IMG/VR virus record: IMGVR_UViG_3300042861_001913
Length of the DNA stretch: 64,000 nt
Source: a virus
Direction: 5' to 3' (one strand)
The translations under genes were made by a program, and so were the position numbers. Shown here one piece after another: positions 1-64,000 of this stretch (positions are counted from its first letter, which is position 1; each line of letters starts with the position of its first letter). The notes under the pieces were generated by a model, which saw nothing but the letters and a program-made list of their open reading frames with translations, made no database searches and was not told the origin of the DNA.

Positions 1-428
1 GTTATCAAGCTCAAGGTCAACAACAGAATTGGGGTATGCCTCCTAATGATCCTAACGCTCGTTATGCTAGTGGATTACCTATTGCAGCATTTAGTATGGC
101 TGAGATGGAAGCAGTTAATCGTGCTGAATTTGGGTTGATTGATGGTGCTAAGAATTTAGGTAAACGTGTTATTAATCGCGTTAGTAAAGATGCAGGTGAT
201 GTTAAACAATCATTTGTTAATAAAGTTGCACAACAGAAGCAAGTTAGAGCGGGAAGATTACGTAAATACGGATCTGCAACGTATCAAGCTGGTAAAACTG
301 CATTGAAGACTAAAACTGGTAAAGGTTTAGCTATCGGTACTGGTGCATTAGTTGGAACTGGTGCATTAGTTGGAGCATACCGTGGATTAAGTGGTAAGAA
401 ACAAACTGTAATAAATAACTATAACTAA
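1..428 (+). CDS. small Gly-zipper virion-associated family protein; 5' end probably outside the window
   Basis: The frame is open from nt 3, upstream of the ATG at 36. It has a PIAAFSMAEMEAVNRAEFG motif shared with the next ORF, and a C-terminal GxxxG-rich hydrophobic segment with a basic tail. Confidence 0.5.
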   Translation, partial: YQAQGQQQNWGMPPNDPNARYASGLPIAAFSMAEMEAVNRAEFGLIDGAKNLGKRVINRVSKDAGDVKQSFVNKVAQQKQVRAGRLRKYGSATYQAGKTALKTKTGKGLAIGTGALVGTGALVGAYRGLSGKKQTVINNYN

Positions 429-433
429 CGTCT

Positions 434-1069
434 ATGAATTATACAAATCGTCCTATTGCTGCCTATACGATGGCAGAATTTGAATCATTAACTAGTGACA
501 ATGCTGATTTCGCTAGAGGTAAAGATAAGAAGAAACGTAAATCTCGTGCTGGTTTATATGCAGGACTTGGTGCTGGTGCAGGATTAGCGGGAATTGGTAC
601 TAGATATGCTGGTGCTGAAATTAGTTCTCGTATGGGAAGTAAATACTTAGATAGACCTCAAGATAAAATGACAGCACAAGGTTATTTAAAAGCTCGGAAA
701 GCTGCAGAATCTGGTGGTGGTGGAGAATTATTTAATCGTGATATTAAAGCTGTTAAAGATTTAGGTGGGCGAGTTAAGAACTACGATTATAAAGGCGCAC
801 CAGGACGAGCATTTGATAGTGTTAAAGCAGGTGGTAATCGAGCTAAATCAGCATTTGAAACTATTGTAGGTAATGCTCAATCTTATGGTGCTGCTGAACG
901 TGGTTCTGCTACAGGTATGAAAGGATTTGGTAAAGCTGCTATTGGTGGACTTAAAGGTATAAGTGCTACTCGTGCTGGTAAGATTGGACTTGGTTTAGCT
1001 GCTGCTGGTACTGCTGCTGGTGCTGGTTATGGTATTTACAAAGCAATGAAGAAAGGTAAGAAAAAATAA
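434..1069 (+). CDS. leader-family protein (ADFARGKDKKKRK leader plus Gly/Ala-rich hydrophobic segments)
   Basis: N-terminus is PIAAYTMAEFE..NADFARGKDKKKRK followed by GLYAGLGAGAGLAGIG. C-terminus is AAAGTAAGAGYGIYKAMKKGKKK. Paralog of 1069, 6514, 7240, 7587, 12549 and 22062. Confidence 0.6.
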   Translation: MNYTNRPIAAYTMAEFESLTSDNADFARGKDKKKRKSRAGLYAGLGAGAGLAGIGTRYAGAEISSRMGSKYLDRPQDKMTAQGYLKARKAAESGGGGELFNRDIKAVKDLGGRVKNYDYKGAPGRAFDSVKAGGNRAKSAFETIVGNAQSYGAAERGSATGMKGFGKAAIGGLKGISATRAGKIGLGLAAAGTAAGAGYGIYKAMKKGKKK

Positions 1070-1350
1070 TGCAGTTATTATCTGACTACCGAATAGCTGA
1101 TTTCGCTAGGACTCCTGGTAGTAAGGATAAGAAACCTCGCAAGTTTAGCTTACGTAAATTAGGTAGAGCTACATTAACTAGTGAAGCTGCTAGTGGTGCA
1201 GCTAATGGAGCGCAAATCGGTGGAGTCTTAGGTTTAATATCTAGTAACCCTAAAAATACATTTCGTAGAACATTAAGAGGTAGTGCTGCTGGATTAGCCA
1301 TTGGTACAGGACTCGGTATAAGACACGCATATAAACAACAAAACAAATAA
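1069..1350 (+). CDS. leader-family protein
   Basis: MQLLSDYRIADFARTPGSKDKKPRK leader and C-terminal GSAAGLAIGTGLGIRHAYKQQNK. Its start overlaps the preceding stop (TAATG). Confidence 0.55.
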   Translation: MQLLSDYRIADFARTPGSKDKKPRKFSLRKLGRATLTSEAASGAANGAQIGGVLGLISSNPKNTFRRTLRGSAAGLAIGTGLGIRHAYKQQNK

Positions 1351-1362
1351 CTAAGACGTATT

Positions 1363-2274
1363 ATGAACGAAGCTATTGAATATCACAATCAACTATTTGC
1401 GGATTTAGTTGAGAATCTACAAAATGCAGTTGCCGCTGGTGTGATGTTGAAGGACGAATATAAGCAACACATGACTCAAGCATATCTCGACCTACAAGAA
1501 CGCATTGCTGCTGAATTAGAAATTGATGAAGAAGATATCTATGATGTAGTTGGTGAAGCTGCTTACTCTACTGGTGATGAAGTTGCCGAATTTAGTGTAG
1601 GTAGTGAATATGGTGCAGCGTTACTTGAACTTGGCGAAGCTGCTGGTTATGATGACATTGAGGAATATCTAATTGATCTCAGTGATGCTCTAGAATGTAA
1701 TCCTGATGTATTACTTGGTATCATTGAAGGTGAAATTGCTCCTACTGATAATCTCTCATTAGCACTATCTGAAGTTCTCGGACTTAATGAAGCTACTGAA
1801 AATCAACTATTAGTTATGGGTATTGAAAGTCGTGGTGAAGACATCAATGATTACTTAGATACGAATGAAGAATTAGATGAAGAAGACCAGGAAGCTGACT
1901 ATGCTACATACCAGAACAGTGAGTTCGCCGAATTTAAACGCAACACTGAGATTAAAGAAGCTCTAGCTGATGTAGCTGAACGTGCTTACGCTCTTGTAGA
2001 AGCTGGTAAGATGACTCCATTTGCAGTTCAATCTCTACTGGGTAACTTCAGTGCTAATGAACGTATCGCGGCATTTAGTACCGTGTGTGCTGAGAACGAA
2101 GTTGATCCTGCAACTCAACTCTATGCAATGAATACTGTACTTGAAATCTTCGACCGTATGCCAGCTATGGAAATGGGATTCTTCGCTGAGGAAGTTCTTG
2201 ATGAAGAAGAATTAGATGAAGAAGCTGATTTGAGTTCTATTGCTGCTAACTACATTAAAAAATATCGTTCATAA
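1363..2274 (+). CDS. acidic protein, putative scaffolding protein
   Basis: Very D/E-rich 303-aa ORF located upstream of the capsid gene. It contains EF-type motifs (NSEFAEFKRN, DEVAEFS) that resemble the family leader. Confidence 0.45.
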   Translation: MNEAIEYHNQLFADLVENLQNAVAAGVMLKDEYKQHMTQAYLDLQERIAAELEIDEEDIYDVVGEAAYSTGDEVAEFSVGSEYGAALLELGEAAGYDDIEEYLIDLSDALECNPDVLLGIIEGEIAPTDNLSLALSEVLGLNEATENQLLVMGIESRGEDINDYLDTNEELDEEDQEADYATYQNSEFAEFKRNTEIKEALADVAERAYALVEAGKMTPFAVQSLLGNFSANERIAAFSTVCAENEVDPATQLYAMNTVLEIFDRMPAMEMGFFAEEVLDEEELDEEADLSSIAANYIKKYRS

Positions 2275-2277
2275 ACT

Positions 2278-3132
2278 ATGCCTTATTTCAATCAATCTCA
2301 AACGTTTCTAGTTGATCCTGCCATTCTCGCATTCAGTGATGGTAATCATCCTAATGTGTCGGCAACTGTGCAGAATACTTACATTAGTCTTAATACTGAA
2401 GCTCGCAAACAAGTTCCTGCTGGACTATTTGTTGCTCAAGTAGGTAACGTACTGCGCTTCCTACCTCGTACTAAGTTAACTGCTGTAACTGCTACTGGTG
2501 CTGCAACTGTAACTGCATCTCCAACTAATATCTTTGTTGCTGGTGATGTATTAACTGTAGTTGAACCATATTCTACGCTAACTATCACTACTGTAACTGC
2601 TGCTCAAACTGTAACTGTTACTGTAGAAGGTTTAACTGCAACTGCAACTGCAACAACTAACAATACTACAACTACTGCTAGTGAAGTTGCTACTGCTATT
2701 AATGCTACTGCTGGATTATCTGATTTAGTTCGTGCAGCATCTATTACTAACAAGGTATTTATCTTTGCAGTTGATGGACTTACTAACCGCGCCATTACAA
2801 CTGCTGGTACTGTAACTAGTGCTGCATTATCTAGTGCAACTCTAGTTCCTAATGCAACTGCTGTTGGTACTATTGCATTTATTGATTACACAACTGGTGT
2901 TATTACATTAACTGGTAACGCAAGTGTAGCTCTACCTATTGGTACTAATATCGGTGTTAGAGTTAATGCAATTGTAGGACTTCATGTTCATGCAGTTGAT
3001 TATACTGTTGCAACAGCTAAGGATCTAGCTCTCTATACTATTGCTAATGGTGTTCGTATCCAGTATCTACCATACTTCGATGGTGATATTGCTAGACGAT
3101 TCCCTGGCATCAATTTCGCTTACAAATTCTAA
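2278..3132 (+). CDS. Thr/Val/Ala-rich head structural protein (decoration or capsid-associated)
   Basis: Lies between the scaffold-like and capsid genes. Has low-complexity TVTAT repeats. No recognisable enzymatic motif. Confidence 0.35.
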   Translation: MPYFNQSQTFLVDPAILAFSDGNHPNVSATVQNTYISLNTEARKQVPAGLFVAQVGNVLRFLPRTKLTAVTATGAATVTASPTNIFVAGDVLTVVEPYSTLTITTVTAAQTVTVTVEGLTATATATTNNTTTTASEVATAINATAGLSDLVRAASITNKVFIFAVDGLTNRAITTAGTVTSAALSSATLVPNATAVGTIAFIDYTTGVITLTGNASVALPIGTNIGVRVNAIVGLHVHAVDYTVATAKDLALYTIANGVRIQYLPYFDGDIARRFPGINFAYKF

Positions 3133-3142
3133 CTAACCGGGC

Positions 3143-3168
3143 GTTAATGACGTATGTTAATGATGTAT
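3143..3168 (+). repeat. 13-nt tandem repeat GTTAATGAYGTAT x2 inside a GC-clamped stem (GGGCG..CGCCC) upstream of the capsid gene
   Basis: Read directly: gttaatgacgtat gttaatgatgtat gtta. It is flanked by ccgggcg and cgcgccc. Confidence 0.6.
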
Positions 3169-4357
3169 GTTATCGCGCCCACTATCCTACTTTTTTCTTA
3201 CTATGGGTTCAGTTTCTAATTTTCTTACCGATAAGTTGCAAGCTAAAGTTGCCGAAACTCTAGTAGACGATACTATTGCTCGTCTGCGTCAGAGAACTAA
3301 ACTTATTGATCAATTCATGCCTATTAAGACGTATGAGGACGATGAGTTCCTAGCATACGTAAGTGAACGTCTCACACCAGTTGCGAACTTTATTGCTCCT
3401 GGTGCTGAACCTCCAGTTATCTCTCATGGTGGTTTCCGTCGAGTAATCGGTCAACTAGCTAAGTTAGGTAATAGCTATTCATTCGATGAAGTAACTCAGA
3501 AACAGATGCGTAAGGCAATGGAAGAAGCTGCCTATAAACGCGCTAGTGTTATGACCATGAAGTTAACTGATAACTCCGTCATTAAGGGTACTAACGATAT
3601 GCTCGTTAAGTATCTCTATGGTCACATTGAGGGGATCGTCCAATCTCATGCTGATAGACTTACTAGCATGGCTTGGCAAGTTGTTCAGACTGGTCAATTG
3701 AGTGTATCTGATGCAATTACTAAGGTTGCATGGACAATTGATTTCCGTCGTCCTGGTGCTAGTTATAACCACTTCCCTGATGCTCTTGTTGCTACTGGTA
3801 ACACTGCATCTCCTAAGTTGAACAAGTGGACTGACTACGCTAATGCTGATGGTATCGCTAACTTAGAAGATGCTGTAACTACTTATGTCAATACTAATGG
3901 TTACAAGCCTGATCTCATCGTAATGAGTAATACTGCATTGCGTGATCTTCAGAAACAAGCATCTACTATTGCTCGTGCTAGACAATCAGTTGGATTTGCA
4001 CAAGTAGGTTCTGTTAGCTTCCCAATGTTACAAGAGGTAATGGCTTCTAATAACCTACCTCCTATTAAGGATTATGATGAGTTCTATCAAGTAGATAATA
4101 CCTACTCTGGTAATACTAATACTATTGATAGCTACATCAGTAATGCTCGATTCCTTAATGAGAATTGCTTCGTATTCCTCAAGGATGGAATGGGTGAGCA
4201 AGCTATTGGTACTCCTGAAGAACAGAAAGTTGTTAAAGATGGTGTATTAACAGGTACTGAATCTCCTGTAATGGTACGTGTTTATGAGAAGACAACTGTG
4301 CCTATCAACGATGTTTTGCAAGCGATTGAAACTTTTTGTAGTCGCCTATTTAAGTAA
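3167..4357 (+). CDS. major capsid protein, HK97 fold, lambda gpE-like; probably exon 1 of an intron-interrupted gene
   Basis: Layout resembles lambda gpE (W.D....D.I, KPDLIVMS, C-terminal VP..D...). The likely true start is the ATG near 3203, because the 3167 ATG lies inside the upstream tandem repeat. The ORF stops 1-2 codons into group I intron-like sequence. Confidence 0.6.
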   Translation: MLSRPLSYFFLTMGSVSNFLTDKLQAKVAETLVDDTIARLRQRTKLIDQFMPIKTYEDDEFLAYVSERLTPVANFIAPGAEPPVISHGGFRRVIGQLAKLGNSYSFDEVTQKQMRKAMEEAAYKRASVMTMKLTDNSVIKGTNDMLVKYLYGHIEGIVQSHADRLTSMAWQVVQTGQLSVSDAITKVAWTIDFRRPGASYNHFPDALVATGNTASPKLNKWTDYANADGIANLEDAVTTYVNTNGYKPDLIVMSNTALRDLQKQASTIARARQSVGFAQVGSVSFPMLQEVMASNNLPPIKDYDEFYQVDNTYSGNTNTIDSYISNARFLNENCFVFLKDGMGEQAIGTPEEQKVVKDGVLTGTESPVMVRVYEKTTVPINDVLQAIETFCSRLFK

Positions 4358-4673
4358 TTAAGTAGTAAAAATTCGGTGAATTGCTGGAAACTCCAGAAGT
4401 GGACAATCAGCAGCCAAGCTTAACCAGGAATGGTTTTGAAGGTTCAACGACTAGGTTTCGAGTCCAGACCGGACAGTAACAAACCCACGAGTGCCGAACA
4501 TCCCAAGTGGATGATGATATAGTCTGAACAGTAGATATAACACATGAAACTACTGATACGTAGGATAAAGAGCTTACGTGGTAACAAAATGATCAATGGT
4601 TTTACCAGTAATTTATTCTCCCAAGAATCTGTATGCTCAAGTAGTTAGATAATAATTCCCTATTTCTAACTAG
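4352..4673 (+). mobile_element. group I intron (IA2-like, apparently ORF-less); boundaries tentative
   Basis: Conserved J8/7-P7 word GATATAGTC (4516-4524) pairs as P7 with GACTA in CAACGACTAG (4445-4454), as in the T4 td intron. P2-like hairpin CTGGAaacTCCAG (4384-4396). Several P9-type hairpins are present. Candidate IGS is GAATTG, with a P10 pairing TCGGT/ACCGA and a G at 4673. Confidence 0.6.
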
Positions 4674-4688
4674 ACCGAGTTTAAGTTG

Positions 4689-4697
4689 TGGTATAAT
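4689..4697 (+). promoter_or_regulatory. extended -10 promoter element TGgTATAAT for the homing endonuclease gene
   Basis: TGGTATAAT lies 27 nt upstream of the ATG at 4724. Confidence 0.4.
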
Positions 4698-4723
4698 GAT
4701 CTTATGACGTAAATGAGATTATT

Positions 4724-6025
4724 ATGCCACAATTTATTTATTTGGTGACAAACTCAATTAATGATAAAAAATATGTTGGACAAACAAATAGGACAATTGA
4801 AAAGCGTTGGTCAGAACATATTAGAGCCGGTAATTATGTTGGAACTAAAAGTTTATTATCAAAAGCAATTAAGAAATATGGTGTAGATAAATTTAAAATT
4901 GAAATTATTAAAACTTTAGAAACAACAGATCAGTCAGAAATTGATAAAACTGAAGTTTATTTTATTAAAGAATATAATGCTTTAACACCTAACGGTTATA
5001 ACGTATTAAATGGTGGTAAAGGTTGTTTTCTAACACCTGAAGGTAAAGAGTATTTAAAAAGAACGATGACGAGTCGTTGGCAGAATAAAAGTTATCGAGC
5101 TTCTATGTTAGGTAGCACTTTAATTTCTGCTAGATTAAAAAACAATACCTCTGAAGCTAAATTAAAACGAGGTAATAGTTTAGTTAGAAATCGTCGTTAC
5201 TTAATAACTACACCAGATGGAATTGAGTATTGTACTTACGGTGTAACTCACTTACAACAACTAGATTTAGATGTAAGTAGTTTAATTAAAGTTGCTCGTA
5301 ATAAGATGACTAATCATAAAGGTTATAAAGTTAAATCACTTAATGATGATTATGTAACTGTAGATAAAACATATTTAGATTACGTTAACAAATACGAATG
5401 TATTAGTTTAAATAAAGATAACTACAGTTTTTGTTCTTATGGTATTGATGCTATTAAAGAACAACTTAAATTAGATATATGTCAGAAGACAATATCACAT
5501 CACATTAATAACGCTAATTTAATTAACGGTTATCAAGTTAGAGATATTAATGCAGAACCAATTATTAAACAATATCTACCAGATGCTGAACGCTTCATAT
5601 TGACAACACCTGAAGGTGTTAGTTTCTGTCGTTACGGTATGGAAGATTTAACTGAAGAAACTGGATTAAATGCTAAAGCGGTGTACCCATTAATGAATCC
5701 AAATAGTCCTCGTTATGGTCGCAAAATTAACGGTTGGAGTTGTGTTAGAGCTAATGAATCAGAGGAAACAAGAGATAAGTTATTAGCTGATAAAGCTGCT
5801 AAGTTAGCTGAAGATAAGTTAATCAATGATGCTAAAAAGAGTTGGCAACAAGTAGTTAATAAACGTTACCTATTAACTAACTTAATAACTAATGAACAGT
5901 TATGTTGTTATGGATTAGTTCATCTCCGAGAATCACATGGTCTAGATGGTAGTTGTTTAATTAAAGTAATTAAGGGTAAAATTAAACATCACAAAAACTG
6001 GACGTGCATTAAGATAGAAAACTGA
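4724..6025 (+). CDS. GIY-YIG homing endonuclease with four C-terminal repeat modules
   Basis: N-terminus is FIYLVTNSINDKKYVGQT..R...H......YNVLNGG (GIY-YIG). The C-terminal half has four repeats of about 50 aa of the form Y(L/I)LTTP.G...C.YG.....L......L. Confidence 0.85.
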   Translation: MPQFIYLVTNSINDKKYVGQTNRTIEKRWSEHIRAGNYVGTKSLLSKAIKKYGVDKFKIEIIKTLETTDQSEIDKTEVYFIKEYNALTPNGYNVLNGGKGCFLTPEGKEYLKRTMTSRWQNKSYRASMLGSTLISARLKNNTSEAKLKRGNSLVRNRRYLITTPDGIEYCTYGVTHLQQLDLDVSSLIKVARNKMTNHKGYKVKSLNDDYVTVDKTYLDYVNKYECISLNKDNYSFCSYGIDAIKEQLKLDICQKTISHHINNANLINGYQVRDINAEPIIKQYLPDAERFILTTPEGVSFCRYGMEDLTEETGLNAKAVYPLMNPNSPRYGRKINGWSCVRANESEETRDKLLADKAAKLAEDKLINDAKKSWQQVVNKRYLLTNLITNEQLCCYGLVHLRESHGLDGSCLIKVIKGKIKHHKNWTCIKIEN

Positions 6026-6054
6026 CATTAACAGCGAAGCAAATAACACTTATA

Positions 6055-6084
6055 ATGATGGTAGTAATTATCATCATTTTTGTT
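6055..6084 (+). terminator. rho-independent terminator after the homing endonuclease gene
   Basis: 9-bp stem ATGATGGTA / TATCATCAT with loop gtaat, followed by TTTTGTT. Confidence 0.6.
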
Positions 6085-6512
6085 ATGGGTAGACGTATTG
6101 GTAGTAAAGATAAAGTTAAACGACGCAATCAATTTGGTTTAACTAGAAGTGATCTAATTAATGAACGTAAGAAACAAGGAACTACGCAATAGCGGGATCT
6201 GCGGTAGGTGGGACAATTGGATATGGTGTAAGTAGAAAATTAACTAAAAGATTTGATGCAAATATTAAGTTAGCTCAAAATAATTTAGATGATGCAATTG
6301 CACGTAAACCTACTTTAATGAATGACGTTAGACTTAGTGCAATGAATGATGATGTAATAAATCAATATAAGAATGCTATTAATAAAACTAGAAATGCAAC
6401 TAGATTACTTAAAGTTGCAACACCATTAGCAGGAGCAGCTATAGGAACTGGAATTACAATGGGTTACTTAGCTAATCAACGGGCAAAGAAACAACGTAAT
6501 AGGCTCAAATAA
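6085..6512 (+). pseudogene. leader-family gene split by a frameshift
   Basis: MGRRIGSKDKVKRRN.. (6085-6192) ends at a TAG. The Gly-zipper part (AIAGSAVGGTIGYG...ATPLAGAAIGTGITMGY) continues in the -1 frame from about 6171 to 6512. Confidence 0.4.
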
Positions 6513-6513
6513 C

Positions 6514-6825
6514 ATGGCACGTAAACTAGGTTCTAAAGACAAGAAGAAGCGTAAACTTAGATTAGTTAACATAGGTACAGTAGGTGGACTTGGTGCAATT
6601 GTAGGAAGTGGAGTTAATATGATTGGACTTAAATCATTAACTGAACAACGAAAACGTGAGTTAGGTGTAAGTAATTTAGACATAAGGGATAAACGACGTA
6701 AACTAACTGAACTTATTGCTAATGATTATCGTAATGATTTTAAATCAGGTAAACGTATTGTAGATGAAGCTAAGAAAGTAGCGGTACTTACATATCAAGC
6801 TAAACGAGATACGGGAGCTAAGTAA
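6514..6825 (+). CDS. leader-family protein
   Basis: MARKLGSKDKKKRK followed by VNIGTVGGLGAIVGSGVNMIG. Confidence 0.55.
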   Translation: MARKLGSKDKKKRKLRLVNIGTVGGLGAIVGSGVNMIGLKSLTEQRKRELGVSNLDIRDKRRKLTELIANDYRNDFKSGKRIVDEAKKVAVLTYQAKRDTGAK

Positions 6826-6848
6826 ACGATGATGAGTTACGTGAAGTT

Positions 6849-7079
6849 ATGGAACGTCCGAATAAGTTAATTGAGCAGTTTACTAAACAAGCTAAAGATA
6901 GAGGTAAATCGCAATCTAATGTTAGACGTACTATAACTAAACAACTTAAAAATGATGCTTATAACGCAAGTAATAAAATCATTAAATCACGTCTATTAGG
7001 AGGTGCTGCAATTGGAGCATTAGCAGCAGGTGGAAGTTATGCAGTTTATAAGAAGTTAACTAAACGTAAGAATAAATAA
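6849..7079 (+). CDS. small basic protein with C-terminal Gly-zipper
   Basis: LLGGAAIGALAAGGSYAVYKKLTKRKNK tail, like other family members. Confidence 0.45.
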   Translation: MERPNKLIEQFTKQAKDRGKSQSNVRRTITKQLKNDAYNASNKIIKSRLLGGAAIGALAAGGSYAVYKKLTKRKNK

Positions 7080-7239
7080 CTCTATTTAACTTGTTTATAT
7101 AACTTCTGCAATACTTTATCTCTACTAACATTTTTAACTTTAGATTCTCTAGTTCTAATTCTCTTTTGTAATGACTTACTTAACCTATACCATTTAGACT
7201 TAGGAATATACATGATAGATAACTTAAACAACTTTAACT

Positions 7240-7593
7240 ATGATAACTCTAATCAATGATCTGGCTAACTTCGCACGAGGTAAAGGTGATAAGGATAAAC
7301 GTAAGAGACAAGTTAAACGTGCTGGTAGATGGTGGACTCCTAATCAAGTAACTGCTGCAACTAGACCTGGTAAAAAGAATGCTGTATTAGCAAGTAAGAA
7401 AATAAATGGAGTTGTTAAATATAAACTACTTAACTTTGGTGACAGTACAATGAGTGATTGGACTAAACACAAGGATAAGAAGAGACGTTCAAATTACTTA
7501 TCTCGTAGTGGTGGTATTAGAAATAAGAGTGGTGAATTAACTAAAAACGATAAGTTCTCAGCTAATTACTGGAGTAGGAAAATTAATTGGTAA
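7240..7593 (+). CDS. leader-family protein with basic C-terminal domain
   Basis: MITLINDLANFARGKGDKDKRKRQ leader. No hydrophobic segment. W/K/R-rich C-terminus. Confidence 0.55.
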   Translation: MITLINDLANFARGKGDKDKRKRQVKRAGRWWTPNQVTAATRPGKKNAVLASKKINGVVKYKLLNFGDSTMSDWTKHKDKKRRSNYLSRSGGIRNKSGELTKNDKFSANYWSRKINW

Positions 7594-8441
7594 CTAATAT
7601 GTTTCTAATATCAGATGTAACTACATTTAGTAAGAAAAAAGGTAAACGTAATAACTTATTACTTGGTGGCGCAATTCTCGGTACTGGTCTATTAGGAGTT
7701 GTAGGAGTTAAATCTTATCTTCGTAATGGTAAATTAGTTAGACAATATAATCGTAATCAGGTTGTTAAAACTACCGTTAAATCAACTAATGTAAACGAGT
7801 TAAATAGTTATTTAAGTAATAGTAACTTTAGTTTTAATGAGTTGTTTAGTAAGTTTAATTTAAATAAAATAGACGATGAGTATGAAGGTAATCTATTTGG
7901 TGCAATTAAAGATAAATACGTTAAACAACATAACTTAAGTAAGTTAGAACAAACTACTTTAAATAAATATATTAAACATGATGGACATGACGATATTAAT
8001 AACTATCTTATAACTGGTGATGCTACAGATGAAGTTAAACAAACTGTAAATAACTTAAATAACTTATTTGATAGACTACCTAAGTTAAATAATAGTGAGA
8101 CTTATAGATATGTTAAAGATGTTAATCCAAATGATTTAATATCTAACTACAAAATCGGAAGTATAGTAACTGAACCTAGATTTACATCAGCTACAACTAA
8201 TGAAAGATTTAATGACGATTTCCTTAACTACTCTAAAGTGAGGTTTAAGATTAAATCTAAATCAAATAACTCTAATGCAGTTGATATACGTGGGTTTAAT
8301 CCTAAAGAAGAAGAGGTTATATTTAAGAGAGGAACTAGCTTTAAAATAAATAACATTAAACAACATGAGTTTACTTATGAAACTAGATCAAATAAAAATA
8401 AACTCTGGAAAGGTTATGAAATTGAAATTGAAGAAGTCTAA
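7587..8441 (+). CDS. leader-family protein with a Gly-zipper segment and C-terminal ADP-ribosyltransferase domain
   Basis: Probable start is the ATG at 7599 (MFLISDVTTFSKKKGKR). Hydrophobic LLLGGAILGTGLLGVVGV follows. The C-terminus has YIKHDGHDDINNYL, then an R-S-E triad: ETYRYV, RFTSATT, PKEEEVIF. Confidence 0.75.
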   Translation: MVTNMFLISDVTTFSKKKGKRNNLLLGGAILGTGLLGVVGVKSYLRNGKLVRQYNRNQVVKTTVKSTNVNELNSYLSNSNFSFNELFSKFNLNKIDDEYEGNLFGAIKDKYVKQHNLSKLEQTTLNKYIKHDGHDDINNYLITGDATDEVKQTVNNLNNLFDRLPKLNNSETYRYVKDVNPNDLISNYKIGSIVTEPRFTSATTNERFNDDFLNYSKVRFKIKSKSNNSNAVDIRGFNPKEEEVIFKRGTSFKINNIKQHEFTYETRSNKNKLWKGYEIEIEEV

Positions 8442-8478
8442 GTCTACTAGATTTGATTTTCCAATTGGGTTAATTAAA

Positions 8479-8499
8479 AGGAGTTAACTAATAACTCCT
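8479..8499 (-). terminator. hairpin between convergent genes (AGGAGTTA actaa TAACTCCT)
   Basis: 8-bp perfect stem, followed on the minus strand by TTTAATT. Confidence 0.4.
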
Positions 8500-8506
8500 A
8501 ACTCTA

Positions 8507-9343
8507 TTAACTATTAACTAACTTACGAAAACACATATCTAACATAGGAATCATTTCAACTTCATAAGCTGATGTATTAGGTCTATATCTACCTTTACCT
8601 AACTTAACGTTAATTTTAGTTGGATTATTACCTGTAGTTGTCTTATAAGTATCAGCAACTAAGTTAGCGAATCTGTGCATTGTAGATTTATCTGCAACAA
8701 AACCCTTACTCTTAATATAGTCACTTAAAATGACATATCCATTATGAGTTGTTAGTTCCGTAGTTACAGTTAACTCATTTAACATTACATCAAGATTAGG
8801 AAAGTTAGTTACTGTGGCATTTCTAAGTTGTTTATATTCTGTAGTTATATTACTTAACTCATCTACTTTATCGCTTAGTAACTTAAGTGAATTAAGAATA
8901 GCTTTATTATCATCATTAATAACAGCACCAGTTAAATCCTTAACCCAATTAACGAAACCATATTGTGCCAACTTACGATAAGTGTTGCGTGCGGTAACAT
9001 TAGCAGCTTTAGATTCAAATGCGTAATACTCGATAATTAAAGTTGCTGCTGTTGATGTAATAATTTTACAAGTTCCACCATCTTTATTTCCTTCTAGCTG
9101 TGGACTAAAAACGTTACCCAGTAAAGGTTCTAGCATTTTTAGCTGTGTACTAACACCAGTATTATCAGCTAATGGGTTTACTATTCTTTGAGACATTGTT
9201 TGTTGTGTAACTCCACATAATCGCGCCAATCCACTAATACTAACTCCAGCATCCCGTCCATCTGGAGTAATGTAAAACTCAACATCATTAATAACAGAGG
9301 GTTGTACAATAATTTTATCTGACGTGACTAATTCATCCTTAAT
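8507..9343 (-). CDS. Bro-like modular DNA-binding protein paralog (P1)
   Basis: The track ORF starts at a TTG at 9229. The conserved N-terminus VEFYITPDGRDAGVSISGLARL continues upstream in frame to an ATT at 9343. It shares its middle and C-terminal modules with 23917 and 46835. Confidence 0.6.
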   Translation of the reverse strand: MKDELVTSDKIIVQPSVINDVEFYITPDGRDAGVSISGLARLCGVTQQTMSQRIVNPLADNTGVSTQLKMLEPLLGNVFSPQLEGNKDGGTCKIITSTAATLIIEYYAFESKAANVTARNTYRKLAQYGFVNWVKDLTGAVINDDNKAILNSLKLLSDKVDELSNITTEYKQLRNATVTNFPNLDVMLNELTVTTELTTHNGYVILSDYIKSKGFVADKSTMHRFANLVADTYKTTTGNNPTKINVKLGKGRYRPNTSAYEVEMIPMLDMCFRKLVNS

Positions 9344-9488
9344 TAACTACACTTGACTTAGATACAAACTAACTAACTATCTAAGTCACCTCATTATAAC
9401 TGATAAATAGTTAAAATACATAACATTCTCCTTTTTTCTTACAAGTTAAACATTTCCAATTATAATTAAGTAAACTACATTAATTAAT

Positions 9489-9794
9489 ATGGCATTTAAA
9501 TTACCATCATTTAATCTACTTAGAAAAGCTGCTTCTAAACGTGTTCCTGGTGTTGCAGGATCTAAAGTTGGATCACTTGGTAATAATAGAACTGGAGTTA
9601 CTAAAACCTATGCAACTAGAGGTGCTGCACGTAAAGCTAATCAACTTGGACTATTAAGTAGACTTAAACCACGTCAACCTGTTAAACCACTTCAACCATC
9701 TCAACCTAAAGGACTTAGTAATCGAGCATTTGGAGCAAGTAGAACACCTAAAATTCGTGAATCATTTGGTAGTTACAACAAACGAGTTAAGTAA
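9489..9794 (+). CDS. very basic small protein
   Basis: 101 aa, rich in K/R/G/P. No hydrophobic core. Located in the virion module. Confidence 0.45.
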   Translation: MAFKLPSFNLLRKAASKRVPGVAGSKVGSLGNNRTGVTKTYATRGAARKANQLGLLSRLKPRQPVKPLQPSQPKGLSNRAFGASRTPKIRESFGSYNKRVK

Positions 9795-9795
9795 T

Positions 9796-10578
9796 ATGAC
9801 AATAACTAAGCAACAACTTATAGATAAATACAATGAAGTTTATGCAGCAGATAATGGTGTTAATAAGACCTTCGTTGAATTAACTAAAGATGAGAAGGTA
9901 GAAGCATTACTACAATTCGTAACTGCTATTAGTGGTGGATCTGGTGGTGACGCTAGTGCCACTAATCAAACAGCCGTTCAAGCTAATCCAGGAAGTGATG
10001 CAACAAAAGCAGTAGCAGTACAAGGTGTAACAGGGGGTAAATCTATTCCAGTTACAGGTACATTTTTCCAAAATATTCAACCTGTCAGCATGACTGCTGC
10101 ACCTGCGGGATTAGCTTACGCATCCTCAACCACAATTACTCGCGCTGCTAACACCACAACTTATACTGCTTCTGCACCAAACTTTGATGTTTATGGCGGT
10201 CTATTCCAACTTCAAAATATAGGCGAAGCTGGTAAAGGTATATTCCTTTCTTATTTTGAAATATCTCTCAATCTATCTTCTGTACCAGCAGGTATGACTT
10301 CTTTTGCGGTACACTTATACCCTACAGCACCTACAAATATTGCAGATAATAGTATCTGGACAATTGGTTCTGACCCTGTTCTAGACCCTGTAGGTTTCAA
10401 TGTACCTATGAGTTTAGCTAAAGGAGGGGGTAAGGTTGTTGGCGTTATTAGAGACTTAAATCAATTGTTTATTTTAACCAGTTCAAGTTTGTGGGGATAT
10501 CTGGTTACTAACGGTGCAATTGTCCCGGCTGCTAACTCAGAAACAGGGACTATACGCGCTAGGAGTTTTGCACCATGA
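9796..10578 (+). CDS. putative fiber or receptor-binding protein (AT-rich N-terminus, GC-richer C-terminus)
   Basis: The ATG at 9796 lies right after the stop of the previous ORF, whereas the track start at 9730 overlaps it. Composition shifts upward after about 9900. Confidence 0.35.
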   Translation: MTITKQQLIDKYNEVYAADNGVNKTFVELTKDEKVEALLQFVTAISGGSGGDASATNQTAVQANPGSDATKAVAVQGVTGGKSIPVTGTFFQNIQPVSMTAAPAGLAYASSTTITRAANTTTYTASAPNFDVYGGLFQLQNIGEAGKGIFLSYFEISLNLSSVPAGMTSFAVHLYPTAPTNIADNSIWTIGSDPVLDPVGFNVPMSLAKGGGKVVGVIRDLNQLFILTSSSLWGYLVTNGAIVPAANSETGTIRARSFAP

Positions 10579-11414
10579 GAACTTCTACTAGAATGGTGGT
10601 GTTGGGTCGTTTTAAAGGTGTTCTTGATTTAATTCTGGCTATCGCCTCTGTCGCTTATGGATTAAGACGGCTTTCCAGGTTTTGGACTGGCGCAGCTATA
10701 AGAGTAATGAGAACTAGTGATAACTCAGAATTAGATATAGGTTTTATTGGAGAGGATTTAGATGTAGTTACATTATTAGCATTTGTCGGTTCTGGCAGCG
10801 GCTTTGTTACCACTTGGTATGACCAATCAGGCAACGGGCGCAATGCCACGCAGACCACGGCAGGAAGCCAGCCGCAAATTGTGGTCAATGGGGTGGTGCA
10901 AACGCAAAACGAAAAGCCCGCAATCAGGTTGCAAACTTCACAGTTAGACATAACTGGGATTACGTCATTCACGAGCGGTTACGTTGGTGCTATCGCCTCT
11001 GTCGCGGCTGCTGATGATAACGCTCCCGTGGTTTTGTATTCAAGCGGCGCATTTCTTGGGTTTGGGAGTGGTGGTAGCCAGGTCAGATTTCGCAATCGAA
11101 ATCCAGACCCAGCCTTTACGACCCCGCCCAGTCCGTACGCCGTCAGTAATCCCATCAATACCAATACGTTGATGTCTTACACGACCGATGGCGTTGCTAA
11201 TATCAACAATTACCTTAACGGTGCGCTGGTATGGCAGGACACTTCGGCAGCGTCATTTAATCCTGTGATAGGCATTGGCGGAAATCATTCTGTTCAAACT
11301 ATCACAAACGGCAAGGTGCAAGAGGTTGTGATTTTCAACACCACATTCTCCACTACCGATCGCCAAACGCTTGAGCGCAATCAGGGATCTTATTACAACA
11401 TCACAGTAGCTTGA
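10575..11414 (+). CDS. LamG / concanavalin-A-like lectin-fold receptor-binding protein
   Basis: AYGLRRLS....AIRVMRTSDNSELDIGF...VTTWYDQSGNGRNATQTTAGSQPQIV is the pattern typical of phage fiber lectin modules. This is the most GC-rich gene in the window. Confidence 0.55.
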   Translation: MRTSTRMVVLGRFKGVLDLILAIASVAYGLRRLSRFWTGAAIRVMRTSDNSELDIGFIGEDLDVVTLLAFVGSGSGFVTTWYDQSGNGRNATQTTAGSQPQIVVNGVVQTQNEKPAIRLQTSQLDITGITSFTSGYVGAIASVAAADDNAPVVLYSSGAFLGFGSGGSQVRFRNRNPDPAFTTPPSPYAVSNPINTNTLMSYTTDGVANINNYLNGALVWQDTSAASFNPVIGIGGNHSVQTITNGKVQEVVIFNTTFSTTDRQTLERNQGSYYNITVA

Positions 11415-11445
11415 GGAAAATCATATTAGTGGATAATTAAAAACC

Positions 11446-11877
11446 ATGACAAAACAACAATGGCTGCTTTCTCAAATTGAACAATTCCCTGAACTATCTC
11501 CCAGGGAATTAACTTCATACCTCAACGATAAAGTATTAGTAGATAATCCAGTGCCAATAGGACAAGTATCTGTGACAACTACCTTAGAGGAAGTATCTGC
11601 GGTGGTTGCTGACAATGAAGTATTAGCTATAGCTGAGAGTCCAGTCTATTTAAGGATATTAGATGCTATTGTCCAAAAAAGACCTGATTGGATTATTGGA
11701 AATTTAACTACTTTAAAACGTGGGGGTAAACTAACCCAAGCTCACTTTGATGCCATCATAGCGTTACTTCAAAGGACTCAACCAGACCCTAGCTATCAAG
11801 AGCAAATATTGATAAGCCCTGCCGAGTTGGCAGGATATGGGGCTATTTTAGTTGGTGATGTTGAGGAATTAATTTAA
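11446..11877 (+). CDS. hypothetical protein in the GC-rich cassette
   Basis: 143-aa ORF with the same elevated G+C as the neighbouring lectin gene. Confidence 0.4.
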   Translation: MTKQQWLLSQIEQFPELSPRELTSYLNDKVLVDNPVPIGQVSVTTTLEEVSAVVADNEVLAIAESPVYLRILDAIVQKRPDWIIGNLTTLKRGGKLTQAHFDAIIALLQRTQPDPSYQEQILISPAELAGYGAILVGDVEELI

Positions 11878-11912
11878 TGTTATTATTAACTTAACCAATT
11901 ACCGTAACAACT

Positions 11913-12266
11913 ATGTCTATCTCATCTTCATTCAACCGTGAGAAACTAAATCCTACATTATCTAAAGCATTATCATTTACTGGTGCTATTGCTCAAGGTA
12001 CAGGTGAATTTATTGTTGATATTAACTTAACTATTACTAAGGATGATACAACTACAGTAGTTAAAACCGTTCAACGTATCGTTATTCCACTTAATATTCT
12101 CAATAACACATTAACTGTTATTCCTAAACAATATGTATTTCCAGGTAGTGCCACTACTTATTCTAGTGGTGGTACAACTCCATTATTAAGTGCTGGCACT
12201 ATTGGTAATATAATTGATTTAAATACATTCTTAACTCAAGCTGGTGATACACCAGAAAACTCATGA
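11913..12266 (+). CDS. hypothetical virion-module protein
   Basis: ORF and synteny only. Confidence 0.4.
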   Translation: MSISSSFNREKLNPTLSKALSFTGAIAQGTGEFIVDINLTITKDDTTTVVKTVQRIVIPLNILNNTLTVIPKQYVFPGSATTYSSGGTTPLLSAGTIGNIIDLNTFLTQAGDTPENS

Positions 12267-12547
12267 ACTTAACAACTAAAGTAACTTTAATTCAACAATA
12301 CATGGATCGTAATGGTAACATCTATCCAGCTAACTTACCTTATCTCTATGGTCAGTTACCAGAAGACATTAGAGATAATGGTGCTTATGTTAAATCACTT
12401 GAAACAGTTGAGATTACATTAGAACCATATCAAATGATTAACGTAGATGAAATAGATGCTGGTACTGCTAATCGTCCAGAGAGAGTTAAGAAGCAAGTAG
12501 TTAAACAACGTGACTTAATTGAGACAACTGAAATAACTAAGGTGTAA
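12263..12547 (+). CDS. hypothetical virion-module protein
   Basis: ORF with an ATGA overlap to the upstream gene. Confidence 0.4.
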   Translation: MNLTTKVTLIQQYMDRNGNIYPANLPYLYGQLPEDIRDNGAYVKSLETVEITLEPYQMINVDEIDAGTANRPERVKKQVVKQRDLIETTEITKV

Positions 12548-12548
12548 T

Positions 12549-12818
12549 ATGTTCCTAATGACAGATATCAATAGGAGTGCTGTCATTAGAACAGCTAACT
12601 TCAAACGCGGTCGAGATAAAGTTAAGCGTAAGAAAAAAAAGGGAATCAACTACAAAGAAACTAAAGATACAGTTAAAGTAGGTCAAAAGTTAGCATCAAC
12701 TGGGACTAATATAAGTCGTGAACTTCGTGGTTGGCTCAAATTAGTAAATCGCACGAAAGATGACCTTCGACGACTTAATTTCCTCAGAGCAGCTAGAAAA
12801 ATAGCTAAAGGTGAATAA
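12549..12818 (+). CDS. leader-family protein (short, basic)
   Basis: MFLMTDINRSAVIRTANFKRGRDKVKRKKKKG leader. Confidence 0.55.
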   Translation: MFLMTDINRSAVIRTANFKRGRDKVKRKKKKGINYKETKDTVKVGQKLASTGTNISRELRGWLKLVNRTKDDLRRLNFLRAARKIAKGE

Positions 12819-13409
12819 ATGACCTATACACCTATCTACTGCAATAAGGAATCAATCGGGCGCAAATTGAAGGCGCGACTTAATATCAAACCAAGTCAAT
12901 ATCAATCTGCACCATATAGTAGTCTACCTAGTAATGAAGTTGATGATGTTCTGGTTGATGAAGTTATCGAACAACAAGAGGAGTTCCTTAACTTAATACT
13001 CAATCAGATATATGAGTTACCGCTAATCAATAATCACTCAATACTAACTACTATTGTTGATGATCTAGTAATAGCGGAGTTACTGCGTATCCACTTCATA
13101 GGAACTGGAATGGCGCAACTAGGTGGTGATGTGGCGGGAACTAGTACAGATACTAAGTTACACGCATACAGTCTACTGGCGATGTTAACTACTGGTCATA
13201 ACATATACATTCCCGGTATGCCTCTAGTAGCAACTAATGTTGGAGTTGCACAACCTCAACCAATTAGATTAACAGGTGAAGTTAATAGAAGTAGTTATGA
13301 CGATACTATAACTCGACTTGAAGTGTACGTTACAACTAGACCTAAGTTAGCAGCACTTCGTGATGTTGAGTTTATTAATGAAACAGGTAAAGGAGATATA
13401 TACTGGTGA
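12819..13409 (+). CDS. putative head-tail connector protein
   Basis: Called from position between the head and tail genes only. Confidence 0.3.
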   Translation: MTYTPIYCNKESIGRKLKARLNIKPSQYQSAPYSSLPSNEVDDVLVDEVIEQQEEFLNLILNQIYELPLINNHSILTTIVDDLVIAELLRIHFIGTGMAQLGGDVAGTSTDTKLHAYSLLAMLTTGHNIYIPGMPLVATNVGVAQPQPIRLTGEVNRSSYDDTITRLEVYVTTRPKLAALRDVEFINETGKGDIYW

Positions 13410-13633
13410 AGATAAACAGTGATAAGTTAACTGAGTTAAGTAATCAATTTAAAACGATGAGAGATTACACAGTTGGAGATCGTGATATTGCGCCACTTAT
13501 ATTAGATGAAGTTAGTTATCCAATTAAACTTAGAGTTAATCAAGGTATTCCTAACGTAGCGAAGTTATCTAGACCTACTACTAAATACGAAGAGTTAATT
13601 AAGTCTATAGTTAAGGTGTTGCTGAAACCATGA
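13406..13633 (+). CDS. putative head-tail joining protein
   Basis: Overlapping start and stop codons with neighbours. Called from synteny only. Confidence 0.3.
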   Translation: MKINSDKLTELSNQFKTMRDYTVGDRDIAPLILDEVSYPIKLRVNQGIPNVAKLSRPTTKYEELIKSIVKVLLKP

Positions 13634-14079
13634 TTAATGAAGATTACTTAACTGGACATATAGCTAACTATCTTAAACGTGAACTTAATAGACGTGCTAA
13701 TGACGAAGGATTAACTGTACCTATTATTAATAGCTATCGTTTATATGATGCGTTTAATGTACCTGTGCAAGACTTCCCACTAATTAAAGTATTTAGAACT
13801 AGTTCACAATACACTGTTAGTAATAAACGACTTAGCTCTATTCAAGTTCACTATTCATTAGTGTTACCTAATCTAGAGGTATTATTACCTTATTTAAATT
13901 GGGTTGATTATAATATTAATGAGGTACTTAGTTTTGCATTACATGATATAACTGTATTTATAGAACCAACTTCTAAACGTTGCGAATACAGAACATTAAT
14001 GAATGAGTTAGGAACTCCTATTTATAGTTTCCTCCGTTTCTCCTTCAACGTAACAGAAGGTCAACCTACTATTTGTTAA
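13630..14079 (+). CDS. putative tail completion or terminator protein
   Basis: Called from synteny: it lies immediately upstream of the major tail gene. Confidence 0.3.
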   Translation: MINEDYLTGHIANYLKRELNRRANDEGLTVPIINSYRLYDAFNVPVQDFPLIKVFRTSSQYTVSNKRLSSIQVHYSLVLPNLEVLLPYLNWVDYNINEVLSFALHDITVFIEPTSKRCEYRTLMNELGTPIYSFLRFSFNVTEGQPTIC

Positions 14080-14089
14080 GGCTACAATT

Positions 14090-14881
14090 ATGACAATCGG
14101 TAAATTATACGACACTATTAAAGGCGTTGCTAATTTAAAGTTAACTCGTCTATCTGATGGTGCATTATTACATCTACCTACTCCAACTGGATTTGTAATT
14201 GATAACGGTATTGAAGAAAAGATTCAAACAACTCAAAATAACCAGGGTGAAATGACTCGTTCTGGTAGTTACATTACTGGACGTATGCCAGTTCTGCGAG
14301 TTGTCTATTCCTATATGCAACCAGAGATCCTGCAATTTAAAATTGGCAATCAATTTGATGCTAAGACTGGCACATTAGATGTAGTTAAGAGTTATCAAGT
14401 AACTCAGAATAACTATGCGGCAGTTACAACTGGTTTTCTAGGTTATGGTGTTGCACTTAACGCTCCTAGTAAAGCATCTGTTCAACGTAATAATCTCTCA
14501 GTTCAATTAACTCAAGTTAGTATTGCGAGTTTTAGTGCAACTACAGATGATACATTTGCAGTTGGAGCATCTCTCAATGTTAAGTTCTCTAATAATCTCG
14601 TTACCGCAAATGAAACAGTTAGTTTAACTACAACTGAAACATTTACTGGAACTGGTATTAGTGATAACGTAGTTGGCGCACATAAAGTTAGTGCATTACT
14701 AATTACGAAGGCTAATAAAGTAATTCACTTTAAATGTGATAACGTAACACCTAGTTACACGGGATCTACACTTGATCCGAAGGCAGATGCAATTGAAATA
14801 CCATTCTTCATTAATGATGTTCCAGGTGTCTGTTTCCCTTATGAATGGAATTATGTACCTATTCAAGTTGGTTGTAACTAA
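14090..14881 (+). CDS. putative major tail (tube) protein
   Basis: 263-aa ORF directly upstream of the chaperone/frameshift/tape-measure trio. It is followed by the hairpin ATAGTAGA..TCTACTAT (about 14893-14916). Confidence 0.45.
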   Translation: MTIGKLYDTIKGVANLKLTRLSDGALLHLPTPTGFVIDNGIEEKIQTTQNNQGEMTRSGSYITGRMPVLRVVYSYMQPEILQFKIGNQFDAKTGTLDVVKSYQVTQNNYAAVTTGFLGYGVALNAPSKASVQRNNLSVQLTQVSIASFSATTDDTFAVGASLNVKFSNNLVTANETVSLTTTETFTGTGISDNVVGAHKVSALLITKANKVIHFKCDNVTPSYTGSTLDPKADAIEIPFFINDVPGVCFPYEWNYVPIQVGCN

Positions 14882-14899
14882 TTAATGTAATAATAGTAG

Positions 14900-15370
14900 A
14901 TGAATAATCTACTATTTAAATCTATGAATAACTTTGATATAACATACAGTGACGGAACTATAGATACAGTTAAGCGTGTAACTCGCACTAAGTTAAAGGA
15001 CTTAATTGTACTACAACAGAAACTCCTCTACTTTTTTCTTACTCATAATGCTAATGTCGGGGCTTGTGTTGCTGATGATGCGTGTTGGAGTGTAATTGAA
15101 ACTACATCTAAATTACTAGCAGTAGTTGGAGATGGAGCAGTCAAGTTAGAGTTACTTGAGGATAATTTAGAACAGTTAAGTAATATATTCTTCACTACAT
15201 CTACACCTGAAGAAATAGCTCAATACACTAATATCGGTAAGATGATTGAAGCTGAAACATGGTACAAGCCATCTCTCATCAGTCAGTTACATCAACTTAA
15301 TTATCGAGGAGATAGTGGTGAAGCAATAAAAAAAATGACACAGGAACAACCAGAAGTTCCTACGCTATAG
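14900..15370 (+). CDS. tail assembly chaperone (G-like)
   Basis: Lies just before the tape measure and contains the slippery run A_AAA_AAA near its 3' end. An alternative start is the ATG near 14924. Confidence 0.6.
   Translation: MNNLLFKSMNNFDITYSDGTIDTVKRVTRTKLKDLIVLQQKLLYFFLTHNANVGACVADDACWSVIETTSKLLAVVGDGAVKLELLEDNLEQLSNIFFTTSTPEEIAQYTNIGKMIEAETWYKPSLISQLHQLNYRGDSGEAIKKMTQEQPEVPTL
15328..15334 (+). promoter_or_regulatory. -1 programmed ribosomal frameshift slippery heptamer A_AAA_AAA
   Basis: GCA ATA AAA AAA ATG in the zero frame. The -1 frame stays open for about 93 codons, to the tape-measure ATG. Confidence 0.6.
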
Positions 15371-15615
15371 ATTTAGCGGCATTAATTGAGATATATGGTG
15401 GTGTTGAGAATGCACTACTACTAGTTAACTCACTAGATGATCTGGAGATACATGATCTGATTAATCAGACAACTGAGTTACGTAAAGATCCATCAGTTCG
15501 AGATGCTGAGGAAGTAGAAAGAGATTGGAATGATTATGTTATTAATAATGATCTAGATCAGGAGATAATCGTAGACGGTAAGAAAACAAGTATAAATCAA
15601 TTAATGGGGTTCTAA
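15328..15615 (+). CDS. -1 frame extension of the tail chaperone (GT-like fusion product)
   Basis: The open -1 frame reads ..KKNDTGTTRSSYAIDLAALIEIYGG...VDGKKTSINQLMGF. Its stop overlaps the tape-measure start. Confidence 0.5.
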   Translation, partial: KKNDTGTTRSSYAIDLAALIEIYGGVENALLLVNSLDDLEIHDLINQTTELRKDPSVRDAEEVERDWNDYVINNDLDQEIIVDGKKTSINQLMGF

Positions 15616-18600
15616 TGGATCAATATAATCAAGACGTTAACATTAACTTCCAAGGTGAAGATAATATAAGTGGAGTTATTGATAAAGTTAATGAGAAAGT
15701 TGGTCTATTACAGAACTCCGTAATGGCGGCTAATTTCGGGTTAGGTGCATTTGGTAAACAGTTATTTACTAACTCTGATAACTTAGCTAAGTTTACTAAG
15801 GTTCTTGGTACAACTGATGTTCTATTAAATAAGACATTTGCAGTAACTGGAGTAGTTAAAGTATTCTCAATACTAGGAACTGGTATTAATGATGCGAAAG
15901 CTAACTTAGATGGATTTAATGATGGATTGAAAGCAATGCAAGCTAGTGGACTTGATATTGGCATTATTACGCAATTCACGCAATTACAAGATGCAGTATT
16001 AGGAAGTCGTAATGCTCTAGATTCATTTAGTTTAACTGCATTAACTACATTTAATAGATTCAATAAAGTTAAATCAGAAGTAGCTACATTGTTTCCTGAG
16101 AATGATCCATTTATTAAGAATCTATCTACTAGTATTCAGAAACTAGTTAATGAGGATCTTAAAAATGCAGTAACTAGTATTGACGCATTAAAAGCTAGTT
16201 ATGAAGCTGCGTCGTCTGGTTTTACTGAAGCTGCTGATAACCAAGCTGTAATGACAGCAGGACTTAAATTAGCTAAAGCTGGTGGTGCTGATACTGGAGC
16301 AACTATGAAGGTACTTGCTCAAACTATTAGTGCTTATAATCTGAGTGCTGGTGATGCAACTAAAGTTAGTGCAGTTCTAAATCAAACTGTACAATTAGGT
16401 ATAACTACAATACCAGAATTAAGTAATGGTTTTGCTCAAGCAGCAGTAACAGCTAACGCAGCTAAGATTAAATTGCAAGAGTTAGGTGCTGCTGTAGCAA
16501 CATTAACATTAAAAGGTTTTGACACAAACAGTGCATTAACAGGTATTGAATCATTATCGCGCGTAATTATCAGCAAAACTCCTCAAGCTGCTGCTGCATT
16601 GCGAGAATTACGTGATGAAGGTGGTAAACCAATTAGATTTGACGTTAGTGAAATAAAAGCTAAAGGTCTTACTAAAGCAATACAGGATTTAAATATAGCA
16701 GCTAAGGGTAACGTTGAAGTAATTCGTGAAATAATTGCAGATTCTACTTCTTATAATACTTTCTTAGCATTAGCAGCTAATAACTCTGAGAAATTGGGTG
16801 AATTTACTCAGAAGATGTTTGATGTTAGTAAAACAGGTGAAGTTGCACGTAAAGCATTAGATAGTGTATTTGGAATTAAATTAAATAACCAAGCTGAAAC
16901 ATTCGATGCAATTGTAAATAGAATAACTGAACAATTCATACAATTTGGTGAACAGTTAGCTCCATTCTTTGACACTGGAGTTAAAGCATTAGAAACGTTC
17001 ACTAAAACATTATCTGGAATTAGTCCAGAAATGAAGAAGACTATAGCATCAATATTGCTAGGTCAATTAGCATTTAATAAAGTAACTGATACTATTGGTA
17101 TTTTAGTTGGAACTATAACTAAAGCATTCTTAGCATATCAAGGTTTGCGAGTAACCTTGATGTTCATGAATGGAACTATAGGTGAACAGTTCAACTTAAT
17201 TAATGGATTAATTAAAACTAAAGCAGGATTAGTTCCCGTAATTAAACAGTTAATGGGATTTGATCAATCACATCTATTAATACAAACTAAATTAAATACA
17301 GTTACTAAAACTAGGGGTGAATTGCTTAAAGCTGTATTTACTGGAGAAGGTGATAGATTAACTAACCTTAAACAATTAGTTGGTTTAGAGAAACAATATG
17401 AACTTAATGTAGGTGAGTTAAACAAAACATTAGATGGTAGAAATAAGATACTTGATAATCAAGTAGATAAAGTTAATGGAGTTATTAAAGCAACGGCTAA
17501 AGTAAAGGATGCTGAAGCTACAGCTAACTCTATTAAACAAGAAGGTCTACAACTATTAGATGAGTTAGAGATATCTAATGCTAAACAACTTGATATTAAA
17601 ACTAAATTAATTAAGGTAGAAGATGATCTTAAATTAGGTGGTTCTAATACTGTTGCATTACAGAAGGAATCAATACTACTTAATAATCAATTAACTAATT
17701 CACTTGATGAACAACAACAACTACAAGAGTTAATTAACGTAAATAACGTTAAGTATGGTGATGCAACTAAAGCATTAGTAACATCAGAACTCGCACTTGA
17801 TTCAACTAGACTTGCAGCTAAGGAAAGACTTAGTGTTATAGTTACTAAACAATTAGCTATTGAACAACTGCAAGCTAACTTAACTATCTATAATGAGAAA
17901 GCAGTTAAGTTATCTACTGCTGCTGAGTTATTAAGAACTAAAGCTAAAGTTGATTCTGCCAACGCTTCTATTTTCTTACAACGTGCAGAGTTTCTACAAA
18001 CTAAATCAACTGAATATGCAACGTTAGCAACTACAACTCAAACTGCTATTATCGCTGGTAATGCAGAAGTTAGAAAACTTAAAATAGCAGCATCATTAGC
18101 AGAACAAGTTGCTGATGGTAATTTAATTAAAGTACAAGTAGGTTTAGGTACTAGTTACATTGCTAATAGTTTACTAACGAGAATACTGTTCTTCGATATT
18201 ACTAATTTAGCTGGAGCTACTAAAGCAGCTAGTGTTGCAGGAACTGGATTTGCAGGTGTAATTGGTGGTTTATGGACAACATCAATTGGTATAGCTAGTG
18301 CAACATTAAGATTCCTAGATGCTCAACTTACAACACTGTATCTTAAATTAGCTCCATTTACATTAGCGTTAGCTCCCATAGCAGTAGCATTAGGATTAAT
18401 TGGTACTATTGGTTATGAAGCATTCTTCGGAATGACAGGTCAATTAAATAACTTAAATAAAGAATTAAAAGAATTAGATAAACAAGGACAACTTAATTTA
18501 ATACGTGAATTAGATAAATTACAAATTAATAAACAACTTAATGAATCAGAACAGAAGAGATTACAACTATTGAAAGAATCAGTAAGTGTAGCTAAAGAAG

Positions 18601-21600
18601 CTGATGAAAGTTCTAAAGGTGTTATGGATCGTGTGGGCGATTTTAATAATACTATAGAAAAGTTTAATGCAACTAAAATTATATTTAATGGTATTATCAG
18701 TGGATTTGGTAAAGTTATTAATTTATTTAGAGCAGATGCTGTAGTAAAAGTTCTTGATGATATAGATGTTGCATCATTAAAAACTCGTGATTCTATTAAT
18801 GAATTAACTAAATCAACTAAGAAACTTCAATTGGGATTTACTGGAATTGAAGAAGTAGATAAATTAATTAAGCAAGGTAAAATACTTAGCGCAACAGACA
18901 TAGATAAAATTGCTAATGAAGCTAAAGTTGCAACTAAGAGAACTGAATTAGAAATATCAATTAATGAAAATAAAATTAAGGCAGTTAGTGAACAACTTAA
19001 AGATTTCGATAAGTTAAGTATTGAAGAACGTAAACAAGCTAGTGACCACGAAAAACAATTAGATACACATCGTACAATATTAGAAACTGCTAATGATAAA
19101 TTGAAAGACGTACTAAGTAAGAAAAAAGAGATAGATAAGGCGCGAATAGAATATCAAACTCAACAGAACATATTACTTAAGCGCGTATTAGATAATAATC
19201 TGGAAATAGAAAAAGGTAGCACTACTATAGAAGGTGATCAAGGAGCTAACGCACTTCAAACTAGAATGAAGAAGGGACTTAGATTGGCGCAAACTGATCT
19301 AGAACAATATCGTCGTCAAGTTAAAGCAACATTAGATGGAACTGGTGAATATCTTGATGCTAATAATAAGAAGGTTAAAATTGACGTAACTGATATGACT
19401 GATTACGTTAATAAATTTGACACTAATGTTAATGGAGTTATTAGTAGTATTGATCAGTTATATCAAGTTAATGGTACTAGTGCAACTGAAGCAGCTAAAA
19501 CACTTAAAGCTGTATTAGATACTAATAAACAAGAGATGAATATAACTGATTATATTAATGGAATTAACCAAGCTATAGGTTACATGAGAGATGGAAGTAA
19601 AGTAACAATAGACTTACTTAACTTAGAAGGTGAAACTCGACGGGCTATGTTAGATAGTGGAGTTACATCAACTAGAGAAACAAATGCTGCGATACGTAAG
19701 TTAAATGCAGCTAAGTTAGAAGAGGAAATTAATAATCAGAAACAACTAATTGAATTTACTAAAGCTACATCTGGTGCAGATCAGAAGAAGTTAGATGCTG
19801 CTAAGTTAAAGTTACTTGAACAACAACTAGCTGCACAACAACGTGATAATCTTAAAGCTGAATTAGATGAAAGATTTAAACAACAACAAGTAGCATTAGA
19901 TAGAGAACAAGAGCTAATTAAGTTAGATAAAGCTAAACGTCTTATTAGTGAAGAAGAATATAACAATAAGATAGCTGAGGATACTAAACGTAACTTAGAT
20001 TTAAAACGTAAACAACTACTACAGGAACTAGAGTTAAATAAAAATGATTTAGAGAAAACTAAGTCTATTAATAATCAATTACTAGGAATTGATGTACAAC
20101 AACAAGAGTTAATAACATCTAATTTAGAACGTGCAATTAATGTACGATCTAAAAAACGTGAATTAGAGTTAACTAGAGAACAAGCTTTAGTTGTTTTGAA
20201 TAGAAGTAAGTTCTTAACTACTGAAGAACAATCTATCAGAGATATAGATGTGGTAAGAAAAAAGGAGATATTAAATAAACAACTATCTCTTAATGAACAA
20301 CTTAAGTTAGTTGAACATGATAAAACTAAACAGACGGAAATACAGAATCAATTACTTAATCTACAGTTAGATTATCAGAAGATAATAACTGATAATTTAG
20401 AACGTGAGTTTACTAAACGTAGTAAACTCATTGAAAATGCCGCGAATAGAACTAAGTTAGTTTACCGTGAATTAACTAACACCATTGATAATAATGTAGC
20501 ATCACTTAACGAAGAGAATAAGATAATAGATAGTCGTAATAAGTTAACATCATCTACACTTGAAAATGAAAGTGCGCGATTAACTAACTCACTTAAAGTA
20601 ACTAACGATATTGAGAAACGTGCTGCTATTGAAACTAAGATAGCTCAACTGCGCGAATCTAATCGTGTAGTTACAGATGCTACTGAACAACGTAGTTTAA
20701 TTAATCAACAGAAGTTAATTGAATTATCATTGCAGAAACAACAAATAGAGTTAGATAGTCGGCGCAATGATGCTAATAATAACAGTAAGTTAATACAACT
20801 TGAGTTAGAGAAAGCTATTAAACAGAAGAGAAATAAAGAAGATATAGATGCAATTAAAATTAGATTAGATGCTAATAAACAAGAACAATTAGCTATCACT
20901 AAACAGAATGAGTTACTAGATGTAACTAAACGTAATCAAAGTGAGATTAATAGTAATGCAAGTAGAGAACTAGAGATTAGACAACGTATAGGTAGAGAAG
21001 GTGGATTGCTCGATCTAGAGATAACTAAACAAAATGAGAAAATAGCTAGGTATGAGAAGATTGCACAACTGGCAAATCTAGAAGCTACAATTGCAGAAAC
21101 TAATGCTAATAAAATGCAATTAGCTGGTGATCTACAAATTAAAAATTACCAAATGCGATTAGACCTTCTTAATAAACAAGCTGAATTAGAACAACAGCAT
21201 CAAGATAATACACAACGTATGTTTAAGATGGCTGAGGGATTAGCAGTAAGTGATTATCAGAAACGTAAGTTAGCAGAACAAGCTGCTAAACAAGAGTTAC
21301 TTAACCTTAATAAGAAACATCAAATAGAACGTGATATATTAGCTATTCAAATTAAGATGAATGAACTAGCTCTAATTAAAAGTGAGTTAGATCAAAAGAG
21401 TGCCGAAAAGAAATTAGCAGCAGAACTTAAAGTACAAGAAGCTGAAACAGCTAAAGTATTAAAGAGTAGAACTGCAACTGATGAAGAGAAGAAAGGATCA
21501 TTAGCAACATTAGATGCTAAGAAGTTTGCATATCAAGCTAAGTTAGAAGAACGTCCTATATTAGAACAGCAAGCAGAATTAAATAGATATACTAATACTA

Positions 21601-22040
21601 TTCAAAAGGCTGCATTAGATAATAAACAACGTAATGAAACTCAAGATAAGACCGTTGCAGTTGCTAAATCTACATTTACTACTGCTGATGATCGTGCCAT
21701 TTATCGGGCATTAATGAATAATCTAAGAGGAGATAGACGTGAGTTAGATAACACTCGTATTAATTTCAGTCAGGAGAAGTTATCCAACTTATTTTCTTAC
21801 CCTAATAGTAATGTCAACTTAGAAAGACCTAACTTTGATTCAAATAGTGGTAAGTCTAAATCAAGTAATAGTAAGTTAAATAAAGATGTAGTTATTAACT
21901 TTAATCCAACTACTAATATTGAAGTTAAAGGAAGTGCTGATGTTAAGGAGTTCTCTAAACAACTTAATAGTGAAAGTGATAAGTGGATTAAGGGACTTCA
22001 TGAAACACTTCGTAAAGTTAACACTGAATTAGGTAACTGA
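15615..22040 (+). CDS. tape measure protein (2141 aa)
   Basis: Giant coiled-coil Q/K/E/L-rich ORF with central hydrophobic segments (..LAPFTLALAPIAVALGLIGTIGYEAFFG..). It follows the frameshifting chaperones. Confidence 0.85.
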   Translation: MDQYNQDVNINFQGEDNISGVIDKVNEKVGLLQNSVMAANFGLGAFGKQLFTNSDNLAKFTKVLGTTDVLLNKTFAVTGVVKVFSILGTGINDAKANLDGFNDGLKAMQASGLDIGIITQFTQLQDAVLGSRNALDSFSLTALTTFNRFNKVKSEVATLFPENDPFIKNLSTSIQKLVNEDLKNAVTSIDALKASYEAASSGFTEAADNQAVMTAGLKLAKAGGADTGATMKVLAQTISAYNLSAGDATKVSAVLNQTVQLGITTIPELSNGFAQAAVTANAAKIKLQELGAAVATLTLKGFDTNSALTGIESLSRVIISKTPQAAAALRELRDEGGKPIRFDVSEIKAKGLTKAIQDLNIAAKGNVEVIREIIADSTSYNTFLALAANNSEKLGEFTQKMFDVSKTGEVARKALDSVFGIKLNNQAETFDAIVNRITEQFIQFGEQLAPFFDTGVKALETFTKTLSGISPEMKKTIASILLGQLAFNKVTDTIGILVGTITKAFLAYQGLRVTLMFMNGTIGEQFNLINGLIKTKAGLVPVIKQLMGFDQSHLLIQTKLNTVTKTRGELLKAVFTGEGDRLTNLKQLVGLEKQYELNVGELNKTLDGRNKILDNQVDKVNGVIKATAKVKDAEATANSIKQEGLQLLDELEISNAKQLDIKTKLIKVEDDLKLGGSNTVALQKESILLNNQLTNSLDEQQQLQELINVNNVKYGDATKALVTSELALDSTRLAAKERLSVIVTKQLAIEQLQANLTIYNEKAVKLSTAAELLRTKAKVDSANASIFLQRAEFLQTKSTEYATLATTTQTAIIAGNAEVRKLKIAASLAEQVADGNLIKVQVGLGTSYIANSLLTRILFFDITNLAGATKAASVAGTGFAGVIGGLWTTSIGIASATLRFLDAQLTTLYLKLAPFTLALAPIAVALGLIGTIGYEAFFGMTGQLNNLNKELKELDKQGQLNLIRELDKLQINKQLNESEQKRLQLLKESVSVAKEADESSKGVMDRVGDFNNTIEKFNATKIIFNGIISGFGKVINLFRADAVVKVLDDIDVASLKTRDSINELTKSTKKLQLGFTGIEEVDKLIKQGKILSATDIDKIANEAKVATKRTELEISINENKIKAVSEQLKDFDKLSIEERKQASDHEKQLDTHRTILETANDKLKDVLSKKKEIDKARIEYQTQQNILLKRVLDNNLEIEKGSTTIEGDQGANALQTRMKKGLRLAQTDLEQYRRQVKATLDGTGEYLDANNKKVKIDVTDMTDYVNKFDTNVNGVISSIDQLYQVNGTSATEAAKTLKAVLDTNKQEMNITDYINGINQAIGYMRDGSKVTIDLLNLEGETRRAMLDSGVTSTRETNAAIRKLNAAKLEEEINNQKQLIEFTKATSGADQKKLDAAKLKLLEQQLAAQQRDNLKAELDERFKQQQVALDREQELIKLDKAKRLISEEEYNNKIAEDTKRNLDLKRKQLLQELELNKNDLEKTKSINNQLLGIDVQQQELITSNLERAINVRSKKRELELTREQALVVLNRSKFLTTEEQSIRDIDVVRKKEILNKQLSLNEQLKLVEHDKTKQTEIQNQLLNLQLDYQKIITDNLEREFTKRSKLIENAANRTKLVYRELTNTIDNNVASLNEENKIIDSRNKLTSSTLENESARLTNSLKVTNDIEKRAAIETKIAQLRESNRVVTDATEQRSLINQQKLIELSLQKQQIELDSRRNDANNNSKLIQLELEKAIKQKRNKEDIDAIKIRLDANKQEQLAITKQNELLDVTKRNQSEINSNASRELEIRQRIGREGGLLDLEITKQNEKIARYEKIAQLANLEATIAETNANKMQLAGDLQIKNYQMRLDLLNKQAELEQQHQDNTQRMFKMAEGLAVSDYQKRKLAEQAAKQELLNLNKKHQIERDILAIQIKMNELALIKSELDQKSAEKKLAAELKVQEAETAKVLKSRTATDEEKKGSLATLDAKKFAYQAKLEERPILEQQAELNRYTNTIQKAALDNKQRNETQDKTVAVAKSTFTTADDRAIYRALMNNLRGDRRELDNTRINFSQEKLSNLFSYPNSNVNLERPNFDSNSGKSKSSNSKLNKDVVINFNPTTNIEVKGSADVKEFSKQLNSESDKWIKGLHETLRKVNTELGN

Positions 22041-22061
22041 TATAATGAAGGTAATTAATAA

Positions 22062-22847
22062 GTGATTAAAAATATGTTTATTCTAAATGATGTTAATTTA
22101 AGTAACTATGGTAGAGGTAGAGATCGTGTTAAACGTAAAAGTAGAGGTAACTTATTACGTAATGCTGCAATTGGAGTTGGTGGATTAGCAGTTGCAGGTG
22201 GATTAGGTTATATGGCATTAAAAGGTAAAGGTAAATCAGTAACTCAACCTAGTATAACTAAACCTAGTATAAGTTCTCCTGTAACTAGTAATACTGAAAT
22301 AGTAAAGAAAGCTTCAAAATCAGAAGCTAATTTAAGCGATGAACAAGAAAAATGGTTAAAAAATACTTTAGCTGAAATAGAAAGAAAAAGTAATATTCAA
22401 GCTAGAAAAACCTATCTCGGTTCAGTTGAACTAGCTGAGAATACTGGTAATATTAGTGCAATAGAAAGAATATTAAAAAACGAGGGATTAGAAGTTAATA
22501 GACGTGAATTAAATAACAACATGATTAGAGGTAGAAAGAGCGATTTAGGTTGGGGTTATGATGGTGATGATACTTATAATGGTATGACGGTAGGACAAAT
22601 AATGAGAGACAATGGAGGATTAAAAACAATAAAAGATAAGAAACTAAGAAAGAAAGTTGCGAAATATTTAGTTAATACTACTGTACCTAAACAGAGAGAT
22701 AAATATGAGAACTTACGTAGTTTATCTAGAAAACAAAGAATACTAGATATGATTGAAGGTAAAAAACCAGGAATCGGTAGAGAAAGATATGAAGTAGCTG
22801 AACAACGTGCTTGGTATAGGAGTCATAATAGAACAAACAACTTTTAA
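22062..22847 (+). CDS. leader-family protein with Gly-zipper segment and a C-terminal domain of about 190 aa
   Basis: Probable start is the ATG at 22074 (MFILNDVNLSNYGRGRDRVKRKSRG), followed by NAAIGVGGLAVAGGLGYMAL. Confidence 0.55.
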   Translation: MIKNMFILNDVNLSNYGRGRDRVKRKSRGNLLRNAAIGVGGLAVAGGLGYMALKGKGKSVTQPSITKPSISSPVTSNTEIVKKASKSEANLSDEQEKWLKNTLAEIERKSNIQARKTYLGSVELAENTGNISAIERILKNEGLEVNRRELNNNMIRGRKSDLGWGYDGDDTYNGMTVGQIMRDNGGLKTIKDKKLRKKVAKYLVNTTVPKQRDKYENLRSLSRKQRILDMIEGKKPGIGRERYEVAEQRAWYRSHNRTNNF

Positions 22848-22880
22848 TTTGACAACGTAAGAAAAATAGGATAACTAATC

Positions 22881-23504
22881 ATGTATCAATTTAGTATTTC
22901 AATTCCTCTAATTAAATGTTACGTTCGCAATGAATATCTATTTAACTTAGAATCTGGTTATGGTGAATTTACTCCAGTTGTTGTGTTCGGGTTAACTAGT
23001 TTAACTGGACGTGCAATTGGATTTCACATAATGACTAATGGTGGCGCACAAATAGCACGAGTTCCAATTAGTGCATTAGTTAGTAGAGTTGATGCAAATA
23101 ACTTAAATCTTGATTGGTTACAATTATGGGATTGTTTCAGTTATCAAACTCAAGTTGTTTCTTACGATTATCTGAAGGAAATGAAATGTAAGGTTCTACT
23201 TAAAGATAAGAACTGGTATCAAGGTGAATATGTATTTACTATTGATTGGATAGGTGGTGATTGGGCAGAAGAAGCTAGTGATTATAAATGTGGACATCTA
23301 ATTAAATTAGATAATGGATGTTATGCAATTCAACCTAATAATCGTATCTATTGGTTAGGTGATCCATCATTCATAACAGAACCATTAACTGAGTTTCCTG
23401 GTTATAAGATTAATACTCATAATTGGAAGTGCGAGAATCAAGATAAATGGGTAACTGAGAATACAGATAATTATTTTTATCATATTGACAAAGTTGAAGA
23501 ATAG
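22881..23504 (+). CDS. hypothetical protein
   Basis: 207-aa ORF with no recognised motif. Confidence 0.4.
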   Translation: MYQFSISIPLIKCYVRNEYLFNLESGYGEFTPVVVFGLTSLTGRAIGFHIMTNGGAQIARVPISALVSRVDANNLNLDWLQLWDCFSYQTQVVSYDYLKEMKCKVLLKDKNWYQGEYVFTIDWIGGDWAEEASDYKCGHLIKLDNGCYAIQPNNRIYWLGDPSFITEPLTEFPGYKINTHNWKCENQDKWVTENTDNYFYHIDKVEE

Positions 23505-23660
23505 AGTTATAGTAACTAATGTTAGACGTAGGTACTCCTTGATATACTAGCAGAATATCCGACCCTACGTTATGATATTACTAGGAGTTAATTACTAACT
23601 CAAAGAGTTATCAAGTTATCATAACTGTTAGTCGGTGAAACATTAAGGATAACTCTCCAA

Positions 23661-23734
23661 CCAAACCTGGGCTAATGGTAAGCCGCCTCTTTTGGGAAGA
23701 GGACATCATGAAAGTTCAATTCTTTCGGTTTGGA
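23661..23734 (+). tRNA. tRNA-Pro (anticodon UGG)
   Basis: Hand-folded cloverleaf. Acceptor CCAAACC/GGTTTGG. D stem GGCT/AGCC with loop AATGGTA. Anticodon stem CCTCT/AGAGG with loop TTTGGGA. T stem GAAAG/CTTTC with loop TTCAATT. C1:G72 and A73 are typical of bacterial tRNA-Pro. The variable region is 7 nt and no CCA is encoded. Confidence 0.6.
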
Positions 23735-23759
23735 TTGTTTGTGACATATATTGCCTCCT

Positions 23760-23792
23760 AACTCAAGTATTAGCGTACTTGAGTTTTTTATT
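23760..23792 (+). terminator. rho-independent terminator after the tRNA
   Basis: Stem ACTCAAGTA / TACTTGAGT with loop ttagcg, followed by TTTTTTATT. Confidence 0.65.
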
Positions 23793-23857
23793 ATCCAGTT
23801 ACATCAAGCTAATAACACTTTAATAGACCCGCAACTAAAAGTAGTTTTTATTAACTG

Positions 23858-23885
23858 TTGACAAACTAAATAAATATGTTATATT
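23858..23885 (+). promoter_or_regulatory. sigma70-type promoter TTGACA-16 nt-TGtTATATT
   Basis: Consensus -35 and an extended -10, 32 nt upstream of the ATG at 23917. Confidence 0.55.
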
Positions 23886-23916
23886 AGTAAGGTAGTTAAC
23901 AAACGAGACATCTAAT

Positions 23917-24747
23917 ATGTCAGTTATCGAAAAAGTAAAACCGATTGTTGTTGATGGTGTTGAATTTTATGTATCTAACGATGGTAAAGAATCTGGAATG
24001 AGTATTTCAGGATTAGCTAATTTTTTATCATTAGACCGAAAAGCTATTAGTTATATGGTTGATAAGCTGTTATCTGATGATGGGAACGGAGAGCTACCAA
24101 AATGCCTGAAACCCTTTACTGGTATGGGTTTCATGGTGGGAATAGTCGGAAATAATAATGCAAAAATTATTCCTGCTAGATTATGTGAAGGATTACTTTA
24201 CTATTATGCTTATGAATCAACAAATGTTTCTGATGAGGTAAGAAAAAAAGCTACTGATATACATAGACAAGCCGCACAAGTTGGTTTACATGAAACGTTT
24301 AAAAAAGTATCTGGTTATATTGAAGAGAATAATGAAACTAAGTTATTAGAACAATTTAAACAGTTATACTCAGAGCTTAAATCATTAAATGAATTTGCAA
24401 GTGAATATAAAGCAATTAAGAATACTACAACTACATTTATGCCAGGTTGTGCAGAACTATTAGATGACATAGTTACTAATGATGACAACTTATTATTACC
24501 AACTGAAACTGGAGCATTATCAATTGAAGGTTGGTTGCATAGCAAAGGTATTACATTAACTGCAACTAAGTTTAGACAACTTGCTCATATGACTTCTGCT
24601 ACATTTAAATCAATGGTTAAACAAGATCCTGGTAGAACTCACTTTAAATTAGCTAATGGTAAAACTAAATATAATGTTAGTGTTTATGAACCACAGCATT
24701 TTGCTATAATTCAAATGTGTTTAGGTAAAATATTACATGATGATTAA
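23917..24747 (+). CDS. Bro-like modular DNA-binding protein paralog (P2)
   Basis: N-terminus VEFYVSNDGKESGMSISGLANFL. Middle module ..EYKAIKNTTTTFMPG... C-terminus GWLHSKGITLTATKFRQLAHMTSATFKSMVKQDP. Aligns with 8507 and 46835. Confidence 0.6.
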   Translation: MSVIEKVKPIVVDGVEFYVSNDGKESGMSISGLANFLSLDRKAISYMVDKLLSDDGNGELPKCLKPFTGMGFMVGIVGNNNAKIIPARLCEGLLYYYAYESTNVSDEVRKKATDIHRQAAQVGLHETFKKVSGYIEENNETKLLEQFKQLYSELKSLNEFASEYKAIKNTTTTFMPGCAELLDDIVTNDDNLLLPTETGALSIEGWLHSKGITLTATKFRQLAHMTSATFKSMVKQDPGRTHFKLANGKTKYNVSVYEPQHFAIIQMCLGKILHDD

Positions 24748-24778
24748 TAACGACACTTTAAATAAATAGATAAAACTA

Positions 24779-24806
24779 AATCCACTAGCAATCAAGTTAG
24801 TGGATT
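24779..24806 (+). terminator. hairpin AATCCACTA..TAGTGGATT downstream of the Bro-like gene
   Basis: 9-bp stem with a 10-nt loop. The T-tract is weak. Confidence 0.35.
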
Positions 24807-24814
24807 ATTAGTAT

Positions 24815-24850
24815 GTTATTTACTTCGTTATTTACTTCGTTATTTACTTC
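24815..24850. repeat. tandem repeat GTTATTTACTTC x3 (plus partial GTT)
   Basis: Read directly. It lies in the gap between convergent genes. Confidence 0.8.
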
Positions 24851-24910
24851 GTTTAAGTCTTACTATTAACAGTAGATAAACTAATCTAGATATACCGTTA
24901 TATCTCATAT

Positions 24911-25099
24911 TTAGTGACTCATCCTAACTAAGTTACGTAAATCAAACAGTAGGTTAACTAACTCACTTAACTTAGTTACAGAATGGGTGCGGATCTCAGG
25001 ACTAATTAATAAACTAGTTACATTAGGAGTATTAGTAACTGTAGTTGCTGCAAATGTAGATAATCTTCTGTTAGCTAATGCTTCTTTAATCTTATTCAT
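24911..25099 (-). CDS. hypothetical small protein
   Basis: 62-aa ORF whose start overlaps the upstream gene's stop. Confidence 0.3.
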   Translation of the reverse strand: MNKIKEALANRRLSTFAATTVTNTPNVTSLLISPEIRTHSVTKLSELVNLLFDLRNLVRMSH

Positions 25100-25575
25100 C
25101 TATTGTCACCACTACCTTTTAATGTGTTGTTTACATCACGTTTAGTTAACTTAGCTACGTTAATCTCAATTAACTCTTCTATAGTTAAGTTAAGTTGTTT
25201 TAATTCATTTATTATAAAGTCATGATAACTAAGCAGTGTAAATACACAATCAGTTGTATTATTATCACCTCTATATAGTCGCTTTAAAAATCCCGCTAAC
25301 TGCAATGATAATTCACTAACTGATAATAAATTATCAAACTCAAATTTTAAAGCTGATTTTAATGGAGGAAATCCTACTTTATTTAATGCTAATACTAAAT
25401 AAGCTAGTAAATCACCTAACTCTTTTTTCTTACCTTCAACAGTATCTGCTAAATTATATTCATTAAGTTCTTCTATTAATCCTGCAATATAAACAGTCAA
25501 TTTGCTTCGCTCATCTGCAATTGCATATTTATCGCTAAAGTTAATTAACCAAGTTGAGTATTCATTTAGATTCAT
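25096..25575 (-). CDS. MazG-like nucleoside triphosphate pyrophosphohydrolase
   Basis: GLIEELNEY ... KKELGDLLAYLVLAL helical EExxE/D-type motifs. Confidence 0.55.
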   Translation of the reverse strand: MNLNEYSTWLINFSDKYAIADERSKLTVYIAGLIEELNEYNLADTVEGKKKELGDLLAYLVLALNKVGFPPLKSALKFEFDNLLSVSELSLQLAGFLKRLYRGDNNTTDCVFTLLSYHDFIINELKQLNLTIEELIEINVAKLTKRDVNNTLKGSGDNR

Positions 25576-26078
25576 ATAATTTCACTAATAAGTCCTAATT
25601 CTAAAGCTTGTTGTGCAGTTAAATATGTATCTTTCAACATCATATTGCTAGTTAACTTAGTGTCTTTATAACACTCCATACAATATGACTCTAATTTATC
25701 CCACCAATCAATTACATTCTTAGTTCCAGTTAAATCATGATTAATACTACCTCTTAATTCATGTACCATAAATGTTGTATAACTACTACACTTACTAGTA
25801 GCTGCACATAATAATAATGTACCACCACTAGCTACATAACCTTCTGCAATAATAGTTATATTAAGTGAACTACGTTTAATAACTTCATACATCTTAAGTG
25901 AACTAGTTACACATCCACCATAACAATCTAGATAAATAGTAATTGATTTATCAGCAGATGATTTTAAATTAGATTCTAATTCACGCAATAGATAAACAAA
26001 CTTAGTTGATGATAAGTTATTAATGTTTCCAGTAAAATATAAATCAGTACCTTTATAGAAGCATTCAAATTCGGACAT
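25572..26078 (-). CDS. ClpP-family (S14) serine protease-like protein
   Basis: IYLDCYGGCVTSSLKMYEVI, GYVASGGTLLLCAA (Ser) and FMVHELRG (His) align with ClpP active-site blocks. Confidence 0.7.
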   Translation of the reverse strand: MSEFECFYKGTDLYFTGNINNLSSTKFVYLLRELESNLKSSADKSITIYLDCYGGCVTSSLKMYEVIKRSSLNITIIAEGYVASGGTLLLCAATSKCSSYTTFMVHELRGSINHDLTGTKNVIDWWDKLESYCMECYKDTKLTSNMMLKDTYLTAQQALELGLISEII

Positions 26079-26162
26079 TATCTACCTCATTTATTAACTT
26101 AGTTAACTCATCTTCAGTTAGGACTACACTACTATCATCACCTACTTTAATCAACTGATATA

Positions 26163-26435
26163 TCATAGACGTAATAAAACAGGGAGATTGGCGAAATTAG
26201 GACAATAACACCATTCAATTACAGGTGTATTAATTAAACTTGCAGGTATTTGTTGATTTATGTAAAATTCTCGATCTTTAAAGTTATAATTTCCATTATT
26301 AATTACTAATTTACCAGCACGCCATATTACCTTAATTAATAAATTTTTACTATAAGGATAACTACTATAGTTATCATCAGGTAACATCTCATCTACACTA
26401 AACCATTCTAATTCTATTACTTGTTTCTTACTCAT
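26163..26435 (-). CDS. hypothetical protein
   Basis: 90-aa ORF (WFSVDEMLPDD..). Confidence 0.4.
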   Translation of the reverse strand: MSKKQVIELEWFSVDEMLPDDNYSSYPYSKNLLIKVIWRAGKLVINNGNYNFKDREFYINQQIPASLINTPVIEWCYCPNFANLPVLLRL

Positions 26436-26452
26436 ACTTGTTACACTTGTAA

Positions 26453-26965
26453 TTGACGGAGTTATACACTTTAATTAACATGACTTGCGAATTATCAACA
26501 ACTAGTTTAATCAAGAATCTATATATAGAATGTCAAACACCTATATTAGATCAATTCAGCATAACTAATAGAGCTACATTTAGTAGTGTTAGTTATTTAG
26601 TTATTCCAGTTATATCATCTAATTATACTAGATTATTAACCGAACGATCAGAATTAGTAGATACATTAAATACCGCATTTATTAGACCTAAACCTGTGCG
26701 AGTTGGATTTACTGTACGTATAGTTAACAATGATTGGAATGTACATCGTTGTCTAGAGTTTCTAGCTATTAGTAGTGTTACTAGTAGTTACAATAACTAT
26801 ATTCCAGTAACTGTAATTGATTATGTGCGACCTGAAGTAACTGATGCTACTGCTACAGTTCGTAAAGGTATGCTAACTTTATCTGCTGGTAATGGTAGAA
26901 CTGGTAACTATACTGAAGATTATGAGATTACATTTAATGAAATAACTAAACGAGTGATAATGTAA
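26453..26965 (+). CDS. putative distal tail protein
   Basis: Called from position only. It is the first plus-strand gene after the accessory island and precedes the 887-aa tail protein. Confidence 0.3.
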   Translation: MTELYTLINMTCELSTTSLIKNLYIECQTPILDQFSITNRATFSSVSYLVIPVISSNYTRLLTERSELVDTLNTAFIRPKPVRVGFTVRIVNNDWNVHRCLEFLAISSVTSSYNNYIPVTVIDYVRPEVTDATATVRKGMLTLSAGNGRTGNYTEDYEITFNEITKRVIM

Positions 26966-26982
26966 AGGACAAAGTCAACATT

Positions 26983-29646
26983 ATGTTTATTCTTACTAAT
27001 ACAGATTTACCGGAATTAGCAACTACATACTATAACAGTTGTATTAATAGCATTCTTAAACAATCAACTAGTTTAACTAATAGTGGTTTAATATCGAAGC
27101 TATTTAGTAATGTAACTACAACTATTACAACTGTAACTGCGGGAATTAATGGAACATACGAATTAACTACTGATACATTACCTGATTTAATAACAACTAC
27201 AAATGGAACATTCACATTAGCTAAGGATATTAATAACCCTGTTAATGGTGAGTTTATTTACATTAATAATAAAGTAGTTATTTATAGTGCAGTTAATTTA
27301 ATTAATGTAACTGTATTTAGTTCACCAATAGTTAATTCACTTAGAATACCTACTATAAATGGATTAGCAGGATTGCCAGTTCTATCTAACATAACTATTA
27401 GTGAATCATTTCAAGATCATCCAACTGCATCTATTAGTTTAGTTACTAGCGTTAATTACATTGCTCAAGTTAGAAGTCTATTTAGAGTAAGTAGTTTATT
27501 TAATCTCAGTAAATATCAGTTTGTAGTTAATAGTTATAATGAAGAGTTATCTAGTGATGATGATATATTAAGAGTTAATATTAACCTACGTGGTAAATGG
27601 GATAACTATGTTAATTATCCAATAGCACTTAATAATACAACTGATATTAACAATAACTTTCAAGATCCAGAATGTTCAATTGATGCAACTGAAATAGCTA
27701 AAACTAAGAAGTACGTAACTATTAATGAAGTTGCTGCTAAAAGTGGAGCTAGGATAACTGGCATTGAAGGAACTGTAATTGTAGATAAATCAGATAATAA
27801 TGCAACTGTAACATTAGGTAGTTTAATTAATGAATACCTTGATATTAATTCTGCATTTGTTGATTACAATAAACCTGATGTAATAGTATGTAGAAAACTT
27901 AATGCTGTTACTAGTTGGACATATAATAGTGATAAGATATTAAGTAACTTTAATACTACTATTAATCGTAATTTACCATTACCAATTAACGGTAGTTACG
28001 GATCAATCAATAACAACATCAGTTACACATCGTTAGTTCCAACAACTATAACTAATCGTGTAACATCACTAACTGCTGAAAATACATTTATCATTCCATA
28101 TCCAACTATCTACAATTACACAACTCCTGATAACTTTAATGACGCTGGTAATATAGTTATTGAGGAAGCAACTAAGAATATTCAATCTAAGTTTGAAAAT
28201 CGTAAACCAGTTAAACGTACTTATATTAAAGGTGATTTAGATGCAGCAACTTGTCCATCTAACATAACTAGACTTAAAACACTTGATCTTAATCATGATA
28301 AGAGTGGTGTAACTAAAACTATTATAGATATAACTGAAGAAGATAATAATCCAATAAGTGAAGTTACGCGACGTTATGGATTTGCATATACATCATGGGA
28401 TATCACATTAATTAGTGGTGGAAGTATTGAATTAGATAGTGCTGCTACTAATTGGTGGACACTAATTGAAGAAACTAAAACTACATATAACTATGATAAT
28501 AAAACTGGATATCTACTTGGTTATGATTTAACTGGACGTAAACTAATTCGCGCCAATATAGAAGGTGATGATAGATATACTCAAGAATATCAACTTGCAG
28601 TTAACGATGGTGAAACTCCATCTAGTGCGGATACTGCAACTTATAACACTTATCAATTTAAGTTTGTTCGTGTTACAGGAGCTAAGAGATATGAGTTAGC
28701 TCAACATAGAGATTACTATCGTCAATTTGGACAACAATCTAAGTTTATTAAACAATGCAATAAAGATGGTTCTAGTAGTTATGTAGCAGATCCAACTTAT
28801 ATTGAACCTATGTTTGTAATAGCTGAAGCAGAACAATATAGTTGTTTCTTAAGTGTTGATAATCCACTTAATTTAGAACGCGAATCAGGAGATCCAGTTG
28901 AACCACCATTAACTAGTGGTCAGGAGACATATAATAGAACATTCCTTAAAATACTACCATCTAAGAATAGTGCTAAACAACAGAACTTCCGTAGTGACTA
29001 TCAAGGTGAAGACACTTATATCTCATATACAAGTAACTTTACATCACAAGATCCTGGATTTCGTGCAGTTACTGAAGAAACAAGTAGTTCAACTAATACA
29101 GGAATACCACCTGTACATACTCGTAAACCACCTAAATATGAATTAATTGAACCTAAGAAAGAAGAAGATAAAGTTACTAATAATTATAGATATGTTTATT
29201 GGACAACCCCTTATACTGGTGGTTATCCTAGAACTGGTAGTTATAACTTCGATAAAGCTAAGAATATAAGTGAAGTAACTGCTGCTGTTAATAATCAACT
29301 TAGAATAGATGATATTAGAAATACATTAACATCAACTATGACTATTCCATATAACGGTAGTATTACAACTGGAGATAAAGTAACTGTTATATTTAATGGA
29401 CTTCAATGTTATAGAAGAGTAGTTAGTATAACTCATTCTATAATACAAGAGTTTACTAATGTTGGTATTGAAACTACAGCAGTAACTAATTTAACTATGG
29501 GTATTGATAGAGATATTAGTGTTAGTAGTAAAAAAGAAAAGATAGTTAAACCCGTTAAACCAACACCTAAAACCCCATCTGATGTTTATGCTGAAGGATT
29601 TAAATTAGGTTCATTATTACCAAATACACTAGGACGTGGATCATGA
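26983..29646 (+). CDS. putative tail tip / baseplate hub protein
   Basis: 887-aa ORF. Size and synteny are typical of tail-tip proteins. No enzymatic motif seen. Confidence 0.45.
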   Translation: MFILTNTDLPELATTYYNSCINSILKQSTSLTNSGLISKLFSNVTTTITTVTAGINGTYELTTDTLPDLITTTNGTFTLAKDINNPVNGEFIYINNKVVIYSAVNLINVTVFSSPIVNSLRIPTINGLAGLPVLSNITISESFQDHPTASISLVTSVNYIAQVRSLFRVSSLFNLSKYQFVVNSYNEELSSDDDILRVNINLRGKWDNYVNYPIALNNTTDINNNFQDPECSIDATEIAKTKKYVTINEVAAKSGARITGIEGTVIVDKSDNNATVTLGSLINEYLDINSAFVDYNKPDVIVCRKLNAVTSWTYNSDKILSNFNTTINRNLPLPINGSYGSINNNISYTSLVPTTITNRVTSLTAENTFIIPYPTIYNYTTPDNFNDAGNIVIEEATKNIQSKFENRKPVKRTYIKGDLDAATCPSNITRLKTLDLNHDKSGVTKTIIDITEEDNNPISEVTRRYGFAYTSWDITLISGGSIELDSAATNWWTLIEETKTTYNYDNKTGYLLGYDLTGRKLIRANIEGDDRYTQEYQLAVNDGETPSSADTATYNTYQFKFVRVTGAKRYELAQHRDYYRQFGQQSKFIKQCNKDGSSSYVADPTYIEPMFVIAEAEQYSCFLSVDNPLNLERESGDPVEPPLTSGQETYNRTFLKILPSKNSAKQQNFRSDYQGEDTYISYTSNFTSQDPGFRAVTEETSSSTNTGIPPVHTRKPPKYELIEPKKEEDKVTNNYRYVYWTTPYTGGYPRTGSYNFDKAKNISEVTAAVNNQLRIDDIRNTLTSTMTIPYNGSITTGDKVTVIFNGLQCYRRVVSITHSIIQEFTNVGIETTAVTNLTMGIDRDISVSSKKEKIVKPVKPTPKTPSDVYAEGFKLGSLLPNTLGRGS

Positions 29647-29814
29647 ACGACTATATGAAGTTACTAAAAGATGAGTTAAGAAGACTAGTTAAGAATAAGG
29701 TTACAGTTAATGTAGTTAATAGTAATTATGTTATTGATGTTAGAGGTAAACAAATAACTGTACCTCTAACAAATACAACAACCGTAAGAAAAAATAGTAT
29801 TAAGAGTAAGTAGC
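29644..29814 (+). CDS. possible small ORF (56 aa), translationally coupled
   Basis: ATGA overlap with the stop of 26983..29646. Not in the track because it is shorter than 60 aa. Confidence 0.3.
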
Positions 29815-30219
29815 GTCCTCGTATTTAAACCTACTATAATAACGTTCCTTTACTATATGTTTCTCACTATTTAATACACCATGTAATTTAATATTTCCCT
29901 CTTTAATTTGTTGATCTAATGCTAATTTAAGTAAAACTAAATCTATGTTATGTTTAGTAACTAGTTCATCTAAGGTATAACCTTTAGGTAAACTAGCTTC
30001 TTTTAACTGTAATTTAAATAGATCAAGTAATACTGGTTGCACATAATCACTATGGCGTAATAAATAGGCGCGATTAATTGATTGTTCTATTTCTAATTTA
30101 AGCGTCTCTTCTTTTTTCTTACATTCATAAAGTTCATTTAATTGAGTTAAATAAACTGGTTTATTATCAACTAACATTAGTTGAAGTAGTTCATTGATTG
30201 CTTTATCTAGATTATTCAT
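29800..30219 (-). CDS. hypothetical protein
   Basis: 139-aa ORF in a 3-gene minus-strand islet. Confidence 0.4.
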   Translation of the reverse strand: MNNLDKAINELLQLMLVDNKPVYLTQLNELYECKKKEETLKLEIEQSINRAYLLRHSDYVQPVLLDLFKLQLKEASLPKGYTLDELVTKHNIDLVLLKLALDQQIKEGNIKLHGVLNSEKHIVKERYYSRFKYEDATYS

Positions 30220-30467
30220 AGTGCGTTAAGTATGTCAAGGTAACTAACAAGTTTAATATCAGTAATAACATCTGGTAGATCACAGAATCTCACATTTAAA
30301 TAATCTTCAACTAATCCATAATAACGTACTGTATTATAACCATTAGCTTTTAAATAAATACCAATATTGTGTAGTGTAGCTGTTCTATCAGGTGATCCTT
30401 CTAATGGTGGTAATTTACCATTTAAAACATTATTAATAACGTCTCTAACTTGTTGTTTAGTTATCAT
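30216..30467 (-). CDS. hypothetical protein, paralog of 30464..30712
   Basis: C-terminus is VSYLDILNAL. It shares the DNA word atgtcaaggtaacta with its neighbour. Confidence 0.4.
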   Translation of the reverse strand: MITKQQVRDVINNVLNGKLPPLEGSPDRTATLHNIGIYLKANGYNTVRYYGLVEDYLNVRFCDLPDVITDIKLVSYLDILNAL

Positions 30468-30712
30468 AGTTTATCTAATATGTCAAGGTAACTAAGTTGT
30501 GGTAATTCTTTAACAGCAGATAGATTTATTATTTCTACATTACAAGTTTTCTCTAACCAAGCTATTGTAGTCATATTAAATGGGTTAGCTATAGCGGACA
30601 TTTGATTATAAGTACGTCCACTTAATCTAATTGATGTAGGTCTATTACCACTTTCTTTATAAAAACATCGAATTAAATTGCGGATATATGATTGAGCTTC
30701 TTGTAAGTTCAT
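30464..30712 (-). CDS. hypothetical protein, paralog of 30216..30467
   Basis: C-terminus is LSYLDILDKL. Confidence 0.4.
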   Translation of the reverse strand: MNLQEAQSYIRNLIRCFYKESGNRPTSIRLSGRTYNQMSAIANPFNMTTIAWLEKTCNVEIINLSAVKELPQLSYLDILDKL

Positions 30713-30748
30713 ATATTATAATTACTCATATACACTATTTTCTTACTC

Positions 30749-33700
30749 ATGACAACAACCTATAGTTCGGGTAAATTACAACTTACATTTAATTCAGGTA
30801 ATGTATCTGTAGTTAATGGTTCAGGTAACTTAGGAGTTACAGGAACTTACTATATCTCTATTCAAGGTCGGAATCTAATTGGACTTAATCTGAATAGTAC
30901 ATTAGTTCCAGTTACTTTAACTACAACATCTACATTAACTATAACATTACCATCATTAGCTAGTGGTGAAACTTGGTCTGACATAGTTATATCAGCATCA
31001 ACTACTAATAACGTATCTGCCTTAACTCAAGTAATGGTAGTTAATAGTGCTGATTTTAATTCGCCAGTTATATTAACTAGTGTTGAGTTGTTCAAGCTAA
31101 CTACACTTGCTCGTACTGTAGCTAACTCTGCTGCATTACCAGCAACACCAATTCAGGGACTTATAAGATACATAACTAACCTCAACTACTACTATGAATA
31201 CGATGAATACAGTACAGCAACTGTAGATAACTTAACTGTATTAACTGCAACTACTGGTAGATGGCTTAGAGTAGGTGCAATTAGTACGTATATAACTGAT
31301 ACTACAGCTACAGATGGATGTGATCAAGATGTTCGCACACCTAATCTAATTGTTAATGCACCATCATATACTTGTGATGGTAGTAAAGGTGATGGAGTTA
31401 CCTTCTGGTTACGTAATGAATTTAGCACTATTATTTCAAGTGGAACTAGAATTAGTTGTACTGTGCGATTATTTGAGGAAGATAAATCTCAATTGTTCGA
31501 TAGTCTCCTAATACTAGAACTACTTGGTTATGTTAATTTAATAACTGGAGTATTAGATGCTTCAGTTAGTAGTGGTGAAGTAACTTATCAACCTCGTAGT
31601 CAATGGTTAACATTACCAGAGGATCTCGACATTGGTTATGCTGCTGTAGTTAGAGTTAGTCCTAAATTCACCATTACTGATTTAGATAACAATGTTCCAT
31701 ATCTAGCTAACTTAACTACATACGTTACATTTGCTCCAACTAGCGGTATCTATACTCCTGGTGTATTCGGCAACTTAATTTACAACGAATATGATAAGTG
31801 GCGCATTTATTCTGATGTTGGACTTAGTGTAATTAAGAGTAAGGGTAGTGGAATAGTTAATAATTATGAACTTAATGATATATCCGCCGAAACTATAACA
31901 GGGTTAAGTTCTAATACCGCCAACCAGTATATTTTTCTTACTAGTAATGGTACTTCGTTCGCATCAACTACTAGTTCATTCGTTAGTGCAGTTAAGCGAT
32001 GTGTAGTTAGTACAGTTAATGGTATAGGAACTCCAGTTAGTTATGGTAGCTTCGCGTTAAATAACACTAAGAAGTTATCTGTAACTGTTAATTATCCAAC
32101 TAGTGTTAGAAGTAATTATCCTGATGCTCTTATTGCAGGTTCTAGTAAAGGTAAGTTTAATGCAACTAATGTTGTTATCTATATTAAGAATAGTAGTAAT
32201 GCCGTATTCGTAACTGAAGTTAACATAACTCCATCTGCTAGTAATGATGTTTATGTACTTAATTATAGTGACTTTACTAGTTCTACATTAGCAACACCAT
32301 CTAGTAATTATGGTTTATATACACCATTAAGTGTAACTACTTCAACTCCATCTAACAGTAGTACATTTCCTACTGGTAGTTATGAAGTGTTTGTTGCATT
32401 TAAATACACTGGAGTTGTTACAGTTATTGATCATAGTGTTAGTGAGTTATATGAGATAACAAGTAACCTGAGTGAGTTATTCTCAACTAGTGCAACAGTA
32501 TGGTATAGCGATAATGGTGTTCCTAGTAGTTTAATTGGTGAAGATGGTTCATATTATCTTAATTATGATAATGCTAATATTTATAAGAAGGTTAATGATA
32601 CTTGGAGTTTAGATGGAAATATTAGTGTTATTTCACCTTCATTTACTACTATTGCAGTTAGTGGACAAAGTAATGTAGTTGCAGATCAAACTAATGATAG
32701 TTTAACTCTAGTTGCAGGAACTGGTATTACATTAACTACTAATGCCACAACCGATGCTATTACTATTACTGGAACTAGCGTCACTAATACATTTAGTACA
32801 ATAACTGTAGCTGGACAATCTGATATAGTTGCTGATAATGGAACTGATACATTAACTATTGCTGCTGGTAGTGGTATTACCTTAACTACAAATTCTGCAA
32901 CTGATACATTAACTATCGCAGGAACTGCTGTTAGTAATACATTTAGTACAATTGCAGTTAGTGGTCAATCTGATGTAGTAGCTGATAGTGCTAGTGATAC
33001 TATTACGTTAGTTGCTGGAACTGGAATGACTATTACAACTAACACCACTACAGATACTATTACTTTTGAAAGTAGTGGTGTTAATGTTGATGTTACGCGA
33101 ACTTCTACAATGTCTAATAGTATTGGAACTGGTAGTAAGACGTTTACTTATACTGCTAGTTCTAACTTAGGATGGTTAGTTAGTACGAGATTGCGTGCTG
33201 CGTATGATGTTTCTAACTATATGGAAGGTGTAGTTACTGCTGTTAGTAGTACCTCAGTTACTATTACATCAGATAATGCAGTTGGTAGTGGAACTTATAC
33301 TAGTTGGAACATAACAATAGCTGGAGATAAAGGTTCTACTGGAAGTGCTGGTAGTTTAAATGCCGCATCTGGATTTATATTAACTCCTGTTGGAAGTCCC
33401 ATTACTACATCAACTAACGAAGTTGGTTTCTATGTCGATAGCACTGATAACTTATTTAAAACTAGAGACGTTAATAATGGTACAGTTAGAACATTAGCAT
33501 CATTAAATAGAGTTCAAGCATTTACTCAAACACAATATGCTACACCTGTTATTAATAATTCTGCTACTGGGACAGTAACTTTAGACGGTAGTGCTAGTAA
33601 TGTTTTCATACTAACTCTAACTGGAAACCTGACTCTGACCATGAACAACATTCAAGTTGGAGCAACTTATATCATCTACTTAATTCAAGATGAAACTGGT

Positions 33701-33850
33701 AGTAGAACTATTACACTTGATGCTATATTTAAACGATTAACTGGTGATACAACTACAGTTAATACAACAGCTAATAAAGTTAATATGTTAACTGGAGTAG
33801 CTAGATCATCTAGTGCAATTACATTAGCTCCTATATCAGTTGAGGTTTAA
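30749..33850 (+). CDS. tail fiber protein
   Basis: 1033 aa, S/T/N/V-rich, with three 50-aa fiber repeats (F.TI.V.GQS.VVAD...D.LT..AG.GIT.TTN..TD..TI). Confidence 0.7.
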   Translation: MTTTYSSGKLQLTFNSGNVSVVNGSGNLGVTGTYYISIQGRNLIGLNLNSTLVPVTLTTTSTLTITLPSLASGETWSDIVISASTTNNVSALTQVMVVNSADFNSPVILTSVELFKLTTLARTVANSAALPATPIQGLIRYITNLNYYYEYDEYSTATVDNLTVLTATTGRWLRVGAISTYITDTTATDGCDQDVRTPNLIVNAPSYTCDGSKGDGVTFWLRNEFSTIISSGTRISCTVRLFEEDKSQLFDSLLILELLGYVNLITGVLDASVSSGEVTYQPRSQWLTLPEDLDIGYAAVVRVSPKFTITDLDNNVPYLANLTTYVTFAPTSGIYTPGVFGNLIYNEYDKWRIYSDVGLSVIKSKGSGIVNNYELNDISAETITGLSSNTANQYIFLTSNGTSFASTTSSFVSAVKRCVVSTVNGIGTPVSYGSFALNNTKKLSVTVNYPTSVRSNYPDALIAGSSKGKFNATNVVIYIKNSSNAVFVTEVNITPSASNDVYVLNYSDFTSSTLATPSSNYGLYTPLSVTTSTPSNSSTFPTGSYEVFVAFKYTGVVTVIDHSVSELYEITSNLSELFSTSATVWYSDNGVPSSLIGEDGSYYLNYDNANIYKKVNDTWSLDGNISVISPSFTTIAVSGQSNVVADQTNDSLTLVAGTGITLTTNATTDAITITGTSVTNTFSTITVAGQSDIVADNGTDTLTIAAGSGITLTTNSATDTLTIAGTAVSNTFSTIAVSGQSDVVADSASDTITLVAGTGMTITTNTTTDTITFESSGVNVDVTRTSTMSNSIGTGSKTFTYTASSNLGWLVSTRLRAAYDVSNYMEGVVTAVSSTSVTITSDNAVGSGTYTSWNITIAGDKGSTGSAGSLNAASGFILTPVGSPITTSTNEVGFYVDSTDNLFKTRDVNNGTVRTLASLNRVQAFTQTQYATPVINNSATGTVTLDGSASNVFILTLTGNLTLTMNNIQVGATYIIYLIQDETGSRTITLDAIFKRLTGDTTTVNTTANKVNMLTGVARSSSAITLAPISVEV
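32642..33091 (+). repeat. three tandem 150-nt (50-aa) repeats within the tail fiber gene
   Basis: The unit FTTIAVSGQSNVVADQTNDSLTLVAGTGITLTTNATTDAITITGTSVTNT is repeated with about 60-70% identity. Confidence 0.75.
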
Positions 33851-33852
33851 TC

Positions 33853-34620
33853 ATGTTTACTTTTCCAGTTGGTTTTTTTAATCCTATTGTTAGTGGTGGT
33901 GTAGATCCTTTTGCCGCAAACGTAGCTCTATTTCTTAAAGGCAATGGCACTAATAATACGAATATTGTTGATAATTCTAGTTTTAATCATTCAATCATGA
34001 ACCAAAACGGAGTAATCAACACAATTAACCCTAAAAAGTATGGTCTTGGTAGTTTGTTTTTTTCGGGTGCTAACCACCTTATTCTAGGTTCTGATTTTGT
34101 GTCTAATTTTGAACCCTTTGCAGGGAGCAAAAAAACTATAGATTCTTTGATCAAAATAACAGAACCAGCGACATATTGGGTATCAGGCATAATCGGGAAT
34201 TATAGAGCTGTAGCGGCTAATGGTCGCTGGCGAATGGGTTATACTACTTCATCTTCATTAATAAATCCAAATCCCACGATATCCCTACACTTCACTTGGA
34301 CTACAAGCCAAGGTACTGAGACTGAAGTAGTTTTTACTCAACCTTATGTAAATGATTTCAATCATTTAGCCGCTTGCATAGATTCTACAATACCTCAAGC
34401 AACTATTATCTATCTTTGCATTAATGGAGTAGTTCAAGCTTTTAACAATAATAACTTTGCAAGTCAAACAACTTTATACAATGCCCATGCCCATACTATT
34501 GGCGGAGGCATGGATTACACAACTGCCATAAAAGCTCATGTAAATGTTTTGAGGCTTACAAAAAACGTCAGGTACACAGCCAACTTTAATGTTGAAACTG
34601 ACACTTACTTGAATGTTTAG
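33853..34620 (+). CDS. LamG-like jelly-roll (concanavalin-A-like) fiber-associated protein
   Basis: DPFAANVALFLKGNGTNNTNIVDNSSFNHSIMNQNGVI..KKYGLGSLFFSGANHLILG is a typical Laminin_G_3-type N-terminus. Confidence 0.55.
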   Translation: MFTFPVGFFNPIVSGGVDPFAANVALFLKGNGTNNTNIVDNSSFNHSIMNQNGVINTINPKKYGLGSLFFSGANHLILGSDFVSNFEPFAGSKKTIDSLIKITEPATYWVSGIIGNYRAVAANGRWRMGYTTSSSLINPNPTISLHFTWTTSQGTETEVVFTQPYVNDFNHLAACIDSTIPQATIIYLCINGVVQAFNNNNFASQTTLYNAHAHTIGGGMDYTTAIKAHVNVLRLTKNVRYTANFNVETDTYLNV

Positions 34621-34657
34621 TTATGAAATTTGCTCAACAACTACTATCTAACTTATT

Positions 34658-35497
34658 ATGAACGAACGTAAATTAATAGATGAAATTAAACGCTTAGTTA
34701 ACAATGATGTAATTATTGGTTACTATAATGGAACTACATTTACTGACGATAATGGTAAAACATACGCTTCCAGCTATTTAGTAACTAATAATTCTCCTAT
34801 TGGTAGAGGATTCATAGTTCCATATGAAGGTAAATGGTTAGTTGTAGTAGCTAATAATAATCAAGAGGTAAGAAAAAATATAATAACTAGTAGAAAGAAG
34901 ATAAGTATTGAAGATAAACCTAAATCTCTTACTATTGATTATTTACTAGCTCATACAAATCTATTTAGGCGGAGTAACACATTTTATACAATTAGAGATA
35001 ACAAATGGAAAAAGTATGAATTACCAGAAACAATACCATTAGAATACTTAAATTATTATATTGATAGTAACTATATTGTTATAAAAAGTGATCAAAAGGA
35101 TAAGAGATTTAATCAATTAACCGTTTTAAAAGATGACGTATTTACAACCTATACATATCCAGAAGAACTTCCTGTATTAAAAACATGGCGCAAAGATGTT
35201 TTTAATACTTATAATGTTATTAATAACAATTATGGTAAATTCTGGGCTACAGTGTATCAAAATAGATTTTACGAGATATTATATGAATTTTCACAATTAA
35301 ATTTCGTTATTGAAGCATTAAGTTTAGAACAATCTATTAATATATATATTGTTAAATGTCGTTTTACTGAGGGTAAAATTACTAGTTGTAGGAAAAAACC
35401 ATTTAAAGTGAAAAGTCCTAAATTAGATACTAATATTATCTCTCCTGAAGAAGTAAACAAACTACTTATTGTTAGCACTTATATTAAATTTCAATGA
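34658..35497 (+). CDS. hypothetical protein
   Basis: 279-aa ORF with no recognised motif. Confidence 0.4.
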   Translation: MNERKLIDEIKRLVNNDVIIGYYNGTTFTDDNGKTYASSYLVTNNSPIGRGFIVPYEGKWLVVVANNNQEVRKNIITSRKKISIEDKPKSLTIDYLLAHTNLFRRSNTFYTIRDNKWKKYELPETIPLEYLNYYIDSNYIVIKSDQKDKRFNQLTVLKDDVFTTYTYPEELPVLKTWRKDVFNTYNVINNNYGKFWATVYQNRFYEILYEFSQLNFVIEALSLEQSINIYIVKCRFTEGKITSCRKKPFKVKSPKLDTNIISPEEVNKLLIVSTYIKFQ

Positions 35498-36735
35498 ATA
35501 ACCATTATCTGTCATCTCAAATAACTGGATTAACTACTAACATTGTTCAAGAGTTAGTAAGTCCACATAAACACACAATCCGCGATTATGAATCCATACT
35601 TCGTAATCCCTGGGCTAAGGAATGCTGTAATATTAAATCACTCAGAGCAACTGTAACTATAGGTGATTATCAGAATAAGAATAAAGAACATCAGGACTTC
35701 ATACTTGATGCTATAGCTAATATGGATGGCACATTATCTGACATAGTAGGACGATTATGTAGTGCTATGCCATTTGGACATAGTAGTGCTGAAATAGCAT
35801 TTAAACCAATACGTTCATTTGGTAAGACTCGCTACACACTGAAGGGAATTAATCTACTCGATCCTAAGAGAGTGCGTTATGCTGGTGCTGCTGGTAAATT
35901 AACTCATATTCGATATAACGATGGGATTCGTGCATTATGGATTCCTTATAACAAGTGTCTTCATATTACTAACGGATTAGTTACTAACTATAACGAACGT
36001 ACTGCTTATGGTGATCCAGAGTGCGAAACAGCCTATCCATACGTCAAACTATACGAGATTATATTCAGTGAAATGGCGGTTAGTGCTAAGACACTTGCGG
36101 TAGGTATATTACTAGGTCGTGCTGATACTGAGAATACTGTTTACTTACAAAATAAAGATGGTAGTCAATACATAGACGTTAGAACTGGTAAACCTGTAGC
36201 TATTAGTGCTGTAGCTAACCTAGCTGAACAGTTTCAGAACCTTGAAACTCACAGTCATATAGTTACCGATAAACGTAATGAAGTTAGTGCCTTACAGATA
36301 CCAGCAGGTGAACAGTTCTGGAATCTCGCAGAATCTATGTTGCGTAAGAATATATTTGCTGCATTTGGTGTACCTAGTATGGTGCTTGACGAAGGTAGTG
36401 GCGGTATTGCAACTGCTACACTCAGTGTTAAACATTTGTCAATTCTAGATAGTACAGTTGAAGCAACAGTTAAGAAGATTAGAGATCAACTGATTGAGAA
36501 AGTTATACGTCCACTTATTATATGGAACTATGGTGTTCAAGATGATTATGGTAGCTTCGCAGTTACTAATGTTAATGATCCGACTCAGGAGAGCGCACAG
36601 ATACAAAACTTCATAACTGCATTTACTACACAAGTAATACCCATGACTGATCTAGAAGCAATGAATAAGTTTCGTGAGTTGATGAAATTATCACCAACTA
36701 CAGAAGTTAGTCAGCCGGAGACTCAAAGCTATTAA
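35494..36735 (+). CDS. putative portal protein (Mu gp29/DUF935-like pattern)
   Basis: The block NIFAAFGVPSMVLDEGSGGIATATLSVKHLSILDSTVEATVKKIRDQLIEKVIRPLIIWNYG resembles the conserved portal core. Recognition is from memory only. Confidence 0.45.
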   Translation: MNNHYLSSQITGLTTNIVQELVSPHKHTIRDYESILRNPWAKECCNIKSLRATVTIGDYQNKNKEHQDFILDAIANMDGTLSDIVGRLCSAMPFGHSSAEIAFKPIRSFGKTRYTLKGINLLDPKRVRYAGAAGKLTHIRYNDGIRALWIPYNKCLHITNGLVTNYNERTAYGDPECETAYPYVKLYEIIFSEMAVSAKTLAVGILLGRADTENTVYLQNKDGSQYIDVRTGKPVAISAVANLAEQFQNLETHSHIVTDKRNEVSALQIPAGEQFWNLAESMLRKNIFAAFGVPSMVLDEGSGGIATATLSVKHLSILDSTVEATVKKIRDQLIEKVIRPLIIWNYGVQDDYGSFAVTNVNDPTQESAQIQNFITAFTTQVIPMTDLEAMNKFRELMKLSPTTEVSQPETQSY

Positions 36736-36907
36736 CTAAACTTTGCTTCTTACTTAATTTATTATTTAATCGCTCATGTAGATCATTTATAGAATCTTTA
36801 TAAAATTTAAGTTCGTCCTTAAGTGAATCTACTGTATCCTGGGTATCCTGAATATTATACATACTTATAACCTTGTTTAATTGCATATTGAGCAGTTGCA
36901 TAACCAT
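36707..36907 (-). CDS. hypothetical small protein
   Basis: 66-aa ORF that converges on the portal gene's end. Confidence 0.3.
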   Translation of the reverse strand: MVMQLLNMQLNKVISMYNIQDTQDTVDSLKDELKFYKDSINDLHERLNNKLSKKQSLVNSFESPAD

Positions 36908-37042
36908 CTAATTCCTTCTATCATGAGTTCCATCTCCTATCAATATAACTCCTTATTCTTTCAAAACTCTGACCAACGTAGAATCTAAGTGCTTCACGTA
37001 ATTGATCAGGAGTTATATTAGGTATTGTTGATATAACCACAT

Positions 37043-37843
37043 TTATAAAATACCAAGAGCTACTAGTTCATTGTATAACACTTCTATATTACATTGATAA
37101 TAAGTATAGTGAGAACCACTTCCACCATAATAGTCATCTTCATGAATTTCACCCATTGAGCAGCTAATCGCATATAACTTCTTATAGGTAAGAAAACTAA
37201 TGGTCGGATCTATGCTAGTAATGAGATTATCAAATGCCTCAAAGTTAGCTAATGGTTCATCTCCATCATAGTATGTAATATCGTCATCCCAACAGTTACC
37301 CCTACTACCACCAGTAGACCAACTATCTGATTTGAGATATGGTTGATTGATAGTACAACCTAAATTATATTTATCAGAGAATACTAACCAATCTGGTTTA
37401 ACTGCAACTTTATGTAACTTCATAGTAGTATTCTCAAATAACAATTTAAGTTCATCTAAGTTAGGTACATCTAGAGTTAATGTCTTAATGCTAAACGCAC
37501 TAGAGATATCACGTCTATTAACATCATTAATTAAACACTGATTACGATTCTCTTCCCAGTAATGTATCTCTATCTCAGTTAACTCTTTATTCTTAACTAG
37601 TGCATTAATAACTAGAGTTAATTGTTCATTAGTGTGAATTAAACCATCAATGATAAATGTATTAGTTATATAACGAATATAGTTATCTAACCTAGTTAAC
37701 TTATTAACTGCATTCTTCTTATAACGTTTAAGTAGATCATCAAAATCAATATGTCTAATAAGTTTATTATTAGATGATTCTAGTTCCTTCGCAAATGTAG
37801 TTTTCCCACTACTCGGCAATCCCATCAATATTAATACTTTCAT
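37043..37843 (-). CDS. P-loop kinase-like protein with a C-terminal domain of unknown function
   Basis: Walker A MGLPSSGKTTFAKEL at the N-terminus. Confidence 0.5.
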   Translation of the reverse strand: MKVLILMGLPSSGKTTFAKELESSNNKLIRHIDFDDLLKRYKKNAVNKLTRLDNYIRYITNTFIIDGLIHTNEQLTLVINALVKNKELTEIEIHYWEENRNQCLINDVNRRDISSAFSIKTLTLDVPNLDELKLLFENTTMKLHKVAVKPDWLVFSDKYNLGCTINQPYLKSDSWSTGGSRGNCWDDDITYYDGDEPLANFEAFDNLITSIDPTISFLTYKKLYAISCSMGEIHEDDYYGGSGSHYTYYQCNIEVLYNELVALGIL

Positions 37844-38294
37844 CTTTAATGTATGTAATTACAATAGCTGTTGCATCTGCACTATGAGAACTCGTAAACT
37901 TAGTAGTAGTTCCTAGATACTCATTAACTGAGTTACTAATCATAGCTTTATCAGCTTTACCAGTTCCAGTTACTACTAACTTAATATGTTTAGGAGTGTA
38001 ACTATAAATAGACATGGATTTTAGTCTACTTAATACTTCAAATATACCAATGGCGCGATTTAGGCGTTCTCCATTGTTACCGCGACCTAGAAATACTGGT
38101 GCTTCGTATATCAGAGTATCTGGTGAATGCTCCGTCAATAACTTCTGATATTGGTGATAAATATGAACTAACTTATCGGAATCATCAGGTTGAGTTGCTG
38201 TTATTTCTCCAGTAGAGATAATCTTATTAACATCGGTATCGAATACACAATAACCGATGTTAACAATGCCGGGATCTATGCCAATTAATATCAT
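37809..38294 (-). CDS. ruvC: RuvC-like Holliday junction resolvase
   Basis: MILIGIDPGIVNIGYCVFD, YEAPVF and SHSADATAIV match the RuvC acidic catalytic blocks. Confidence 0.75.
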   Translation of the reverse strand: MILIGIDPGIVNIGYCVFDTDVNKIISTGEITATQPDDSDKLVHIYHQYQKLLTEHSPDTLIYEAPVFLGRGNNGERLNRAIGIFEVLSRLKSMSIYSYTPKHIKLVVTGTGKADKAMISNSVNEYLGTTTKFTSSHSADATAIVITYIKDESINIDGIAE

Positions 38295-38311
38295 GATTAT
38301 AGTTAACTTAA

Positions 38312-38803
38312 CTACATCAATAATAACTCTATATTAACTGGAGTGTAGTTAACGCATTCTACAGATACACATTTAAACAACTTAGAGTCGTGTGTAGTTA
38401 TTGAGTTATGAAGATGTCCATGTACATTGATGAAGTTAACTCTACTTACTGGTTTGTGAGTTAGAAGTACATTAGTTAAGTTAACCTCTAGTTCTAACTC
38501 ATTATAGACATCGAGGAAACCAACATTCTTAAACCATGTATTAGTGTGACCTTTATCATGATTGCCACGAATTAGATACTTACTGCCATTTAGTTGATCC
38601 ATTATTAACTTAGTGTCGCGGAATCCAGCAAACGTAACATCACCTAAGTTATATACTATGTCATCATCATTAACTACACTATTCCAATTGCTGATAATTA
38701 CATCGTGCATATCACCAGTAGTTAGAAATGGTCTATTGCAATACTCAATTACCTTATGATGAAATAGATGTAAATCACTAATTACGTAAATCATAATCTG
38801 CAA
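38312..38803 (-). CDS. calcineurin-like metallophosphoesterase
   Basis: ISDLHLFH, GDVTF, GNHD and HGHLH motifs in the canonical order. Confidence 0.7.
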   Translation of the reverse strand: MQIMIYVISDLHLFHHKVIEYCNRPFLTTGDMHDVIISNWNSVVNDDDIVYNLGDVTFAGFRDTKLIMDQLNGSKYLIRGNHDKGHTNTWFKNVGFLDVYNELELEVNLTNVLLTHKPVSRVNFINVHGHLHNSITTHDSKLFKCVSVECVNYTPVNIELLLM

Positions 38804-39257
38804 ACGTTATGTTATCTAATTTAACTTGATTAATTAATGTCCAGTTACTCCAATCCAAATTAAGATATCTATCACCATTAACTACATTATAAGTATGAGT
38901 AATAAATAACTTAGTTACATGAGGTAACAGCGTAGCATAGATACTAGATCCACCTATTATCCAGATAGGTTTGTTATATGATCTAGCTACACTGATTGCA
39001 GTATTAATATCACTGATGAAGAATGTCTCAGATTCGTTAGTAGTCAATCCCTTGTCGCGCGTAATGATGATATTAACGCGGTTAGGAAGCTTCCTAGAGC
39101 GTAGATCACCTCTGAAGGTATTAGCTCCCATTATGACTACTCCACCTGTTGTGAGTGCCTTAAAACGCTGCATATCGGCACAGTCATAATTAACTAATTT
39201 GCCGCCATTACCAATGCAGTTATTGAGAGATATATTAGCTATTAGATTCATAATCAA
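38778..39257 (-). CDS. folA: dihydrofolate reductase
   Basis: LIANISLNNCIG, VVIMGANTF, LPNRVNIIITR, IWIIGGSSIY and LFITH align with DHFR blocks. Confidence 0.75.
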   Translation of the reverse strand: MIMNLIANISLNNCIGNGGKLVNYDCADMQRFKALTTGGVVIMGANTFRGDLRSRKLPNRVNIIITRDKGLTTNESETFFISDINTAISVARSYNKPIWIIGGSSIYATLLPHVTKLFITHTYNVVNGDRYLNLDWSNWTLINQVKLDNITFADYDLRN

Positions 39258-40174
39258 TTCCTTTGTCTAGTTATCCACTGTAATATTGTATTAATTTTAG
39301 TATCAGGTTCTACAGCTTTAATTAAATCAGCAATATCTTTATTTGATAAACTTACATTTTCATCATAAATCTGTTTTCTTACCTCTGATTTATTTTTATA
39401 TTCATTAGGATCTACTTGCCATTCAATACTTCCATTTTCTAATTTAAAGATGTAATTTGTTTCATCTATTTGTTCAATGTTATTTTTAATTTGATATAAG
39501 CGTTTAATTTTCTTATTAGGAGATGGTTGATCTAATGCCCAAATAATTTCAGGATATTGAACTATACCACTAAAACCGCGTACCGATCTAGTAGTGTATT
39601 TATTATCCTTAATTTCACTCTTGTTAACTAATTGAGTAAATACAACTGCAATATTATATTTAAGAGCGATAGTAGCAAACCATTGTAGACAAGGTAGAAC
39701 TTGACACGTATTTTCATCAACAATATTAAATCCAGATAACGAATCAACTATTAATAGTTCAATGTTTTCTGATTCAATAATCTTTTCAATTAATTCAATA
39801 TCATCACTAACGTTATATGTAACTATCTCTAGTGGATTTTTAGGTGTAATGTAGTTGTTTCTACTACCACCTAATAAATCAATACGTTTAACGAATGATT
39901 TAATACGACCTTCTGTATCAATAATTAATACTCTACCTGTATCTTTAATTTCATAATCTTCTCTAGGTAAAAATGGTATATTACTAGTTATTGATAAACT
40001 AGCACCAACTAGACACCAACTTTTACCAATACCACCTTCAGCAACTACAGCACTAACACGACCTTTAGGAAATAAACCTCCTATATATTCAACTTCTACA
40101 TTTTCAACTTCAAGATTCATAACAGTGTGTCCTAAACTTGGAATATATAGACTTTCAACAAATACATCATTCAT
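39254..40174 (-). CDS. RecA-superfamily ATPase (AAA_25/KaiC-like)
   Basis: Walker A AEGGIGKSW and Walker B LLIVDSLSGF. Confidence 0.55.
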   Translation of the reverse strand: MNDVFVESLYIPSLGHTVMNLEVENVEVEYIGGLFPKGRVSAVVAEGGIGKSWCLVGASLSITSNIPFLPREDYEIKDTGRVLIIDTEGRIKSFVKRIDLLGGSRNNYITPKNPLEIVTYNVSDDIELIEKIIESENIELLIVDSLSGFNIVDENTCQVLPCLQWFATIALKYNIAVVFTQLVNKSEIKDNKYTTRSVRGFSGIVQYPEIIWALDQPSPNKKIKRLYQIKNNIEQIDETNYIFKLENGSIEWQVDPNEYKNKSEVRKQIYDENVSLSNKDIADLIKAVEPDTKINTILQWITRQRN

Positions 40175-40271
40175 CTTATTAAGGGTTTATATGTTGTATA
40201 TGATTAATTATAAACTACAACATTGTCAGGGGTGGATAGGAAATGTTGTAAATAAAATAATTAAGTATTAT

Positions 40272-40424
40272 TTAAGATTCATAATCCATAACAATACAGG
40301 TAAGTAAGAAAAAAGGTAGGGCGATTTCAACACTTGTATAATCTGATGCTAAGTATCTATCCGCCACTCCAAACATGAATCCGCCAGTTAGTAATGTGAA
40401 ACTAATCCATCTCAGTTGTTTCAT
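40272..40424 (-). CDS. possible small membrane protein (50 aa)
   Basis: Hand translation gives MKQLRWISFTLLTGGFMFGVADRYLASDYTSVEIALPFFLLTCIVMDYES. It fills an otherwise empty 360-nt gap. Confidence 0.35.
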   Translation of the reverse strand: MKQLRWISFTLLTGGFMFGVADRYLASDYTSVEIALPFFLLTCIVMDYES

Positions 40425-40532
40425 CTGATTAATGTATCCAATCTAATAATTCATTACAAGTAATAACACCGTTACATTGATAAACGTAGTTAAGTTATCT
40501 AAAGTACCACTTAACTTACATCAAGTTATCTA

Positions 40533-40943
40533 TCATAGTGCATTTAATATTGATTCATATGTAACAGGTGTATCATCATCGTCATCATAATCAATATCAC
40601 CAACAAAGTCATCTAATATTTTTTCTAATTCAGCATACATATTATGATATTGATCGTAATCTTTATTATGTTTAGCTGCTTTTAGTAAATCATAGAAACT
40701 AGTGTATTTAGAATTAATAACATAGTCTACATAATCATAAGCCTCACTATCATCATTTAACCATTCTCGTAATTCATCATAACTATAATTATAACTATCG
40801 TAAGTATCGTCATTAGCAATAATATCAAGCATTCTATCATCTGAATCATAGAATGATATATTACTAACTAATTGATAATATAACTCTTGTGCTTTATCAG
40901 TAGATCTACTAGATAAATATGCTGCAAATTCATAAATGTCCAT
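40533..40943 (-). CDS. highly acidic Tyr-rich protein
   Basis: My count is 26 D plus 8 E against 9 K/R, with 19 Y, in 136 aa. Contains a DYDDDDD run. The C-terminus is YESILNAL. Confidence 0.5.
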   Translation of the reverse strand: MDIYEFAAYLSSRSTDKAQELYYQLVSNISFYDSDDRMLDIIANDDTYDSYNYSYDELREWLNDDSEAYDYVDYVINSKYTSFYDLLKAAKHNKDYDQYHNMYAELEKILDDFVGDIDYDDDDDTPVTYESILNAL

Positions 40944-40955
40944 GTTATTACCTCT

Positions 40956-40992
40956 AATTAAAATAACCCTAGTTAATGTTAACTAAGGTTAT
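40956..40992 (-). terminator. long hairpin plus T-run downstream of thyA
   Basis: ATAACCCTAGTTAA tg TTAACTAAGGTTAT pairs at 13 of 14 positions. On the minus strand it is followed by TTTTAATT. Confidence 0.45.
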
Positions 40993-41044
40993 ATGATGTC
41001 TATTTAAGTGATGTTATTTAAGTCGTTCTGCTACGCGAAGTTGA

Positions 41045-42019
41045 TTAATATCCTCCTACCACTGTAATATCACCACGTAATGTTGGATGATGTTGATAAT
41101 CATTAATTACAAAGTCATCAATAACGAAGTCTTGCAAATACCGTTGACCTCTATCTCTAATAGTTAAAGTAGGTAACGTATAGGGAACTCTAGTTAATTG
41201 CTCATTAACTTGTTCAACATGGTCACTATAGATGTGATGATCAGCAGTTGCAATAACTAACTCACCTGGTTCATATCCAGTACATTTAGCATACATAGAT
41301 AGAAGTAGTGCATACTGAGCGATGTTATACGCGCCACCGAGGAATAAATCCCAACTGCGTAGGTATAACATTATACTTAACTTACCATTACTTACATTGA
41401 CTGAGTAGTGAGTATGACAAGCTGGAAGTATTACTGATTCATTACCACATTTATAAGCCATTGAATAAACAGTAGTTGGATTCCAATAACTTACAAGAAA
41501 AGACTTACGATCAGGTGTCTTTTTAATTCCATCAATTACAAATCTAGTTTGATCTAGTGTACTATATCTGTACTCAGAATCTATTTGGGTAGACCAATAA
41601 TGTGTATATTCCCAACTTGTACTATTACTATAATGAAGTGGAATAATTTCGCTAGTAATAACACCATCATCAACTAACTGTTGCCATTGTTTGGTTAACT
41701 CAACTGTATTATCAGCAGTTAACTTAACACCTTTATTACGCCAATACTGTTTAGCACCCCATTCATCCCAGATAGTACACTTAACATTATGTAACTTAAC
41801 TACATCATTGCTACCATCTATAAACCACAACATCTCATTGAATGCTGATTTATAAAATGTACGTTTAGTAGTTAATAGTGGAAATCCATCTGATAGATTA
41901 AATCTAACTAAACCACCAAATCTACTAATAATATATTTGTCATCATGACCATATATATTTTTTCTTACGCCATTATCAATTACATCTTGTAGCAGGTTCA
42001 AAAATTGTTGTTCTGACAT
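41045..42019 (-). CDS. thyA: thymidylate synthase (ThyA family, divergent, with insertions)
   Basis: FPLLTTKRT, EMLWFIDG, LPACHTHY (catalytic Cys), RSWDLFLGGAYNIAQYALL (Asn at the dUMP-specifying position) and ADHHIYSDH. Confidence 0.8.
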   Translation of the reverse strand: MSEQQFLNLLQDVIDNGVRKNIYGHDDKYIISRFGGLVRFNLSDGFPLLTTKRTFYKSAFNEMLWFIDGSNDVVKLHNVKCTIWDEWGAKQYWRNKGVKLTADNTVELTKQWQQLVDDGVITSEIIPLHYSNSTSWEYTHYWSTQIDSEYRYSTLDQTRFVIDGIKKTPDRKSFLVSYWNPTTVYSMAYKCGNESVILPACHTHYSVNVSNGKLSIMLYLRSWDLFLGGAYNIAQYALLLSMYAKCTGYEPGELVIATADHHIYSDHVEQVNEQLTRVPYTLPTLTIRDRGQRYLQDFVIDDFVINDYQHHPTLRGDITVVGGY

Positions 42020-42765
42020 AATCCAGCTTTCCTTACTTGAATATTATTGTTAATTAAATACTGTAATCCTTCTAACTTAGAGTGTTCATTGAAGTAAACA
42101 ACTCTTCTAATACCTTTATTTACAATTTCTCTAGCACAGTAAATACATGGAGAATAACTAATAAATAAATCATCTCCTGGTGTAGCTAATTGTAATCCTA
42201 TTTCTTCAGCATGATAATATTGACATCCAATAACTTCATTACAGTTAAGTTCAGTTCTTTTAACTACTCCATTACTACCTCGCCCAATAATATTACCATT
42301 ACTAACTAATACTGCACCAACTTGTAATTTACTACAAGCTGATTTAGATTCCGCAATTTTAAGTTGTTTAACTATATCACTAGTATGAACACCTGTAACT
42401 TCAGATAATAATAGTGCATTATTAACAACTCCTAACTTATTAAAGTTATAACTATCTTTAAATAACACAATGTATCTGTCACTATTTAAATACAAATTAA
42501 TGTCATTTAAATTAAAATGATTAACGTTATCTATAGTTACTAATAACTTCGGATATGTTAATTTAAACCATTCAATTAAATCATGTCTTCTCCAATCGTA
42601 AGAAAATAAGGGTCTGTTGATATCTTTATCTTCATTAAGTAATTCATCAGATTGCAATCTAAATATTACTTCAGTTGGATTAACTTCATTAATTGCTTTC
42701 ATTAAAAACAACTTATGATTATCATGTAATACATCAAATCCACCACCTGTTATAAGTGTAACCAT
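41998..42765 (-). CDS. cytidylyltransferase-like domain fused to dCMP deaminase
   Basis: N-terminus is TGGGFDVLHDNH (nucleotidyltransferase HxGH-type). C-terminus has HAEEIG ... PCIYCAREI (zinc deaminase). Confidence 0.7.
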   Translation of the reverse strand: MVTLITGGGFDVLHDNHKLFLMKAINEVNPTEVIFRLQSDELLNEDKDINRPLFSYDWRRHDLIEWFKLTYPKLLVTIDNVNHFNLNDINLYLNSDRYIVLFKDSYNFNKLGVVNNALLLSEVTGVHTSDIVKQLKIAESKSACSKLQVGAVLVSNGNIIGRGSNGVVKRTELNCNEVIGCQYYHAEEIGLQLATPGDDLFISYSPCIYCAREIVNKGIRRVVYFNEHSKLEGLQYLINNNIQVRKAGLCQNNNF

Positions 42766-42815
42766 ACTAACTCCTAAATAAAAGTGTTAGTTAATATTAA
42801 CTAACACTAAATATC

Positions 42816-43475
42816 TTATTTAATTAACTCTTGAAAGTCTACACTATCCCAGATTAATCTAGTAGTACCATAATAATAATCATAGTTATTACTATAGTAG
42901 TTAAACATCTTATTTAATAACTCACTATCTAACTCAGTTAAACCTAACTTAGTTAACGTAGAACGACATAACTTAGTTGCTCTAGTTACATCTTTCTGAT
43001 CATCTACAATTACTTCTACTTCACATAATCCACCGTAACCTGCATTAATATCAACACAGATATTAAACTTATCAGTCTTATATTCACGTCTACATCTACT
43101 CCATTTAGATTGATATGTTAAACCTAGACTTAATAGTATGTTATCTAACTCATGTAATGATTCACCTCTAATTAGTTCTTTCTCTACACGAACTACACCA
43201 TTATCAGCATCTTCAGTATTGTATTTGAAAATTAATAGTGTACCACCTTTATCGTCATATCTAGTTCTAATAGCTAACTTAGATGTAGTTAGTAATTCAT
43301 TCTTAAATGACAGATTTAGTTTATCTGCTAATTTAACAAGACTCTCCTCTGTGTAAGAAAAATAGTGGTTAAGTTGATTGCTATCTACAATATCTACATT
43401 TGGATATAACGTAATGATGCGAGATTTAAGATCATCAACATCACTAACTAATGCTTTAACTTCTACTTCAATCAT
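42816..43475 (-). CDS. CYTH-domain protein (class IV adenylate cyclase / triphosphatase fold)
   Basis: N-terminal MIEVEVKALV (ExExK signature). Size is 219 aa. Confidence 0.55.
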   Translation of the reverse strand: MIEVEVKALVSDVDDLKSRIITLYPNVDIVDSNQLNHYFSYTEESLVKLADKLNLSFKNELLTTSKLAIRTRYDDKGGTLLIFKYNTEDADNGVVRVEKELIRGESLHELDNILLSLGLTYQSKWSRCRREYKTDKFNICVDINAGYGGLCEVEVIVDDQKDVTRATKLCRSTLTKLGLTELDSELLNKMFNYYSNNYDYYYGTTRLIWDSVDFQELIK

Positions 43476-43478
43476 TTA

Positions 43479-44006
43479 TCAATTACCTATTACTTGTACT
43501 AAACCGCGATAACTTTGACGTGCATCATTAAGTGCATTATGAATTGGTAACTCATTCTCTAATCGCTCATAATAATCAGGTAAATTACGAGCTAATCTAA
43601 ATGAAGTTACATCTAATAATGGATATGGTGAAAATTCCATTATTGAGTCAAATTCAACCCATGTTTCCAGTGCTAATGTAATGAAGTTAGTTTCAACTGG
43701 AAATGGAACATCTGCAAATAACTTAATGTTAGGATATCTCTTATTTAAATCAATCCAATCATAGATAAAATCCCTAGTTAATTCTTCACTATTAGATTCA
43801 CCTAGATGTGGTGTTACATTAACTTCAATCCAATCTACATCTTTTTTCTTACCTACACGTTTAGCATACTTATAATTAGCTTCAGAATACTTGTATATTT
43901 CCTCAATTACATTACCATTACTATCTCCAATTACAATACCATAACTGAAGGCATCACCATATAAACCCATTGATTCAACATCTAATACCGCAACAATGTA
44001 ACTCAT
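43479..44006 (-). CDS. DEDDh 3'-5' exonuclease
   Basis: VLDVESMG (DxE) and HNALNDARQ (Hx4D). Confidence 0.65.
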   Translation of the reverse strand: MSYIVAVLDVESMGLYGDAFSYGIVIGDSNGNVIEEIYKYSEANYKYAKRVGKKKDVDWIEVNVTPHLGESNSEELTRDFIYDWIDLNKRYPNIKLFADVPFPVETNFITLALETWVEFDSIMEFSPYPLLDVTSFRLARNLPDYYERLENELPIHNALNDARQSYRGLVQVIGN

Positions 44007-44008
44007 GT

Positions 44009-44251
44009 TTATTTACCTATGTTATCTCTTAATTGTTTACATTGCTTAGTGTAATAGTTATCTGGAAATACACAATTTTCTAATTTAAGATTAACTGTAT
44101 TAACTCTAACTCGACTAAACGTTAATGTAGTAACTACACCTAATATAAATAAGATAACTAATAATAAGTTATTAGGTGTAGTAGGTTTATTAATACTAAG
44201 CTTCTTAATAAACTTAAATGTAGATTCTAAATCATCATCTATTTTACTCAT
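44009..44251 (-). CDS. small membrane protein
   Basis: A single hydrophobic segment, LLLVILFILGVVTTLTF. Confidence 0.4.
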   Translation of the reverse strand: MSKIDDDLESTFKFIKKLSINKPTTPNNLLLVILFILGVVTTLTFSRVRVNTVNLKLENCVFPDNYYTKQCKQLRDNIGK

Positions 44252-44807
44252 ACAAGTCCTCCACTATTTTTCTTACCTTATCACGTAATTCCTCTATTGT
44301 ACCACTATTATCAATATAATATTGAGTTGGTACGAATGACCAATCATCTAATTTAATGTCCAGGTCAGTTGATTTAGTTTCACCTCTCCCATCTATGTGA
44401 AGTAACACTAACTCATAATCTAGTAACTTCAATAACTCTAACTCCGTTTGGTTGCGACAATCAACTATAGCTACATTACCTATAATAGAGTTAATGACAT
44501 TCTTAGTTGCACCAGGAACTAGATAGTTACCACCTGGATAGAGTGACTTAAATACATGAAAGAAGTTGTACATTAAATCATTGTAGGTAAATGATTCTAA
44601 GTTACCTGTAACTGGATTAACTACAGGTTTAACTCTAAACTCCTTATCATCTAAACTACCTCTATCTAAACCTAACCAATCTTCTAATGGTGTTTTAAAT
44701 GCACGACTAAACTTAACTATAGTTAGAGGAACTAATTCACTCAGTAGTTCAGCTACTGTATCCTTACCTGCATCAGACTTATCAGACCAAACTATAAATA
44801 ACTTCAT
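44244..44807 (-). CDS. deoxynucleoside monophosphate kinase (T4 gp1-like)
   Basis: MKLFIVWSDKSDAGKDTVAELL resembles the T4 Dnk N-terminus MKLIFLSGVKRSGKDT. Confidence 0.55.
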   Translation of the reverse strand: MKLFIVWSDKSDAGKDTVAELLSELVPLTIVKFSRAFKTPLEDWLGLDRGSLDDKEFRVKPVVNPVTGNLESFTYNDLMYNFFHVFKSLYPGGNYLVPGATKNVINSIIGNVAIVDCRNQTELELLKLLDYELVLLHIDGRGETKSTDLDIKLDDWSFVPTQYYIDNSGTIEELRDKVRKIVEDLYE

Positions 44808-44808
44808 T

Positions 44809-45894
44809 ATGCCAACTTTATTAGGACGTATTTTAATTAATCGTCAATTACCAAGCAAAGGTCAATTACTACAGGCTACAGCAAACAGAGCTAAATCTTT
44901 CATTAAAAATCCAATTAATACATTAAAAGAGGGATTAAATACTCATAAAACTGCTAATAATATCGCAAATAATCAAAGCACTATTATTGGTAGAACTTTA
45001 ATCAATCGTCAATTACCCGGTAAACGTGAGATACTTCAATCTGCGGGTAATGCAATTAAATCCGTTGTTAAAAATCCAATTCAAGCAGTTAAATCTGGAT
45101 TAGCTAGAGATAAATTAGCTGTTCAAAAATGGGGATATCATACTGGACAAACTCGCGGACAAACAGCTATTAACCTTGGTAAACATATAGCTAGTGGAGT
45201 TTATAAAGGTGGAGGTAAGGATATGCTAGTTAATACTGGTGGATTAATTGGCAGTATTAAGGGTGCAGCAATCGGCGGTAAAATAGGTTCACTAGCTGGA
45301 GATTGGGCTGGTGCAGCTACAGCACGTAAAGGGTTAGACGATCTTGAAGCTACTCGTAACGCATTTAAGATTCGCAATAACCCTAACTTTCAGAAACAAC
45401 CACTTAACGTTAAAGCTCGCATACTAGCTAAACGCGCATCTGGTTATGCTAAGGCGAATAAGAAGGGATTTAATAGCGAACTTAAACAAGATACTATTGG
45501 TTGGGGTATTGGTAATAGTTCAGCAGATGCACTAGGTAATGTTGCACCAGCAGTACCATTTAAAGGTGCAGCAGTAGCAATGGGAACAACTAAACCTGTA
45601 TATAAGGGTTTTCGTGTTGCTAAGAGAATAGCTACTACTAATACACCTAAGATTGGTAGAGTTAAAGCTCTACGTACTGGCATTACTAAGGGTGCTACAT
45701 CTACTGGTAGAACTCTTCGACGTAATCTAAATCCTGCTAGAGCAGTTAAAACAGGACTTAATAGAGAGAAGACTATGTATAACAGTGTTAATAATAGTCT
45801 ATCTAAATTACCTCGTGTTCCAGCAAGAGTTAGTTTCAATAACTCTTATTTATTATGTGACTTTAATGTATCTACTATTAAATATAGGAGATAG
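44809..45894 (+). CDS. basic Gly/Ala/Lys-rich protein with an internal N-terminal duplication
   Basis: GRILINRQLPSKGQLLQ..KNPINTLKEGL is repeated as GRTLINRQLPGKREILQ..KNPIQAVKSGL. Contains the Gly-zipper GGLIGSIKGAAIGGKIGSLAG. It is the lone plus-strand gene in a minus-strand block. Confidence 0.5.
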   Translation: MPTLLGRILINRQLPSKGQLLQATANRAKSFIKNPINTLKEGLNTHKTANNIANNQSTIIGRTLINRQLPGKREILQSAGNAIKSVVKNPIQAVKSGLARDKLAVQKWGYHTGQTRGQTAINLGKHIASGVYKGGGKDMLVNTGGLIGSIKGAAIGGKIGSLAGDWAGAATARKGLDDLEATRNAFKIRNNPNFQKQPLNVKARILAKRASGYAKANKKGFNSELKQDTIGWGIGNSSADALGNVAPAVPFKGAAVAMGTTKPVYKGFRVAKRIATTNTPKIGRVKALRTGITKGATSTGRTLRRNLNPARAVKTGLNREKTMYNSVNNSLSKLPRVPARVSFNNSYLLCDFNVSTIKYRR

Positions 45895-45976
45895 ATGATG
45901 ATAGGTGCTGCAATTAAAAACGTTAATATTACTGCAACACTATCAATACCTGGAATGTCATTAATTAATAACTCAA

Positions 45977-46162
45977 TTAGTTGTCGTCGCATGGGAACAC
46001 ATCCTTACAATAAGTCCAATTAAGTACATTTTGTTCAATAACTTCTAAATCAGAGTCTATCCATCTGTAATCTATATATTTAGCTAATAGATATATTTTC
46101 TTACCGCTTTCATATTCTATTTGAACTAAACATTCATCAGTTGTATCAGGTAACTTATTCAT
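45977..46162 (-). CDS. hypothetical small protein
   Basis: 61-aa ORF that overlaps the upstream gene's stop. Confidence 0.35.
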   Translation of the reverse strand: MNKLPDTTDECLVQIEYESGKKIYLLAKYIDYRWIDSDLEVIEQNVLNWTYCKDVFPCDDN

Positions 46163-46748
46163 CTTGCACTAATCCTCTCTTAATTCCTTCAGTAATACAA
46201 TACTCAGTTATATAGCTGTATTCAGGTAACATCTCATCAATGTACACAGCTATCTTATTTCTAATTGATGAAGCACTAACTTGTTTCCACATCGGTGGAG
46301 CAGTACCATTAACTAGATGAGAATAGACCAGCATACTACCAGCTAATTTATCAATAGCTTTAGCATACTTAGCTTCAATAGTTAACTGGTTCTTAAATTC
46401 ATACCATAGATTAGAATACTCAGCTATGAGAGATGATTCAAGGTAAGAAAAAAGGTTGAGTGCCGCCAATTCCTCTTGAGTATCGTGTTCATCAGTATGG
46501 TCATCAAAGTTTACATCACCCGCATTTATTTCACCTAGATCGTGTACTAGACATAACTTAATGATGTGCAGTAGTTGATCATTAGTTACTCGGTCATCTA
46601 GCATAGTTACACACATCATAACCATAGTAAACGTATGTTCAGCTACATTCTCACGTCTACTACCAGTTACATTCATTATCTGACGTACTGTATCTACTGA
46701 TGCGGCGGATTTGAGGATGAAGTCAATTGTCATAAGTTCCTTTAACAT
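46155..46748 (-). CDS. HD-domain phosphohydrolase (YfbR-like 5'-deoxynucleotidase)
   Basis: EHTFTMVMM ... LVHDLGEINAGDV. Confidence 0.65.
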   Translation of the reverse strand: MLKELMTIDFILKSAASVDTVRQIMNVTGSRRENVAEHTFTMVMMCVTMLDDRVTNDQLLHIIKLCLVHDLGEINAGDVNFDDHTDEHDTQEELAALNLFSYLESSLIAEYSNLWYEFKNQLTIEAKYAKAIDKLAGSMLVYSHLVNGTAPPMWKQVSASSIRNKIAVYIDEMLPEYSYITEYCITEGIKRGLVQDE

Positions 46749-46751
46749 TAC

Positions 46752-46781
46752 TTGTTATTTCTAACTATTTATGTTTATAAT
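46752..46781 (+). promoter_or_regulatory. candidate promoter TTGTTA-18 nt-TATAAT for the Bro-like gene at 46835
   Basis: Hexamers read directly. A hairpin AAGACAG..CTGTCTT lies in the leader. Confidence 0.35.
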
Positions 46782-46834
46782 GAAAAAGACAGCGAGTAAA
46801 CTGTCTTATCATTTATATATTGAGTTGATTAACT

Positions 46835-47686
46835 ATGGACATTGTAACACCTGTTAAGTCTGATAATGGAATTACCTTTTATATTTCCAATGATGGTAAA
46901 CAAACAGGAATTAGTATATCAGGATTAGAACGGTTACTAGGGTTAAGTGAAAAGGGGAGTTTATTTTCTGGTAAGAATAAATTAATGGAAGATTGTCAAA
47001 ATGGGACTCCCCGCGAAACAATACCAGAATCTCTACAACCTATATGGGGTAAGGTTTTCAACACCTCCGCGCTAGGATCTGATAATGCAATGATTATCAC
47101 TGAAGAAGCTGCTGTAACAATTATTAGTTATTACGCAATTGAACGTAAAAATATAACAGCTACTAAGTCATTATTTCTTTTTGCTAAACAAGGTTTTAAT
47201 TGTTGGGTTAAAGAAATTACACATTTTACAGTAGAAGAACAAGACAATGAGATATTGCGTACTTTACGCAAACTAGATCAAAATTTAGAAATAGTTAAAA
47301 CTAAAGTAGAAAAACTAGAACGTCTTGATGGTATTACTGTAACTTTATATCCAGGAGCTAAACATATTAATGATGGATTAGCATCAACTAATCAATTAAT
47401 GCTAATAGATGATTGTCTTTATTCTGGTAAAGATTGGTTAACATCTAAAGGTGTTAAATTAACTAGAGGTGGTTATATTAGCTTTGGACATCTAGTAGCT
47501 CAAACCTATAAAACATTAACAGGTAAAAATCCTCAAATTAAATATGTTACTAAACCTCGCAAAAATAAACCTAATAAAACAGTTAAAGTTAAAGAAGGTT
47601 GGGGTTATCGTAATATTGACTTCTATATAATGGAAGCAGCTTATGAGAAGTTTAAAGATAAGATGTTTCCTAATATAGAAGATTAA
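46835..47686 (+). CDS. Bro-like modular DNA-binding protein paralog (P3)
   Basis: ITFYISNDGKQTGISISGLERLLGL, ..TVTLYPGAKH.. and DWLTSKGVKLTRGGYISFGHLVAQTYKTLTGKNP align with P1 and P2. Confidence 0.6.
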   Translation: MDIVTPVKSDNGITFYISNDGKQTGISISGLERLLGLSEKGSLFSGKNKLMEDCQNGTPRETIPESLQPIWGKVFNTSALGSDNAMIITEEAAVTIISYYAIERKNITATKSLFLFAKQGFNCWVKEITHFTVEEQDNEILRTLRKLDQNLEIVKTKVEKLERLDGITVTLYPGAKHINDGLASTNQLMLIDDCLYSGKDWLTSKGVKLTRGGYISFGHLVAQTYKTLTGKNPQIKYVTKPRKNKPNKTVKVKEGWGYRNIDFYIMEAAYEKFKDKMFPNIED

Positions 47687-47696
47687 ATAACTTATT

Positions 47697-47727
47697 AAGA
47701 GGTGTTAATTACACCTCTTTTTTATTG
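47697..47727 (+). terminator. rho-independent terminator (AAGAGGTGT taatt ACACCTCTT TTTTATTG)
   Basis: Perfect 9-bp stem followed by a T-run, between convergent genes. Confidence 0.7.
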
Positions 47728-48396
47728 TTAGTTATTAAATAAGTAAACACATCTATCAGTACCAATCGCAACTTCTAGAACTTTATTATCTTCATAATCA
47801 GTTCTATTAGATATTGAACATATCTCCATGTTAGTTGCCGCATGAATTACATCAACTGTTCTAGTTGAATAACTTGGTAATCTATCACTATCTTCAGTTC
47901 TAGTTTCACCAAGTAACTTAGTTAATATACGTTGTATTGATGGTATAACTAACGTTGAATAATCCATCTTAGTATTAGATGAATAGATAATTTGAAACTC
48001 AAGTTGATAGAACTCTTTAAGTCTCATATTACTAACTGTTTTATCTTGTTCAATTCTAAATGACTTACCATGTTGCCATACAACTAGAGGTAATCTAACC
48101 TTACGTTTATTATGTGGATTTAATAAGTGTTCTGCATAGACATAACTACCCATTGTAGTTTCTGGACGTAGAGTTAAGTCATCTAATTGAAATACATCAT
48201 CGCTAGTATAGTTAGCGTTAATTAAATTAGATGGAGTTAATAATGGTGCTTCAACTTGAATTAACTCAAATGCACTATTGGCGGATTTAAGTGTTGTAGT
48301 TAACTCACTTACAATTAGATTCTTAATACTATCGCGTAATAGTATCTCTTCTTGTGACCAGAACATTAAACCATTGACATTATATAGATTCTGCAT
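47728..48396 (-). CDS. minimal class II aminoacyl-tRNA synthetase-like catalytic core (no anticodon-binding domain)
   Basis: LTLRPETTMG and LPLVVWQHGKSFRIEQ..MRLKEFYQLEFQIIY form a motif 2 of Gly/His/Pro-type. VAIGTDRCVY is motif 3-like. Only 222 aa. Confidence 0.55.
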   Translation of the reverse strand: MQNLYNVNGLMFWSQEEILLRDSIKNLIVSELTTTLKSANSAFELIQVEAPLLTPSNLINANYTSDDVFQLDDLTLRPETTMGSYVYAEHLLNPHNKRKVRLPLVVWQHGKSFRIEQDKTVSNMRLKEFYQLEFQIIYSSNTKMDYSTLVIPSIQRILTKLLGETRTEDSDRLPSYSTRTVDVIHAATNMEICSISNRTDYEDNKVLEVAIGTDRCVYLFNN

Positions 48397-48397
48397 A

Positions 48398-48781
48398 TTA
48401 ATTCTGTATTAACTCTACTAATTGGTGGAAATATTCAACTTGCATAAATAATGTAACAGTTAATTCATAACACTTACCCCACAGTTGACGTGATTTAGTG
48501 TCATCTTCTAATCCATATTGAGTTAGTAGTTCAATATAAGCTAACTCTTCTTTATCAATTAATGTAGGTATATTAAATTCGCGCATTTCAAATACACTAG
48601 TTTTTCTTACCTGTTTATCTTTATCAAATAACCATTCAACACGAACAAACTCTTTATCTGCTATTAATACATCTGCTTCTACAACATTGTATTTTTCATA
48701 GCGAGTAATCTGTTCAGCGTTCAATTCAATTTGATATAGTTTACCTTCGTATTCAAATGTTAAGTTCATATAATTCTCCAA
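48398..48781 (-). CDS. hypothetical protein
   Basis: 127-aa ORF. Confidence 0.4.
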   Translation of the reverse strand: MENYMNLTFEYEGKLYQIELNAEQITRYEKYNVVEADVLIADKEFVRVEWLFDKDKQVRKTSVFEMREFNIPTLIDKEELAYIELLTQYGLEDDTKSRQLWGKCYELTVTLFMQVEYFHQLVELIQN

Positions 48782-48827
48782 TTGTGTAAGGTGGCAACAA
48801 CTATTATGTTATTAACCACCTGATTGT

Positions 48828-49481
48828 TTATTTGACTATTTGACCTTGCCAGTATTCTTGACTATCGTAATCACTAGATAACAGTGATTCCATTCTAGTA
48901 GTTAACCAGATAAATGTAGATAATCTATTAAGGAAACCGCCGTAAGCGTTAATTGCAATAATAACTTGTTGTGCATGAATTGGATCATCAACTAACAACT
49001 CCATTAAATTATTAACTACTAACTCATGATTACGCCACGTAGTGAATGCACGTTCTACATCACGTATTCTAATTCTAATTGCATCTAACTTAATGTATTT
49101 AATCTTATTGTGAATAATGAAATCAGATGCTTCTCCTATTTGTTTATCTAACTTAAGTTCATTAACTAACGATTCTAATTCATCATTAAATTCAATAGAT
49201 AAGTTGTGTTTAGTAGAATCACCTTTCATAAAACAGAAACTACTAATACTAAAGCTATTAACTTTAAGCCAGTTGAGTTGTTCAAATAGCTTATTGTATT
49301 TAATATCAAAGGTATTTAATACTTCAGTTATTAAATTATTAAGATGTTCAATTTCACTGTAGATTAAACAACTTGGATCATCTTTACGAACAATATGACC
49401 ATTCATTAAAGGAGATAAACCACGATCTCCATGTCCGTTTTTATATGTGGCAGTTATACGTTTATTCATCTTATCGGACAA
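48828..49481 (-). CDS. PduO-type ATP:cob(I)alamin adenosyltransferase-like protein
   Basis: TATYKNGHGDRGLSPLMNGHIVRKDDPSCLIYSEIEHLNNLI matches the PduO N-terminal pattern T.TGDkG.TsL..G.rV.KDD.....YG..DELN. It overlaps the RNR gene's end. Confidence 0.55.
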   Translation of the reverse strand: MSDKMNKRITATYKNGHGDRGLSPLMNGHIVRKDDPSCLIYSEIEHLNNLITEVLNTFDIKYNKLFEQLNWLKVNSFSISSFCFMKGDSTKHNLSIEFNDELESLVNELKLDKQIGEASDFIIHNKIKYIKLDAIRIRIRDVERAFTTWRNHELVVNNLMELLVDDPIHAQQVIIAINAYGGFLNRLSTFIWLTTRMESLLSSDYDSQEYWQGQIVK

Positions 49482-51670
49482 GCTCCTGTTGAACAGCTAC
49501 TATCTAACGATTGTTCTTCATACTTATTCTCAATTTTAGCTAATATTTCGATTAACTCTGTTTCAGTTAACTTAACATTAAATAGATTGTGATATTCGTA
49601 TTCTGTAATTGGTTCATACGGCATTAATGGATATGATGCTTTACCATCGCTAATTGGATCAAATCTAGGTAGAAATGAAACACCTATAATGTCATTCCAA
49701 TTATCATTTATCCAATTTGCGGCAATATCATATTCATCTGGAGCTAATGTAATAGTAGCTGATATGTTATGACCTCTATCAGCATAATTAACTTGAGCTA
49801 ACTTATATCGTTCTAATTGATCTATGGCAGATTCATCAATAGCTCTAATTGTGGTATTAGTTTTAATTGGGAATGTAAAAACCCAAGTAGTACATTCACT
49901 GGCAAATAAACTATCACCTTGATTGTTTTCAGGAACTGGAGTTAATCCTAGATTTAATAATACTCTAGCTAGTGGATCTGTTTTACTAAATCTAACTCGA
50001 CGTAAGTAATAAGGTGAATATGCTCTATGAATACCCGATGAAACAGTAGGTAATTGACTAATAGTACCTTCAGGTTTCATTAACGTAACTCTAGTGCTTC
50101 TATTAATACCAAGATAATTATGATATTCATTTGCAGCATTAATAGCTATTAGTTTAACCCATTTAAAATAGTATTCTTGTTGTTCTGTATCCCATTCTAG
50201 TAGATCAAAAGCATCCATTAAACCAGTCATAGATACACCAAGTAATCTATCTCTCTTCTGAAGTTCATCCCATCTTGGATGCCACTGTGTAGCAGTAGTT
50301 TGACGTGAACCAATTCTAGTAATAAGTTCAATTGTTTTCTTACCTAATTCCCAATTATATTCCCATTTCTTAGTTTTCTTATTAAAATATACGTGAGCTT
50401 TAACGTTCTTAGTTGTGAGATTACATGACTGTCCATCGTCTAAACCCGCTTCGGCACAAGGATTTGTTCCAGCGATAGGTGATTCTGCTAATAAGTTCGC
50501 ATTACCTATAATCCAGAATCCAGGTTCTCCATTTGATTTAATTGATGTCATTACATCTTTAATTTTATCTAATCCAGGATTCTCGTAAAACAATATAGAG
50601 TTGTTTGACATTGATCTAATAGCTCTATACTGAACTTTATCTGGATCATCATATAGGTTCAACTTAGCTGTAATAAAATTATTATCATTAGCATCACCTA
50701 ATCCAATTTCAGCAGTTCTACGAACGCCACCTGACACTACGTTTAATCCAATTGAATTAGCTATATCAAGTACACCAACTGAATCTAATACACCATTACA
50801 ACGTTTAATAATCATTAATATGTTATTAAACATCTCCAATAGAGCTTTATGTCCACTAGCTCTACCACCAAATGTTTTAATTAACGTTCCTTCAGGACGA
50901 ATTAAATTGTAATTAAACGTAATCGTCTTAATATTAGAATAAGTTAATAAGTGTAAGAAACAACGTAGAGCATTACACCAATCTTCTTTACTATCACCAA
51001 TAGTTAACTTAGCGTTAGTGTAAGTAGATAAATCTTCATTAATAAAGTTATCATCATCATTAATAATAGATTTAGGACTTAAATAAATGTAATTAGGATT
51101 AATATCATCTTTAGTTAATACTAAATGACTTCCATCTTCATCATCTTTTAAATAAAAGTAATCATCATGTTTAATTGTAATATCAGGATTAAACTTAGGT
51201 AATTTACTAATGTATTTATTTTCAACACTAAATCCAGTTCCTGCTCCAATTAATAACCAATAGAAGATTTCACTAAATGCACTTAAATTATCAATTACTT
51301 TAAATGTACAATTCCAACTACTACTAGGATCTTTAGTTGTTTGAGGTGTTCCCGCAGTCCATAATGATCTACCACTTGGAAACCCTCGCATATTAAACAT
51401 CATCTCAAATAAAGATTCTGCTTCTTTTTTCTTACTATCATCAGATGAAATATTATCTAATGATAATGAGTATTCAATATTACGAAGAATTGTTTCACAC
51501 CATTTCTCACGTCTATTTAATTCTTTAATAAATCTACTGTAAGTGCGTAAGAAAACAGGTAATCCTAGTTCACCAAAGGGAGGTTCTAATAAAATGTATT
51601 TAGAATAAAAATCCCAAGTAATATATTGGGGCGCAATCAAATTGTAGTAGTCTTTGGTATTAATTGTCAT
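49466..51670 (-). CDS. nrdJ: adenosylcobalamin-dependent (class II) ribonucleotide reductase, monomeric RTPR-like
   Basis: 734 aa. Contains GTNPCAEAGL (active-site Cys loop) and a C-terminal redox pair CSTGACPIR. Confidence 0.8.
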   Translation of the reverse strand: MTINTKDYYNLIAPQYITWDFYSKYILLEPPFGELGLPVFLRTYSRFIKELNRREKWCETILRNIEYSLSLDNISSDDSKKKEAESLFEMMFNMRGFPSGRSLWTAGTPQTTKDPSSSWNCTFKVIDNLSAFSEIFYWLLIGAGTGFSVENKYISKLPKFNPDITIKHDDYFYLKDDEDGSHLVLTKDDINPNYIYLSPKSIINDDDNFINEDLSTYTNAKLTIGDSKEDWCNALRCFLHLLTYSNIKTITFNYNLIRPEGTLIKTFGGRASGHKALLEMFNNILMIIKRCNGVLDSVGVLDIANSIGLNVVSGGVRRTAEIGLGDANDNNFITAKLNLYDDPDKVQYRAIRSMSNNSILFYENPGLDKIKDVMTSIKSNGEPGFWIIGNANLLAESPIAGTNPCAEAGLDDGQSCNLTTKNVKAHVYFNKKTKKWEYNWELGKKTIELITRIGSRQTTATQWHPRWDELQKRDRLLGVSMTGLMDAFDLLEWDTEQQEYYFKWVKLIAINAANEYHNYLGINRSTRVTLMKPEGTISQLPTVSSGIHRAYSPYYLRRVRFSKTDPLARVLLNLGLTPVPENNQGDSLFASECTTWVFTFPIKTNTTIRAIDESAIDQLERYKLAQVNYADRGHNISATITLAPDEYDIAANWINDNWNDIIGVSFLPRFDPISDGKASYPLMPYEPITEYEYHNLFNVKLTETELIEILAKIENKYEEQSLDSSCSTGACPIR

Positions 51671-51676
51671 AGTTAT

Positions 51677-51901
51677 TTAATCTTCAGTTGTTTCAATTAC
51701 AATAGCTTCTTTCAATTTAATTAATTCAGCAATCAATTTATCTTGAGATTCACATTCAATAAACTCTTCTTTCCAATTTCTTATACGTTTAATTACGAAG
51801 AAATCTTTACTAATAGCAATGATACTTATCCATCCATTAGTAATTAGTAAGTTAACTTCTTCTAGTAATTCTAATGCTTTATCTAACATGATTAATTCCA
51901 T
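51677..51901 (-). CDS. hypothetical small protein
   Basis: 74-aa ORF. Confidence 0.35.
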   Translation of the reverse strand: MELIMLDKALELLEEVNLLITNGWISIIAISKDFFVIKRIRNWKEEFIECESQDKLIAELIKLKEAIVIETTED

Positions 51902-52674
51902 CCAAATATGTATTCAATAGCTAACTTAATTAATGGTATGTGTTTAGCAGTATACAATGAATTACCATTAAGTTTAAATAGTGGTTGTTGTTGTGATAGA
52001 TTAAGCCACGCTGATACGAGTTGTCCCGCTCTTATACGTTGACCTTTATCTAAGTTAATTGCATGATCAAGTAAGTAATCCTTCAATATAAATGATTCTG
52101 TAGTTTCCTCAATTAACTGAAACTCTTGTAATGCTTTATCTAAACCAGGATATAGATTTAATACTTCCTGTAGCGCATTATGTTGATTATTTAATTGAGT
52201 TATTTGTTCATCTTTAACTACATTACTTTCAATTAGATATTTAACTTGATCAGAATAATCAGTTTTAATTTGAGTTACTGATTTAGTTAATTCAGCTATT
52301 GCAGATAATAACACATCTTTAGTATCTGAAACATAATACCCTTGTTTTCTTACACTAGGAAGAATCACCTCAGCTACATAATTTGTAAATGCTTCAGCTT
52401 CAGGTTTATTACTACGGAATGCAATTTTATAAACACCAGGTTCATTTATTAACCAAGTGTTATTAGGTATTTGTACTAGGTCAGGAGTTTCCTGAGATGA
52501 TACATCATCATACTGAGCCTTCCATACGTCACTAATTTTATCTAATGATTGAGAACCTGTCCATGCAATATCTAATGCCTTGAACACATCAGCAGCTACA
52601 AACCAAGGATTGCTATCAATCTCAACTACTCTAACTCGATTATCTTGAAAATTAAACAACTGTAATTCTGACAT
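51892..52674 (-). CDS. Bro-N domain protein (P4), sharing middle and C-terminal modules with P1-P3
   Basis: FNFQDNRVRVVEIDSNPWFVAADVFKALDI is a classic Bro-N sequence. ..LNLYPGLDKA.. and DYLLDHAINLDKGQRIRAGQLVSAW align with the paralogs. Confidence 0.75.
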   Translation of the reverse strand: MSELQLFNFQDNRVRVVEIDSNPWFVAADVFKALDIAWTGSQSLDKISDVWKAQYDDVSSQETPDLVQIPNNTWLINEPGVYKIAFRSNKPEAEAFTNYVAEVILPSVRKQGYYVSDTKDVLLSAIAELTKSVTQIKTDYSDQVKYLIESNVVKDEQITQLNNQHNALQEVLNLYPGLDKALQEFQLIEETTESFILKDYLLDHAINLDKGQRIRAGQLVSAWLNLSQQQPLFKLNGNSLYTAKHIPLIKLAIEYIFGWN

Positions 52675-52748
52675 AAATAAAATCTCTGTAAGGTAAGAAA
52701 AAAAGGATTTAGTATTTAAATTATTATTGATTTCATGTATAAAACATA

Positions 52749-53030
52749 TTATTCACTTAACTTCTTATCTAATTTATTTAACTTACTATCAATAACTACT
52801 TCTAAATCATCATTAGTTATTTCAAGCATCATCATTAACTGATTAAGCATTATCATTACATCAGCTAATTCATTTTTAACTTCATAAATGTCAGATTTAC
52901 CATAACGTAAATGTTGTACTTCTAATGATAACTCAGTTAACTCTTCTACTACTTTAATTAACTGTACATCATTACCCCATTTATCTAATGCTTGTTTACA
53001 TAGAGATAATATTCTTTCTTTAACATCCAT
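52749..53030 (-). CDS. small MazG-like pyrophosphohydrolase
   Basis: VEELTELSLEV ... ELADVMIMLNQL. Confidence 0.5.
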   Translation of the reverse strand: MDVKERILSLCKQALDKWGNDVQLIKVVEELTELSLEVQHLRYGKSDIYEVKNELADVMIMLNQLMMMLEITNDDLEVVIDSKLNKLDKKLSE

Positions 53031-53088
53031 AATTAATGAACTCCAATTAAGGTAATAGAGTCAGGATTTAACTGACTCTTAAACTAAG

Positions 53089-53385
53089 TTATTTAAACAA
53101 CACTAACTTAACTAAACTAAACCAGTTCAAGTAGTATCTATACTTAAACTTAGTATCTGTAGCATTAAGTAACTTAACTAAGTTAAATCCAGTTAAATGA
53201 AACTCAATTAACTCACGTCTAGTTAACTCATTAATAAGTAGATAACTTAACTTGAAGTTAACTAACTTATGTAATAACTCACTATTATTAGTTAATGAAT
53301 ATCTAACATTCCAATCAACGTTATTACCATCACTATCATAGAATAGTGTTGTTGAATTAATGGCGGGATTAAGTGTAACTATCAT
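53089..53385 (-). CDS. hypothetical protein
   Basis: 98-aa ORF. Confidence 0.35.
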   Translation of the reverse strand: MIVTLNPAINSTTLFYDSDGNNVDWNVRYSLTNNSELLHKLVNFKLSYLLINELTRRELIEFHLTGFNLVKLLNATDTKFKYRYYLNWFSLVKLVLFK

Positions 53386-53711
53386 ACGCTTGTAATATCT
53401 CCAGTTTCTAAATCAATGTAATGAAATTCACCGTTATACCAATACCAAGTTGATTCAACACAATCACTTTCTAGAAAATCATTTACTTCATTACCAATAT
53501 ACACATTATCTACATATATTTCTAGATAACCATCAGGTGTTGTATATTGATTGTAAATTAAACGATCAATAGATGGGGCTATCTTGTTAAAGTGTTCAAC
53601 TATATGTTCTTTAGTTAAATTACCTAATGTATTAGTATCTTTAAATAAAGATAAAAATGATGTGATAACTGAACCAAAATCATTATCGTGAAATCTAATT
53701 CCTATTTTCAT
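53382..53711 (-). CDS. hypothetical protein
   Basis: 109-aa ORF. Confidence 0.4.
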   Translation of the reverse strand: MKIGIRFHDNDFGSVITSFLSLFKDTNTLGNLTKEHIVEHFNKIAPSIDRLIYNQYTTPDGYLEIYVDNVYIGNEVNDFLESDCVESTWYWYNGEFHYIDLETGDITSV

Positions 53712-53745
53712 AATAATAGAGCTAGATAAACTAGCTCACTAAGTT

Positions 53746-54327
53746 CTACATTACTGATTTAATTGCAGCTACAATATAAGCTACATCATTATCAGCATAG
53801 CGATATCTTTTATCATAAACCTTATTACCTTTAATGGGTGATCTACCTTTGCTGACGCGATACACAGTTGCAGTACGTCTTGTAACTTGATTAACTTGTA
53901 ATTGAGTTAGCGCGAACCCATTATCACGAATATAGTCTTGTGCAGTTACTGGATCATGAGTTATGTTAGCATCAGTTATTTCAGTGATTCCAAGATGCTC
54001 ATAGCTTGCGCCATCATAACTAGTTAAAGGTAATTCACGTTTAACTCTAAATGATTCTACAATTAATGTATTAACTTCATTCTTATTCTGACGTTTAGTT
54101 AACCCAGTTAATAGTACAGCTTGTTGTTTATTGAATAAATAGTAGATGTTACCACCCTTACCTGTACTCTGTTTAGCTATAGTTACTTTACTTAATTCAC
54201 CATAGAACTCAAACTTAGTTAAGTTAACTCTAACTAACTTACGAACATGATCATGAGTAATATTAAGTGTGTTAGCTAGAACACGACTATCTACAGTTAG
54301 AATACCATTGTTATTAACTAGTTGCAT
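53746..54327 (-). CDS. Rha-like regulatory protein (P5) with the family C-terminal module
   Basis: MQLVNNNGILTVDSRVLANTLNITHDHVRKLV is Rha-type. The C-terminus DYIRDNGFALTQLQVNQVTRRTATVYRVSKGRSP aligns with P1-P4. Confidence 0.6.
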   Translation of the reverse strand: MQLVNNNGILTVDSRVLANTLNITHDHVRKLVRVNLTKFEFYGELSKVTIAKQSTGKGGNIYYLFNKQQAVLLTGLTKRQNKNEVNTLIVESFRVKRELPLTSYDGASYEHLGITEITDANITHDPVTAQDYIRDNGFALTQLQVNQVTRRTATVYRVSKGRSPIKGNKVYDKRYRYADNDVAYIVAAIKSVM

Positions 54328-54395
54328 AACTCTAAATTCCTTGATGTTAGTTGATGTGATGTTAAGTTAGTTTAGTAACATAACTTAGGTTAAGT

Positions 54396-54494
54396 TAATT
54401 AATCTTGAACTAATCTAATTGCGGCAATAATACTAGATATAAAAGCCTGATCATGATTCCCCTCAACGCCAATTAAAACATATTTCCGACTCAC
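54396..54494 (-). pseudogene. 32-codon remnant resembling the N-terminus of a Toprim/DUF4435-type nuclease partner
   Basis: GTGA overlap with the AAA ATPase stop. The hand translation VSRKYVLIGVEGNHDQAFISSIIAAIRLVQD has the beta-strand plus EG..D start typical of Toprim-like partners, then stops. Confidence 0.3.
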
Positions 54495-55627
54495 CAACGC
54501 ACCTCCTGACCTAATTCTTCTCTTAAACGTCTTAATCTATGTCCATCATGTCTAACTACTTTTGTTTTTCCTTCCTTTGGTTCTAAGCGATAAAGCACTA
54601 AATCTGAATCTGATTCAGTTACTTCTAATAAAGCATCAACAGCTTCCAAACTATGGGTAGTTGCAAATAATTGAACATCCATTTCTGTACACCATTTAAC
54701 TAACCATTGAAAAGAGCTTTGTAAGGCTTCTGTGTGAATCGTTGATTCCAATTCATCAATTAAAAGAATACCACCTTTGACGCTGGCAAGTTTAAGAGCT
54801 ATATGTAATAAGCGACGAATACCATCACCAAAGGTGCTAACCGGTGCAAGTCCTAGTTTTTTATGTTGAATATAAATATTGAATCGAGAACTCATAGATT
54901 CTGGAGGTAACAAAATTTCTATATCAGAAATATTGTTATCCATCTGTTGTAATAATTTCACTACATCTGCCTTAAAATATTGATGTGTTGCTTCTGAAAG
55001 TAATCGAAATTGACCAACTTCTGAACGATGAGATGATGGTGTTACTACAGATGTCCTTAGACTTGGTTCTCTCTTTCCAGATAATCTATAAAAACGTTCA
55101 TCCTCCCATAGCGGAAAATTTGTAGGTTCACCAAGTAAACTTAATTGATAATCATCTAGAGATACCTCTATTTTTAGATTAATTCCCTTCCTAGCTCTCG
55201 GTGTATCTTCATTTTCAATTTCTTCTTCGTTGCTAATATTTCTGATATTGCTTTCCTCCGATAACGATATTTGCTCCATTTCTTCATAGCTTGCTATTAA
55301 CTTCTTTACAGAAAATAAACCAGTGCTAGAAATAAGAATAATAGGTTTATCAGGTTCTACAATAGATGCAGAATTATGTGTAAATAACCACTTTATAGCA
55401 TCCAGTAGACGAATACGATATACTCCAATATCCTGCTCTCGTTGATTTGCTGTACTCAGCCACACTTTAATATCTAATGGATGACAGTAGACAGATAATG
55501 CTTCTAGAACACTAGTTTTCCCTGAGTTGTTAAGACCCACAAGCAGGTTAATCCGTCCGAGATCCTTTAGTTCTAAGTCTCGAAGTCCTCTAAATTGATG
55601 AATTGTGACGGTTTCTAAATTTCTCAT
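54491..55627 (-). CDS. AAA_15/AAA_21-type ABC-like ATPase (defence-module-like)
   Basis: FRGLRDLEL..INLLVGLNNSGKTSVLEAL (Walker A), ILLIDELESTIH (Walker B) and FATTHS. Composition and codon choice differ from the neighbours. Confidence 0.75.
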   Translation of the reverse strand: MRNLETVTIHQFRGLRDLELKDLGRINLLVGLNNSGKTSVLEALSVYCHPLDIKVWLSTANQREQDIGVYRIRLLDAIKWLFTHNSASIVEPDKPIILISSTGLFSVKKLIASYEEMEQISLSEESNIRNISNEEEIENEDTPRARKGINLKIEVSLDDYQLSLLGEPTNFPLWEDERFYRLSGKREPSLRTSVVTPSSHRSEVGQFRLLSEATHQYFKADVVKLLQQMDNNISDIEILLPPESMSSRFNIYIQHKKLGLAPVSTFGDGIRRLLHIALKLASVKGGILLIDELESTIHTEALQSSFQWLVKWCTEMDVQLFATTHSLEAVDALLEVTESDSDLVLYRLEPKEGKTKVVRHDGHRLRRLREELGQEVRW

Positions 55628-55674
55628 AGACTTATTTTAGCTCAAGCTGTATACCATAGATTATTTTTCTTACC

Positions 55675-57114
55675 TTATACGTTATCGTCATTAATTACTA
55701 CTTCATCTTCATCATCTATCAAGCTATCTAAATCTTCAGCAGCTTGTCCAGTAACTGTACTAAATACAGTTCCATCTGGTTCAACAATGTTAATAATCTT
55801 AATATCCATATCGTTAATTAATCCTATTTTAGTTATTTCACGTATTGTTCGATTGATGTAGTGATCATAATTAATGTTGTGGTCATCAGCATCATAATAA
55901 TCATTGAACAATGTTACTACATTACCACTAGCATATACAACTTCTTTCTCACCTTGATACTCGATTGTCTCATATACAGCAGGTATATTAACTCTATCGG
56001 ATACCTTAGTTGTGAAGTTCTTCATACGACCACTAGCGGGATTAATGCGTCGTTCTGTCTCATATACAGCAGGAATTATGATGCGTTCACTAACTAATCT
56101 CTTCTCCCTCTTAGTACCTATAGTGACCTTCTTGAGTATGATATCGCGTCCAGTAGGATTACTCACAAAGAATCTGAGTGTCTTCTGTAACTCAGTTCGT
56201 TCAGTTACTAATCCATCTTCAATTAGATAGGAGTAATTAGTAAACTGACTACCTACTTTCTGACTAATACAGAAGTCATATATGTCCTTGTGACCTCGAA
56301 TAAAGTCATTTGGATGTATTCCTTCTAAATAATATTTCTGCAAGGCTAGAGCTACAATTGGAGCATCAAAGCCCTTAAGAATACCGTTAATTGGAAGATA
56401 CTTACCATTACTGCTAGGTAAATCGTAAGAAAAAAGAGGTTCAAGTGTTGCTCCCTGTGGAACGAAACTACCCTTAATCTTAACTGTACCGTCAGTTTTA
56501 CGCGCTAAATAATTATTGACATCTCGGCGTACATATAAATCATACTCAGCATATTCAAAAGTAAACTTAGTTTCAGTTTCCCATTCCTCAATAATTGACT
56601 TAACTGAATCTACTTCTAACTTATGGATGTACAACAATATACCATCTGTATTAACAGATATGATATTGTGGTTAGCTAAATGTAACCGTTCTATTATCTG
56701 TAATAGAAATAGTTGATTGTTAACAGTTGTTTTGTAAGTACATAACAAATCACTTAAAAGGAAATTAGCGTATCCAAACAAACCAAAACACGAATTGAGC
56801 GATATCTTGAGTCCGTACTCTAATGCAGCATATATTACACTTTCTTTCTTACGTTTCTTATATGCCTTACGATCATTAAGTGCATCAAGTAATGTCTCAA
56901 TAAATAATTCTAAATCTAAGTGTTCTGGTGCAATACCGTAGTTAATAATAGCTGATGGGTAAAATGAGACGATATCCGCATCTAATAATACGTAGTCGTT
57001 TTCAGCTTTGAATATCCCTGGTTTATCAACACTATGTAAACCTCCAAGCCCAAGTTGGATTGTTAAATCACCTATTGTTACGGGTGGTAATTTAAGATCA
57101 AAGTTTTTACTCAT
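55675..57114 (-). CDS. family B DNA polymerase, polymerase-domain ORF
   Basis: DADIVSFYPSAI (motif A), KISLNSCFGLFGY (motif B) and SVNTDGILLY (motif C). Confidence 0.8.
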   Translation of the reverse strand: MSKNFDLKLPPVTIGDLTIQLGLGGLHSVDKPGIFKAENDYVLLDADIVSFYPSAIINYGIAPEHLDLELFIETLLDALNDRKAYKKRKKESVIYAALEYGLKISLNSCFGLFGYANFLLSDLLCTYKTTVNNQLFLLQIIERLHLANHNIISVNTDGILLYIHKLEVDSVKSIIEEWETETKFTFEYAEYDLYVRRDVNNYLARKTDGTVKIKGSFVPQGATLEPLFSYDLPSSNGKYLPINGILKGFDAPIVALALQKYYLEGIHPNDFIRGHKDIYDFCISQKVGSQFTNYSYLIEDGLVTERTELQKTLRFFVSNPTGRDIILKKVTIGTKREKRLVSERIIIPAVYETERRINPASGRMKNFTTKVSDRVNIPAVYETIEYQGEKEVVYASGNVVTLFNDYYDADDHNINYDHYINRTIREITKIGLINDMDIKIINIVEPDGTVFSTVTGQAAEDLDSLIDDEDEVVINDDNV

Positions 57115-57905
57115 GTTAGCTTTATCTCTTTTAATTGAGTTAGATATTCCTGAAGTTGCGGTGTCTTAAATGTAATAGCTGGATTAATTACATCCTTGAA
57201 ATCAATAGTCTTTCTAACTGTCCTACCATACTTAATCTTCTTAACATCAATATTAGGATTCTTAGCTTTAACTTTATCAACATATAACTTACGGAATAAT
57301 TCCTTACCTATTCCAGAATCACTTAAACTATTTAGATTAAGCTTATAACTCTCACTTAATAACTCACGCATCTCTAGTCGAGGTTTAAGATACTCAAGTA
57401 CCTTATAAGTTATATCAAGATCATTCTTGTTGTAATCAATAAGTAAGTTAAGTTGATCTGGTCTAACTTCATCTAGATAATGTATGGGTAAATCTTGTAT
57501 TCTATGATGTTTAAGATTAACTCCACACATCTTGAGCGACGTGGTGTTAAATCCAGCACGTAGAACTTCTAATACATCGTAAGAAACAAAGGGGAGGTCA
57601 TACCTATATGGATTGCGGTCGCCATTAATTAGAGTTTGTGCAAATTCCCACAATTCTAACTTACTGATATTAGGATGACGTAAAAGATGCACTAATACAG
57701 CATCGTCAAAGTTCCATCCATTGAAGCTAATTAATATAGAATTAGTTGCAATGAAGTTAGCTAAATCGCGCCTATCATCAGTATCGTCATACCATAGATA
57801 AGTCTTATATTCACTAGTTGCAAGTGAATAAGTAGTTAAGCAAAATAGGTTCTTGTATATCTCAATATCATATACATAACCATTGTCATATAATTTCTCT
57901 AACAT
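57111..57905 (-). CDS. family B DNA polymerase, 3'-5' exonuclease-domain ORF
   Basis: YDIEIY (Exo I), FNGWNFDDAVL (Exo II) and DYNKNDLDITY (Exo III). Its stop overlaps the next ORF's start as ATGA. Confidence 0.75.
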   Translation of the reverse strand: MLEKLYDNGYVYDIEIYKNLFCLTTYSLATSEYKTYLWYDDTDDRRDLANFIATNSILISFNGWNFDDAVLVHLLRHPNISKLELWEFAQTLINGDRNPYRYDLPFVSYDVLEVLRAGFNTTSLKMCGVNLKHHRIQDLPIHYLDEVRPDQLNLLIDYNKNDLDITYKVLEYLKPRLEMRELLSESYKLNLNSLSDSGIGKELFRKLYVDKVKAKNPNIDVKKIKYGRTVRKTIDFKDVINPAITFKTPQLQEYLTQLKEIKLT

Positions 57906-58008
57906 ACTAGTCCCATATTATAAAGTTCTTATCTTCGTGATCATAAACCTTACTAAACAACTTAAATTGCGGCGTATCATTAATTGCGCCATCTAATGAA
58001 GTTAAAAC

Positions 58009-58347
58009 TTATGAAGGTTCTACCAACCATATATTATCTACAACTATTGGTGTTTTTAAATGAATGGGAATGTCATCTTCGTCGTCCCATTCATAGTTAA
58101 TTAAAGTAATATTGATATTATCATTCTCAATTACTATGTCATAATATCCATCTAAATCATCATTAATTGAACACGTTAACTTACTATCAATAATGCTGCA
58201 ACAATTAAGTTTGATAAAACTATCATCATCTAACTGTAGTTTAAATAAATCACAGTGTAATTCAACTCTATTGATTGATGTAAGAAAAATAAGTAACTTA
58301 TCAACTACTTCTTTTAATTGTTTAATTATAGACATGGATATTTCCAA
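58009..58347 (-). CDS. hypothetical acidic protein
   Basis: 112-aa ORF. Confidence 0.4.
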   Translation of the reverse strand: MEISMSIIKQLKEVVDKLLIFLTSINRVELHCDLFKLQLDDDSFIKLNCCSIIDSKLTCSINDDLDGYYDIVIENDNINITLINYEWDDEDDIPIHLKTPIVVDNIWLVEPS

Positions 58348-58497
58348 TTCATGTACTTAACGTAATCATCTTTAGTAACTTCAGTTGTTAATACTAAGTC
58401 ACCTTCTGCAAATTCATTAATGTTATCTCCAGTAATAACACTAATACTATAACTACCATCTTCGTAATCGTATCTAACGTACATAAAGTTTCACCTA

Positions 58498-58523
58498 TGA
58501 AAAAGCCCGCGATTAACGGGCTA
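58498..58523 (-). terminator. rho-independent terminator (AGCCCG ttaatcg CGGGCT TTTT on the minus strand)
   Basis: A GC-rich 6-bp stem in AT-rich surroundings, 25 nt downstream of the stop of 58548..59066. Confidence 0.55.
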
Positions 58524-58547
58524 ACTAATTTATGTGATTGATGAGAA

Positions 58548-59066
58548 CTACATCTCTTTTTTCTTACGCAATATAGGTTTTTCAATTAATTGTGTTTCGT
58601 AAATTAAGCTACTATCAATAATCTCAAGTCGTTTACCATTAACAGTAGCATTAATATCATATAACTTTAATACTGCATTACCATCACTAACACGTCCATT
58701 GAGTTTAATAGTTTGATAATTTCTACCATACTGTAATCTAACAATTAGATAGTTATGATTGAGATTCTCAAATATTACCCTACCAATAATGTTAACTACA
58801 TCTAGTTCTACATTAGGTTGATCAATAACTCTACCAATTATAGTGAATGATAGATATGGAGTTTGTGTATCACTCTGATTATAGATAGCTACATTATTAG
58901 TATTAGGTACTAAAATTAGTTCATTGCTTTCAGCCAAGTCTAGTTCATCATTATCTACTAGATATTGTACTTTTTGACTCAGTGTACATGGATAAGTGCT
59001 GCCAAATGCAGTTAGTGTACCGTTACAATAAGTCGCTGTCGTGATTACTCGTGCTTTCTGTTTCAT
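58548..59066 (-). CDS. hypothetical protein (internal IIGRVI duplication)
   Basis: 172-aa ORF lying between the helicase and the polymerase. No confident motif. Confidence 0.4.
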   Translation of the reverse strand: MKQKARVITTATYCNGTLTAFGSTYPCTLSQKVQYLVDNDELDLAESNELILVPNTNNVAIYNQSDTQTPYLSFTIIGRVIDQPNVELDVVNIIGRVIFENLNHNYLIVRLQYGRNYQTIKLNGRVSDGNAVLKLYDINATVNGKRLEIIDSSLIYETQLIEKPILRKKKEM

Positions 59067-60810
59067 ATAGATTCAAGTGTTCCGGTTTAAATGTTCTATC
59101 GGGCATATTGTCTAGTGTAATCATGTGATAACTATTCTCCCTATCTACTTTTCTAAATTCAATGTTGATTACTTTATTTATAATAGCAGGTTCTTCTATA
59201 ACTTGTACAGTATCTCCTACTTTAAATTCACATGGGTTTAGTAATAACACAAGTTTATTACGTTCATCATTAGTTAACTTAGCTTGAACGTCTTTACGCT
59301 CGGTAATAGTAAGTGATTTAACCAGTTCTTTAACTGCATCAACTCCATCATCAATAGCTGCAACTAACTTAACTTTAATTACTTCTAACTCACTTTGATA
59401 TAACGCTGCTACACGTTCTTTCTCTTCAGCTTTATATTTCTTATCTGCCTCAGCTTCTAGATATACAGTCATCCATGATTCTCCACTACTATCAATAGCA
59501 TATATAAATGCTCTGTTATTACCGACATAACGTATGATACCTTCAGTAGATGTCATATCGTTGAGTCGCTTAACTACATCATTACGAGATGCGGCAGTTA
59601 GTTCGACTATATCATTAAGTGTTAACCCATAGACTTTAACCTCAGTATCCTCTACATCAACTTCATCACGCCATTGTTCCCATCGTTCAAATAATAATCG
59701 CAGTATTTGATTCTGTAATTCAATATTCTCAATTGATAATACTGATTCCTTAAGTACCTTAAAGTACCAATAGTTAGCTTCATCTTTCTCGAATAATAAA
59801 CTTAACTTAATAGGTTCACCATCACGAGGTATGGTGTGAACATTAACAGTACCATCATCAGCAGCAAACATACTCCATACACCATCATTAGCGCGAGTTA
59901 AGGCACTAGATCCTGCCACACCATTCATCATACCAGTACGATTATTAGCGTTAGCCATCTTAGTATTATGGTGCAGTAGAAGAATACTGAATCCATGTTC
60001 CTGAGCTAATGATTGTAACTTATAGAGCGCACTTGGTACTTCAGGACTATATTCTGTATAACCTGATACCTTGAGACTAGCCGCTAATGTATCAATAATA
60101 ATAAGATTGATATTCTTCTCTTTAACTATATCTAGTATCTTAGTTTGATCTAATACAATATCTACATTACGAGTTACTATTAACTTCTCACTATTAATGA
60201 GTTCCTTATATAACTCAGGTTCTTCTAACTCAAGTAACTGTAAACCGTGATCATAGATACGATTTATAGTAGTACCATCAATAGGTTCTTCGTTCTCAAT
60301 AAATAGAACATTGCCCGCAGTAGATTCTCTATTGAGAAATGGTGTACCTCTAGCTACAGCAACCGCCGCATGAGTAGCTAAATTAGTTTTCCCTACCTTT
60401 GGACTAGCAACTACCATTATGAGTTGACCAAATTTAAGTAGTCCCTTAAATATCCATTGAGTAGCTTTATCTTTACGTAAGTTAAGTAACTCAGCTAACG
60501 TATAGAGTTTGATCTCTTGTTGCTCTACGCTATATACTTGAATTAACTGTTCAATGTCTTTCTTATCTGTTACAAACTTAGACATCCATTCAGTTAATTG
60601 AGCTTTAATTCTCTTCTGTTTAAGTAATGATTCAGAACTTGTCATTACAGCAATACGTTTACGAAATTCACTTTCTAATAGTGTATTAAAATCAGTTTCT
60701 ATTTCATCTGGTGTTTTATCATAATCAGAACAATCTCGATGAATTACCTCGTCTCTAAGTTGCGGTGTTAGTTCCAACAACATCTGTAAATAAATGTTGT
60801 AATCTTGCAT
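59023..60810 (-). CDS. replicative helicase-like P-loop ATPase (AAA_25/RepA-DnaB-like)
   Basis: VVASPKVGKTNLATH (Walker A), LIIIDTLAASLK (Walker B) and LLLHHNTK. It lies next to the primase. Confidence 0.7.
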   Translation of the reverse strand: MQDYNIYLQMLLELTPQLRDEVIHRDCSDYDKTPDEIETDFNTLLESEFRKRIAVMTSSESLLKQKRIKAQLTEWMSKFVTDKKDIEQLIQVYSVEQQEIKLYTLAELLNLRKDKATQWIFKGLLKFGQLIMVVASPKVGKTNLATHAAVAVARGTPFLNRESTAGNVLFIENEEPIDGTTINRIYDHGLQLLELEEPELYKELINSEKLIVTRNVDIVLDQTKILDIVKEKNINLIIIDTLAASLKVSGYTEYSPEVPSALYKLQSLAQEHGFSILLLHHNTKMANANNRTGMMNGVAGSSALTRANDGVWSMFAADDGTVNVHTIPRDGEPIKLSLLFEKDEANYWYFKVLKESVLSIENIELQNQILRLLFERWEQWRDEVDVEDTEVKVYGLTLNDIVELTAASRNDVVKRLNDMTSTEGIIRYVGNNRAFIYAIDSSGESWMTVYLEAEADKKYKAEEKERVAALYQSELEVIKVKLVAAIDDGVDAVKELVKSLTITERKDVQAKLTNDERNKLVLLLNPCEFKVGDTVQVIEEPAIINKVINIEFRKVDRENSYHMITLDNMPDRTFKPEHLNLYETESTSNHDSDLL

Positions 60811-61588
60811 ATAGAAGTTCCTTTATATTATGTGTACCTACCAAATCAGCTATATCACCACCATCATCAGATGTAACATCATCAAGAGGTACAAGATAAA
60901 ATGGTTTACCAAGTGACCATGCTACATATTTAATTAAGTCAGATTTAACTTTACCGATTTTATCATTATCTGGAAGATAAATAATTCCAGTTATATGAGG
61001 ATTACTTAACTGTGCGAATAGATAATTATTACTCCATCCAAATGAAGGGGGTGATAGTGTTAACCATCCAGTAATTGAACTAACTATATCTGCACATTTC
61101 TCACCTTCAGCAATTAAAACACTACCATTAGTTATGTATCTTTGATTAAATAGACTTGTATTCTTACCTCTACCATATATCCATTGATTACCAACCTTAT
61201 ATTTAGGAAACAATTGCTTACTACCACCACTATCAACTCGTTCAACAATAAATTCATCAGAGTAAGAAAAATAAGTGATGCGGCGATCTCCTATTTGATA
61301 TTGTTTAGCTAACTGATAATGGGGCGGACTAACCATGAGTGCATCAAACTTAGTTATTGTAGGTTGTTTAATAACTAATGTTGATGGCGTAATTATGCCA
61401 CTAGAACTAGATAAACCAAGAGCTGTTCTAATTTGAGCAGTTGAACAATTCTCAGTTACACATAAGTATGCCCAATCTAGTTTCTTATACTTTAATTTGC
61501 CACCACAACTAGGACACTTATAACATATCTCAGTTGCTAATTCACTTAATATTTCTAACTTACAATCAGCTAGATTAAATTTAGGCAT
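60755..61588 (-). CDS. DNA primase (zinc finger plus Toprim)
   Basis: CYKCPSCGG...C..ENC zinc-binding motif, Toprim LIAEGEKCADIV, and YLPDNDKIGK. Confidence 0.65.
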   Translation of the reverse strand: MPKFNLADCKLEILSELATEICYKCPSCGGKLKYKKLDWAYLCVTENCSTAQIRTALGLSSSSGIITPSTLVIKQPTITKFDALMVSPPHYQLAKQYQIGDRRITYFSYSDEFIVERVDSGGSKQLFPKYKVGNQWIYGRGKNTSLFNQRYITNGSVLIAEGEKCADIVSSITGWLTLSPPSFGWSNNYLFAQLSNPHITGIIYLPDNDKIGKVKSDLIKYVAWSLGKPFYLVPLDDVTSDDGGDIADLVGTHNIKELLYARLQHLFTDVVGTNTAT

Positions 61589-61589
61589 A

Positions 61590-61796
61590 TTAAATTATGC
61601 AAATATTTAAGTCTATTATGTATTGAGTTAACTCATCAATAGTAAACTCATTAGCATCACCGTCTAATAGCCGTTGATAAACTACTGTCATTTGAGTTTT
61701 TAAATCATCTAGTTTCTCATTATCGTCAAATGAACATTCTGCAAACTCTAAACCAATTAACAATAACGCTTCTAATTGATCTTTACTTATGTGCAT
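61590..61796 (-). CDS. hypothetical small protein
   Basis: 68-aa ORF. Confidence 0.35.
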   Translation of the reverse strand: MHISKDQLEALLLIGLEFAECSFDDNEKLDDLKTQMTVVYQRLLDGDANEFTIDELTQYIIDLNICII

Positions 61797-62088
61797 GATG
61801 AACTACTCCATGTATTGTTAATCTATGTTCTATATCACCTTTATAATCAATTAGAGTTACTAGAACTTCATCTCCTTCAAGTACCATATCTATAATGTAG
61901 TTATTATATGATGAACTTAATTGAAATAAGTCATACGTCTCATCTTTAATTAACTTAACTAACTTATCTAAATGTTCTTCTAATTCAGGTGTTAATTGCA
62001 TAATACTTCTCAATGTAATTTCTATCTTTAGTAAACTCAGGTATTTCATTATCAATAATCCAACTACTTCTAGTTGTATCACCGACAT
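61783..62088 (-). CDS. hypothetical small protein
   Basis: The likely true start is the internal ATG near 61998 (MQLTPELEEHL), which reduces the overlap with the Thg1-like gene. Confidence 0.35.
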   Translation of the reverse strand: MSVIQLEVVGLLIMKYLSLLKIEITLRSIMQLTPELEEHLDKLVKLIKDETYDLFQLSSSYNNYIIDMVLEGDEVLVTLIDYKGDIEHRLTIHGVVHHAHK

Positions 62089-62713
62089 TATAATAACTTT
62101 TAACTACACATCTACCACGTTTATTTGAAGTAGATAAATCATTCCAGTTATAGCCTTGTTGAAAACATAACTCTTGTACTTCACTTGTTTTCTTACCTTG
62201 AAGTTGTTTATGTGGTATTAGAGATTGACCTAGTGTATTAATTGAATTTCTAACTTGATCTTTCTGTCTCCAGATAAAGTAATTACATACATCAGATTCA
62301 GGTATATTAAAACTTCTACTATCAAAATAAGCACGTTTAATATCACCATTCCAAATTAAGTTACTATTAACTGTAAATTCAACACTTGCAATAGCGGCAC
62401 TTATTGATTCTATTTTAGATTGATTATAGTTAAACCATGCTTCACTAGTTATCTCTTTATAGTCATGTAATAGTAAACTTATTTCATCTGATTGAATATA
62501 AGCAACTTGTACATCTTGAATTTCCTCACATAACTTAATAGCTGTTAAATTCATAACATTAATTAAGTTAGCATCAAACTTATTCTTCAATGGTTTAGTG
62601 TATGTATGAAACGCTTTACCATCGAGACGTATGATAACAGGTGTACGTCTAGTTAAATAGTGAGTACATCTACTCTCGTAATAACCTTTAATTCTATCTC
62701 CAAGTGAATCCAT
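61985..62713 (-). CDS. Thg1-like protein (tRNA-His guanylyltransferase family, 3'-5' nucleotidyltransferase)
   Basis: IIRLDGKAFHTY, VAYIQSDEISLL, FDSRSFNIPESDVCNYFIWRQKDQVRNSI and LQGKK line up with the Thg1 blocks VRLDGRNFHRF, AYGQSDEYSF and FDGRVV..YLSWRQ.DCHINN. Confidence 0.8.
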   Translation of the reverse strand: MDSLGDRIKGYYESRCTHYLTRRTPVIIRLDGKAFHTYTKPLKNKFDANLINVMNLTAIKLCEEIQDVQVAYIQSDEISLLLHDYKEITSEAWFNYNQSKIESISAAIASVEFTVNSNLIWNGDIKRAYFDSRSFNIPESDVCNYFIWRQKDQVRNSINTLGQSLIPHKQLQGKKTSEVQELCFQQGYNWNDLSTSNKRGRCVVKSYYNVGDTTRSSWIIDNEIPEFTKDRNYIEKYYAINT

Positions 62714-62750
62714 AATAGTACAGGGGTTAATTAACCCCTAGTTAAAGTGT

Positions 62751-63188
62751 TTAATTATTAAGTAACTTAGTTATCTCATCTAACTCTAATTGAGTTTTAA
62801 GATCCGCACTCATTAAGTTATTTAGACGTTTCTCTAATGTAGCCAACTCACTCTTCTTCGTACTGATACTTAATCTACTTAATCTAGTTTTAAGATCAAT
62901 TGTCCATTCATTTAATGTGTAACCTAGATAAGTAAACTTATTATCTAAACCTAATATTTCAGTTGCTCTAGTGTGCATAACTTCTTTATTAAGTAAGAAA
63001 ACAAGTATGTCTAGTATTTGTTGTTCATTTGCAGTTTGAATATTAACAATAGCATTAGCATCAACAAACCATTTAAATGCACAATTAGTAACCCAATTAG
63101 GTTTAACTTCAAGTGCCGCGATTTCAGCTTTCTTCTTATTTACGATATCGAGTAATTCTTGAACTTTAATATCAGACATATGTTTCAC
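62751..63188 (-). CDS. hypothetical protein
   Basis: 145-aa ORF, probably coiled-coil. Confidence 0.4.
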   Translation of the reverse strand: MKHMSDIKVQELLDIVNKKKAEIAALEVKPNWVTNCAFKWFVDANAIVNIQTANEQQILDILVFLLNKEVMHTRATEILGLDNKFTYLGYTLNEWTIDLKTRLSRLSISTKKSELATLEKRLNNLMSADLKTQLELDEITKLLNN

Positions 63189-63952
63189 TATCCTTGAATG
63201 TATTGTTTACCGTTAACTAAATGAACTACTAAATCAGAATAGTTCATTAATAAATCATCTTTAGTTACTGTTATGTATTTATCATGACAACTAACTTCAG
63301 TTGTGTTAACTGCATTGTTACTAACTGTAATTAACTTACAGTAACTTAACACAACGTAATCTGAAATTAATGGAAGATAACCCTGTAGATAATAACCATA
63401 GATATGACCATTAATCTCTTTATATACATAACGTTTATCATTAGTAGGAGTTAATTGAGTTAGAGATACATGACTTATAAGAGATATGTTTTTACTACAG
63501 TTCATTATCTCTAGTAAGTCAACATAGTTATCTACAGGTAACTCACTTAACCTAACTGATAAACTAGTTAATCCAGTTAGAGGAACTAACTTATTATTAT
63601 CATCAATAAACACATATCTCTTAACTAAGTCATAACTAGAATCACACCAGTTGTAATCATACCAATCATACTTACCAAGATAAGTTAAGTTAACTTGCTT
63701 TTTAGTTTGATAGATACATCCAGGTACTAAATCCCGCACACTTATTTTCTTACCTTGAAGAGATGTGAATTGATTGGCAGCTTTATATTCTTCACAGTTA
63801 GCTGGTAGTAATACTAATTTCTTACCATCCCAAGCATAGATAAACTCACCTTCTAACTCTCGCTTATTGCAGTTAGTATTCATTAATATGAATAGTAGAT
63901 TAGATGGTGTTATCTCAAATTCAAATCCTCTATCATCGTATACTCGAATCAT
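63188..63952 (-). CDS. hypothetical protein
   Basis: 254-aa ORF. Confidence 0.4.
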   Translation of the reverse strand: MIRVYDDRGFEFEITPSNLLFILMNTNCNKRELEGEFIYAWDGKKLVLLPANCEEYKAANQFTSLQGKKISVRDLVPGCIYQTKKQVNLTYLGKYDWYDYNWCDSSYDLVKRYVFIDDNNKLVPLTGLTSLSVRLSELPVDNYVDLLEIMNCSKNISLISHVSLTQLTPTNDKRYVYKEINGHIYGYYLQGYLPLISDYVVLSYCKLITVSNNAVNTTEVSCHDKYITVTKDDLLMNYSDLVVHLVNGKQYIQG

Positions 63953-64000
63953 TGATCTACCACTTGAATAGTGTGACCAACTATCTCTAGTTACATCCTT

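Follow-up and report, generated by a model that had tools for sequence, protein, structure and literature searches.

The nine-nucleotide word GTAAGAAAA is present in 45 copies in the 64-kb stretch of DNA analysed here (the window), which belongs to a siphovirus-like relative of freshwater cyanophages. Sequence comparisons yield a new result, a family of words that follows a primase-helicase module among phages and to which GTAAGAAAA belongs as one dialect. The chances seem about even that the phage's own primase-helicase recognises the word as its cognate site and initiates there. An exact scan of both strands, from which all 45 coordinates below were taken, found 22 copies on the + strand and 23 on the - strand (in + strand letters, 22 of GTAAGAAAA and 23 of TTTTCTTAC). 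A first-pass annotation had counted about 44 by hand, which the scan matched; most of its positions were exact, two differed by one nucleotide (22857, given as 22858, and 40304, given as 40305), and the copy at 17971 had been missed. The copies and one near-copy are as follows.

1056..1064, +, GTAAGAAAA, sense, last codons of ORF 434-1069
3193..3201, -, antisense, 1 nt before the probable start codon of the capsid gene (ATG 3203)
3220..3228, -, antisense in capsid gene
6167..6175, +, near-copy GTAAGAAAC, one A short; perfect word GTAAGAAAAC here in two 99%-identical relatives
7394..7402, +, sense in ORF 7240-7593
7630..7638, +, sense in ORF 7587-8441
9434..9442, -, intergenic
12628..12636, +, sense in ORF 12549-12818
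15034..15042, -, antisense in ORF 14900-15370
15578..15586, +, intergenic, upstream of tape-measure gene
17971..17979, -, antisense in tape-measure gene
19117..19125, +, sense in tape-measure gene
20253..20261, +, sense in tape-measure gene
21792..21800, -, antisense in tape-measure gene
22857..22865, +, intergenic
24238..24246, +, sense in ORF 23917-24747
25425..25433, -, sense in ORF 25096-25575(-)
29784..29792, +, intergenic
30114..30122, -, sense in ORF 29800-30219(-)
30738..30746, -, intergenic, 2 nt before ATG 30749
31933..31941, -, positional orthologue in sister phages: in L181/L183 the aligned position is occupied by TTTTCTATC, the word of these phages
34868..34876, +, positional orthologue in sister phage: GGTAAGAAAAAATA aligned to AGGTAGAAAAAATA of L181
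37188..37196, +, antisense in ORF 37043-37843(-)
39374..39382, -, sense in RecA-like ORF 39254-40174(-)
40304..40312, +, intergenic
41960..41968, -, sense in thymidylate synthase gene
42598..42606, +, antisense in dCMP deaminase gene
43353..43361, +, antisense in CYTH gene
43844..43852, -, sense in ORF 43479-44006(-)
44268..44276, -, sense in ORF 44244-44807(-)
46096..46104, -, intergenic
46443..46451, +, antisense in HD-domain gene
48602..48610, -, sense in ORF 48398-48781(-)
50335..50343, -, sense in ribonucleotide reductase gene
51427..51435, -, sense in ribonucleotide reductase gene
51547..51555, +, antisense in ribonucleotide reductase gene
52345..52353, -, sense in Bro-N gene
52693..52701, +, intergenic, 18 nt from Bro-N gene start 52674
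55665..55673, -, intergenic
56425..56433, +, antisense in DNA polymerase gene
58280..58288, +, antisense in ORF 58009-58347(-)
58559..58567, -, sense in ORF 58548-59066(-)
61262..61270, +, antisense within primase gene
62188..62196, -, sense in Thg1-like gene
62993..63001, +, antisense in ORF 62751-63188(-)
63745..63753, -, sense in ORF 63188-63952(-)

GTAAGAAAA is the commonest 9-mer of the window and exceeds chance about 30-fold: 100 dinucleotide-preserving shuffles gave 1.54 ± 1.17 copies (maximum 5), and Markov models of order 1 to 4 predicted 0.8-1.6. Synonymous-codon shuffles that kept each protein and the codon usage of each gene gave 13.8 ± 2.2 copies (maximum 20), a count that includes the 9 intergenic copies, which stayed unshuffled; about 5 coding copies were expected from these shuffles and 36 were observed. 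The enrichment thus acts at the DNA level, and proteins, codon usage and composition fail to account for the excess. The word is also sharply defined, each of its 27 one-mismatch variants occurring 0-6 times, which is the chance level. Variants of the GTAAGAAAC type are found at 394, 6167, 50953 and 57579 on the + strand and at 23157 and 26423 on the - strand; the first-pass annotation had placed two of these correctly (6167 and 50953), had put three others at 393, 26424 and 57589, and had not listed 23157. Other A/T runs are strongly depleted in the window's lineage.

Within ORFs, 21 of the 45 copies lie in sense and 15 in antisense orientation, and 9 are intergenic, as against an intergenic share of only 9% of the DNA. 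All five stop-free reading frames are occupied, the commonest being xGT-AAG-AAA (Gly/Ser/Arg-Lys-Lys), and the word is flanked by a weak G at -1 and, 3' of it, by [A/C/T]-A-R-R. The tally of ORF contexts agrees with the earlier claim that the word is read in all five frames and, together with the shuffles, with the claim of DNA-level enrichment free of strand or transcription bias, which the codon-preserving shuffles left standing by yielding far fewer copies than observed. The copies at 3193 and 3220 do flank ATG 3203, probably the true start of the capsid gene, and those reported near the ATGs at 30749 and 52674 lie at the distances listed above. The four stretches that had been called acquired are indeed without copies, no single gap being significant at the mean spacing of 1.4 kb. 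Each strand has a copy about every 2.9 kb, and spacing is more even than random on the + strand (CV 0.56, p=0.003) and on the - strand (CV 0.69, p=0.047). The strands alternate, with 32 runs versus 23.5 expected (p=0.008), and no strand skew was seen along the window.

The annotation had named lack of conservation in related genomes as a ground for refutation, but the word is retained in related phages. Every aligned site is kept in relatives of at least 80% identity, apart from single-nucleotide indels in the A-run, and where alignments fall under 93% identity, 19 of 24 aligned sites are intact versus 46% of control 9-mers, which indicates that the sites are under purifying selection. At two orthologous positions (31933 and 34868) the word is swapped for the dialect of the sister phages L181 and L183, which are related through the structural module and have their own word, AGRTAGAAAA. 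In L179, window-like DNA with GTAAGAAAA is joined to foreign DNA without it.

The candidate reader of the word and its putative partner are encoded side by side:

60755..61588, - strand, zinc-ribbon and Toprim primase (277 aa), candidate reader
59023..60810, - strand, AAA_25 / DnaB_C / RepA-like helicase (595 aa; Pfam and PDB matches), partner of the primase

The primase has the motifs CPxC..C..C, EGEKCADI, LPDNDKIG and DDGGD; its AF2 model (pLDDT 83) resembles T7 gp4 and DnaG primases in the PDB, and its homologue in the cultured Pseudanabaena phage Pam2 is annotated as DNA primase. The helicase gene adjoins the primase gene in all word-bearing lineages examined. A sharp word of its own, present on both strands, was found in every lineage reached through full-length primase or helicase homology with about 12 kb or more available, although these loci were picked by that homology, so that the co-occurrence of word and primase is partly by construction. 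L260, with a primase 44% identical to that of the window, has GTAAGAAAA itself (15 copies in 20.8 kb). The word is GGAAGAAAA in L261 (36% identical; 17 copies in 17.9 kb), GTTAGAAAA in L196 and L270 (30%; 12 in 17.4 kb and 13 in 11.9 kb), aGTCCGAAAtAA in L320, L321 and L323 (32-33%; 23 + and 22 - strand copies in 43 kb), and GCAGAAAAR in Pam2 and PA-SR01, also a cultured Pseudanabaena phage (29-32%; 17, 22 and 12 copies in 40-50 kb). The words of L321 (CV 0.40 and 0.52) and, on the + strand, L320 are likewise evenly spaced. A cross-table shows each dialect word to be abundant solely within its own lineage. The 18 kb of L261 have only the primase and helicase in common with the window, and L320 and L321 have the word and the primase-helicase pair in common, their DNA polymerases being different (Pol A and DnaE-type). 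Loci chosen by DNA-polymerase homology (26-41% identity) contained no such word, nor was a clear one seen in the 4.9 kb of L322 (primase 36% identical); the primase of L181 and L183 was not recovered with any query.

We infer that the primase reads GTAAGAAAA and that primers start there. The helicase would travel along unwound single-stranded DNA while the zinc-binding domain of the primase scans the unwound strand, and at the word the primase would bind and begin an RNA primer. Because a site of 9 nt or more is nearly absent from random DNA, the genome would have been seeded with copies wherever its proteins tolerate them, in five of six frames, at gene ends and in spacers, and the resulting density of about one copy per 2.9 kb per strand would approximate the length of an Okazaki fragment. 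As primase specificity drifts, the genomic copies would follow, giving rise to lineage-specific dialects. Two orientations may be envisaged. The template could be the T-rich strand, with the primer 5'-GUAAGAAAA; or it could be the word strand, in which case the 5' trinucleotide GTA would act like GTC of T7 or GTT of T4, with GTT, GTC, GCA and GGA as its equivalents in other lineages and the A-rich 3' part as an uncopied binding flank. The second orientation appears to fit the conservation pattern better: in the dialect words of all lineages, conservation reaches 3' of the variable trinucleotide and barely 5' of it. Known primases with zinc-binding domains read template trinucleotides and their binding is modulated by flanks, as with the T7 site 5'-(G/T)2GTC-3', on which a 10-nt 3' flank has an effect, and the AtTwinkle site 5'-(G/C)GGA-3' (PMC12839067, PMC2910064, PMC5737085). 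The primase proposal leaves the depletion of other A/T runs unexplained. If a genome is replicated from one origin, a signal of the lagging strand should be skewed, and the lack of skew in GTAAGAAAA is a point against a primase site. With Pam2 in culture, the proposal is testable.

Several other explanations were weighed. A by-product of amino-acid or codon usage (Lys-Lys, Phe-Leu) or of base composition might be suspected from the prevailing frame and from the A+T richness of the genome, but five frames, both orientations and spacers are all used, one-mismatch variants stay at chance and other A-runs are depleted; its probability is negligible. This explanation was rejected on the codon-preserving shuffles. 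Imposition by, or copying from, the host, as with uptake sequences in Haemophilus and Neisseria phages or HIP1 in cyanophages, would agree with the density, both orientations, coding positions and even spacing, and the Aphanizomenon phage CL131 does mirror the HIP1 of its host (70 copies in 50 kb). Three different hyperabundant words are nevertheless present in the window, L181 and CL131 despite a common tail-fibre module, whose 83-90% nucleotide identity implies common hosts; Pam1, Pam3 and Pam4, which infect the same host strain as Pam2, contain 0-1 copies of its word, although their G+C content is much higher; and in L179 only the window-like part bears the word. Since phages with a common host or tail-fibre module thus have different words or none, the word does not look host-imposed, and a host origin is very improbable, as is an uptake-like role, which the first-pass annotation had listed.

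The annotation had chosen none of its listed roles, and its interpretation is partly supported. Its purine-tract priming signal anticipated priming, the mechanism favoured here being the site of a zinc-ribbon/Toprim primase and not an RNase H-resistant purine tract. It also suggested a Bro/Rha-like reader, which survives as a minor version of a broader alternative: another sequence-specific phage protein co-inherited with the replication module, such as a DNA binder of the Rha, Bro or KilA-N type, a nucleoid protein or one that condenses DNA, or a nicking enzyme whose nicks would mark virion DNA or serve to prime synthesis by strand displacement. The comparison covered only about 20 kb per genome, so that the reader could be such a gene elsewhere. 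Sharpness, conservation and lineage dialects would suit any co-evolving pair of protein and site, many neighbouring ORFs have no recognisable family, and depletion of other A-runs would be sensible if off-target action were harmful. The Rha-like protein of the window is homologous to a protein of L320 at 25% identity (E 3e-17); L320, L321 and L261 have Rha or KilA-N genes near the primase. However, the Rha homologue occurs in one other word-bearing clade, not in all; no Rha or Bro match was found in L260, L261 or L196 (E<1e-4), the Bro-N protein of the window is not homologous to the KilA-N protein of L261, the window has no recognisable gene for a nickase, a methyltransferase or an HU/IHF-like protein, and evenness on each strand would be unexpected for an orientation-blind double-strand binder. 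We regard such a reader as rather unlikely. Less likely still is a Chi-like mark of self. A recombination machine or processive helicase-nuclease would read such a mark on single-stranded DNA, and the mark would shield phage DNA or trigger recombination-dependent replication while word-less DNA is degraded. In favour are the even cover in both orientations, which would be needed to stop an enzyme whichever end it entered, a density of about 1 per kb, the RecA-like, RuvC and metallophosphoesterase genes of the phage, and the different words of phages whose hosts are probably the same, as would be fitting if phages compete. The words track the primase-helicase lineage, though, and known Chi sites are G-rich, 5-8 nt long, set by the host RecBCD/AddAB and replication-skewed in orientation, as opposed to a window without skew or a recognisable RecBCD/AddAB-like helicase-nuclease.

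Likenesses to known systems are found in several directions. Site-specific nicks of T5, phiKMV-like phages and tf resemble the word in that they lie at a short consensus, repeated in virion DNA, for an enzyme of the phage, but their sites are few and usually on one strand, and the window has no recognised nickase gene, nicks themselves leaving no trace in sequence data. The stoperators of cluster A mycobacteriophages (13-bp repressor sites) are likewise asymmetric words in dozens of copies genome-wide, read by a phage-encoded protein as proposed for GTAAGAAAA, but are mostly intergenic and oriented with transcription, whereas 36 of 45 copies here are within genes in both orientations. Chi, which is enriched in some phages such as P1, shares with GTAAGAAAA the form of a short, asymmetric, over-represented word read on one strand, with a lineage-specific sequence. 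HIP1 (GCGATCGC) of cyanobacteria and their phages is likewise hyperabundant, with about one copy per kb in the genomes of cyanophages, and is found in the related phage CL131, but it is a palindrome linked to host methyltransferases, unlike the asymmetric GTAAGAAAA, and has no copies in the window. Uptake sequences (Haemophilus USS AAGTGCGGT and Neisseria DUS) are asymmetric words of 9-12 nt with a density near 1 per kb, evenly spaced in both orientations, within genes and in several frames, and they too form lineage dialects. They are tied, however, to the host chromosome and a competence receptor, whereas the phage words differ despite common hosts or tail-fibre modules and track a phage gene module, and one-mismatch variants of GTAAGAAAA are not enriched.

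Compared with known primase sites, the dialect words are long, at 9-16 nt versus 3-5, the latter length sufficing for the DnaG, T7 and T4 primases, and to our knowledge a primase site of such length is without precedent. The words are also enriched 20-fold to several hundred-fold, evenly spaced, strictly conserved and different among primase lineages, and we know of no primase that has driven genome-wide installation of its own site. Like the known sites of zinc-binding-domain/Toprim primases, they would be read on either strand, and a primase of the same fold is encoded beside the helicase. Their 5' trinucleotides (GTA, GTT, GTC, GCA and GGA) resemble known initiation trinucleotides, the sites being 5'-(G/T)(G/T)GTC-3' for T7 gp4, GTT/GCT for T4 gp61, GCA for SP6, CTG for DnaG and (G/C)GGA for Twinkle.

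The commonest 9-mer of the window is the asymmetric word GTAAGAAAA, present in 45 copies by exact scan (22+/23-), so that the 44 copies counted by hand in the first-pass annotation were a nearly perfect tally, with two coordinates one off and the copy at 17971 overlooked. Dinucleotide-preserving shuffles of the window yield 1.54 +/- 1.17 copies (maximum 5), and the expectation under Markov models of order 1-4 is 0.8-1.6 copies. When codons were shuffled synonymously within each gene, preserving every protein and its codon usage and leaving intergenic DNA unshuffled, 13.8 +/- 2.2 copies were found (maximum 20), a figure that includes nine unshuffled intergenic copies. About 5 coding copies are therefore expected under this shuffle, compared with 36 seen, which bears out the earlier proposal that enrichment acts at the level of DNA. 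The word is sharply delimited: each of its 27 one-mismatch variants occurs 0-6 times, as expected by chance, and GT directly precedes AAGAAAA in 45 of 52 occurrences. Its flanks add no more than a weak G at -1 and, on the 3' side, [A/C/T]-A-R-R, with C nearly missing over about seven 3' positions. Relative to the ORF set, 21 copies are sense, 15 are antisense and nine lie outside (in 9% of the DNA), and all five stop-free reading frames are in use; this mixture of sense, antisense and intergenic copies in five frames indicates a signal that acts on DNA rather than on protein or mRNA. At three positions (3193, 30738 and 52693), the T-rich strand of the word (TTTTCTTAC) is in sense orientation 1-18 nt upstream of a start codon, and no Shine-Dalgarno sequence is apparent near these starts.

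Copies of the word on each strand are spaced at about 2.9 kb, more evenly than random on both the + strand (CV 0.56, p=0.003) and the - strand (CV 0.69, p=0.047), and copies on the two strands tend to alternate (32 runs vs 23.5 expected, p=0.008), with no regional strand skew found along the window. Even spacing was seen again in two comparison loci, on both strands of L321 and on the + strand of L320. Word density is 0.5-1.1 per kb in about thirty contigs at 95-100% identity to the window, including their parts beyond it. In alignments at 93-99% identity, 43 of 43 word sites are intact, compared with 84-93% of control 9-mers; below 93% identity, 19 of 24 are intact, compared with 46% of controls. 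Among relatives of at least 80% identity, the word differs only by single-base indels of the A-run, of which window position 6167 is itself an example, the relatives having a perfect word there.

The window is part of a siphovirus-like phage, with genes for a 2141-aa tape-measure protein, major capsid protein and portal; for DNA processing (RecA-like protein, RuvC, DNA polymerase, helicase and primase); and for nucleotide metabolism (class II ribonucleotide reductase, thymidylate synthase with DHFR, and dCMP deaminase). Its other features include an unusual set of accessory genes, the last five entries below.

Additional features of the window.
4324-4544, + strand: group I intron (Rfam RF00028, 80 bits), beginning where the first capsid-gene ORF (3167-4357) ends
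4724-6025, + strand: GIY-YIG-type homing-endonuclease ORF, after the group I intron
23661-23734, + strand: single tRNA gene, tRNA-Pro (UGG), between structural genes
8507-9229 (- strand), 23917-24747 (+ strand) and 46835-47686 (+ strand): three scattered paralogues, all matching one gene of the sister phages L181/L183 at 27-63% identity
7587-8441: ADP-ribosyltransferase, inside the structural module
42816-43475: CYTH protein
47728-48396: class II aminoacyl-tRNA-synthetase-core-like protein
48828-49481: cobalamin adenosyltransferase, adjoining the class II ribonucleotide reductase
61985-62713: Thg1-like 3'-5' nucleotidyltransferase

The intron appears to interrupt the capsid gene. Contigs nearly identical to the window are present in many freshwater metagenomes, and ORFs just beyond the window edges (on contigs L022 and L153) have no informative Pfam match. 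The nearest capsid proteins are those of the Pseudanabaena phages Pam2 and PA-SR01, and the nearest tail-fibre-like proteins are those of Aphanizomenon phage CL131, Planktothrix phage PaV-LD and Nodularia phages. Positions 33452-33977, which cover the C-terminal segment of the tail fibre and the beginning of the gene after it, have 85-90% nucleotide identity to gp035/gp036 of CL131; from this identity we infer a host that is probably shared or overlapping among bloom-forming filamentous cyanobacteria. The recombinant contig L179 departs from the window sequence at about 33954 (L179 8227-8253) into foreign DNA, which lacks the word and is abundant in A-runs, and the region looks like a hotspot of module exchange for host-range genes.

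The candidate reader of the word is ORF 60755-61588, whose product combines a CPxC...C..C zinc ribbon at the N-terminus with the Toprim motifs EGEKCADI, LPDNDKIG and DDGGD (EGEK, DxD and DGxD). The best PDB matches of its AlphaFold (AF2) model (pLDDT 83) are T7 gp4 and the DnaG proteins of Bacillus, Staphylococcus, Escherichia, Pseudomonas and Aquifex, with a Foldseek probability of about 1 and modest TM-scores of 0.36-0.43. The gene is directly upstream of one encoding an AAA_25/DnaB_C/RepA-like helicase (59023-60810). The genome that carries the word thus encodes a primase with both zinc-binding and catalytic (Toprim) domains, as a primase site calls for.

Comparison loci were obtained by fetching the DNA around primase and helicase homologues, which covers roughly 20 kb of each genome. 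A sharp word of its own, on both strands, is present in every lineage for which a full-length primase/helicase homologue and at least about 12 kb of sequence are available.

Words of lineages related to the window by primase or helicase (percent identity is to the window protein).
L260: primase 44%; GTAAGAAAA; 5+/10- in 20.8 kb
L261: primase 36%; GGAAGAAAA; 9+/8- in 17.9 kb
L196: primase 30%; GTTAGAAAA; 7+/5- in 17.4 kb
L270: primase 30%; GTTAGAAAA; 6+/7- in 11.9 kb
Pam2: primase 29%; GCAGAAAA[A/G]; 17 in 40.7 kb, 22 in 50 kb
PA-SR01: primase 32%; GCAGAAAA[A/G]; 12 vs 2.1 expected in 40.5 kb
L320, L321: primase 32-33%; aGTCCGAAAtAAtaaG; 23+/22- in 43 kb
L323 (4.6 kb): reached via helicase, 38%; GTCCGAAA; 6 in 4.6 kb

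Each word is abundant in its own lineage only. Five primase clades correspond to five words, constant within each clade, among loci that were chosen by primase/helicase homology, and the association of word with primase is partly built in by that choice. The groups that share a word are the window and L260 (identical words at 44% primase identity), L196 and L270, L320 with L321 and L323, and Pam2 with PA-SR01. Over 18 kb, L261 has nothing in common with the window except primase and helicase; some of its + strand copies double as ribosome-binding-site-like sequences. L320 and L321 have the word and the primase-helicase pair in common, yet their replicative polymerases are of different types, Pol A in the former and a DnaE-type Pol III alpha in the latter. 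The word of these two loci (JGI Ga0456421_01011 and Ga0400236_0000008, respectively) is very long and sharp; word length ranges from 9 invariant nucleotides plus flanks in the window to about 16 nt in L320/L321. No such word was found at loci reached via DNA polymerase (26-41% identity), and no AGAAAA-type word was found with distant G+C-rich Toprim-only homologues. The notion that any Toprim homologue brings a word is unsupported, given those word-less distant homologues and the frequency of enriched generic 8-mers in controls. The small contig L322 (Logan ERR10899986_15507, 4.9 kb), with a primase homologue of 36% identity, has AGGCGCC (7 copies) and CTCACTACTC (4 copies) as its top words, in too short a sequence for interpretation.

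The sister phages L181/L183, related to the window by their structural module (45-75% amino-acid identity), have no copy of GTAAGAAAA and instead use AG[A/G]TAGAAAA, which occurs on both strands with a density of about 1.3 per kb. At two positions the words of the two lineages are aligned at the same length: TTTTCTTAC at window 31933 with TTTTCTATC in L181, and GGTAAGAAAAAATA at window 34868 with AGGTAGAAAAAATA in L181. Retention of position with a change of word is as expected of a co-evolving pair of reader and site; the primase of these phages was reached by no query. Some other repeats were set aside: that of L185 (CCTGATGG) is a tandem array (5684-6521, 132-bp unit) and that of L200 (ACCGCGCC) is another (15-339, 12-bp unit AACCGCGCCGNN), neither of them dispersed, both mimicking enrichment but unrelated to the word; and the AGAAAAC repeat of L031 is weak and strand-biased. 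Marine phage contigs (L224, L248, L253 and about ten similar loci, about 46% G+C) that encode a distant Toprim homologue have a dispersed AaCCCGAACa, 31+/36- in 45 kb, and could represent the same phenomenon in a further clade.

Judging from sequence, there is about an even chance that the word is the cognate recognition/initiation site of the phage's own primase. The words of the lineages consist of a variable 5' trinucleotide (GTA, GTT, GTC, GCA, GGA or R-TA) followed by a conserved A-rich stretch, and in all lineages conservation reaches 3' of the trinucleotide with hardly any 5' of it. The 5' end can be interpreted as a trinucleotide of the T7/T4 kind, those of T4 primase being GTT and GCT. 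A short site of 3-5 nt plus a cryptic 3' nucleotide does not describe a word of 9 nt or more, and we know of no precedent for a primase site of 9-16 nt. Zinc-binding-domain primases read a template trinucleotide, as in 5'-(G/T)2GTC-3' for T7 and 5'-(G/C)GGA-3' for AtTwinkle, and for T7 a 3' flank of about 10 nt is reported to add to binding (PMC12839067, PMC2910064, PMC5737085). The word strand might be the template, in which case the trinucleotide would determine where synthesis begins (pppAC... for GT-), with the A-rich flank bound but not copied, a model that fits the mainly 3' conservation and the variable trinucleotide; alternatively, the T-rich strand would be the template and the primer would be GUAAGAAAA.

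If the word is a primase site on either strand, a site this long would almost never arise by chance, and the genome would have to be seeded with it at about 2.9 kb per strand; this rarity would explain the seeding, the placement of copies where proteins tolerate them, and their strong conservation. We tentatively envisage a widespread family of phage primase-helicases with 9-16-nt template specificity, in which each phage would have a private, evenly spaced priming word that keys replication to its own DNA. The key would shift from one lineage to the next as the zinc-binding domain and hundreds of genomic sites co-evolve, and could also exclude co-infecting relatives and spare primers from host DNA. 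The absence of strand skew would require forks running both ways, or else another function.

The word could instead be read by another co-inherited phage protein, for which a Rha-like gene that recurs between the window and L320 is a candidate; this we consider unlikely, and the gene was not found in L260, L261 or L196. Still less probable is a Chi-like mark of self, given the balance of 22+/23- without regional skew and the lack of any RecBCD or AddAB enzyme among the Pfam and PHROGs assignments of the window. That the word mirrors one of the host is the least credible of these readings. Pam1, Pam3 and Pam4, which have their host strain in common with Pam2 (PMC9382816), contain 0-1 copies of the Pam2 word, in genomes much richer in G+C. 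The window, L181 and CL131 have a common tail-fibre segment at 83-90% nucleotide identity, yet no common word, CL131 having one copy of GTAAGAAAA; and in L179 a word-bearing stretch of window-like DNA (8.2 kb) abuts 7 kb of foreign DNA that lacks the word. The word accordingly does not look host-imposed, as far as sequence comparison can indicate. Scans of genome collections with the ribonucleotide reductase of the window and the P-II protein of Pam2 gave no match. A promoter, terminator or other RNA-level signal was rejected because 15 of 36 coding copies are antisense, and a mobile mini-insertion because flanks are unconserved and the differences between orthologous sites are substitutions that leave the length unchanged.

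The window is also strongly depleted of A/T homopolymers, with AAAA/TTTT found 628 times vs 1670 expected and A7 found 9 times vs 64. The depletion is window-wide and affects both sense and antisense strands of genes, and the A5+ runs that remain are mostly part of the word. Among word-bearing lineages the observed/expected ratio of A/T runs is graded, from 0.38 in the window to more than 1.3 in L261 and Pam2. The primase model does not account for this threefold scarcity, in the window lineage, of every A/T run outside the word. Thymidine hypermodification by a hydroxymethyl-dU pathway was considered as its cause and dropped, since the presence of DHFR alongside ThyA points to ordinary synthesis of dTMP. 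The window also avoids several 6-bp palindromes (CTGCAG, 2 vs 35 expected; AGATCT, 2 vs 29; CATATG, 8 vs 30), which is typical restriction-site avoidance.

Enrichment of up to several hundred-fold makes the phenomenon strong whichever protein reads the word, and the occurrence of such signals in the cultured phages Pam2 and PA-SR01 makes it directly testable. No description of such a word was found in the literature searched, in which the Pam2 and PA-SR01 genome papers are silent on it and the 9-mer itself appears only in primers and paramyxovirus gene-end signals. Should the primase reading hold, this would be the first site of a replication enzyme to be written genome-wide as a long, lineage-specific word, and primase specificity far longer than the textbook trinucleotide would be possible. 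Primase specificity and Okazaki-fragment spacing could then be read from metagenomes by sequence alone, and the dialects, with two orthologous sites at which they differ, would be a natural series of specificity switches for DNA reading by zinc-binding domains.

On that reading, the word would be the phage-encoded equivalent of uptake sequences, Chi and HIP1. With uptake sequences (USS/DUS) it has in common its density and even spacing, its balance between strands, its coding positions and the existence of dialects, but it follows a phage gene module rather than the host. Unlike Chi, it has neither skew nor an accompanying RecBCD/AddAB. HIP1 (GCGATCGC) is a cyanobacterial palindrome, whereas the word is asymmetric; GCGATCGC occurs 0 times in the window and 70 times in 50 kb of Aphanizomenon phage CL131 (L034, 1-50000), which mirrors the HIP1 word of its host. 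Stoperator or repressor arrays are mostly intergenic and in one orientation to transcription, whereas 36 of the 45 word copies fall inside ORFs, 21 in sense and 15 in antisense orientation. In mechanism the word comes closest to the primase recognition site, but its length, enrichment and lineage specificity set it apart.

Follow-up and report, generated by a model that had tools for sequence, protein, structure and literature searches.

Proteins encoded in the virion-gene region of an uncultured freshwater phage carry what sequence comparison indicates is a previously undescribed leader, a short N-terminal tag shared by eight or more small basic proteins and enzymes. The leader proposed in the original prediction as a single unit was found to be real and is refined here into two separable modules. 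Module i, mostly ~10–12 residues long (range ~3–27), has the consensus M-(F/I/Y)-(F/I/L)-L-(S/N)-D-(I/V/Y), a variable spacer and (L/I/T)-(A/S)-(N/E/D)-F, where the stretch before the Phe ranges from 0 to ~27 residues and the Phe is commonest at residue 10 or 12. The basic core, module ii, has the consensus (A/G)-R-x-(K/R)-G-(S/A)-K-D-K-K-(K/P)-R-K, and a Gly/Ala-rich helix usually follows it. We favour, if tentatively and at somewhat less than even confidence, the reading that this leader may be a capsid-targeting propeptide cut after the Phe by a phage protease (the putative cleavage position is marked ↓ below).

The analysed window was a 64-kb stretch of viral DNA. Each N-terminal sequence quoted in the original prediction was found at the start given for it, and a regular expression and a profile HMM applied to the six-frame window placed the shared leader far beyond chance. 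The expression D[KR]x[KR][KR][KRQ] occurred six times in the six-frame translation of the entire window, every time on the plus strand and within 35 residues of an ORF start (ORFs 434, 6085, 6514, 7240, 12549 and 22074). The profile, built from 17 leaders (alignment A5), matched eight ORFs, all on the plus strand and all at the N-terminus, seven of them with i-E values of 9e-16 to 4e-5; the eighth, the ADP-ribosyltransferase ORF 7599, matched in the first module only. Among wrong-frame and wrong-strand matches in the window, none was better than E = 1. The leader proteins are strongly basic (pI 9.4–12.0; proteome median 6.0). K/R low complexity, which had been named as an alternative source of the similarity, is refuted by the position-specific invariants of the motif (F, R+2, G+5, D+8 and R+12). 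A DNA repeat was likewise rejected as the source, since nucleotide identity of the core (59%) was not above amino-acid identity (62%) and the codons vary: Lys is encoded by AAA and AAG in a ratio of 13:12, Arg by four codons, and Ser by both AGT and TCT. This codon variation points to selection on the leader at the protein level.

All of the members described here are encoded on the plus strand. W434 (434–1069, 211 aa) has its leader at 434–541 (MNYTNRPIAAYTMAEFESLTSDNADF↓ARGKDKKKRK), followed by a Gly/Ala-rich segment and a C-terminal end consisting of a second Gly-zipper and KKGKKK, and has orthologues in L030, L033 and L042 (alignment A9). W1069 (1069–1350, 93 aa; leader 1069–1143, MQLLSDYRIADF↓ARTPGSKDKKPRK; HMM i-E 9e-16) contains two Gly-rich segments and a weak Gly-zipper_OmpA match under the curated cut-off. 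Two members consist, at their N-termini, of the basic core alone. W6085 (6085–6192, 36 aa from the ATG at 6085; M↓GRRIGSKDKVKRR), matched by the HMM, appears among the gene calls of many contigs (P0036, P0037) and has a strain mosaic breakpoint at ~6087; it may be a remnant. W6514 (6514–6825, 103 aa; M↓ARKLGSKDKKKRK at 6514–6555; HMM i-E 5.9e-7) starts at the putative P1' position and continues into a Gly-rich segment. In W7240 (7240–7593, 117 aa), the leader at 7240–7311 (MITLINDLANF↓ARGKGDKDKRKRQ) is fused to a DUF5754 domain (Pfam, E 8.6e-9; phrog_220 'minor head protein and DNA pilot', E 9.6e-9), with a strain mosaic breakpoint at 7299, just past the leader. W7599 (7599–8441, 280 aa) comprises, in order, a leader (MFLISDVTTF↓SKKKGKR, 7599–7649), a hydrophobic Gly-rich helix, a second basic motif (VKSYLRNGKLVRQYNR) and an ADP-ribosyltransferase domain (Pfam PF03496, ADPrib_exo_Tox, E 2.7e-9; R170, S197-A-T, E237-E-E), which bears out the toxin-type enzyme domain predicted for one member; its PHROG matches include Alt-like and MuF-linked ART families.

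Although the family had originally been assigned to positions 1–8441, two members lie beyond that range and outside the head module, one before the connector genes and one after the tape measure gene. W12549 (12549–12818, 89 aa; leader 12549–12644, MFLMTDINRSAVIRTANF↓KRGRDKVKRKKKKG; HMM i-E 2.4e-11) carries a conserved STGTNISRE.RGW module at its C-terminus and lacks a Gly-zipper (orthologues in alignment A4). W22074 (22074–22847, 257 aa; leader 22074–22148, MFILNDVNLSNY↓GRGRDRVKRKSRG; matched by both regular expression and HMM) directly follows the tape measure gene, has a hydrophobic Gly-rich helix next to the leader and a C-terminus ending in ...TNNF, and has orthologues in P0008-10, P0048, P0089, P0124, P0130 and P0132. 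We count these eight as members, seven of them strong; the predicted nine or more are reached only by adding two degenerate members, the C-terminal domain of the protease-scaffold protein at 36–428 and ORF 9489 (9489–9794, 101 aa, pI 12.0), whose orthologues (L041, L042) start with MFFLSDV..AEF↓ or MIFLSDV..ADF↓ and lack the basic core. Two other small basic proteins, encoded on the plus strand at 6318–6512 and 6849–7079, have a C-terminal Gly-zipper with a basic tail (YKKLTKRKNK in the latter) and no leader.

Among relatives, the leader is the best-conserved portion of the orthologues, and near-invariant columns gather there (alignments A3 and A4). The same leader heads unrelated cargoes, including DUF5754, ADP-ribosyltransferase, a PI3/PI4-kinase/HipA-like protein of relatives and many Gly-zipper bodies, the joints of strain mosaics coincide with leader boundaries, and a Lipase_3-like protein in relatives bears an alternative basic motif 2. 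At E<=1e-3, 134 protein clusters among 1.84 billion proteins carried the leader, mostly at residues 1–30, and none of the 134 was annotated. It is extremely improbable that the members are simply recent duplicates of one small gene, alike through shared ancestry and Lys/Arg-rich low complexity without any signal function. Many are small, basic and Gly-rich, could be paralogues, and have clustered genes; however, such plain paralogy is largely refuted by the identity comparison, the position-specific invariants, the small number of clusters, and a leader that sits on unrelated domains (ADP-ribosyltransferase, DUF5754, kinase-like and the W12549 body) and is conserved above the bodies across genomes of 30–55% GC. 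A capsid and scaffold family of one type was present in all nine sampled leader-bearing contigs long enough to judge (GC 30–55%), and the protease family in 6/6 of those whose sampled stretch covers the upstream region.

The gene directly upstream of the leader cluster encodes this protease-scaffold fusion. The ORF at 36–428 (plus strand), rejected as a separate small gene, is the C-terminal 130 aa of the 403-aa fusion protein, cut by the window edge (full gene at 6159–7370 in L017); it contains a leader-like segment, PIAAFSMAEMEAVNRAEF↓G (AEF at 123–131), after which come a basic stretch, a Gly-zipper and a basic tail. Of 21 homologues, 17 matched phrog_976 (head maturation protease) and none a Pfam family. 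The fold gave 31 BFVD matches at E<=1e-3, under names such as capsid maturation or prohead protease, COG3740 and 'prohead scaffold and peptidase', and no significant match in the PDB. The protein looks like a prohead protease, a soft candidate assignment. Its A-x-F sites are conserved (alignments A7 and A8). The first lies, in the predicted structure, in a low-confidence linker (residues 165–180) right past the confidently folded N-domain, and the second is followed by a full basic core in several lineages (IAEF↓ARGKDKKPRKRRR in L045; also P0212, P0213 and P0219-221). Comparable candidate sites occur in the acidic scaffold protein (1363–2274, plus strand), namely AEF↓S at 1585–1593 and SEF/AEF↓K at 1918–1935, with A75, F77, S78 and G80 invariant in five genomes (alignment A6). 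The major capsid protein (exon 1, 3203–4336, plus strand; phrog_29, E 2.6e-23) begins MGSVSNF↓LTDKL (3203–3223), where M1, G2, F7 and L8 are invariant (alignment A2) and relatives read MGSITNF, MGYIASF, MGAIQSF or MGYIAGF. The processing enzyme could also, with lower likelihood, be the product of a gene at 25572–26078 in a minus-strand cassette, which matched NCBIfam NF045542, 'head maturation protease, ClpP-related' (E 1.9e-18, under the curated cut-off); its presence, like the two members outside the head module, counts against the propeptide reading.

Paralogues without module i begin exactly past the Phe position (M↓ARKLGSKDK, M↓GRRIGSKDK and M↓IKRRGKDKKKRK). Full leaders also occur internally, in 52 of 194 occurrences, within longer, multi-copy proteins with the same L-A-E-F-A-R flanks, as would be expected for polyprotein junctions. 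The conserved Phe can also have a docking role instead of marking a scissile bond. Encapsulin cargo-loading peptides tether their cargo without proteolysis, and the leader could similarly, although we consider this doubtful, be a ~25-residue linear motif, φφLSD...LAEF-AR-x-K-G-S-K-D-K-K-K-R-K, retained on the mature protein and tethering cargo in the virion to scaffold, capsid interior, portal or DNA. R+2 (97–100%), G+5, D+8 and R+12 are as invariant as the Phe, which suggests that F-A-R...G-S-K-D-K could be a single uncleaved binding motif; it would work internally as well as N-terminally, and some members begin so few residues before the Phe (MISNFAR, MYEFAR) that hardly any propeptide is left. 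In phage 80alpha, moreover, the sequence of the shared leader is required but need not be cleaved (PMC5744158). Retention is opposed by the paralogues that start just past the Phe, by a pre-Phe segment that varies widely in length and sequence among orthologues, and by the matching x-F sites at places where cutting is expected, namely the scaffold and the domain junctions of the protease-scaffold protein.

The Gly/Ala-rich hydrophobic stretch described in the original prediction follows the leader in five of the eight members (434, 1069, 6514, 7599 and 22074) and not in 6085, 7240 and 12549. The basic cluster and this helix might form an N-in signal-anchor of unpackaged inner-membrane proteins of the infected cell, with roles in lysis, in superinfection exclusion or in membrane-associated assembly, but this is unlikely. 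Basic residues immediately before the hydrophobic helix fit the positive-inside rule, many members end in a second hydrophobic segment and a basic tail, and ORFs 7599 and 22074 pass the usual transmembrane threshold (mean Kyte-Doolittle score of the best 19-residue window, KD19, of 1.85 and 1.66). Most Gly-rich segments are, however, only weakly hydrophobic (KD19 1.0–1.4), three members have none, the genes are embedded among those for protease, scaffold and capsid, a leader-like element is present inside the protease-scaffold protein too, and the topology would put the ADP-ribosyltransferase domain outside the cytoplasm. Gly-rich proteins at the equivalent position in Pam2 are also virion components. 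In Pam2 and PA-SR01, distant relatives available in culture, Gly-rich genes occupy this place after the protease gene and encode short N-termini that end in F, with internal IRKSANF repeats in Pam2 ORF17. Mass spectrometry of Pam2 virions found ORF15 and ORF17 but neither protease nor scaffold (PMC9382816, Table S2). These Pam2 proteins, encoded between protease and scaffold, are positional analogues of those in the window. Neither they nor the PA-SR01 virion proteins are detectable homologues (hhalign probability 2% for Pam2 and 0.3% for PA-SR01), which counts against the propeptide reading.

The Prp protease cuts F↓A and takes 13–14 N-terminal residues off the head proteins of 80alpha (PMC5744158). 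It is very unlikely that a host Prp-type cysteine protease removes the present leader in the same manner through mimicry of the long ribosomal protein L27 N-terminus, ML..(D/N)LQ(F/L)F↓A(S/H)KKG. The scissile dipeptide F↓A is identical, leader length is similar, an acidic or amide residue stands five to six positions ahead of the Phe, and many members read F↓ARKKG where L27 has F↓ASKKG or AHKKG. Unlike 80alpha, however, this phage encodes its own protease-scaffold protein, and no Prp signature was found in the 64-kb window. The leader does not conserve the 'LQ' positions of L27 and has Arg at P2' in place of Ser or His. Long L27 with Prp has been reported for Firmicutes, Tenericutes and Fusobacteria (PMC9405229). 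The leader-bearing clade stems from metagenomes of fresh water, and the only distant relatives it has in culture are phages of the cyanobacterium Pseudanabaena. On the propeptide reading, the leader would have analogues in the leaders of the T4 internal proteins and in F↓A cleavage by Prp, but it is a member of neither family.

A packaging or targeting peptide, a protease site or a membrane module had been proposed at the outset by comparison with T4 internal proteins and Alt. A precedent exists in the capsid targeting sequence of T4, and T4 Alt acts in the newly infected cell. The comparative evidence agrees with this interpretation and lends it partial support, because the leader is modular, sits on unrelated cargoes and is conserved above the protein bodies, because it strictly co-occurs with one head module and its Phe matches the x-F sites of head proteins, and because paralogues without the first module start past the Phe and Pam2 Gly-rich proteins occur in virions.

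If the leader is a capsid-targeting propeptide, module i would dock the precursor in the assembling procapsid, and the phage-encoded protease-scaffold protein would remove it by cutting behind the invariant Phe. The same enzyme would also trim seven residues off the capsid protein, cleave the scaffold at AEF↓S and AEF↓K, both conserved, and process its own two A-x-F domain junctions. Cleavage would expose module ii as a basic N-terminus, which we infer to bind packaged DNA, and the Gly/Ala-rich helices may allow self-association or host-membrane insertion upon ejection. The ADP-ribosyltransferase and other enzyme cargoes would then work inside the newly infected host, in the manner of Alt. The leader would be an address and processing tag for proteins loaded into the capsid of this phage clade and probably delivered into the host.

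Every N-terminal sequence quoted in the original prediction was found in the window, and the leader that these sequences share was evaluated by scans of all six frames. The expression D[KR]x[KR][KR][KRQ] occurred six times in the six frames of the 64 kb, always on the plus strand and no more than 35 residues from an ORF start. A profile built from 17 leaders (alignment A5) matched seven window ORFs, named here by start coordinate (1069, 7240, 22074, 12549, 434, 6514 and 6085), with HMM domain E-values of 9e-16 to 4e-5, and matched ORF 7599, which encodes an ADP-ribosyltransferase, with the module i part of the leader; in the wrong frames of the window it gave no match with an E-value better than 1. 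A word-indexed search with the first 17-leader alignment (A1) returned 39 small unannotated metagenomic proteins. Profile searches with the leader alignment had been proposed originally as a check, and the exhaustive A5 search of 1.84 billion representative proteins yielded 134 clusters at E ≤ 1e-3, whose proteins are 39–631 aa long and are matched mostly at residues 1–30, many of them with two or three copies. The near-invariant columns of the orthologue alignments also cluster in the leader. The six-frame regular expression and HMM scans and the whole-database profile search thus ruled out chance or low complexity, including the mere K/R richness that had been named as a possible refutation.

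Codon use is varied in the FLSD part of the leader as well as in its basic core (Ser as TCT, AGT, TCC and AGC, Leu as four codons, and Lys as AAA and AAG at 13:12), and the leaders are 0.59 identical at the nucleotide level against 0.62 at the amino-acid level, so the peptide, rather than a DNA repeat, is under selection. The freely differing codons likewise ruled out a repeat at the DNA level, gene conversion and a regulatory DNA element at gene starts. We concluded that the leader is a real, statistically solid, signal-like and previously undescribed element.

The leader proteins have pI values of 9.4–12.0 against a proteome median of 6.0, and a Gly/Ala-rich, moderately hydrophobic segment follows the leader in five of the eight members. 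Their description as glycine-zipper proteins held in so far as [GAS]xxx[GAS]xxx[GAS] is frequent in five members, but not as a Pfam assignment, since no match exceeded the curated threshold: with Gly-zipper_OmpA and relatives only ORF 1069 matched (E 0.0022, 18.2 bits against a cut-off of 27), and the other members had no Pfam match to glycine-zipper families. We consider it quite unlikely that the leader is a membrane signal-anchor acting in the producing cell.

In the relatives, the leader is composed of two separable modules. Module i, which is propeptide-like, reads M-(F/I/Y)-(F/I/L)-L-(S/N)-D-(I/V/Y), followed by 2–12 variable residues and (L/I/T)-(A/S)-(N/E/D)-F, and module ii, the basic core, reads (A/G)-R-x-(K/R/L)-G-(S/A)-K-D-(K/R)-K-(K/P)-R-K; an apostrophe marks the proposed cut after Phe between them. 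Module ii stands alone, straight after Met, in ORF 6514 (ARKLGSKDKKKRK), in ORF 6085 (GRRIGSKDK) and in the related contig stretch L030 (IKRRGKDKKKRK), and also in the database proteins P0035, P0043 and P0062, while module i stands alone in MFFLSDVFNNAEF'KFGLDG and MIFLSDVSDSADF'GFNLGG. In L045, a GC-rich relative (55% GC), module i takes the form (F/I/M)(L/M)GDY(T/A)AEF in five adjacent genes. Some proteins, including the ADP-ribosyltransferase (ART) protein of the window, carry another basic motif after module i, VK(S/T)(Y/F)xR(K/N)GKxV(K/R)x(Y/H)xR. Its sites (window 7707–7754; 691, 4746(-) and 5845(-) in L017; 3166, 4827 and 6718(-) in L042; 1573 in L045) are at N-termini or directly after ..AEF, ahead of the Gly-rich helix; this second motif probably forms a beta-hairpin, and it stands in for the G-S-K-D-K-K-K-R-K core on a lipase-like protein and others.

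The residues flanking the invariant aromatic showed strong position-specificity over the 194 occurrences, which come from 154 proteins. The aromatic is F in 85–94% and otherwise Y, Arg occupies position +2 in 97–100%, and G+5, D+8 and R+12 are conserved too; the 52 internal occurrences have the same flanks. Among the 142 N-terminal occurrences, the Phe is residue 12 in 42 and residue 10 in 23, and is followed by Ala in 61% and by Gly in 21%. The most economical reading, which we put forward tentatively and at somewhat less than an even chance, is that the phage protease removes a capsid-targeting propeptide by cutting after the Phe. Such a cut would leave proteins retained in the head with the conserved basic N-terminus exposed, and these proteins would probably be ejected. 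The same peptide could instead act as a docking motif that is never cleaved, a reading that we regard as possible but doubtful.

A short N-terminal peptide, as in the T4 capsid targeting sequence (CTS), is shared by the eight window ORFs and the 134 clusters, and their cargo domains are mutually unrelated; plain paralogy of the tagged proteins is essentially excluded. The toxin-type enzyme domain that had been noticed on one member was identified as an R-S-E class ADP-ribosyltransferase in ORF 7599, with both a profile match (PF03496, E 2.7e-9, 37.1 bits against a cut-off of 23.4) and all of the motifs (R170 in TYRYV, S197-A-T and E237-E-E), and it matches PHROG families whose ART domain forms the C-terminal portion of large head proteins. 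Between the membrane-like N-terminal part and the enzyme domain of this protein, at 7811–7850 (residues ~72–84), is the stretch SNSNF'SFNELF'SKF, which may be a second processing site freeing the enzyme. The leader was also found on DUF5754, in a protein with a further match, to phrog_220 ('minor head protein and DNA pilot'), and in relatives the basic core is carried by a PI3/PI4-kinase/HipA-like protein and the second basic motif by a Lipase_3-like protein. In L017, the DUF5754 protein has two leaders, separated by a Gly-rich segment.

Differences between the window and the strain L017 break at ~6087 and 7299, both of which are leader boundaries. Mosaic insertions or replacements of ~0.9–1 kb between these near-identical phages (L017 counterparts at 12921–13810 and 15026–16025) start or end at leader-coding sequences. 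Two C-terminal features were observed as well. ORF 22074, located 3' of the tape measure gene, ends in ...NNF-COOH (22839–22847), as do several orthologues (P0089, P0124 and P0132), and this free C-terminal Asn-Phe resembles P2-P1 of the proposed cleavage site. A module with the pattern ST(A/G)N(I/R)(S/T)(R/Q)E(V/I/L)R(G/S)W is found in the C-terminal half of window 12549–12818 and terminates the ORF 12549 family as well as several multi-leader proteins; it was seen in P0042, P0045, P0062, P0064, P0069, P0082 and P0093.

The window comes from an uncultured tailed phage (32% GC), in which the acidic scaffold gene lies at 1363–2274, the gene for the major capsid protein begins at 3203 (phrog_29, E 2.6e-23), the tape measure gene (2141 aa) lies at 15615–22040, and the replication genes are on the opposite strand. 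The capsid gene is near-identical on ~30 IMG/VR contigs, with one further relative at 73% identity. Among cultured phages, the closest are two siphophages of Pseudanabaena, Pam2 and PA-SR01, whose capsid protein is only 25.7% identical and whose counterparts of the protein encoded upstream of the leader cluster are 31–32% identical. Searching 50,697 phage records by tblastn with ORF 22074 and with the three-copy protein P0059 revealed no cultured phage that has the leader, and two scans of 185,579 species genomes for a prophage or host, the first using the capsid alignment and the second FARKKGSK, gave no match. A match to Flavobacterium psychrophilum phages (54 bp, 96%, 4368–4421) was considered as a host clue and rejected, being the conserved core of a group I intron.

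This intron interrupts the major capsid gene (core at 4324–4544; Rfam RF00028, 80.4 bits, E 2.8e-20). The intron contains the apparent stop of the gene at 4357, and exon 2 at ~4599–4652 encodes ..VLPVIYSPKNLYAQVVR followed by a stop, matching the C-terminus of the intron-less capsid protein of L030. A free-standing GIY-YIG homing endonuclease gene lies just 3' of the intron-bearing capsid gene (4724–6025), and similar endonucleases occupy the equivalent place in relatives (L030 5656–6861 and L042 13545–14711); L042 also has an extra inserted gene at 7064–8020, and the adjacent protease gene (8017–8928) has a broken reading frame near its end. Bro-N/KilAC-like (antirepressor-type) paralogues are encoded at 8507–9229 (-), 23917–24747 (+), 46835–47686 (+) and 51892–52674 (-), two of which break up the structural region.

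We then evaluated the link between the leader and the head module in nine leader-bearing contigs with enough sequence, with GC contents of 30–55%. All nine have the same capsid and scaffold family, each with 3–12 leader copies, and the same upstream protease-scaffold protein was present in all six contigs whose sampled stretch extends that far. In the window, this 403-aa protein is cut by the edge and ORF 36–428 encodes its C-terminus. Among 21 homologues, 17 matched phrog_976 (head maturation protease; best E 4.8e-7), and the model of the protein, with a predicted pLDDT of 85–95 in the N-domain (residues 20–160), had 31 BFVD matches at E ≤ 1e-3, described as capsid maturation or prohead protease, COG3740 and 'prohead scaffold and peptidase'. 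The conserved candidate catalytic residues are H34, D36, S37, H42, D70, H71, S135 and S149. Because the 21 homologues had no Pfam match and the protein no PDB fold match at E ≤ 0.001, leaving PHROGs and BFVD as the support, assignment to the HK97/COG3740-type prohead proteases is probable, not certain. The window also encodes a second protease alongside the protease-scaffold fusion, a ClpP-related protein (25572–26078, minus strand) in a minus-strand cassette between tail genes beside a MazG-like ORF; its best NCBIfam match, 'head maturation protease, ClpP-related' (E 1.9e-18), was under the cut-off.

Candidate cleavage sites after Phe are also found in the head proteins themselves. The capsid protein starts with MG(S/Y/A)(V/I)(S/T/A/Q)(N/S/G)F'L, in which F7 is invariant. 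In the scaffold, A-x-F-S-x-G is invariant and AEF'K forms a second site. In the protease-scaffold protein, an invariant A-x-F falls precisely where the folded domain ends, in a low-confidence linker (165–180), and a second element, AAFSM..ME..AEF', is followed by a full basic core and Gly-zipper in L045, P0212, P0213 and P0219–221; the C-terminal part of this protein is therefore itself a member of the leader family. These junctions look like candidate autoprocessing sites. An extended reading, which we judge unlikely, is a polyprotein-like system where one protease cuts after Phe at every leader, N-terminal and internal alike, and releases small proteins with histone-tail-like DNA-binding arms (A-R-T/K-K-G-A/S-K-D-K-K-K-R-K) held by Gly-zipper helices. 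These would be dedicated to condensing or piloting the capsid DNA, and the tag would serve in addition to load injected effectors in general (ADP-ribosyltransferase, kinase-like and lipase-like proteins).

Four relatives (L017 5854–6066, L030 125–334, L033 4401–4613 and L042 6752–6973, all minus strand) encode a small HTH protein of the XRE type, in a gene divergent from that of the protease; it is not in the window. Its C-terminus, ..(I/V)(I/M)YFLS(D/N)(I/F), contains the hexapeptide of the leader start, with codons that differ between genomes, and this ending is absent from the GC-rich relative. The last helices of the XRE family often end in a similar P-I-x-Y-F-L/F pattern. The ending is probably this ordinary pattern, but it could also be a recognition motif common to the HTH protein and the leader. 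We give the resemblance little weight.

The original prediction had likened the leader to those of the T4 internal proteins and Alt, and the likeness stands for the short N-terminal peptide on unrelated proteins but not for the sequence of the T4 cut site. As in the T4 CTS of IPI-III and Alt, a peptide of ~10 residues with hydrophobic or aromatic and acidic character is common to several unrelated proteins, head-internal in T4 and putatively so here, among them an ADP-ribosyltransferase that T4 injects. Their genes are located within or close to the head module, a prohead protease (gp21 in T4, a probable one here) is phage-encoded, and the proposed role is scaffold-core targeting followed by removal. 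On the other hand, the sequences are unrelated. T4 is cut after Glu in (L/I)-x-E, whereas the candidate site here is after Phe, and beyond the leader no (L/I)-x-E is conserved; what is invariant is Phe, then Ala/Gly, then Arg. The leader also differs in its conserved basic core, in the Gly-rich helix after the tag and in being internal as well in multi-copy proteins, and the window phage, known here from sequence alone, is siphovirus-like with a protease-scaffold fusion and no T4-type core.

In form, the leader also resembles the motif cleaved by Prp in ribosomal protein L27 and in the capsid and scaffold proteins of Staphylococcus phage 80alpha, where a conserved 9–14-residue N-terminal leader likewise precedes non-homologous phage structural proteins. 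The N-terminal extension of 8–14 residues ending in F'A is found here too, and basic residues follow F'A, the scissile bond for Prp and the putative one here, in both cases (A-S/H-K-K-G for Prp and A-R-K-K-G in the leader). This F'A-R-K-K-G resemblance made us weigh seriously that the leader is an L27 mimic cleaved by host Prp. The match to the Prp/long-L27 consensus, MLxx(D/N)LQ(F/L)F'A(S/H)KK (PMC9405229), is however loose: only the D/N, F'A and K-K-G positions coincide, 'LQ' and the second aromatic are absent from the leader, and P2' is Arg in 97–100%. Moreover, 80alpha relies on the host cysteine protease and lacks its own, whereas this phage clade has its own protease-scaffold protein and the window has no Prp signature; the host range of Prp and long L27 does not fit the leader clade either. 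We therefore consider L27 mimicry very improbable. By analogy, the capsid-targeting propeptide would work like the T4 CTS and would resemble in form the host-Prp F'A processing of 80alpha head proteins, although the leader lacks the defining sequence features of both.

Two other systems are related in part. In the phages phiKZ, 201phi2-1 and SPN3US, many head-internal or ejection proteins, among them paralogous internal-protein families, undergo propeptide processing by one prohead protease at a short consensus, and polyprotein-like head proteins are known too. These giant phages, with genomes above 200 kb, have (S/A/G)-x-E sites, however, and share no leader that carries a basic core. Toxin fusions of MuF (SPP1 gp7-like) also deliver enzymatic or toxin-like cargo, including ADP-ribosyltransferases, into capsids via a head-incorporation module, which is a folded domain of ~300 aa in MuF and would be a linear 20–30-residue tag here; a separate MuF-like protein was found in relatives (L033 1253–4450).

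Pam2 has the same head-module family, with a capsid protein ~26% and a protease ~31% identical. In Pam2 and PA-SR01, genes for Gly-rich proteins with Gly-zipper segments and basic tails likewise lie between protease and scaffold, and (A/S)-(N/E)-F closes the N-termini and the internal repeats of these proteins. PA-SR01 has four such proteins 3' of the 'Mu-like prophage I' (protease) gene, starting with MSLKAEF, MPPSNYSASF, MRKSANF and MKHFANF, and Pam2 ORF17 contains IRKSANF three times, KSASF and KKAEF. These proteins differ from the leader family in having neither the FLSD module nor the basic G-S-K-D-K-K-K-R-K core, and the leader HMM did not match Pam2 or PA-SR01. Mass spectrometry of Pam2 virions detected ORF15, ORF17, the capsid protein and ORF19, but not the protease ORF14 or the scaffold ORF18 (PMC9382816, Table S2), while the proteomics of PA-SR01 consisted of SDS-PAGE without mass spectrometry. 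No homology of the ORF 434 family with these Gly-rich virion proteins could be detected, and the mass spectrometry therefore bears on the leader proteins by analogy only.

Pam2 and PA-SR01, cultured relatives that share the head module and carry (A/S)-N-F repeats, make the hypothesis testable, as does heterologous co-expression. If the tag loads capsids, it would be a compact, sequence-defined packaging signal of ~25 residues, which freshwater phages of a widespread, uncultured group attach to at least eight proteins per genome, and a portable tag to put foreign proteins into phage heads. It would also add an after-Phe specificity of a phage-encoded prohead protease to the known Glu-type sites, and the virion-internal or injected proteins of this clade, including host-takeover enzymes, would become predictable from metagenomic sequence.

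Follow-up and report, generated by a model that had tools for sequence, protein, structure and literature searches.

In cyanophage S-PM2, the group I intron of psbA and the free-standing endonuclease F-CphI form a collaborative homing pair (Zeng, Bonocora and Shub 2009, as cited in PMC6083498), and, as this system is summarised in PMC6083498, the intron blocks self-cleavage while the enzyme cuts intron-less alleles. Further pairings are found in other phages. For example, a free-standing endonuclease lies next to the DNA polymerase intron of T3/T7-like phages (Bonocora and Shub 2009, as cited in PMC3984707 and PMC10448857), the terminase intron of ICP1 adjoins a T5orf172 gene (PMC10448857), and the free-standing mobE of T4 acts in the trans homing of the nrdB intron, whose own I-TevIII is defunct (PMC2790892). 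Group I introns have also been described in the capsid genes of mycobacteriophage LittleE and lactococcal phage Tuc2009 (PMC3706429).

We analyzed a 64,000-nucleotide stretch of viral DNA (IMG/VR record IMGVR_UViG_3300042861_001913; hereafter the window), in which a group I intron at the 3′ end of the major capsid gene is followed by a GIY-YIG endonuclease gene (Table 1). This pair differs from that of S-PM2, where the enzyme has an Endo VII-type motif, the host gene is psbA rather than a capsid gene, and cleavage has been demonstrated, whereas we infer it here. To our knowledge, the S-PM2 system does not have several insertion sites close together. The T3/T7-like and ICP1 loci resemble ours in that an endonuclease gene lies beside, and not within, the intron of an essential gene, a proposed route to composite mobile introns, but they involve other host genes and other nuclease families, whereas metagenomes show our locus in many allelic states. 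With T4 mobE our locus shares a free-standing endonuclease next to an intron unable to move alone, which in T4 it mobilises; however, mobE is an HNH enzyme, and the T4 intron retains a defunct ORF where ours has none. As predicted here, LittleE and Tuc2009 carry a self-splicing intron in the major capsid gene, whose abundant protein needs efficient splicing, but the LittleE intron contains an HNH gene, occupies another position in the gene and has no free-standing partner.

The intron and the predicted spliced capsid protein

The exon 1 product matches the phrog_29 major head protein (E 2.4e-23) and, by tblastn, annotated capsid genes, and an alignment of 23 homologues places the common start at ATG 3203 (MGSVSNF..) within a mechanical ORF that begins at 3167. 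Our scan with Infernal (cmscan) matched Rfam RF00028 at 4324-4544 (E 8e-19) with 80.4 bits, where the gathering score is 50, in agreement with the original prediction of a group I core at the 3′ end of this gene, and the P7 pairing proposed at that time (GACTA/TAGTC) was recovered, with its 3′ region reading GATATAGTC at 4516-4524. We therefore regard the intron as real, as judged from its sequence.

The predicted splice boundaries lie between U4326 and U4327 and between G4591, the terminal intron base, and A4592, and this is the only U/G-bounded splice pair within ±25 nt that restores the reading frame. In P1, U4326 and G4341 form the U·G pair at the 5′ splice site, and the helix continues into the intron by two pairs, U4327-A4340 and G4328-U4339; the same pairing and U·G rule are obeyed by five other introns with different exons. 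The register of P1 given by Rfam, GAAACUUUU/AGUCGCCUA, includes three non-standard pairs, and GCGAU/GUCGC was preferred. Across six related introns, 97% of the cells in helices P2-P9.1 are paired and 28 of the 50 pairs show compensatory changes, a level of pairing and covariation seen in none of 500 shuffles, with slid controls at 31-47%. Folded as a single sequence, the minimum free energy structure yields P2, P8, P9 and P9.1, and the pseudoknotted core is absent from it. We found no ORF of at least 40 aa on the + strand within the intron.

Subgroup IA of the group I introns is characterised by one or more additional helices (P7.1/P7.2) that separate P7 from the 3′ strand of P3. At this point the Rfam alignment shows a 36-nt insert in our intron, and the corresponding insert of four relatives forms a covarying 4-bp stem (CGAG/CUCG, CUGG/CCAG, CAGG/CCUG and UAAG/CUUA), the stem in the window being GGUUU/AAACC. 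At the level of predicted secondary structure, the intron carries the extra hairpin that marks subgroup IA. Among sequenced introns, that of FpV21/FPSV, a phage of Flavobacterium psychrophilum, has the ribozyme core most closely related to ours: over 54 nt (window 4368-4421) the identity is 96-98%, and P3-P8 align along their whole length; unlike ours, this intron lies in a Sak4-like gene, lacks P2 and contains a GIY-YIG ORF. When the region was compared with the phage collection by megablast, the match was confined to 54 nt of the intron core, i.e., no cultured close relative is available.

Conceptual removal of the intron gives a CDS of 1185 nt, equal in length to the intron-less allele at L001 (2591-3775), with a predicted junction of CAAGCGAT and ATCAATGG (U4326 joined to A4592). 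The predicted product, of 394 aa and ending ..QAISMVLPVIYSPKNLYAQVVR, is as long as that of a 97%-identical intron-less allele and regains the conserved C-terminus ..LPVIYSPKNLYAQVVR. Comparison with such intron-less homologues, which the original prediction had called for, set the true insertion site at 20 codons before the gene end, in place of the 12 or so proposed. The 19 C-terminal residues encoded by exon 2 are kept in homologues down to 35% identity, and gene callers, which cut the protein off at ..SRLFK, miss them.

Table 1. Features of the capsid gene, intron and endonuclease gene, in window positions
Feature	Position	Strand	Details
Major capsid protein gene, exon 1	3203-4326	+	phrog_29, tblastn, 23 aligned homologues
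Hyper-divergent exon tract	4300-4635 (4300-4326 and 4592-4635)	+	flanks insertion site
P1	4322-4345	+	exon GCGAU 4322-4326 / internal guide GUCGC 4341-4345; script search
ORF-less group I intron	4327-4591	+	265 nt; Rfam match, covariation, unique splice pair
P2	4346-4365	+	8 bp, GUAA loop
P3	4372-4378/4492-4498	+	
P4	4382-4387/4407-4412	+	
P5	4392-4395/4400-4403	+	
P6	4413-4415/4441-4443	+	
P7	4449-4453/4520-4524	+	GACUA/UAGUC
P7.1 extension	4454-4485	+	
P8	4500-4503/4509-4512	+	
P9	4529-4534/4550-4555	+	
P9.1	4558-4564/4573-4579	+	
Capsid gene, exon 2	4592-4652	+	completes Ile codon, then SMVLPVIYSPKNLYAQVVR and stop
Long RNA hairpin	4674-4746	+	5′ arm 4674-4705, 3′ arm 4713-4746; T-rich run after
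Extended -10-like motif TGgTATAAT	4689-4697	+	in hairpin 5′ arm; intergenic
Free-standing GIY-YIG homing endonuclease gene	4724-6025	+	433 aa; Pfam, PHROG and I-TevI matches
Promoter-like TTAACA-17-TATAAT (6028-6056) and overlapping A+T-rich hairpin/T run (~6054-6084)	6028-6084	+	

The endonuclease gene and its upstream hairpin

The assignment of the downstream gene to the GIY-YIG family, made in the original prediction, is borne out by matches to Pfam PF01541 (E 5e-11), to the homing endonuclease families phrog_314 and phrog_7168, and to the catalytic domain of I-TevI (1mk0; E 2e-5), with IY, YVG, EKRW..H, IKE and NGYN all retained in the alignment to 1mk0. This catalytic domain spans residues 3-96. 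The C-terminal part of the protein consists of four modules of ~55 aa with the pattern C-x-Y-G ... G-W/Y; Pfam assigned no family to the C-terminal two thirds, self-BLAST of the protein left these repeats undetected, and tblastn matches among phages are limited to the N-terminal ~190 aa at no more than 36% identity. The gene has a G+C content of 25-33%, against 38-43% for the capsid gene. It starts 71 nt past the true capsid stop, i.e., it is free-standing, and it had rightly been called a neighbour of the intron and not an intron ORF, since exon 2 and the capsid stop lie between the two. We rejected an intron enclosing the endonuclease gene, which would need a 3′ splice site past 6025, since the conserved C-terminus and the stop are encoded at 4592-4652.

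Between the two genes, a long RNA hairpin is predicted (ΔG −36.7 kcal/mol; z −7.5 and −8.6), which buries both the GAG (4715-4717) and the ATG (4724-4726) of the endonuclease gene and scored as terminator-like. Four other endonuclease genes at the same position have the same upstream hairpin design, and in L079 a compensatory change converts GUGG/CCAC to GCGG/CCGC. The extended −10 that had been proposed for the gene is present, although it is intergenic and not within exon 2, and a promoter scan for a −35 matching it gave no match. In I-TevI, I-TevII, I-TevIII and segB of T4 and in mobE of Aeh1, translation is controlled, and a promoter inside the hairpin gives rise to translatable transcripts (PMC2988022). 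By analogy with these T4 genes, we consider the motif a candidate promoter for the endonuclease gene; it would be a sigma-70-like extended −10, whereas the T4 genes use a T4 late promoter. The location of such a motif in the 5′ arm of the hairpin is likewise seen in the T4 endonuclease genes. Past the gene, the terminator that had been expected was found as a weak A+T-rich hairpin with a T run (region z −1.7), and the region containing it (6028-6084) forms the right-hand edge of the conserved cassette.

Alleles in relatives and how the pair may move

A gathering scan of L001-L004 with Rfam gave no match, yet the intron of L004 reaches 78.9 bits in a scan restricted to a short stretch. Since this miss is a filter artefact and absence in such scans is weak evidence, we searched the relatives with nhmmer and a profile of the intron family; a metagenome scan added few new alleles. 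Our search shows that downstream of the capsid gene the endonuclease is present, replaced, truncated or absent depending on the allele, and sporadically so among close relatives. For example, ~30 contigs contain the identical intron and endonuclease gene, whereas L025 has the same intron with an endonuclease that is only 28% identical, the junction lying 26 nt into exon 2. Loci L033, L078, L079, L040/L094 and L093 contain an endonuclease gene and no intron; L001-3 lack the intron and keep just ~165 nt from the 3′ end of the endonuclease gene; L080 has introns and an endonuclease remnant only; and ~45 loci have neither element. At none of the loci with readable DNA 3′ of the capsid gene, and with no endonuclease gene or remnant in it, did we find an intron. 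The co-occurrence of the two elements comes from few independent lineages that are phylogenetically linked, and endonuclease-only alleles are common. At least nine endonuclease variants occur at this position, with fast turnover. Insertions of related introns cluster at the gene end: the five sites (8, 17, 35, 38 and 40) all fall within 33 nt and lie ~110-140 nt 5′ of the endonuclease gene, and every one of these introns has a guide matching the exon at its own site. Some alleles have two introns at once, split by an exon of 27-30 nt.

Collaborative (trans) homing, as defined in PMC6083498 and PMC3984707, is in our judgement the probable explanation of this pair. The layout it calls for is directly observed, i.e., an ORF-less intron that is separated from the endonuclease gene by exon 2 and the capsid stop. 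We infer cleavage at the intron site, for which the clustered divergent exon tract, the five insertion sites in 33 nt and the L025 junction 26 nt into exon 2 give indirect support. The overall picture of the original prediction, an arrangement like that of collaborative homing, holds, and the relatives fit joint mobility. Under this reading, transcripts reading through from the capsid gene, which is heavily expressed, would halt at the hairpin or could not be translated into endonuclease, and the enzyme would be made only from short transcripts initiating within the hairpin, as for T4 I-TevI, segB and Aeh1 mobE. During mixed infection, the endonuclease would cut the capsid gene of a naive relative near its 3′ end, and donor-templated repair would copy the endonuclease gene together with the intron and some tens of bases of the adjoining exon sequence. 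Within the genome that carries it, the intron would interrupt the target and so prevent self-cleavage, and it would sit so near the gene end because the target is close to the endonuclease gene. Against this model stands the observation that five alleles pair the endonuclease gene with an uninterrupted capsid gene, i.e., the intron is unnecessary for self-protection there.

Two elements that are neighbours without cooperating would give a similar picture, and we consider this unlikely, though it deserves serious attention. The endonuclease would then home by cutting elsewhere, in intergenic DNA or variable downstream genes (intronless homing), and the intron would be independent, spread by reverse splicing or inherited. 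The intron-less loci with an endonuclease at this position fit such independence, as does the same intron accompanied by two different endonucleases, and the five insertion sites are compatible with transposition by reverse splicing. Near-identical phages also diverge completely just 3′ of the endonuclease gene, which marks a general recombination boundary, and the endonuclease could indeed target the variable downstream DNA. However, every intron seen has an endonuclease gene or a remnant of one next to it, and their sites are all confined to one short interval close to it. In addition, the exon tract around the insertion site is 26-31% diverged from the closest alleles, compared with ~3% in the remaining gene, and with 13 of its 17 changed codons synonymous; this tract is centred on the intron sites and not on intergenic DNA, although it could also stem from ordinary recombination at a module boundary.

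That the arrangement is a historical leftover of endonuclease turnover, the intron having lost an ORF in its P9 loop after the free-standing gene arrived next door, is an alternative proposed in PMC10448857, and one we find improbable for this locus. The related intron of FpV21 does have a GIY-YIG ORF beginning in the P9 region, and endonuclease variants at our locus replace one another quickly, but none of the six capsid-gene introns (0/6) contains an ORF remnant, and all six have short P9 and P9.1 hairpins showing compensatory changes. Such an origin would be compatible with either mode of present-day mobility.

It is far less probable that the intron is a dead relic that no longer splices, leaving a capsid protein that ends ..ETFCSRLFK, since the core helices, U·G pair, terminal G and downstream reading frame are all intact, the sequence is identical in the ~30 contigs, and an untranslated exon 2 would decay, whereas its 19 residues are conserved. 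Finally, the splice model of the original prediction, with a 5′ splice site after 4351, a terminal G at 4673 and an exon 2 at 4674-4712 giving ..SRLF-TEFKLWYNDLMT, had nothing but pairings made by eye in its favour and is practically certain to be wrong: its exon strand, CTATTTAA (4346-4353), is the 5′ strand of P2, its guide GAATTG (4378-4383) falls in J3/4 and P4 of the Rfam alignment, its C-terminus matches no homologue, the conserved one being encoded at 4592-4652, and both the 23 homologues and an intron-less allele whose length is exactly that of the spliced gene refute its P10 and remaining details.

Collaborative homing is one of two proposed origins of mobile group I introns, with a handful of characterised cases, and on our best reading this locus is another case of this known type, one whose insertion sites cluster unusually densely. 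It adds a capsid-gene case with a GIY-YIG partner, for which public metagenomes supply alleles with both intron and endonuclease gene, with the endonuclease only, with the intron and a remnant, and with neither, as well as a single intron combined with either of two endonucleases and five insertion sites with related introns. More tentatively, the capsid gene may end in an arms-race hot spot of ~60 bases, targeted by a diversifying family of free-standing GIY-YIG enzymes, in which ORF-less introns are repeatedly recruited, sometimes two at once, as target-breaking inserts that travel with the endonuclease gene; the alleles would then represent, as a natural series, all stages of the Bonocora-Shub pathway and of a cycle of invasion, decay and loss. 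With this series and synthetic substrates, the role of an intron as immunity against a neighbouring endonuclease becomes directly testable.

Capsid gene, intron and splice sites

The original prediction placed a group I intron at the 3′ end of the major capsid gene with a GIY-YIG endonuclease gene beyond it, and the Rfam scan that it proposed, together with the capsid and GIY-YIG matches (see table), showed both objects to be real. The sole Rfam match in the 64 kb is an RF00028-type group I intron at 4324-4544 on the + strand (80.4 bits, gathering score 50, E 8e-19), and the capsid ORF matched annotated capsid genes of Pseudanabaena, Bacillus, Mycobacterium and Gordonia phages in tblastn. Searching 5.8 billion proteins identified 23 capsid homologues (35-97% identity), and all 23, when aligned, run on after ..VPINDV(L/I)Q.. 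with ..(A/S)(I/V)S(M/L)VLPV(I/V)Y.PK.LY.QVV; the window ORF instead reads ..DVLQAI and then ETFCSRLFK before its stop.

Of all the splice pairs within ±25 nt in which the exon ends in U and the intron in G, one only, 4327...G4591, restored the conserved C-terminus. Joining 3203-4326 to 4592-4652 gives a 1185-nt CDS, the same length as the uninterrupted gene of the metagenome contig L001, whose capsid protein shares 97% identity with that of the window; comparison with intron-less homologues had been suggested as a way of defining the insertion site. The splice model first proposed is wrong in every detail: the exon strand CTATTT (5′ site after 4351) is the P2 5′ strand, its guide GAATTG is J3/4 plus P4, and both the terminal G at 4673 and an exon 2 at 4674-4712 lie past the true capsid stop codon.

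The P2-P9.1 structure, scored on a MAFFT alignment of six related introns, has standard pairs in 97.0% of cells, with both sides changed in 28 of 50 pairs; no measure was equalled in 500 shuffles, and pairing fell to 31-47% when the 3′ partners were slid by 1-3 columns. The insert between P7 and the P3 3′ strand is a covarying stem (CGAG/CUCG, CUGG/CCAG, CAGG/CCUG, UAAG/CUUA), which we take to be a mark of subgroup IA. The intron contains no + strand ORF of at least 40 aa.

Features of the window and of introns in related loci (sites are numbered from the Asp codon of ..LD(V/I).. in the uninterrupted capsid gene)
Sequence	Feature	Coordinates	Strand	Remarks
Window	Major capsid protein ORF running into intron	3167/3203-4357	+	phrog_29 'major head protein', E 2.4e-23
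Window	P1	GCGAU 4322-4326 / GUCGC 4341-4345	+	U4326.G4341 at splice site
Window	Group I intron	4327-4591	+	First base 4327, last base G4591; site after nt 17
Window	Capsid exon 2	4592-4652	+	Encodes absent C-terminus, SMVLPVIYSPKNLYAQVVR-stop; stop codon 4650-4652
Window	Hairpin	4674-4746 (73 nt)	+	-36.7 kcal/mol; z -7.5 and -8.6
Window	GIY-YIG endonuclease gene	4724-6025	+	PF01541, E 5e-11; homing-endonuclease PHROGs
Window	Promoter-like site TTAACA-17-TATAAT	6028-6056	+	Strong in consensus scan; overlaps weak 6055-6084 stem and T run
L004	Intron	6151-6407		Rfam 78.9 bits; site after nt 40
L072	Two introns	5122-5405 and 5433-5707		Sites after nt 8 and nt 35
L080	Two introns	4122-4405 and 4436-4715		Sites after nt 8 and nt 38
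L030	Intron			Partial; site after nt 35

Related introns and their insertion sites

Related introns occupy five insertion sites in a 33-nt stretch of the capsid gene, and for every capsid-gene intron a single splice pair gives back the conserved C-terminus, the 3′ site of the second L080 intron being the least certain. Each also carries a guide of its own that pairs with the adjoining exon and includes a U.G pair (GCGAU/GUCGC, GUGU/GCAC, UCAU/GUGA, CCGU/GCGG, GUCGU/GCGAC). We found no description of such a dense cluster or allelic series in open-access literature text. A "gathering" scan over four loci (L001-L004) overlooked the L004 intron, which scored 78.9 bits when 600 nt were searched, so a negative scan of this kind is no proof of absence.

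Two loci carry tandem related introns in a single capsid gene, L072 (5122-5707, with a 27-nt exon between) and L080 (4122-4715, 30-nt exon); these loci are otherwise ~82% identical, and their second introns differ in site and sequence. A related intron is also present in Flavobacterium phage FpV21 (KT876726.1), in a different host gene: a group I intron with a GIY-YIG ORF (2701-3288) and P1 GAAGGAU/GUCCUUC interrupts a Sak4-like gene at 2374-3880. The deposited annotation has no intron and leaves the 5′ exon (about 2374-2490) unannotated.

The free-standing endonuclease gene and its surroundings

The endonuclease gene is free-standing, as predicted, with exon 2, capsid stop codon included, between the intron and the endonuclease start. 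Residues 3-96 align to the I-TevI catalytic domain (1mk0) with signature residues kept, and the gene has 25-33% G+C, against 38-43% for the capsid gene. The C-terminal two thirds matched no Pfam family and comprise four ~55-aa modules with the common pattern C-x-Y-G ... G-W/Y, which may form a modular DNA-binding array. The modules span 5190-6025 (residues ~155-433; fuller pattern ..R/K-Y/F-x-L..C-x-Y-G..L..G-W/Y-x-V/C..), and the shorter endonucleases encoded at this locus contain fewer of them; all of these proteins end in ..GW.x.KIE.

The hairpin preceding this gene was matched by none of 200 shuffles and is also terminator-like by consensus scan. Its 3′ arm contains GAG (4715-4717) and the ATG (4724-4726); its 5′ arm contains the predicted TGgTATAAT (4689-4697), which exists but lies outside exon 2. 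The same design occurs at four other same-position endonuclease genes (L004, L025, L078, L079; z -3.0 to -7.7) whose proteins share only about 24-38% identity, with a compensatory change in L079 (GUGG/CCAC to GCGG/CCGC). The arrangement matches that of T4 I-TevI, I-TevII, I-TevIII and segB and Aeh1 mobE, where a hairpin keeps read-through transcripts from being translated and a promoter within it yields translatable ones (PMC2988022); by analogy, the window hairpin would block read-through translation and its candidate internal promoter would give translatable transcripts. The predicted terminator at 6055-6084 is present as a 10-bp A+T-rich stem plus T run, but is weak.

Downstream, the gene at 6085-6512 starts MGRRIGSKDKVKRR and stops at 6190-6192, with a second frame open from about 6170 to 6512 that encodes the Gly-zipper part (AIAGSAVGGTIGYG..), whereas the paralogues are in one piece; a frameshift, a pseudogene or an error of assembly may explain the split, and other contigs diverge from the window here. 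Small, very basic proteins of one family are encoded on either side of the head genes (36-1350 and 6085-7593), with a common N-terminal motif (FARG/GSKDKKKRK), Gly-rich zipper-like segments, one DUF5754 match (7240-7593, E 8.6e-9) and one weak Gly-zipper_OmpA match, and are hypervariable among otherwise near-identical phages. The window also contains an ADP-ribosyltransferase exoenzyme ORF (7587-8441, PF03496, E 2.8e-9), with homologues in the same neighbourhood of L073, L074 and L078, a 2141-aa ORF (15615-22040) and a tRNA-Pro(UGG) gene (23661-23734).

Distribution of the two elements and probable collaborative homing

Among the 110 loci that we gathered and sorted into classes by script, the distribution is sporadic and modular. 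About 30 contigs from different samples contain the identical intron and endonuclease gene. L025 follows the window through exon 1, the intron (one base differs) and 26 nt of exon 2, and from 4618 on has other DNA, with a gene for a GIY-YIG protein only 28% identical. An endonuclease gene accompanies an uninterrupted capsid gene in L033, L078, L079, L040/L094 and L093; in L073/74 it is reduced to an 81-codon N-terminal fragment, and in the two-intron L080 to a 3′ remnant. In L001-3 the intron is absent, and all that is left of the window's endonuclease gene after the capsid stop is its last ~165 nt; within this remnant, the L001 contig ends (3990-4042) in 55 nt that exactly repeat a stretch lying about 150 nt before them, probably an assembly artefact. 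Neither element is present in L075-77 and about 45 more distant loci. Among loci with readable DNA downstream of the capsid gene, none that lacked both an endonuclease gene and a remnant of it had an intron of this family; the L030 contig stops inside its intron.

The window capsid gene differs from its closest alleles (L001, L031, L030) by about 3% over the first 1090 nt and by 26-31% in the 50-80 nt around the intron sites, where synonymous changes account for 13 of the 17 altered codons. Co-conversion of flanking exon with a more distant donor would produce a divergent tract like this.

The anatomy, the restored reading frame, the scattered distribution and the divergent tract are observed here, and the layout of the locus matches collaborative (trans) homing. 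We favour this mechanism with some reserve; in it the endonuclease would cut the capsid 3′ end and the intron would protect against it. Comparable examples are T4 mobE and the nrdB intron (PMC2790892) and, in ICP1, a terminase intron next to a T5orf172 gene (PMC10448857). That the two are neighbours without cooperation seems to us rather unlikely, and both assessments take account of the endonuclease-only alleles, which show that an intron is not required for self-protection, and of this region being a general recombination boundary. Loss of an endonuclease ORF from the intron, an origin raised in PMC10448857, is compatible with either reading, and the FpV21 relative keeps such an ORF inside its intron.

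Group I introns in phage capsid genes were already known from LittleE and Tuc2009 (PMC3706429), as was the combination of a free-standing endonuclease gene and an intron that lacks an ORF. We found no close cultured relative of this phage lineage. The window adds a further pair of this kind, from an uncultured phage lineage, in which the interrupted gene encodes the capsid protein and the partner is a GIY-YIG enzyme.
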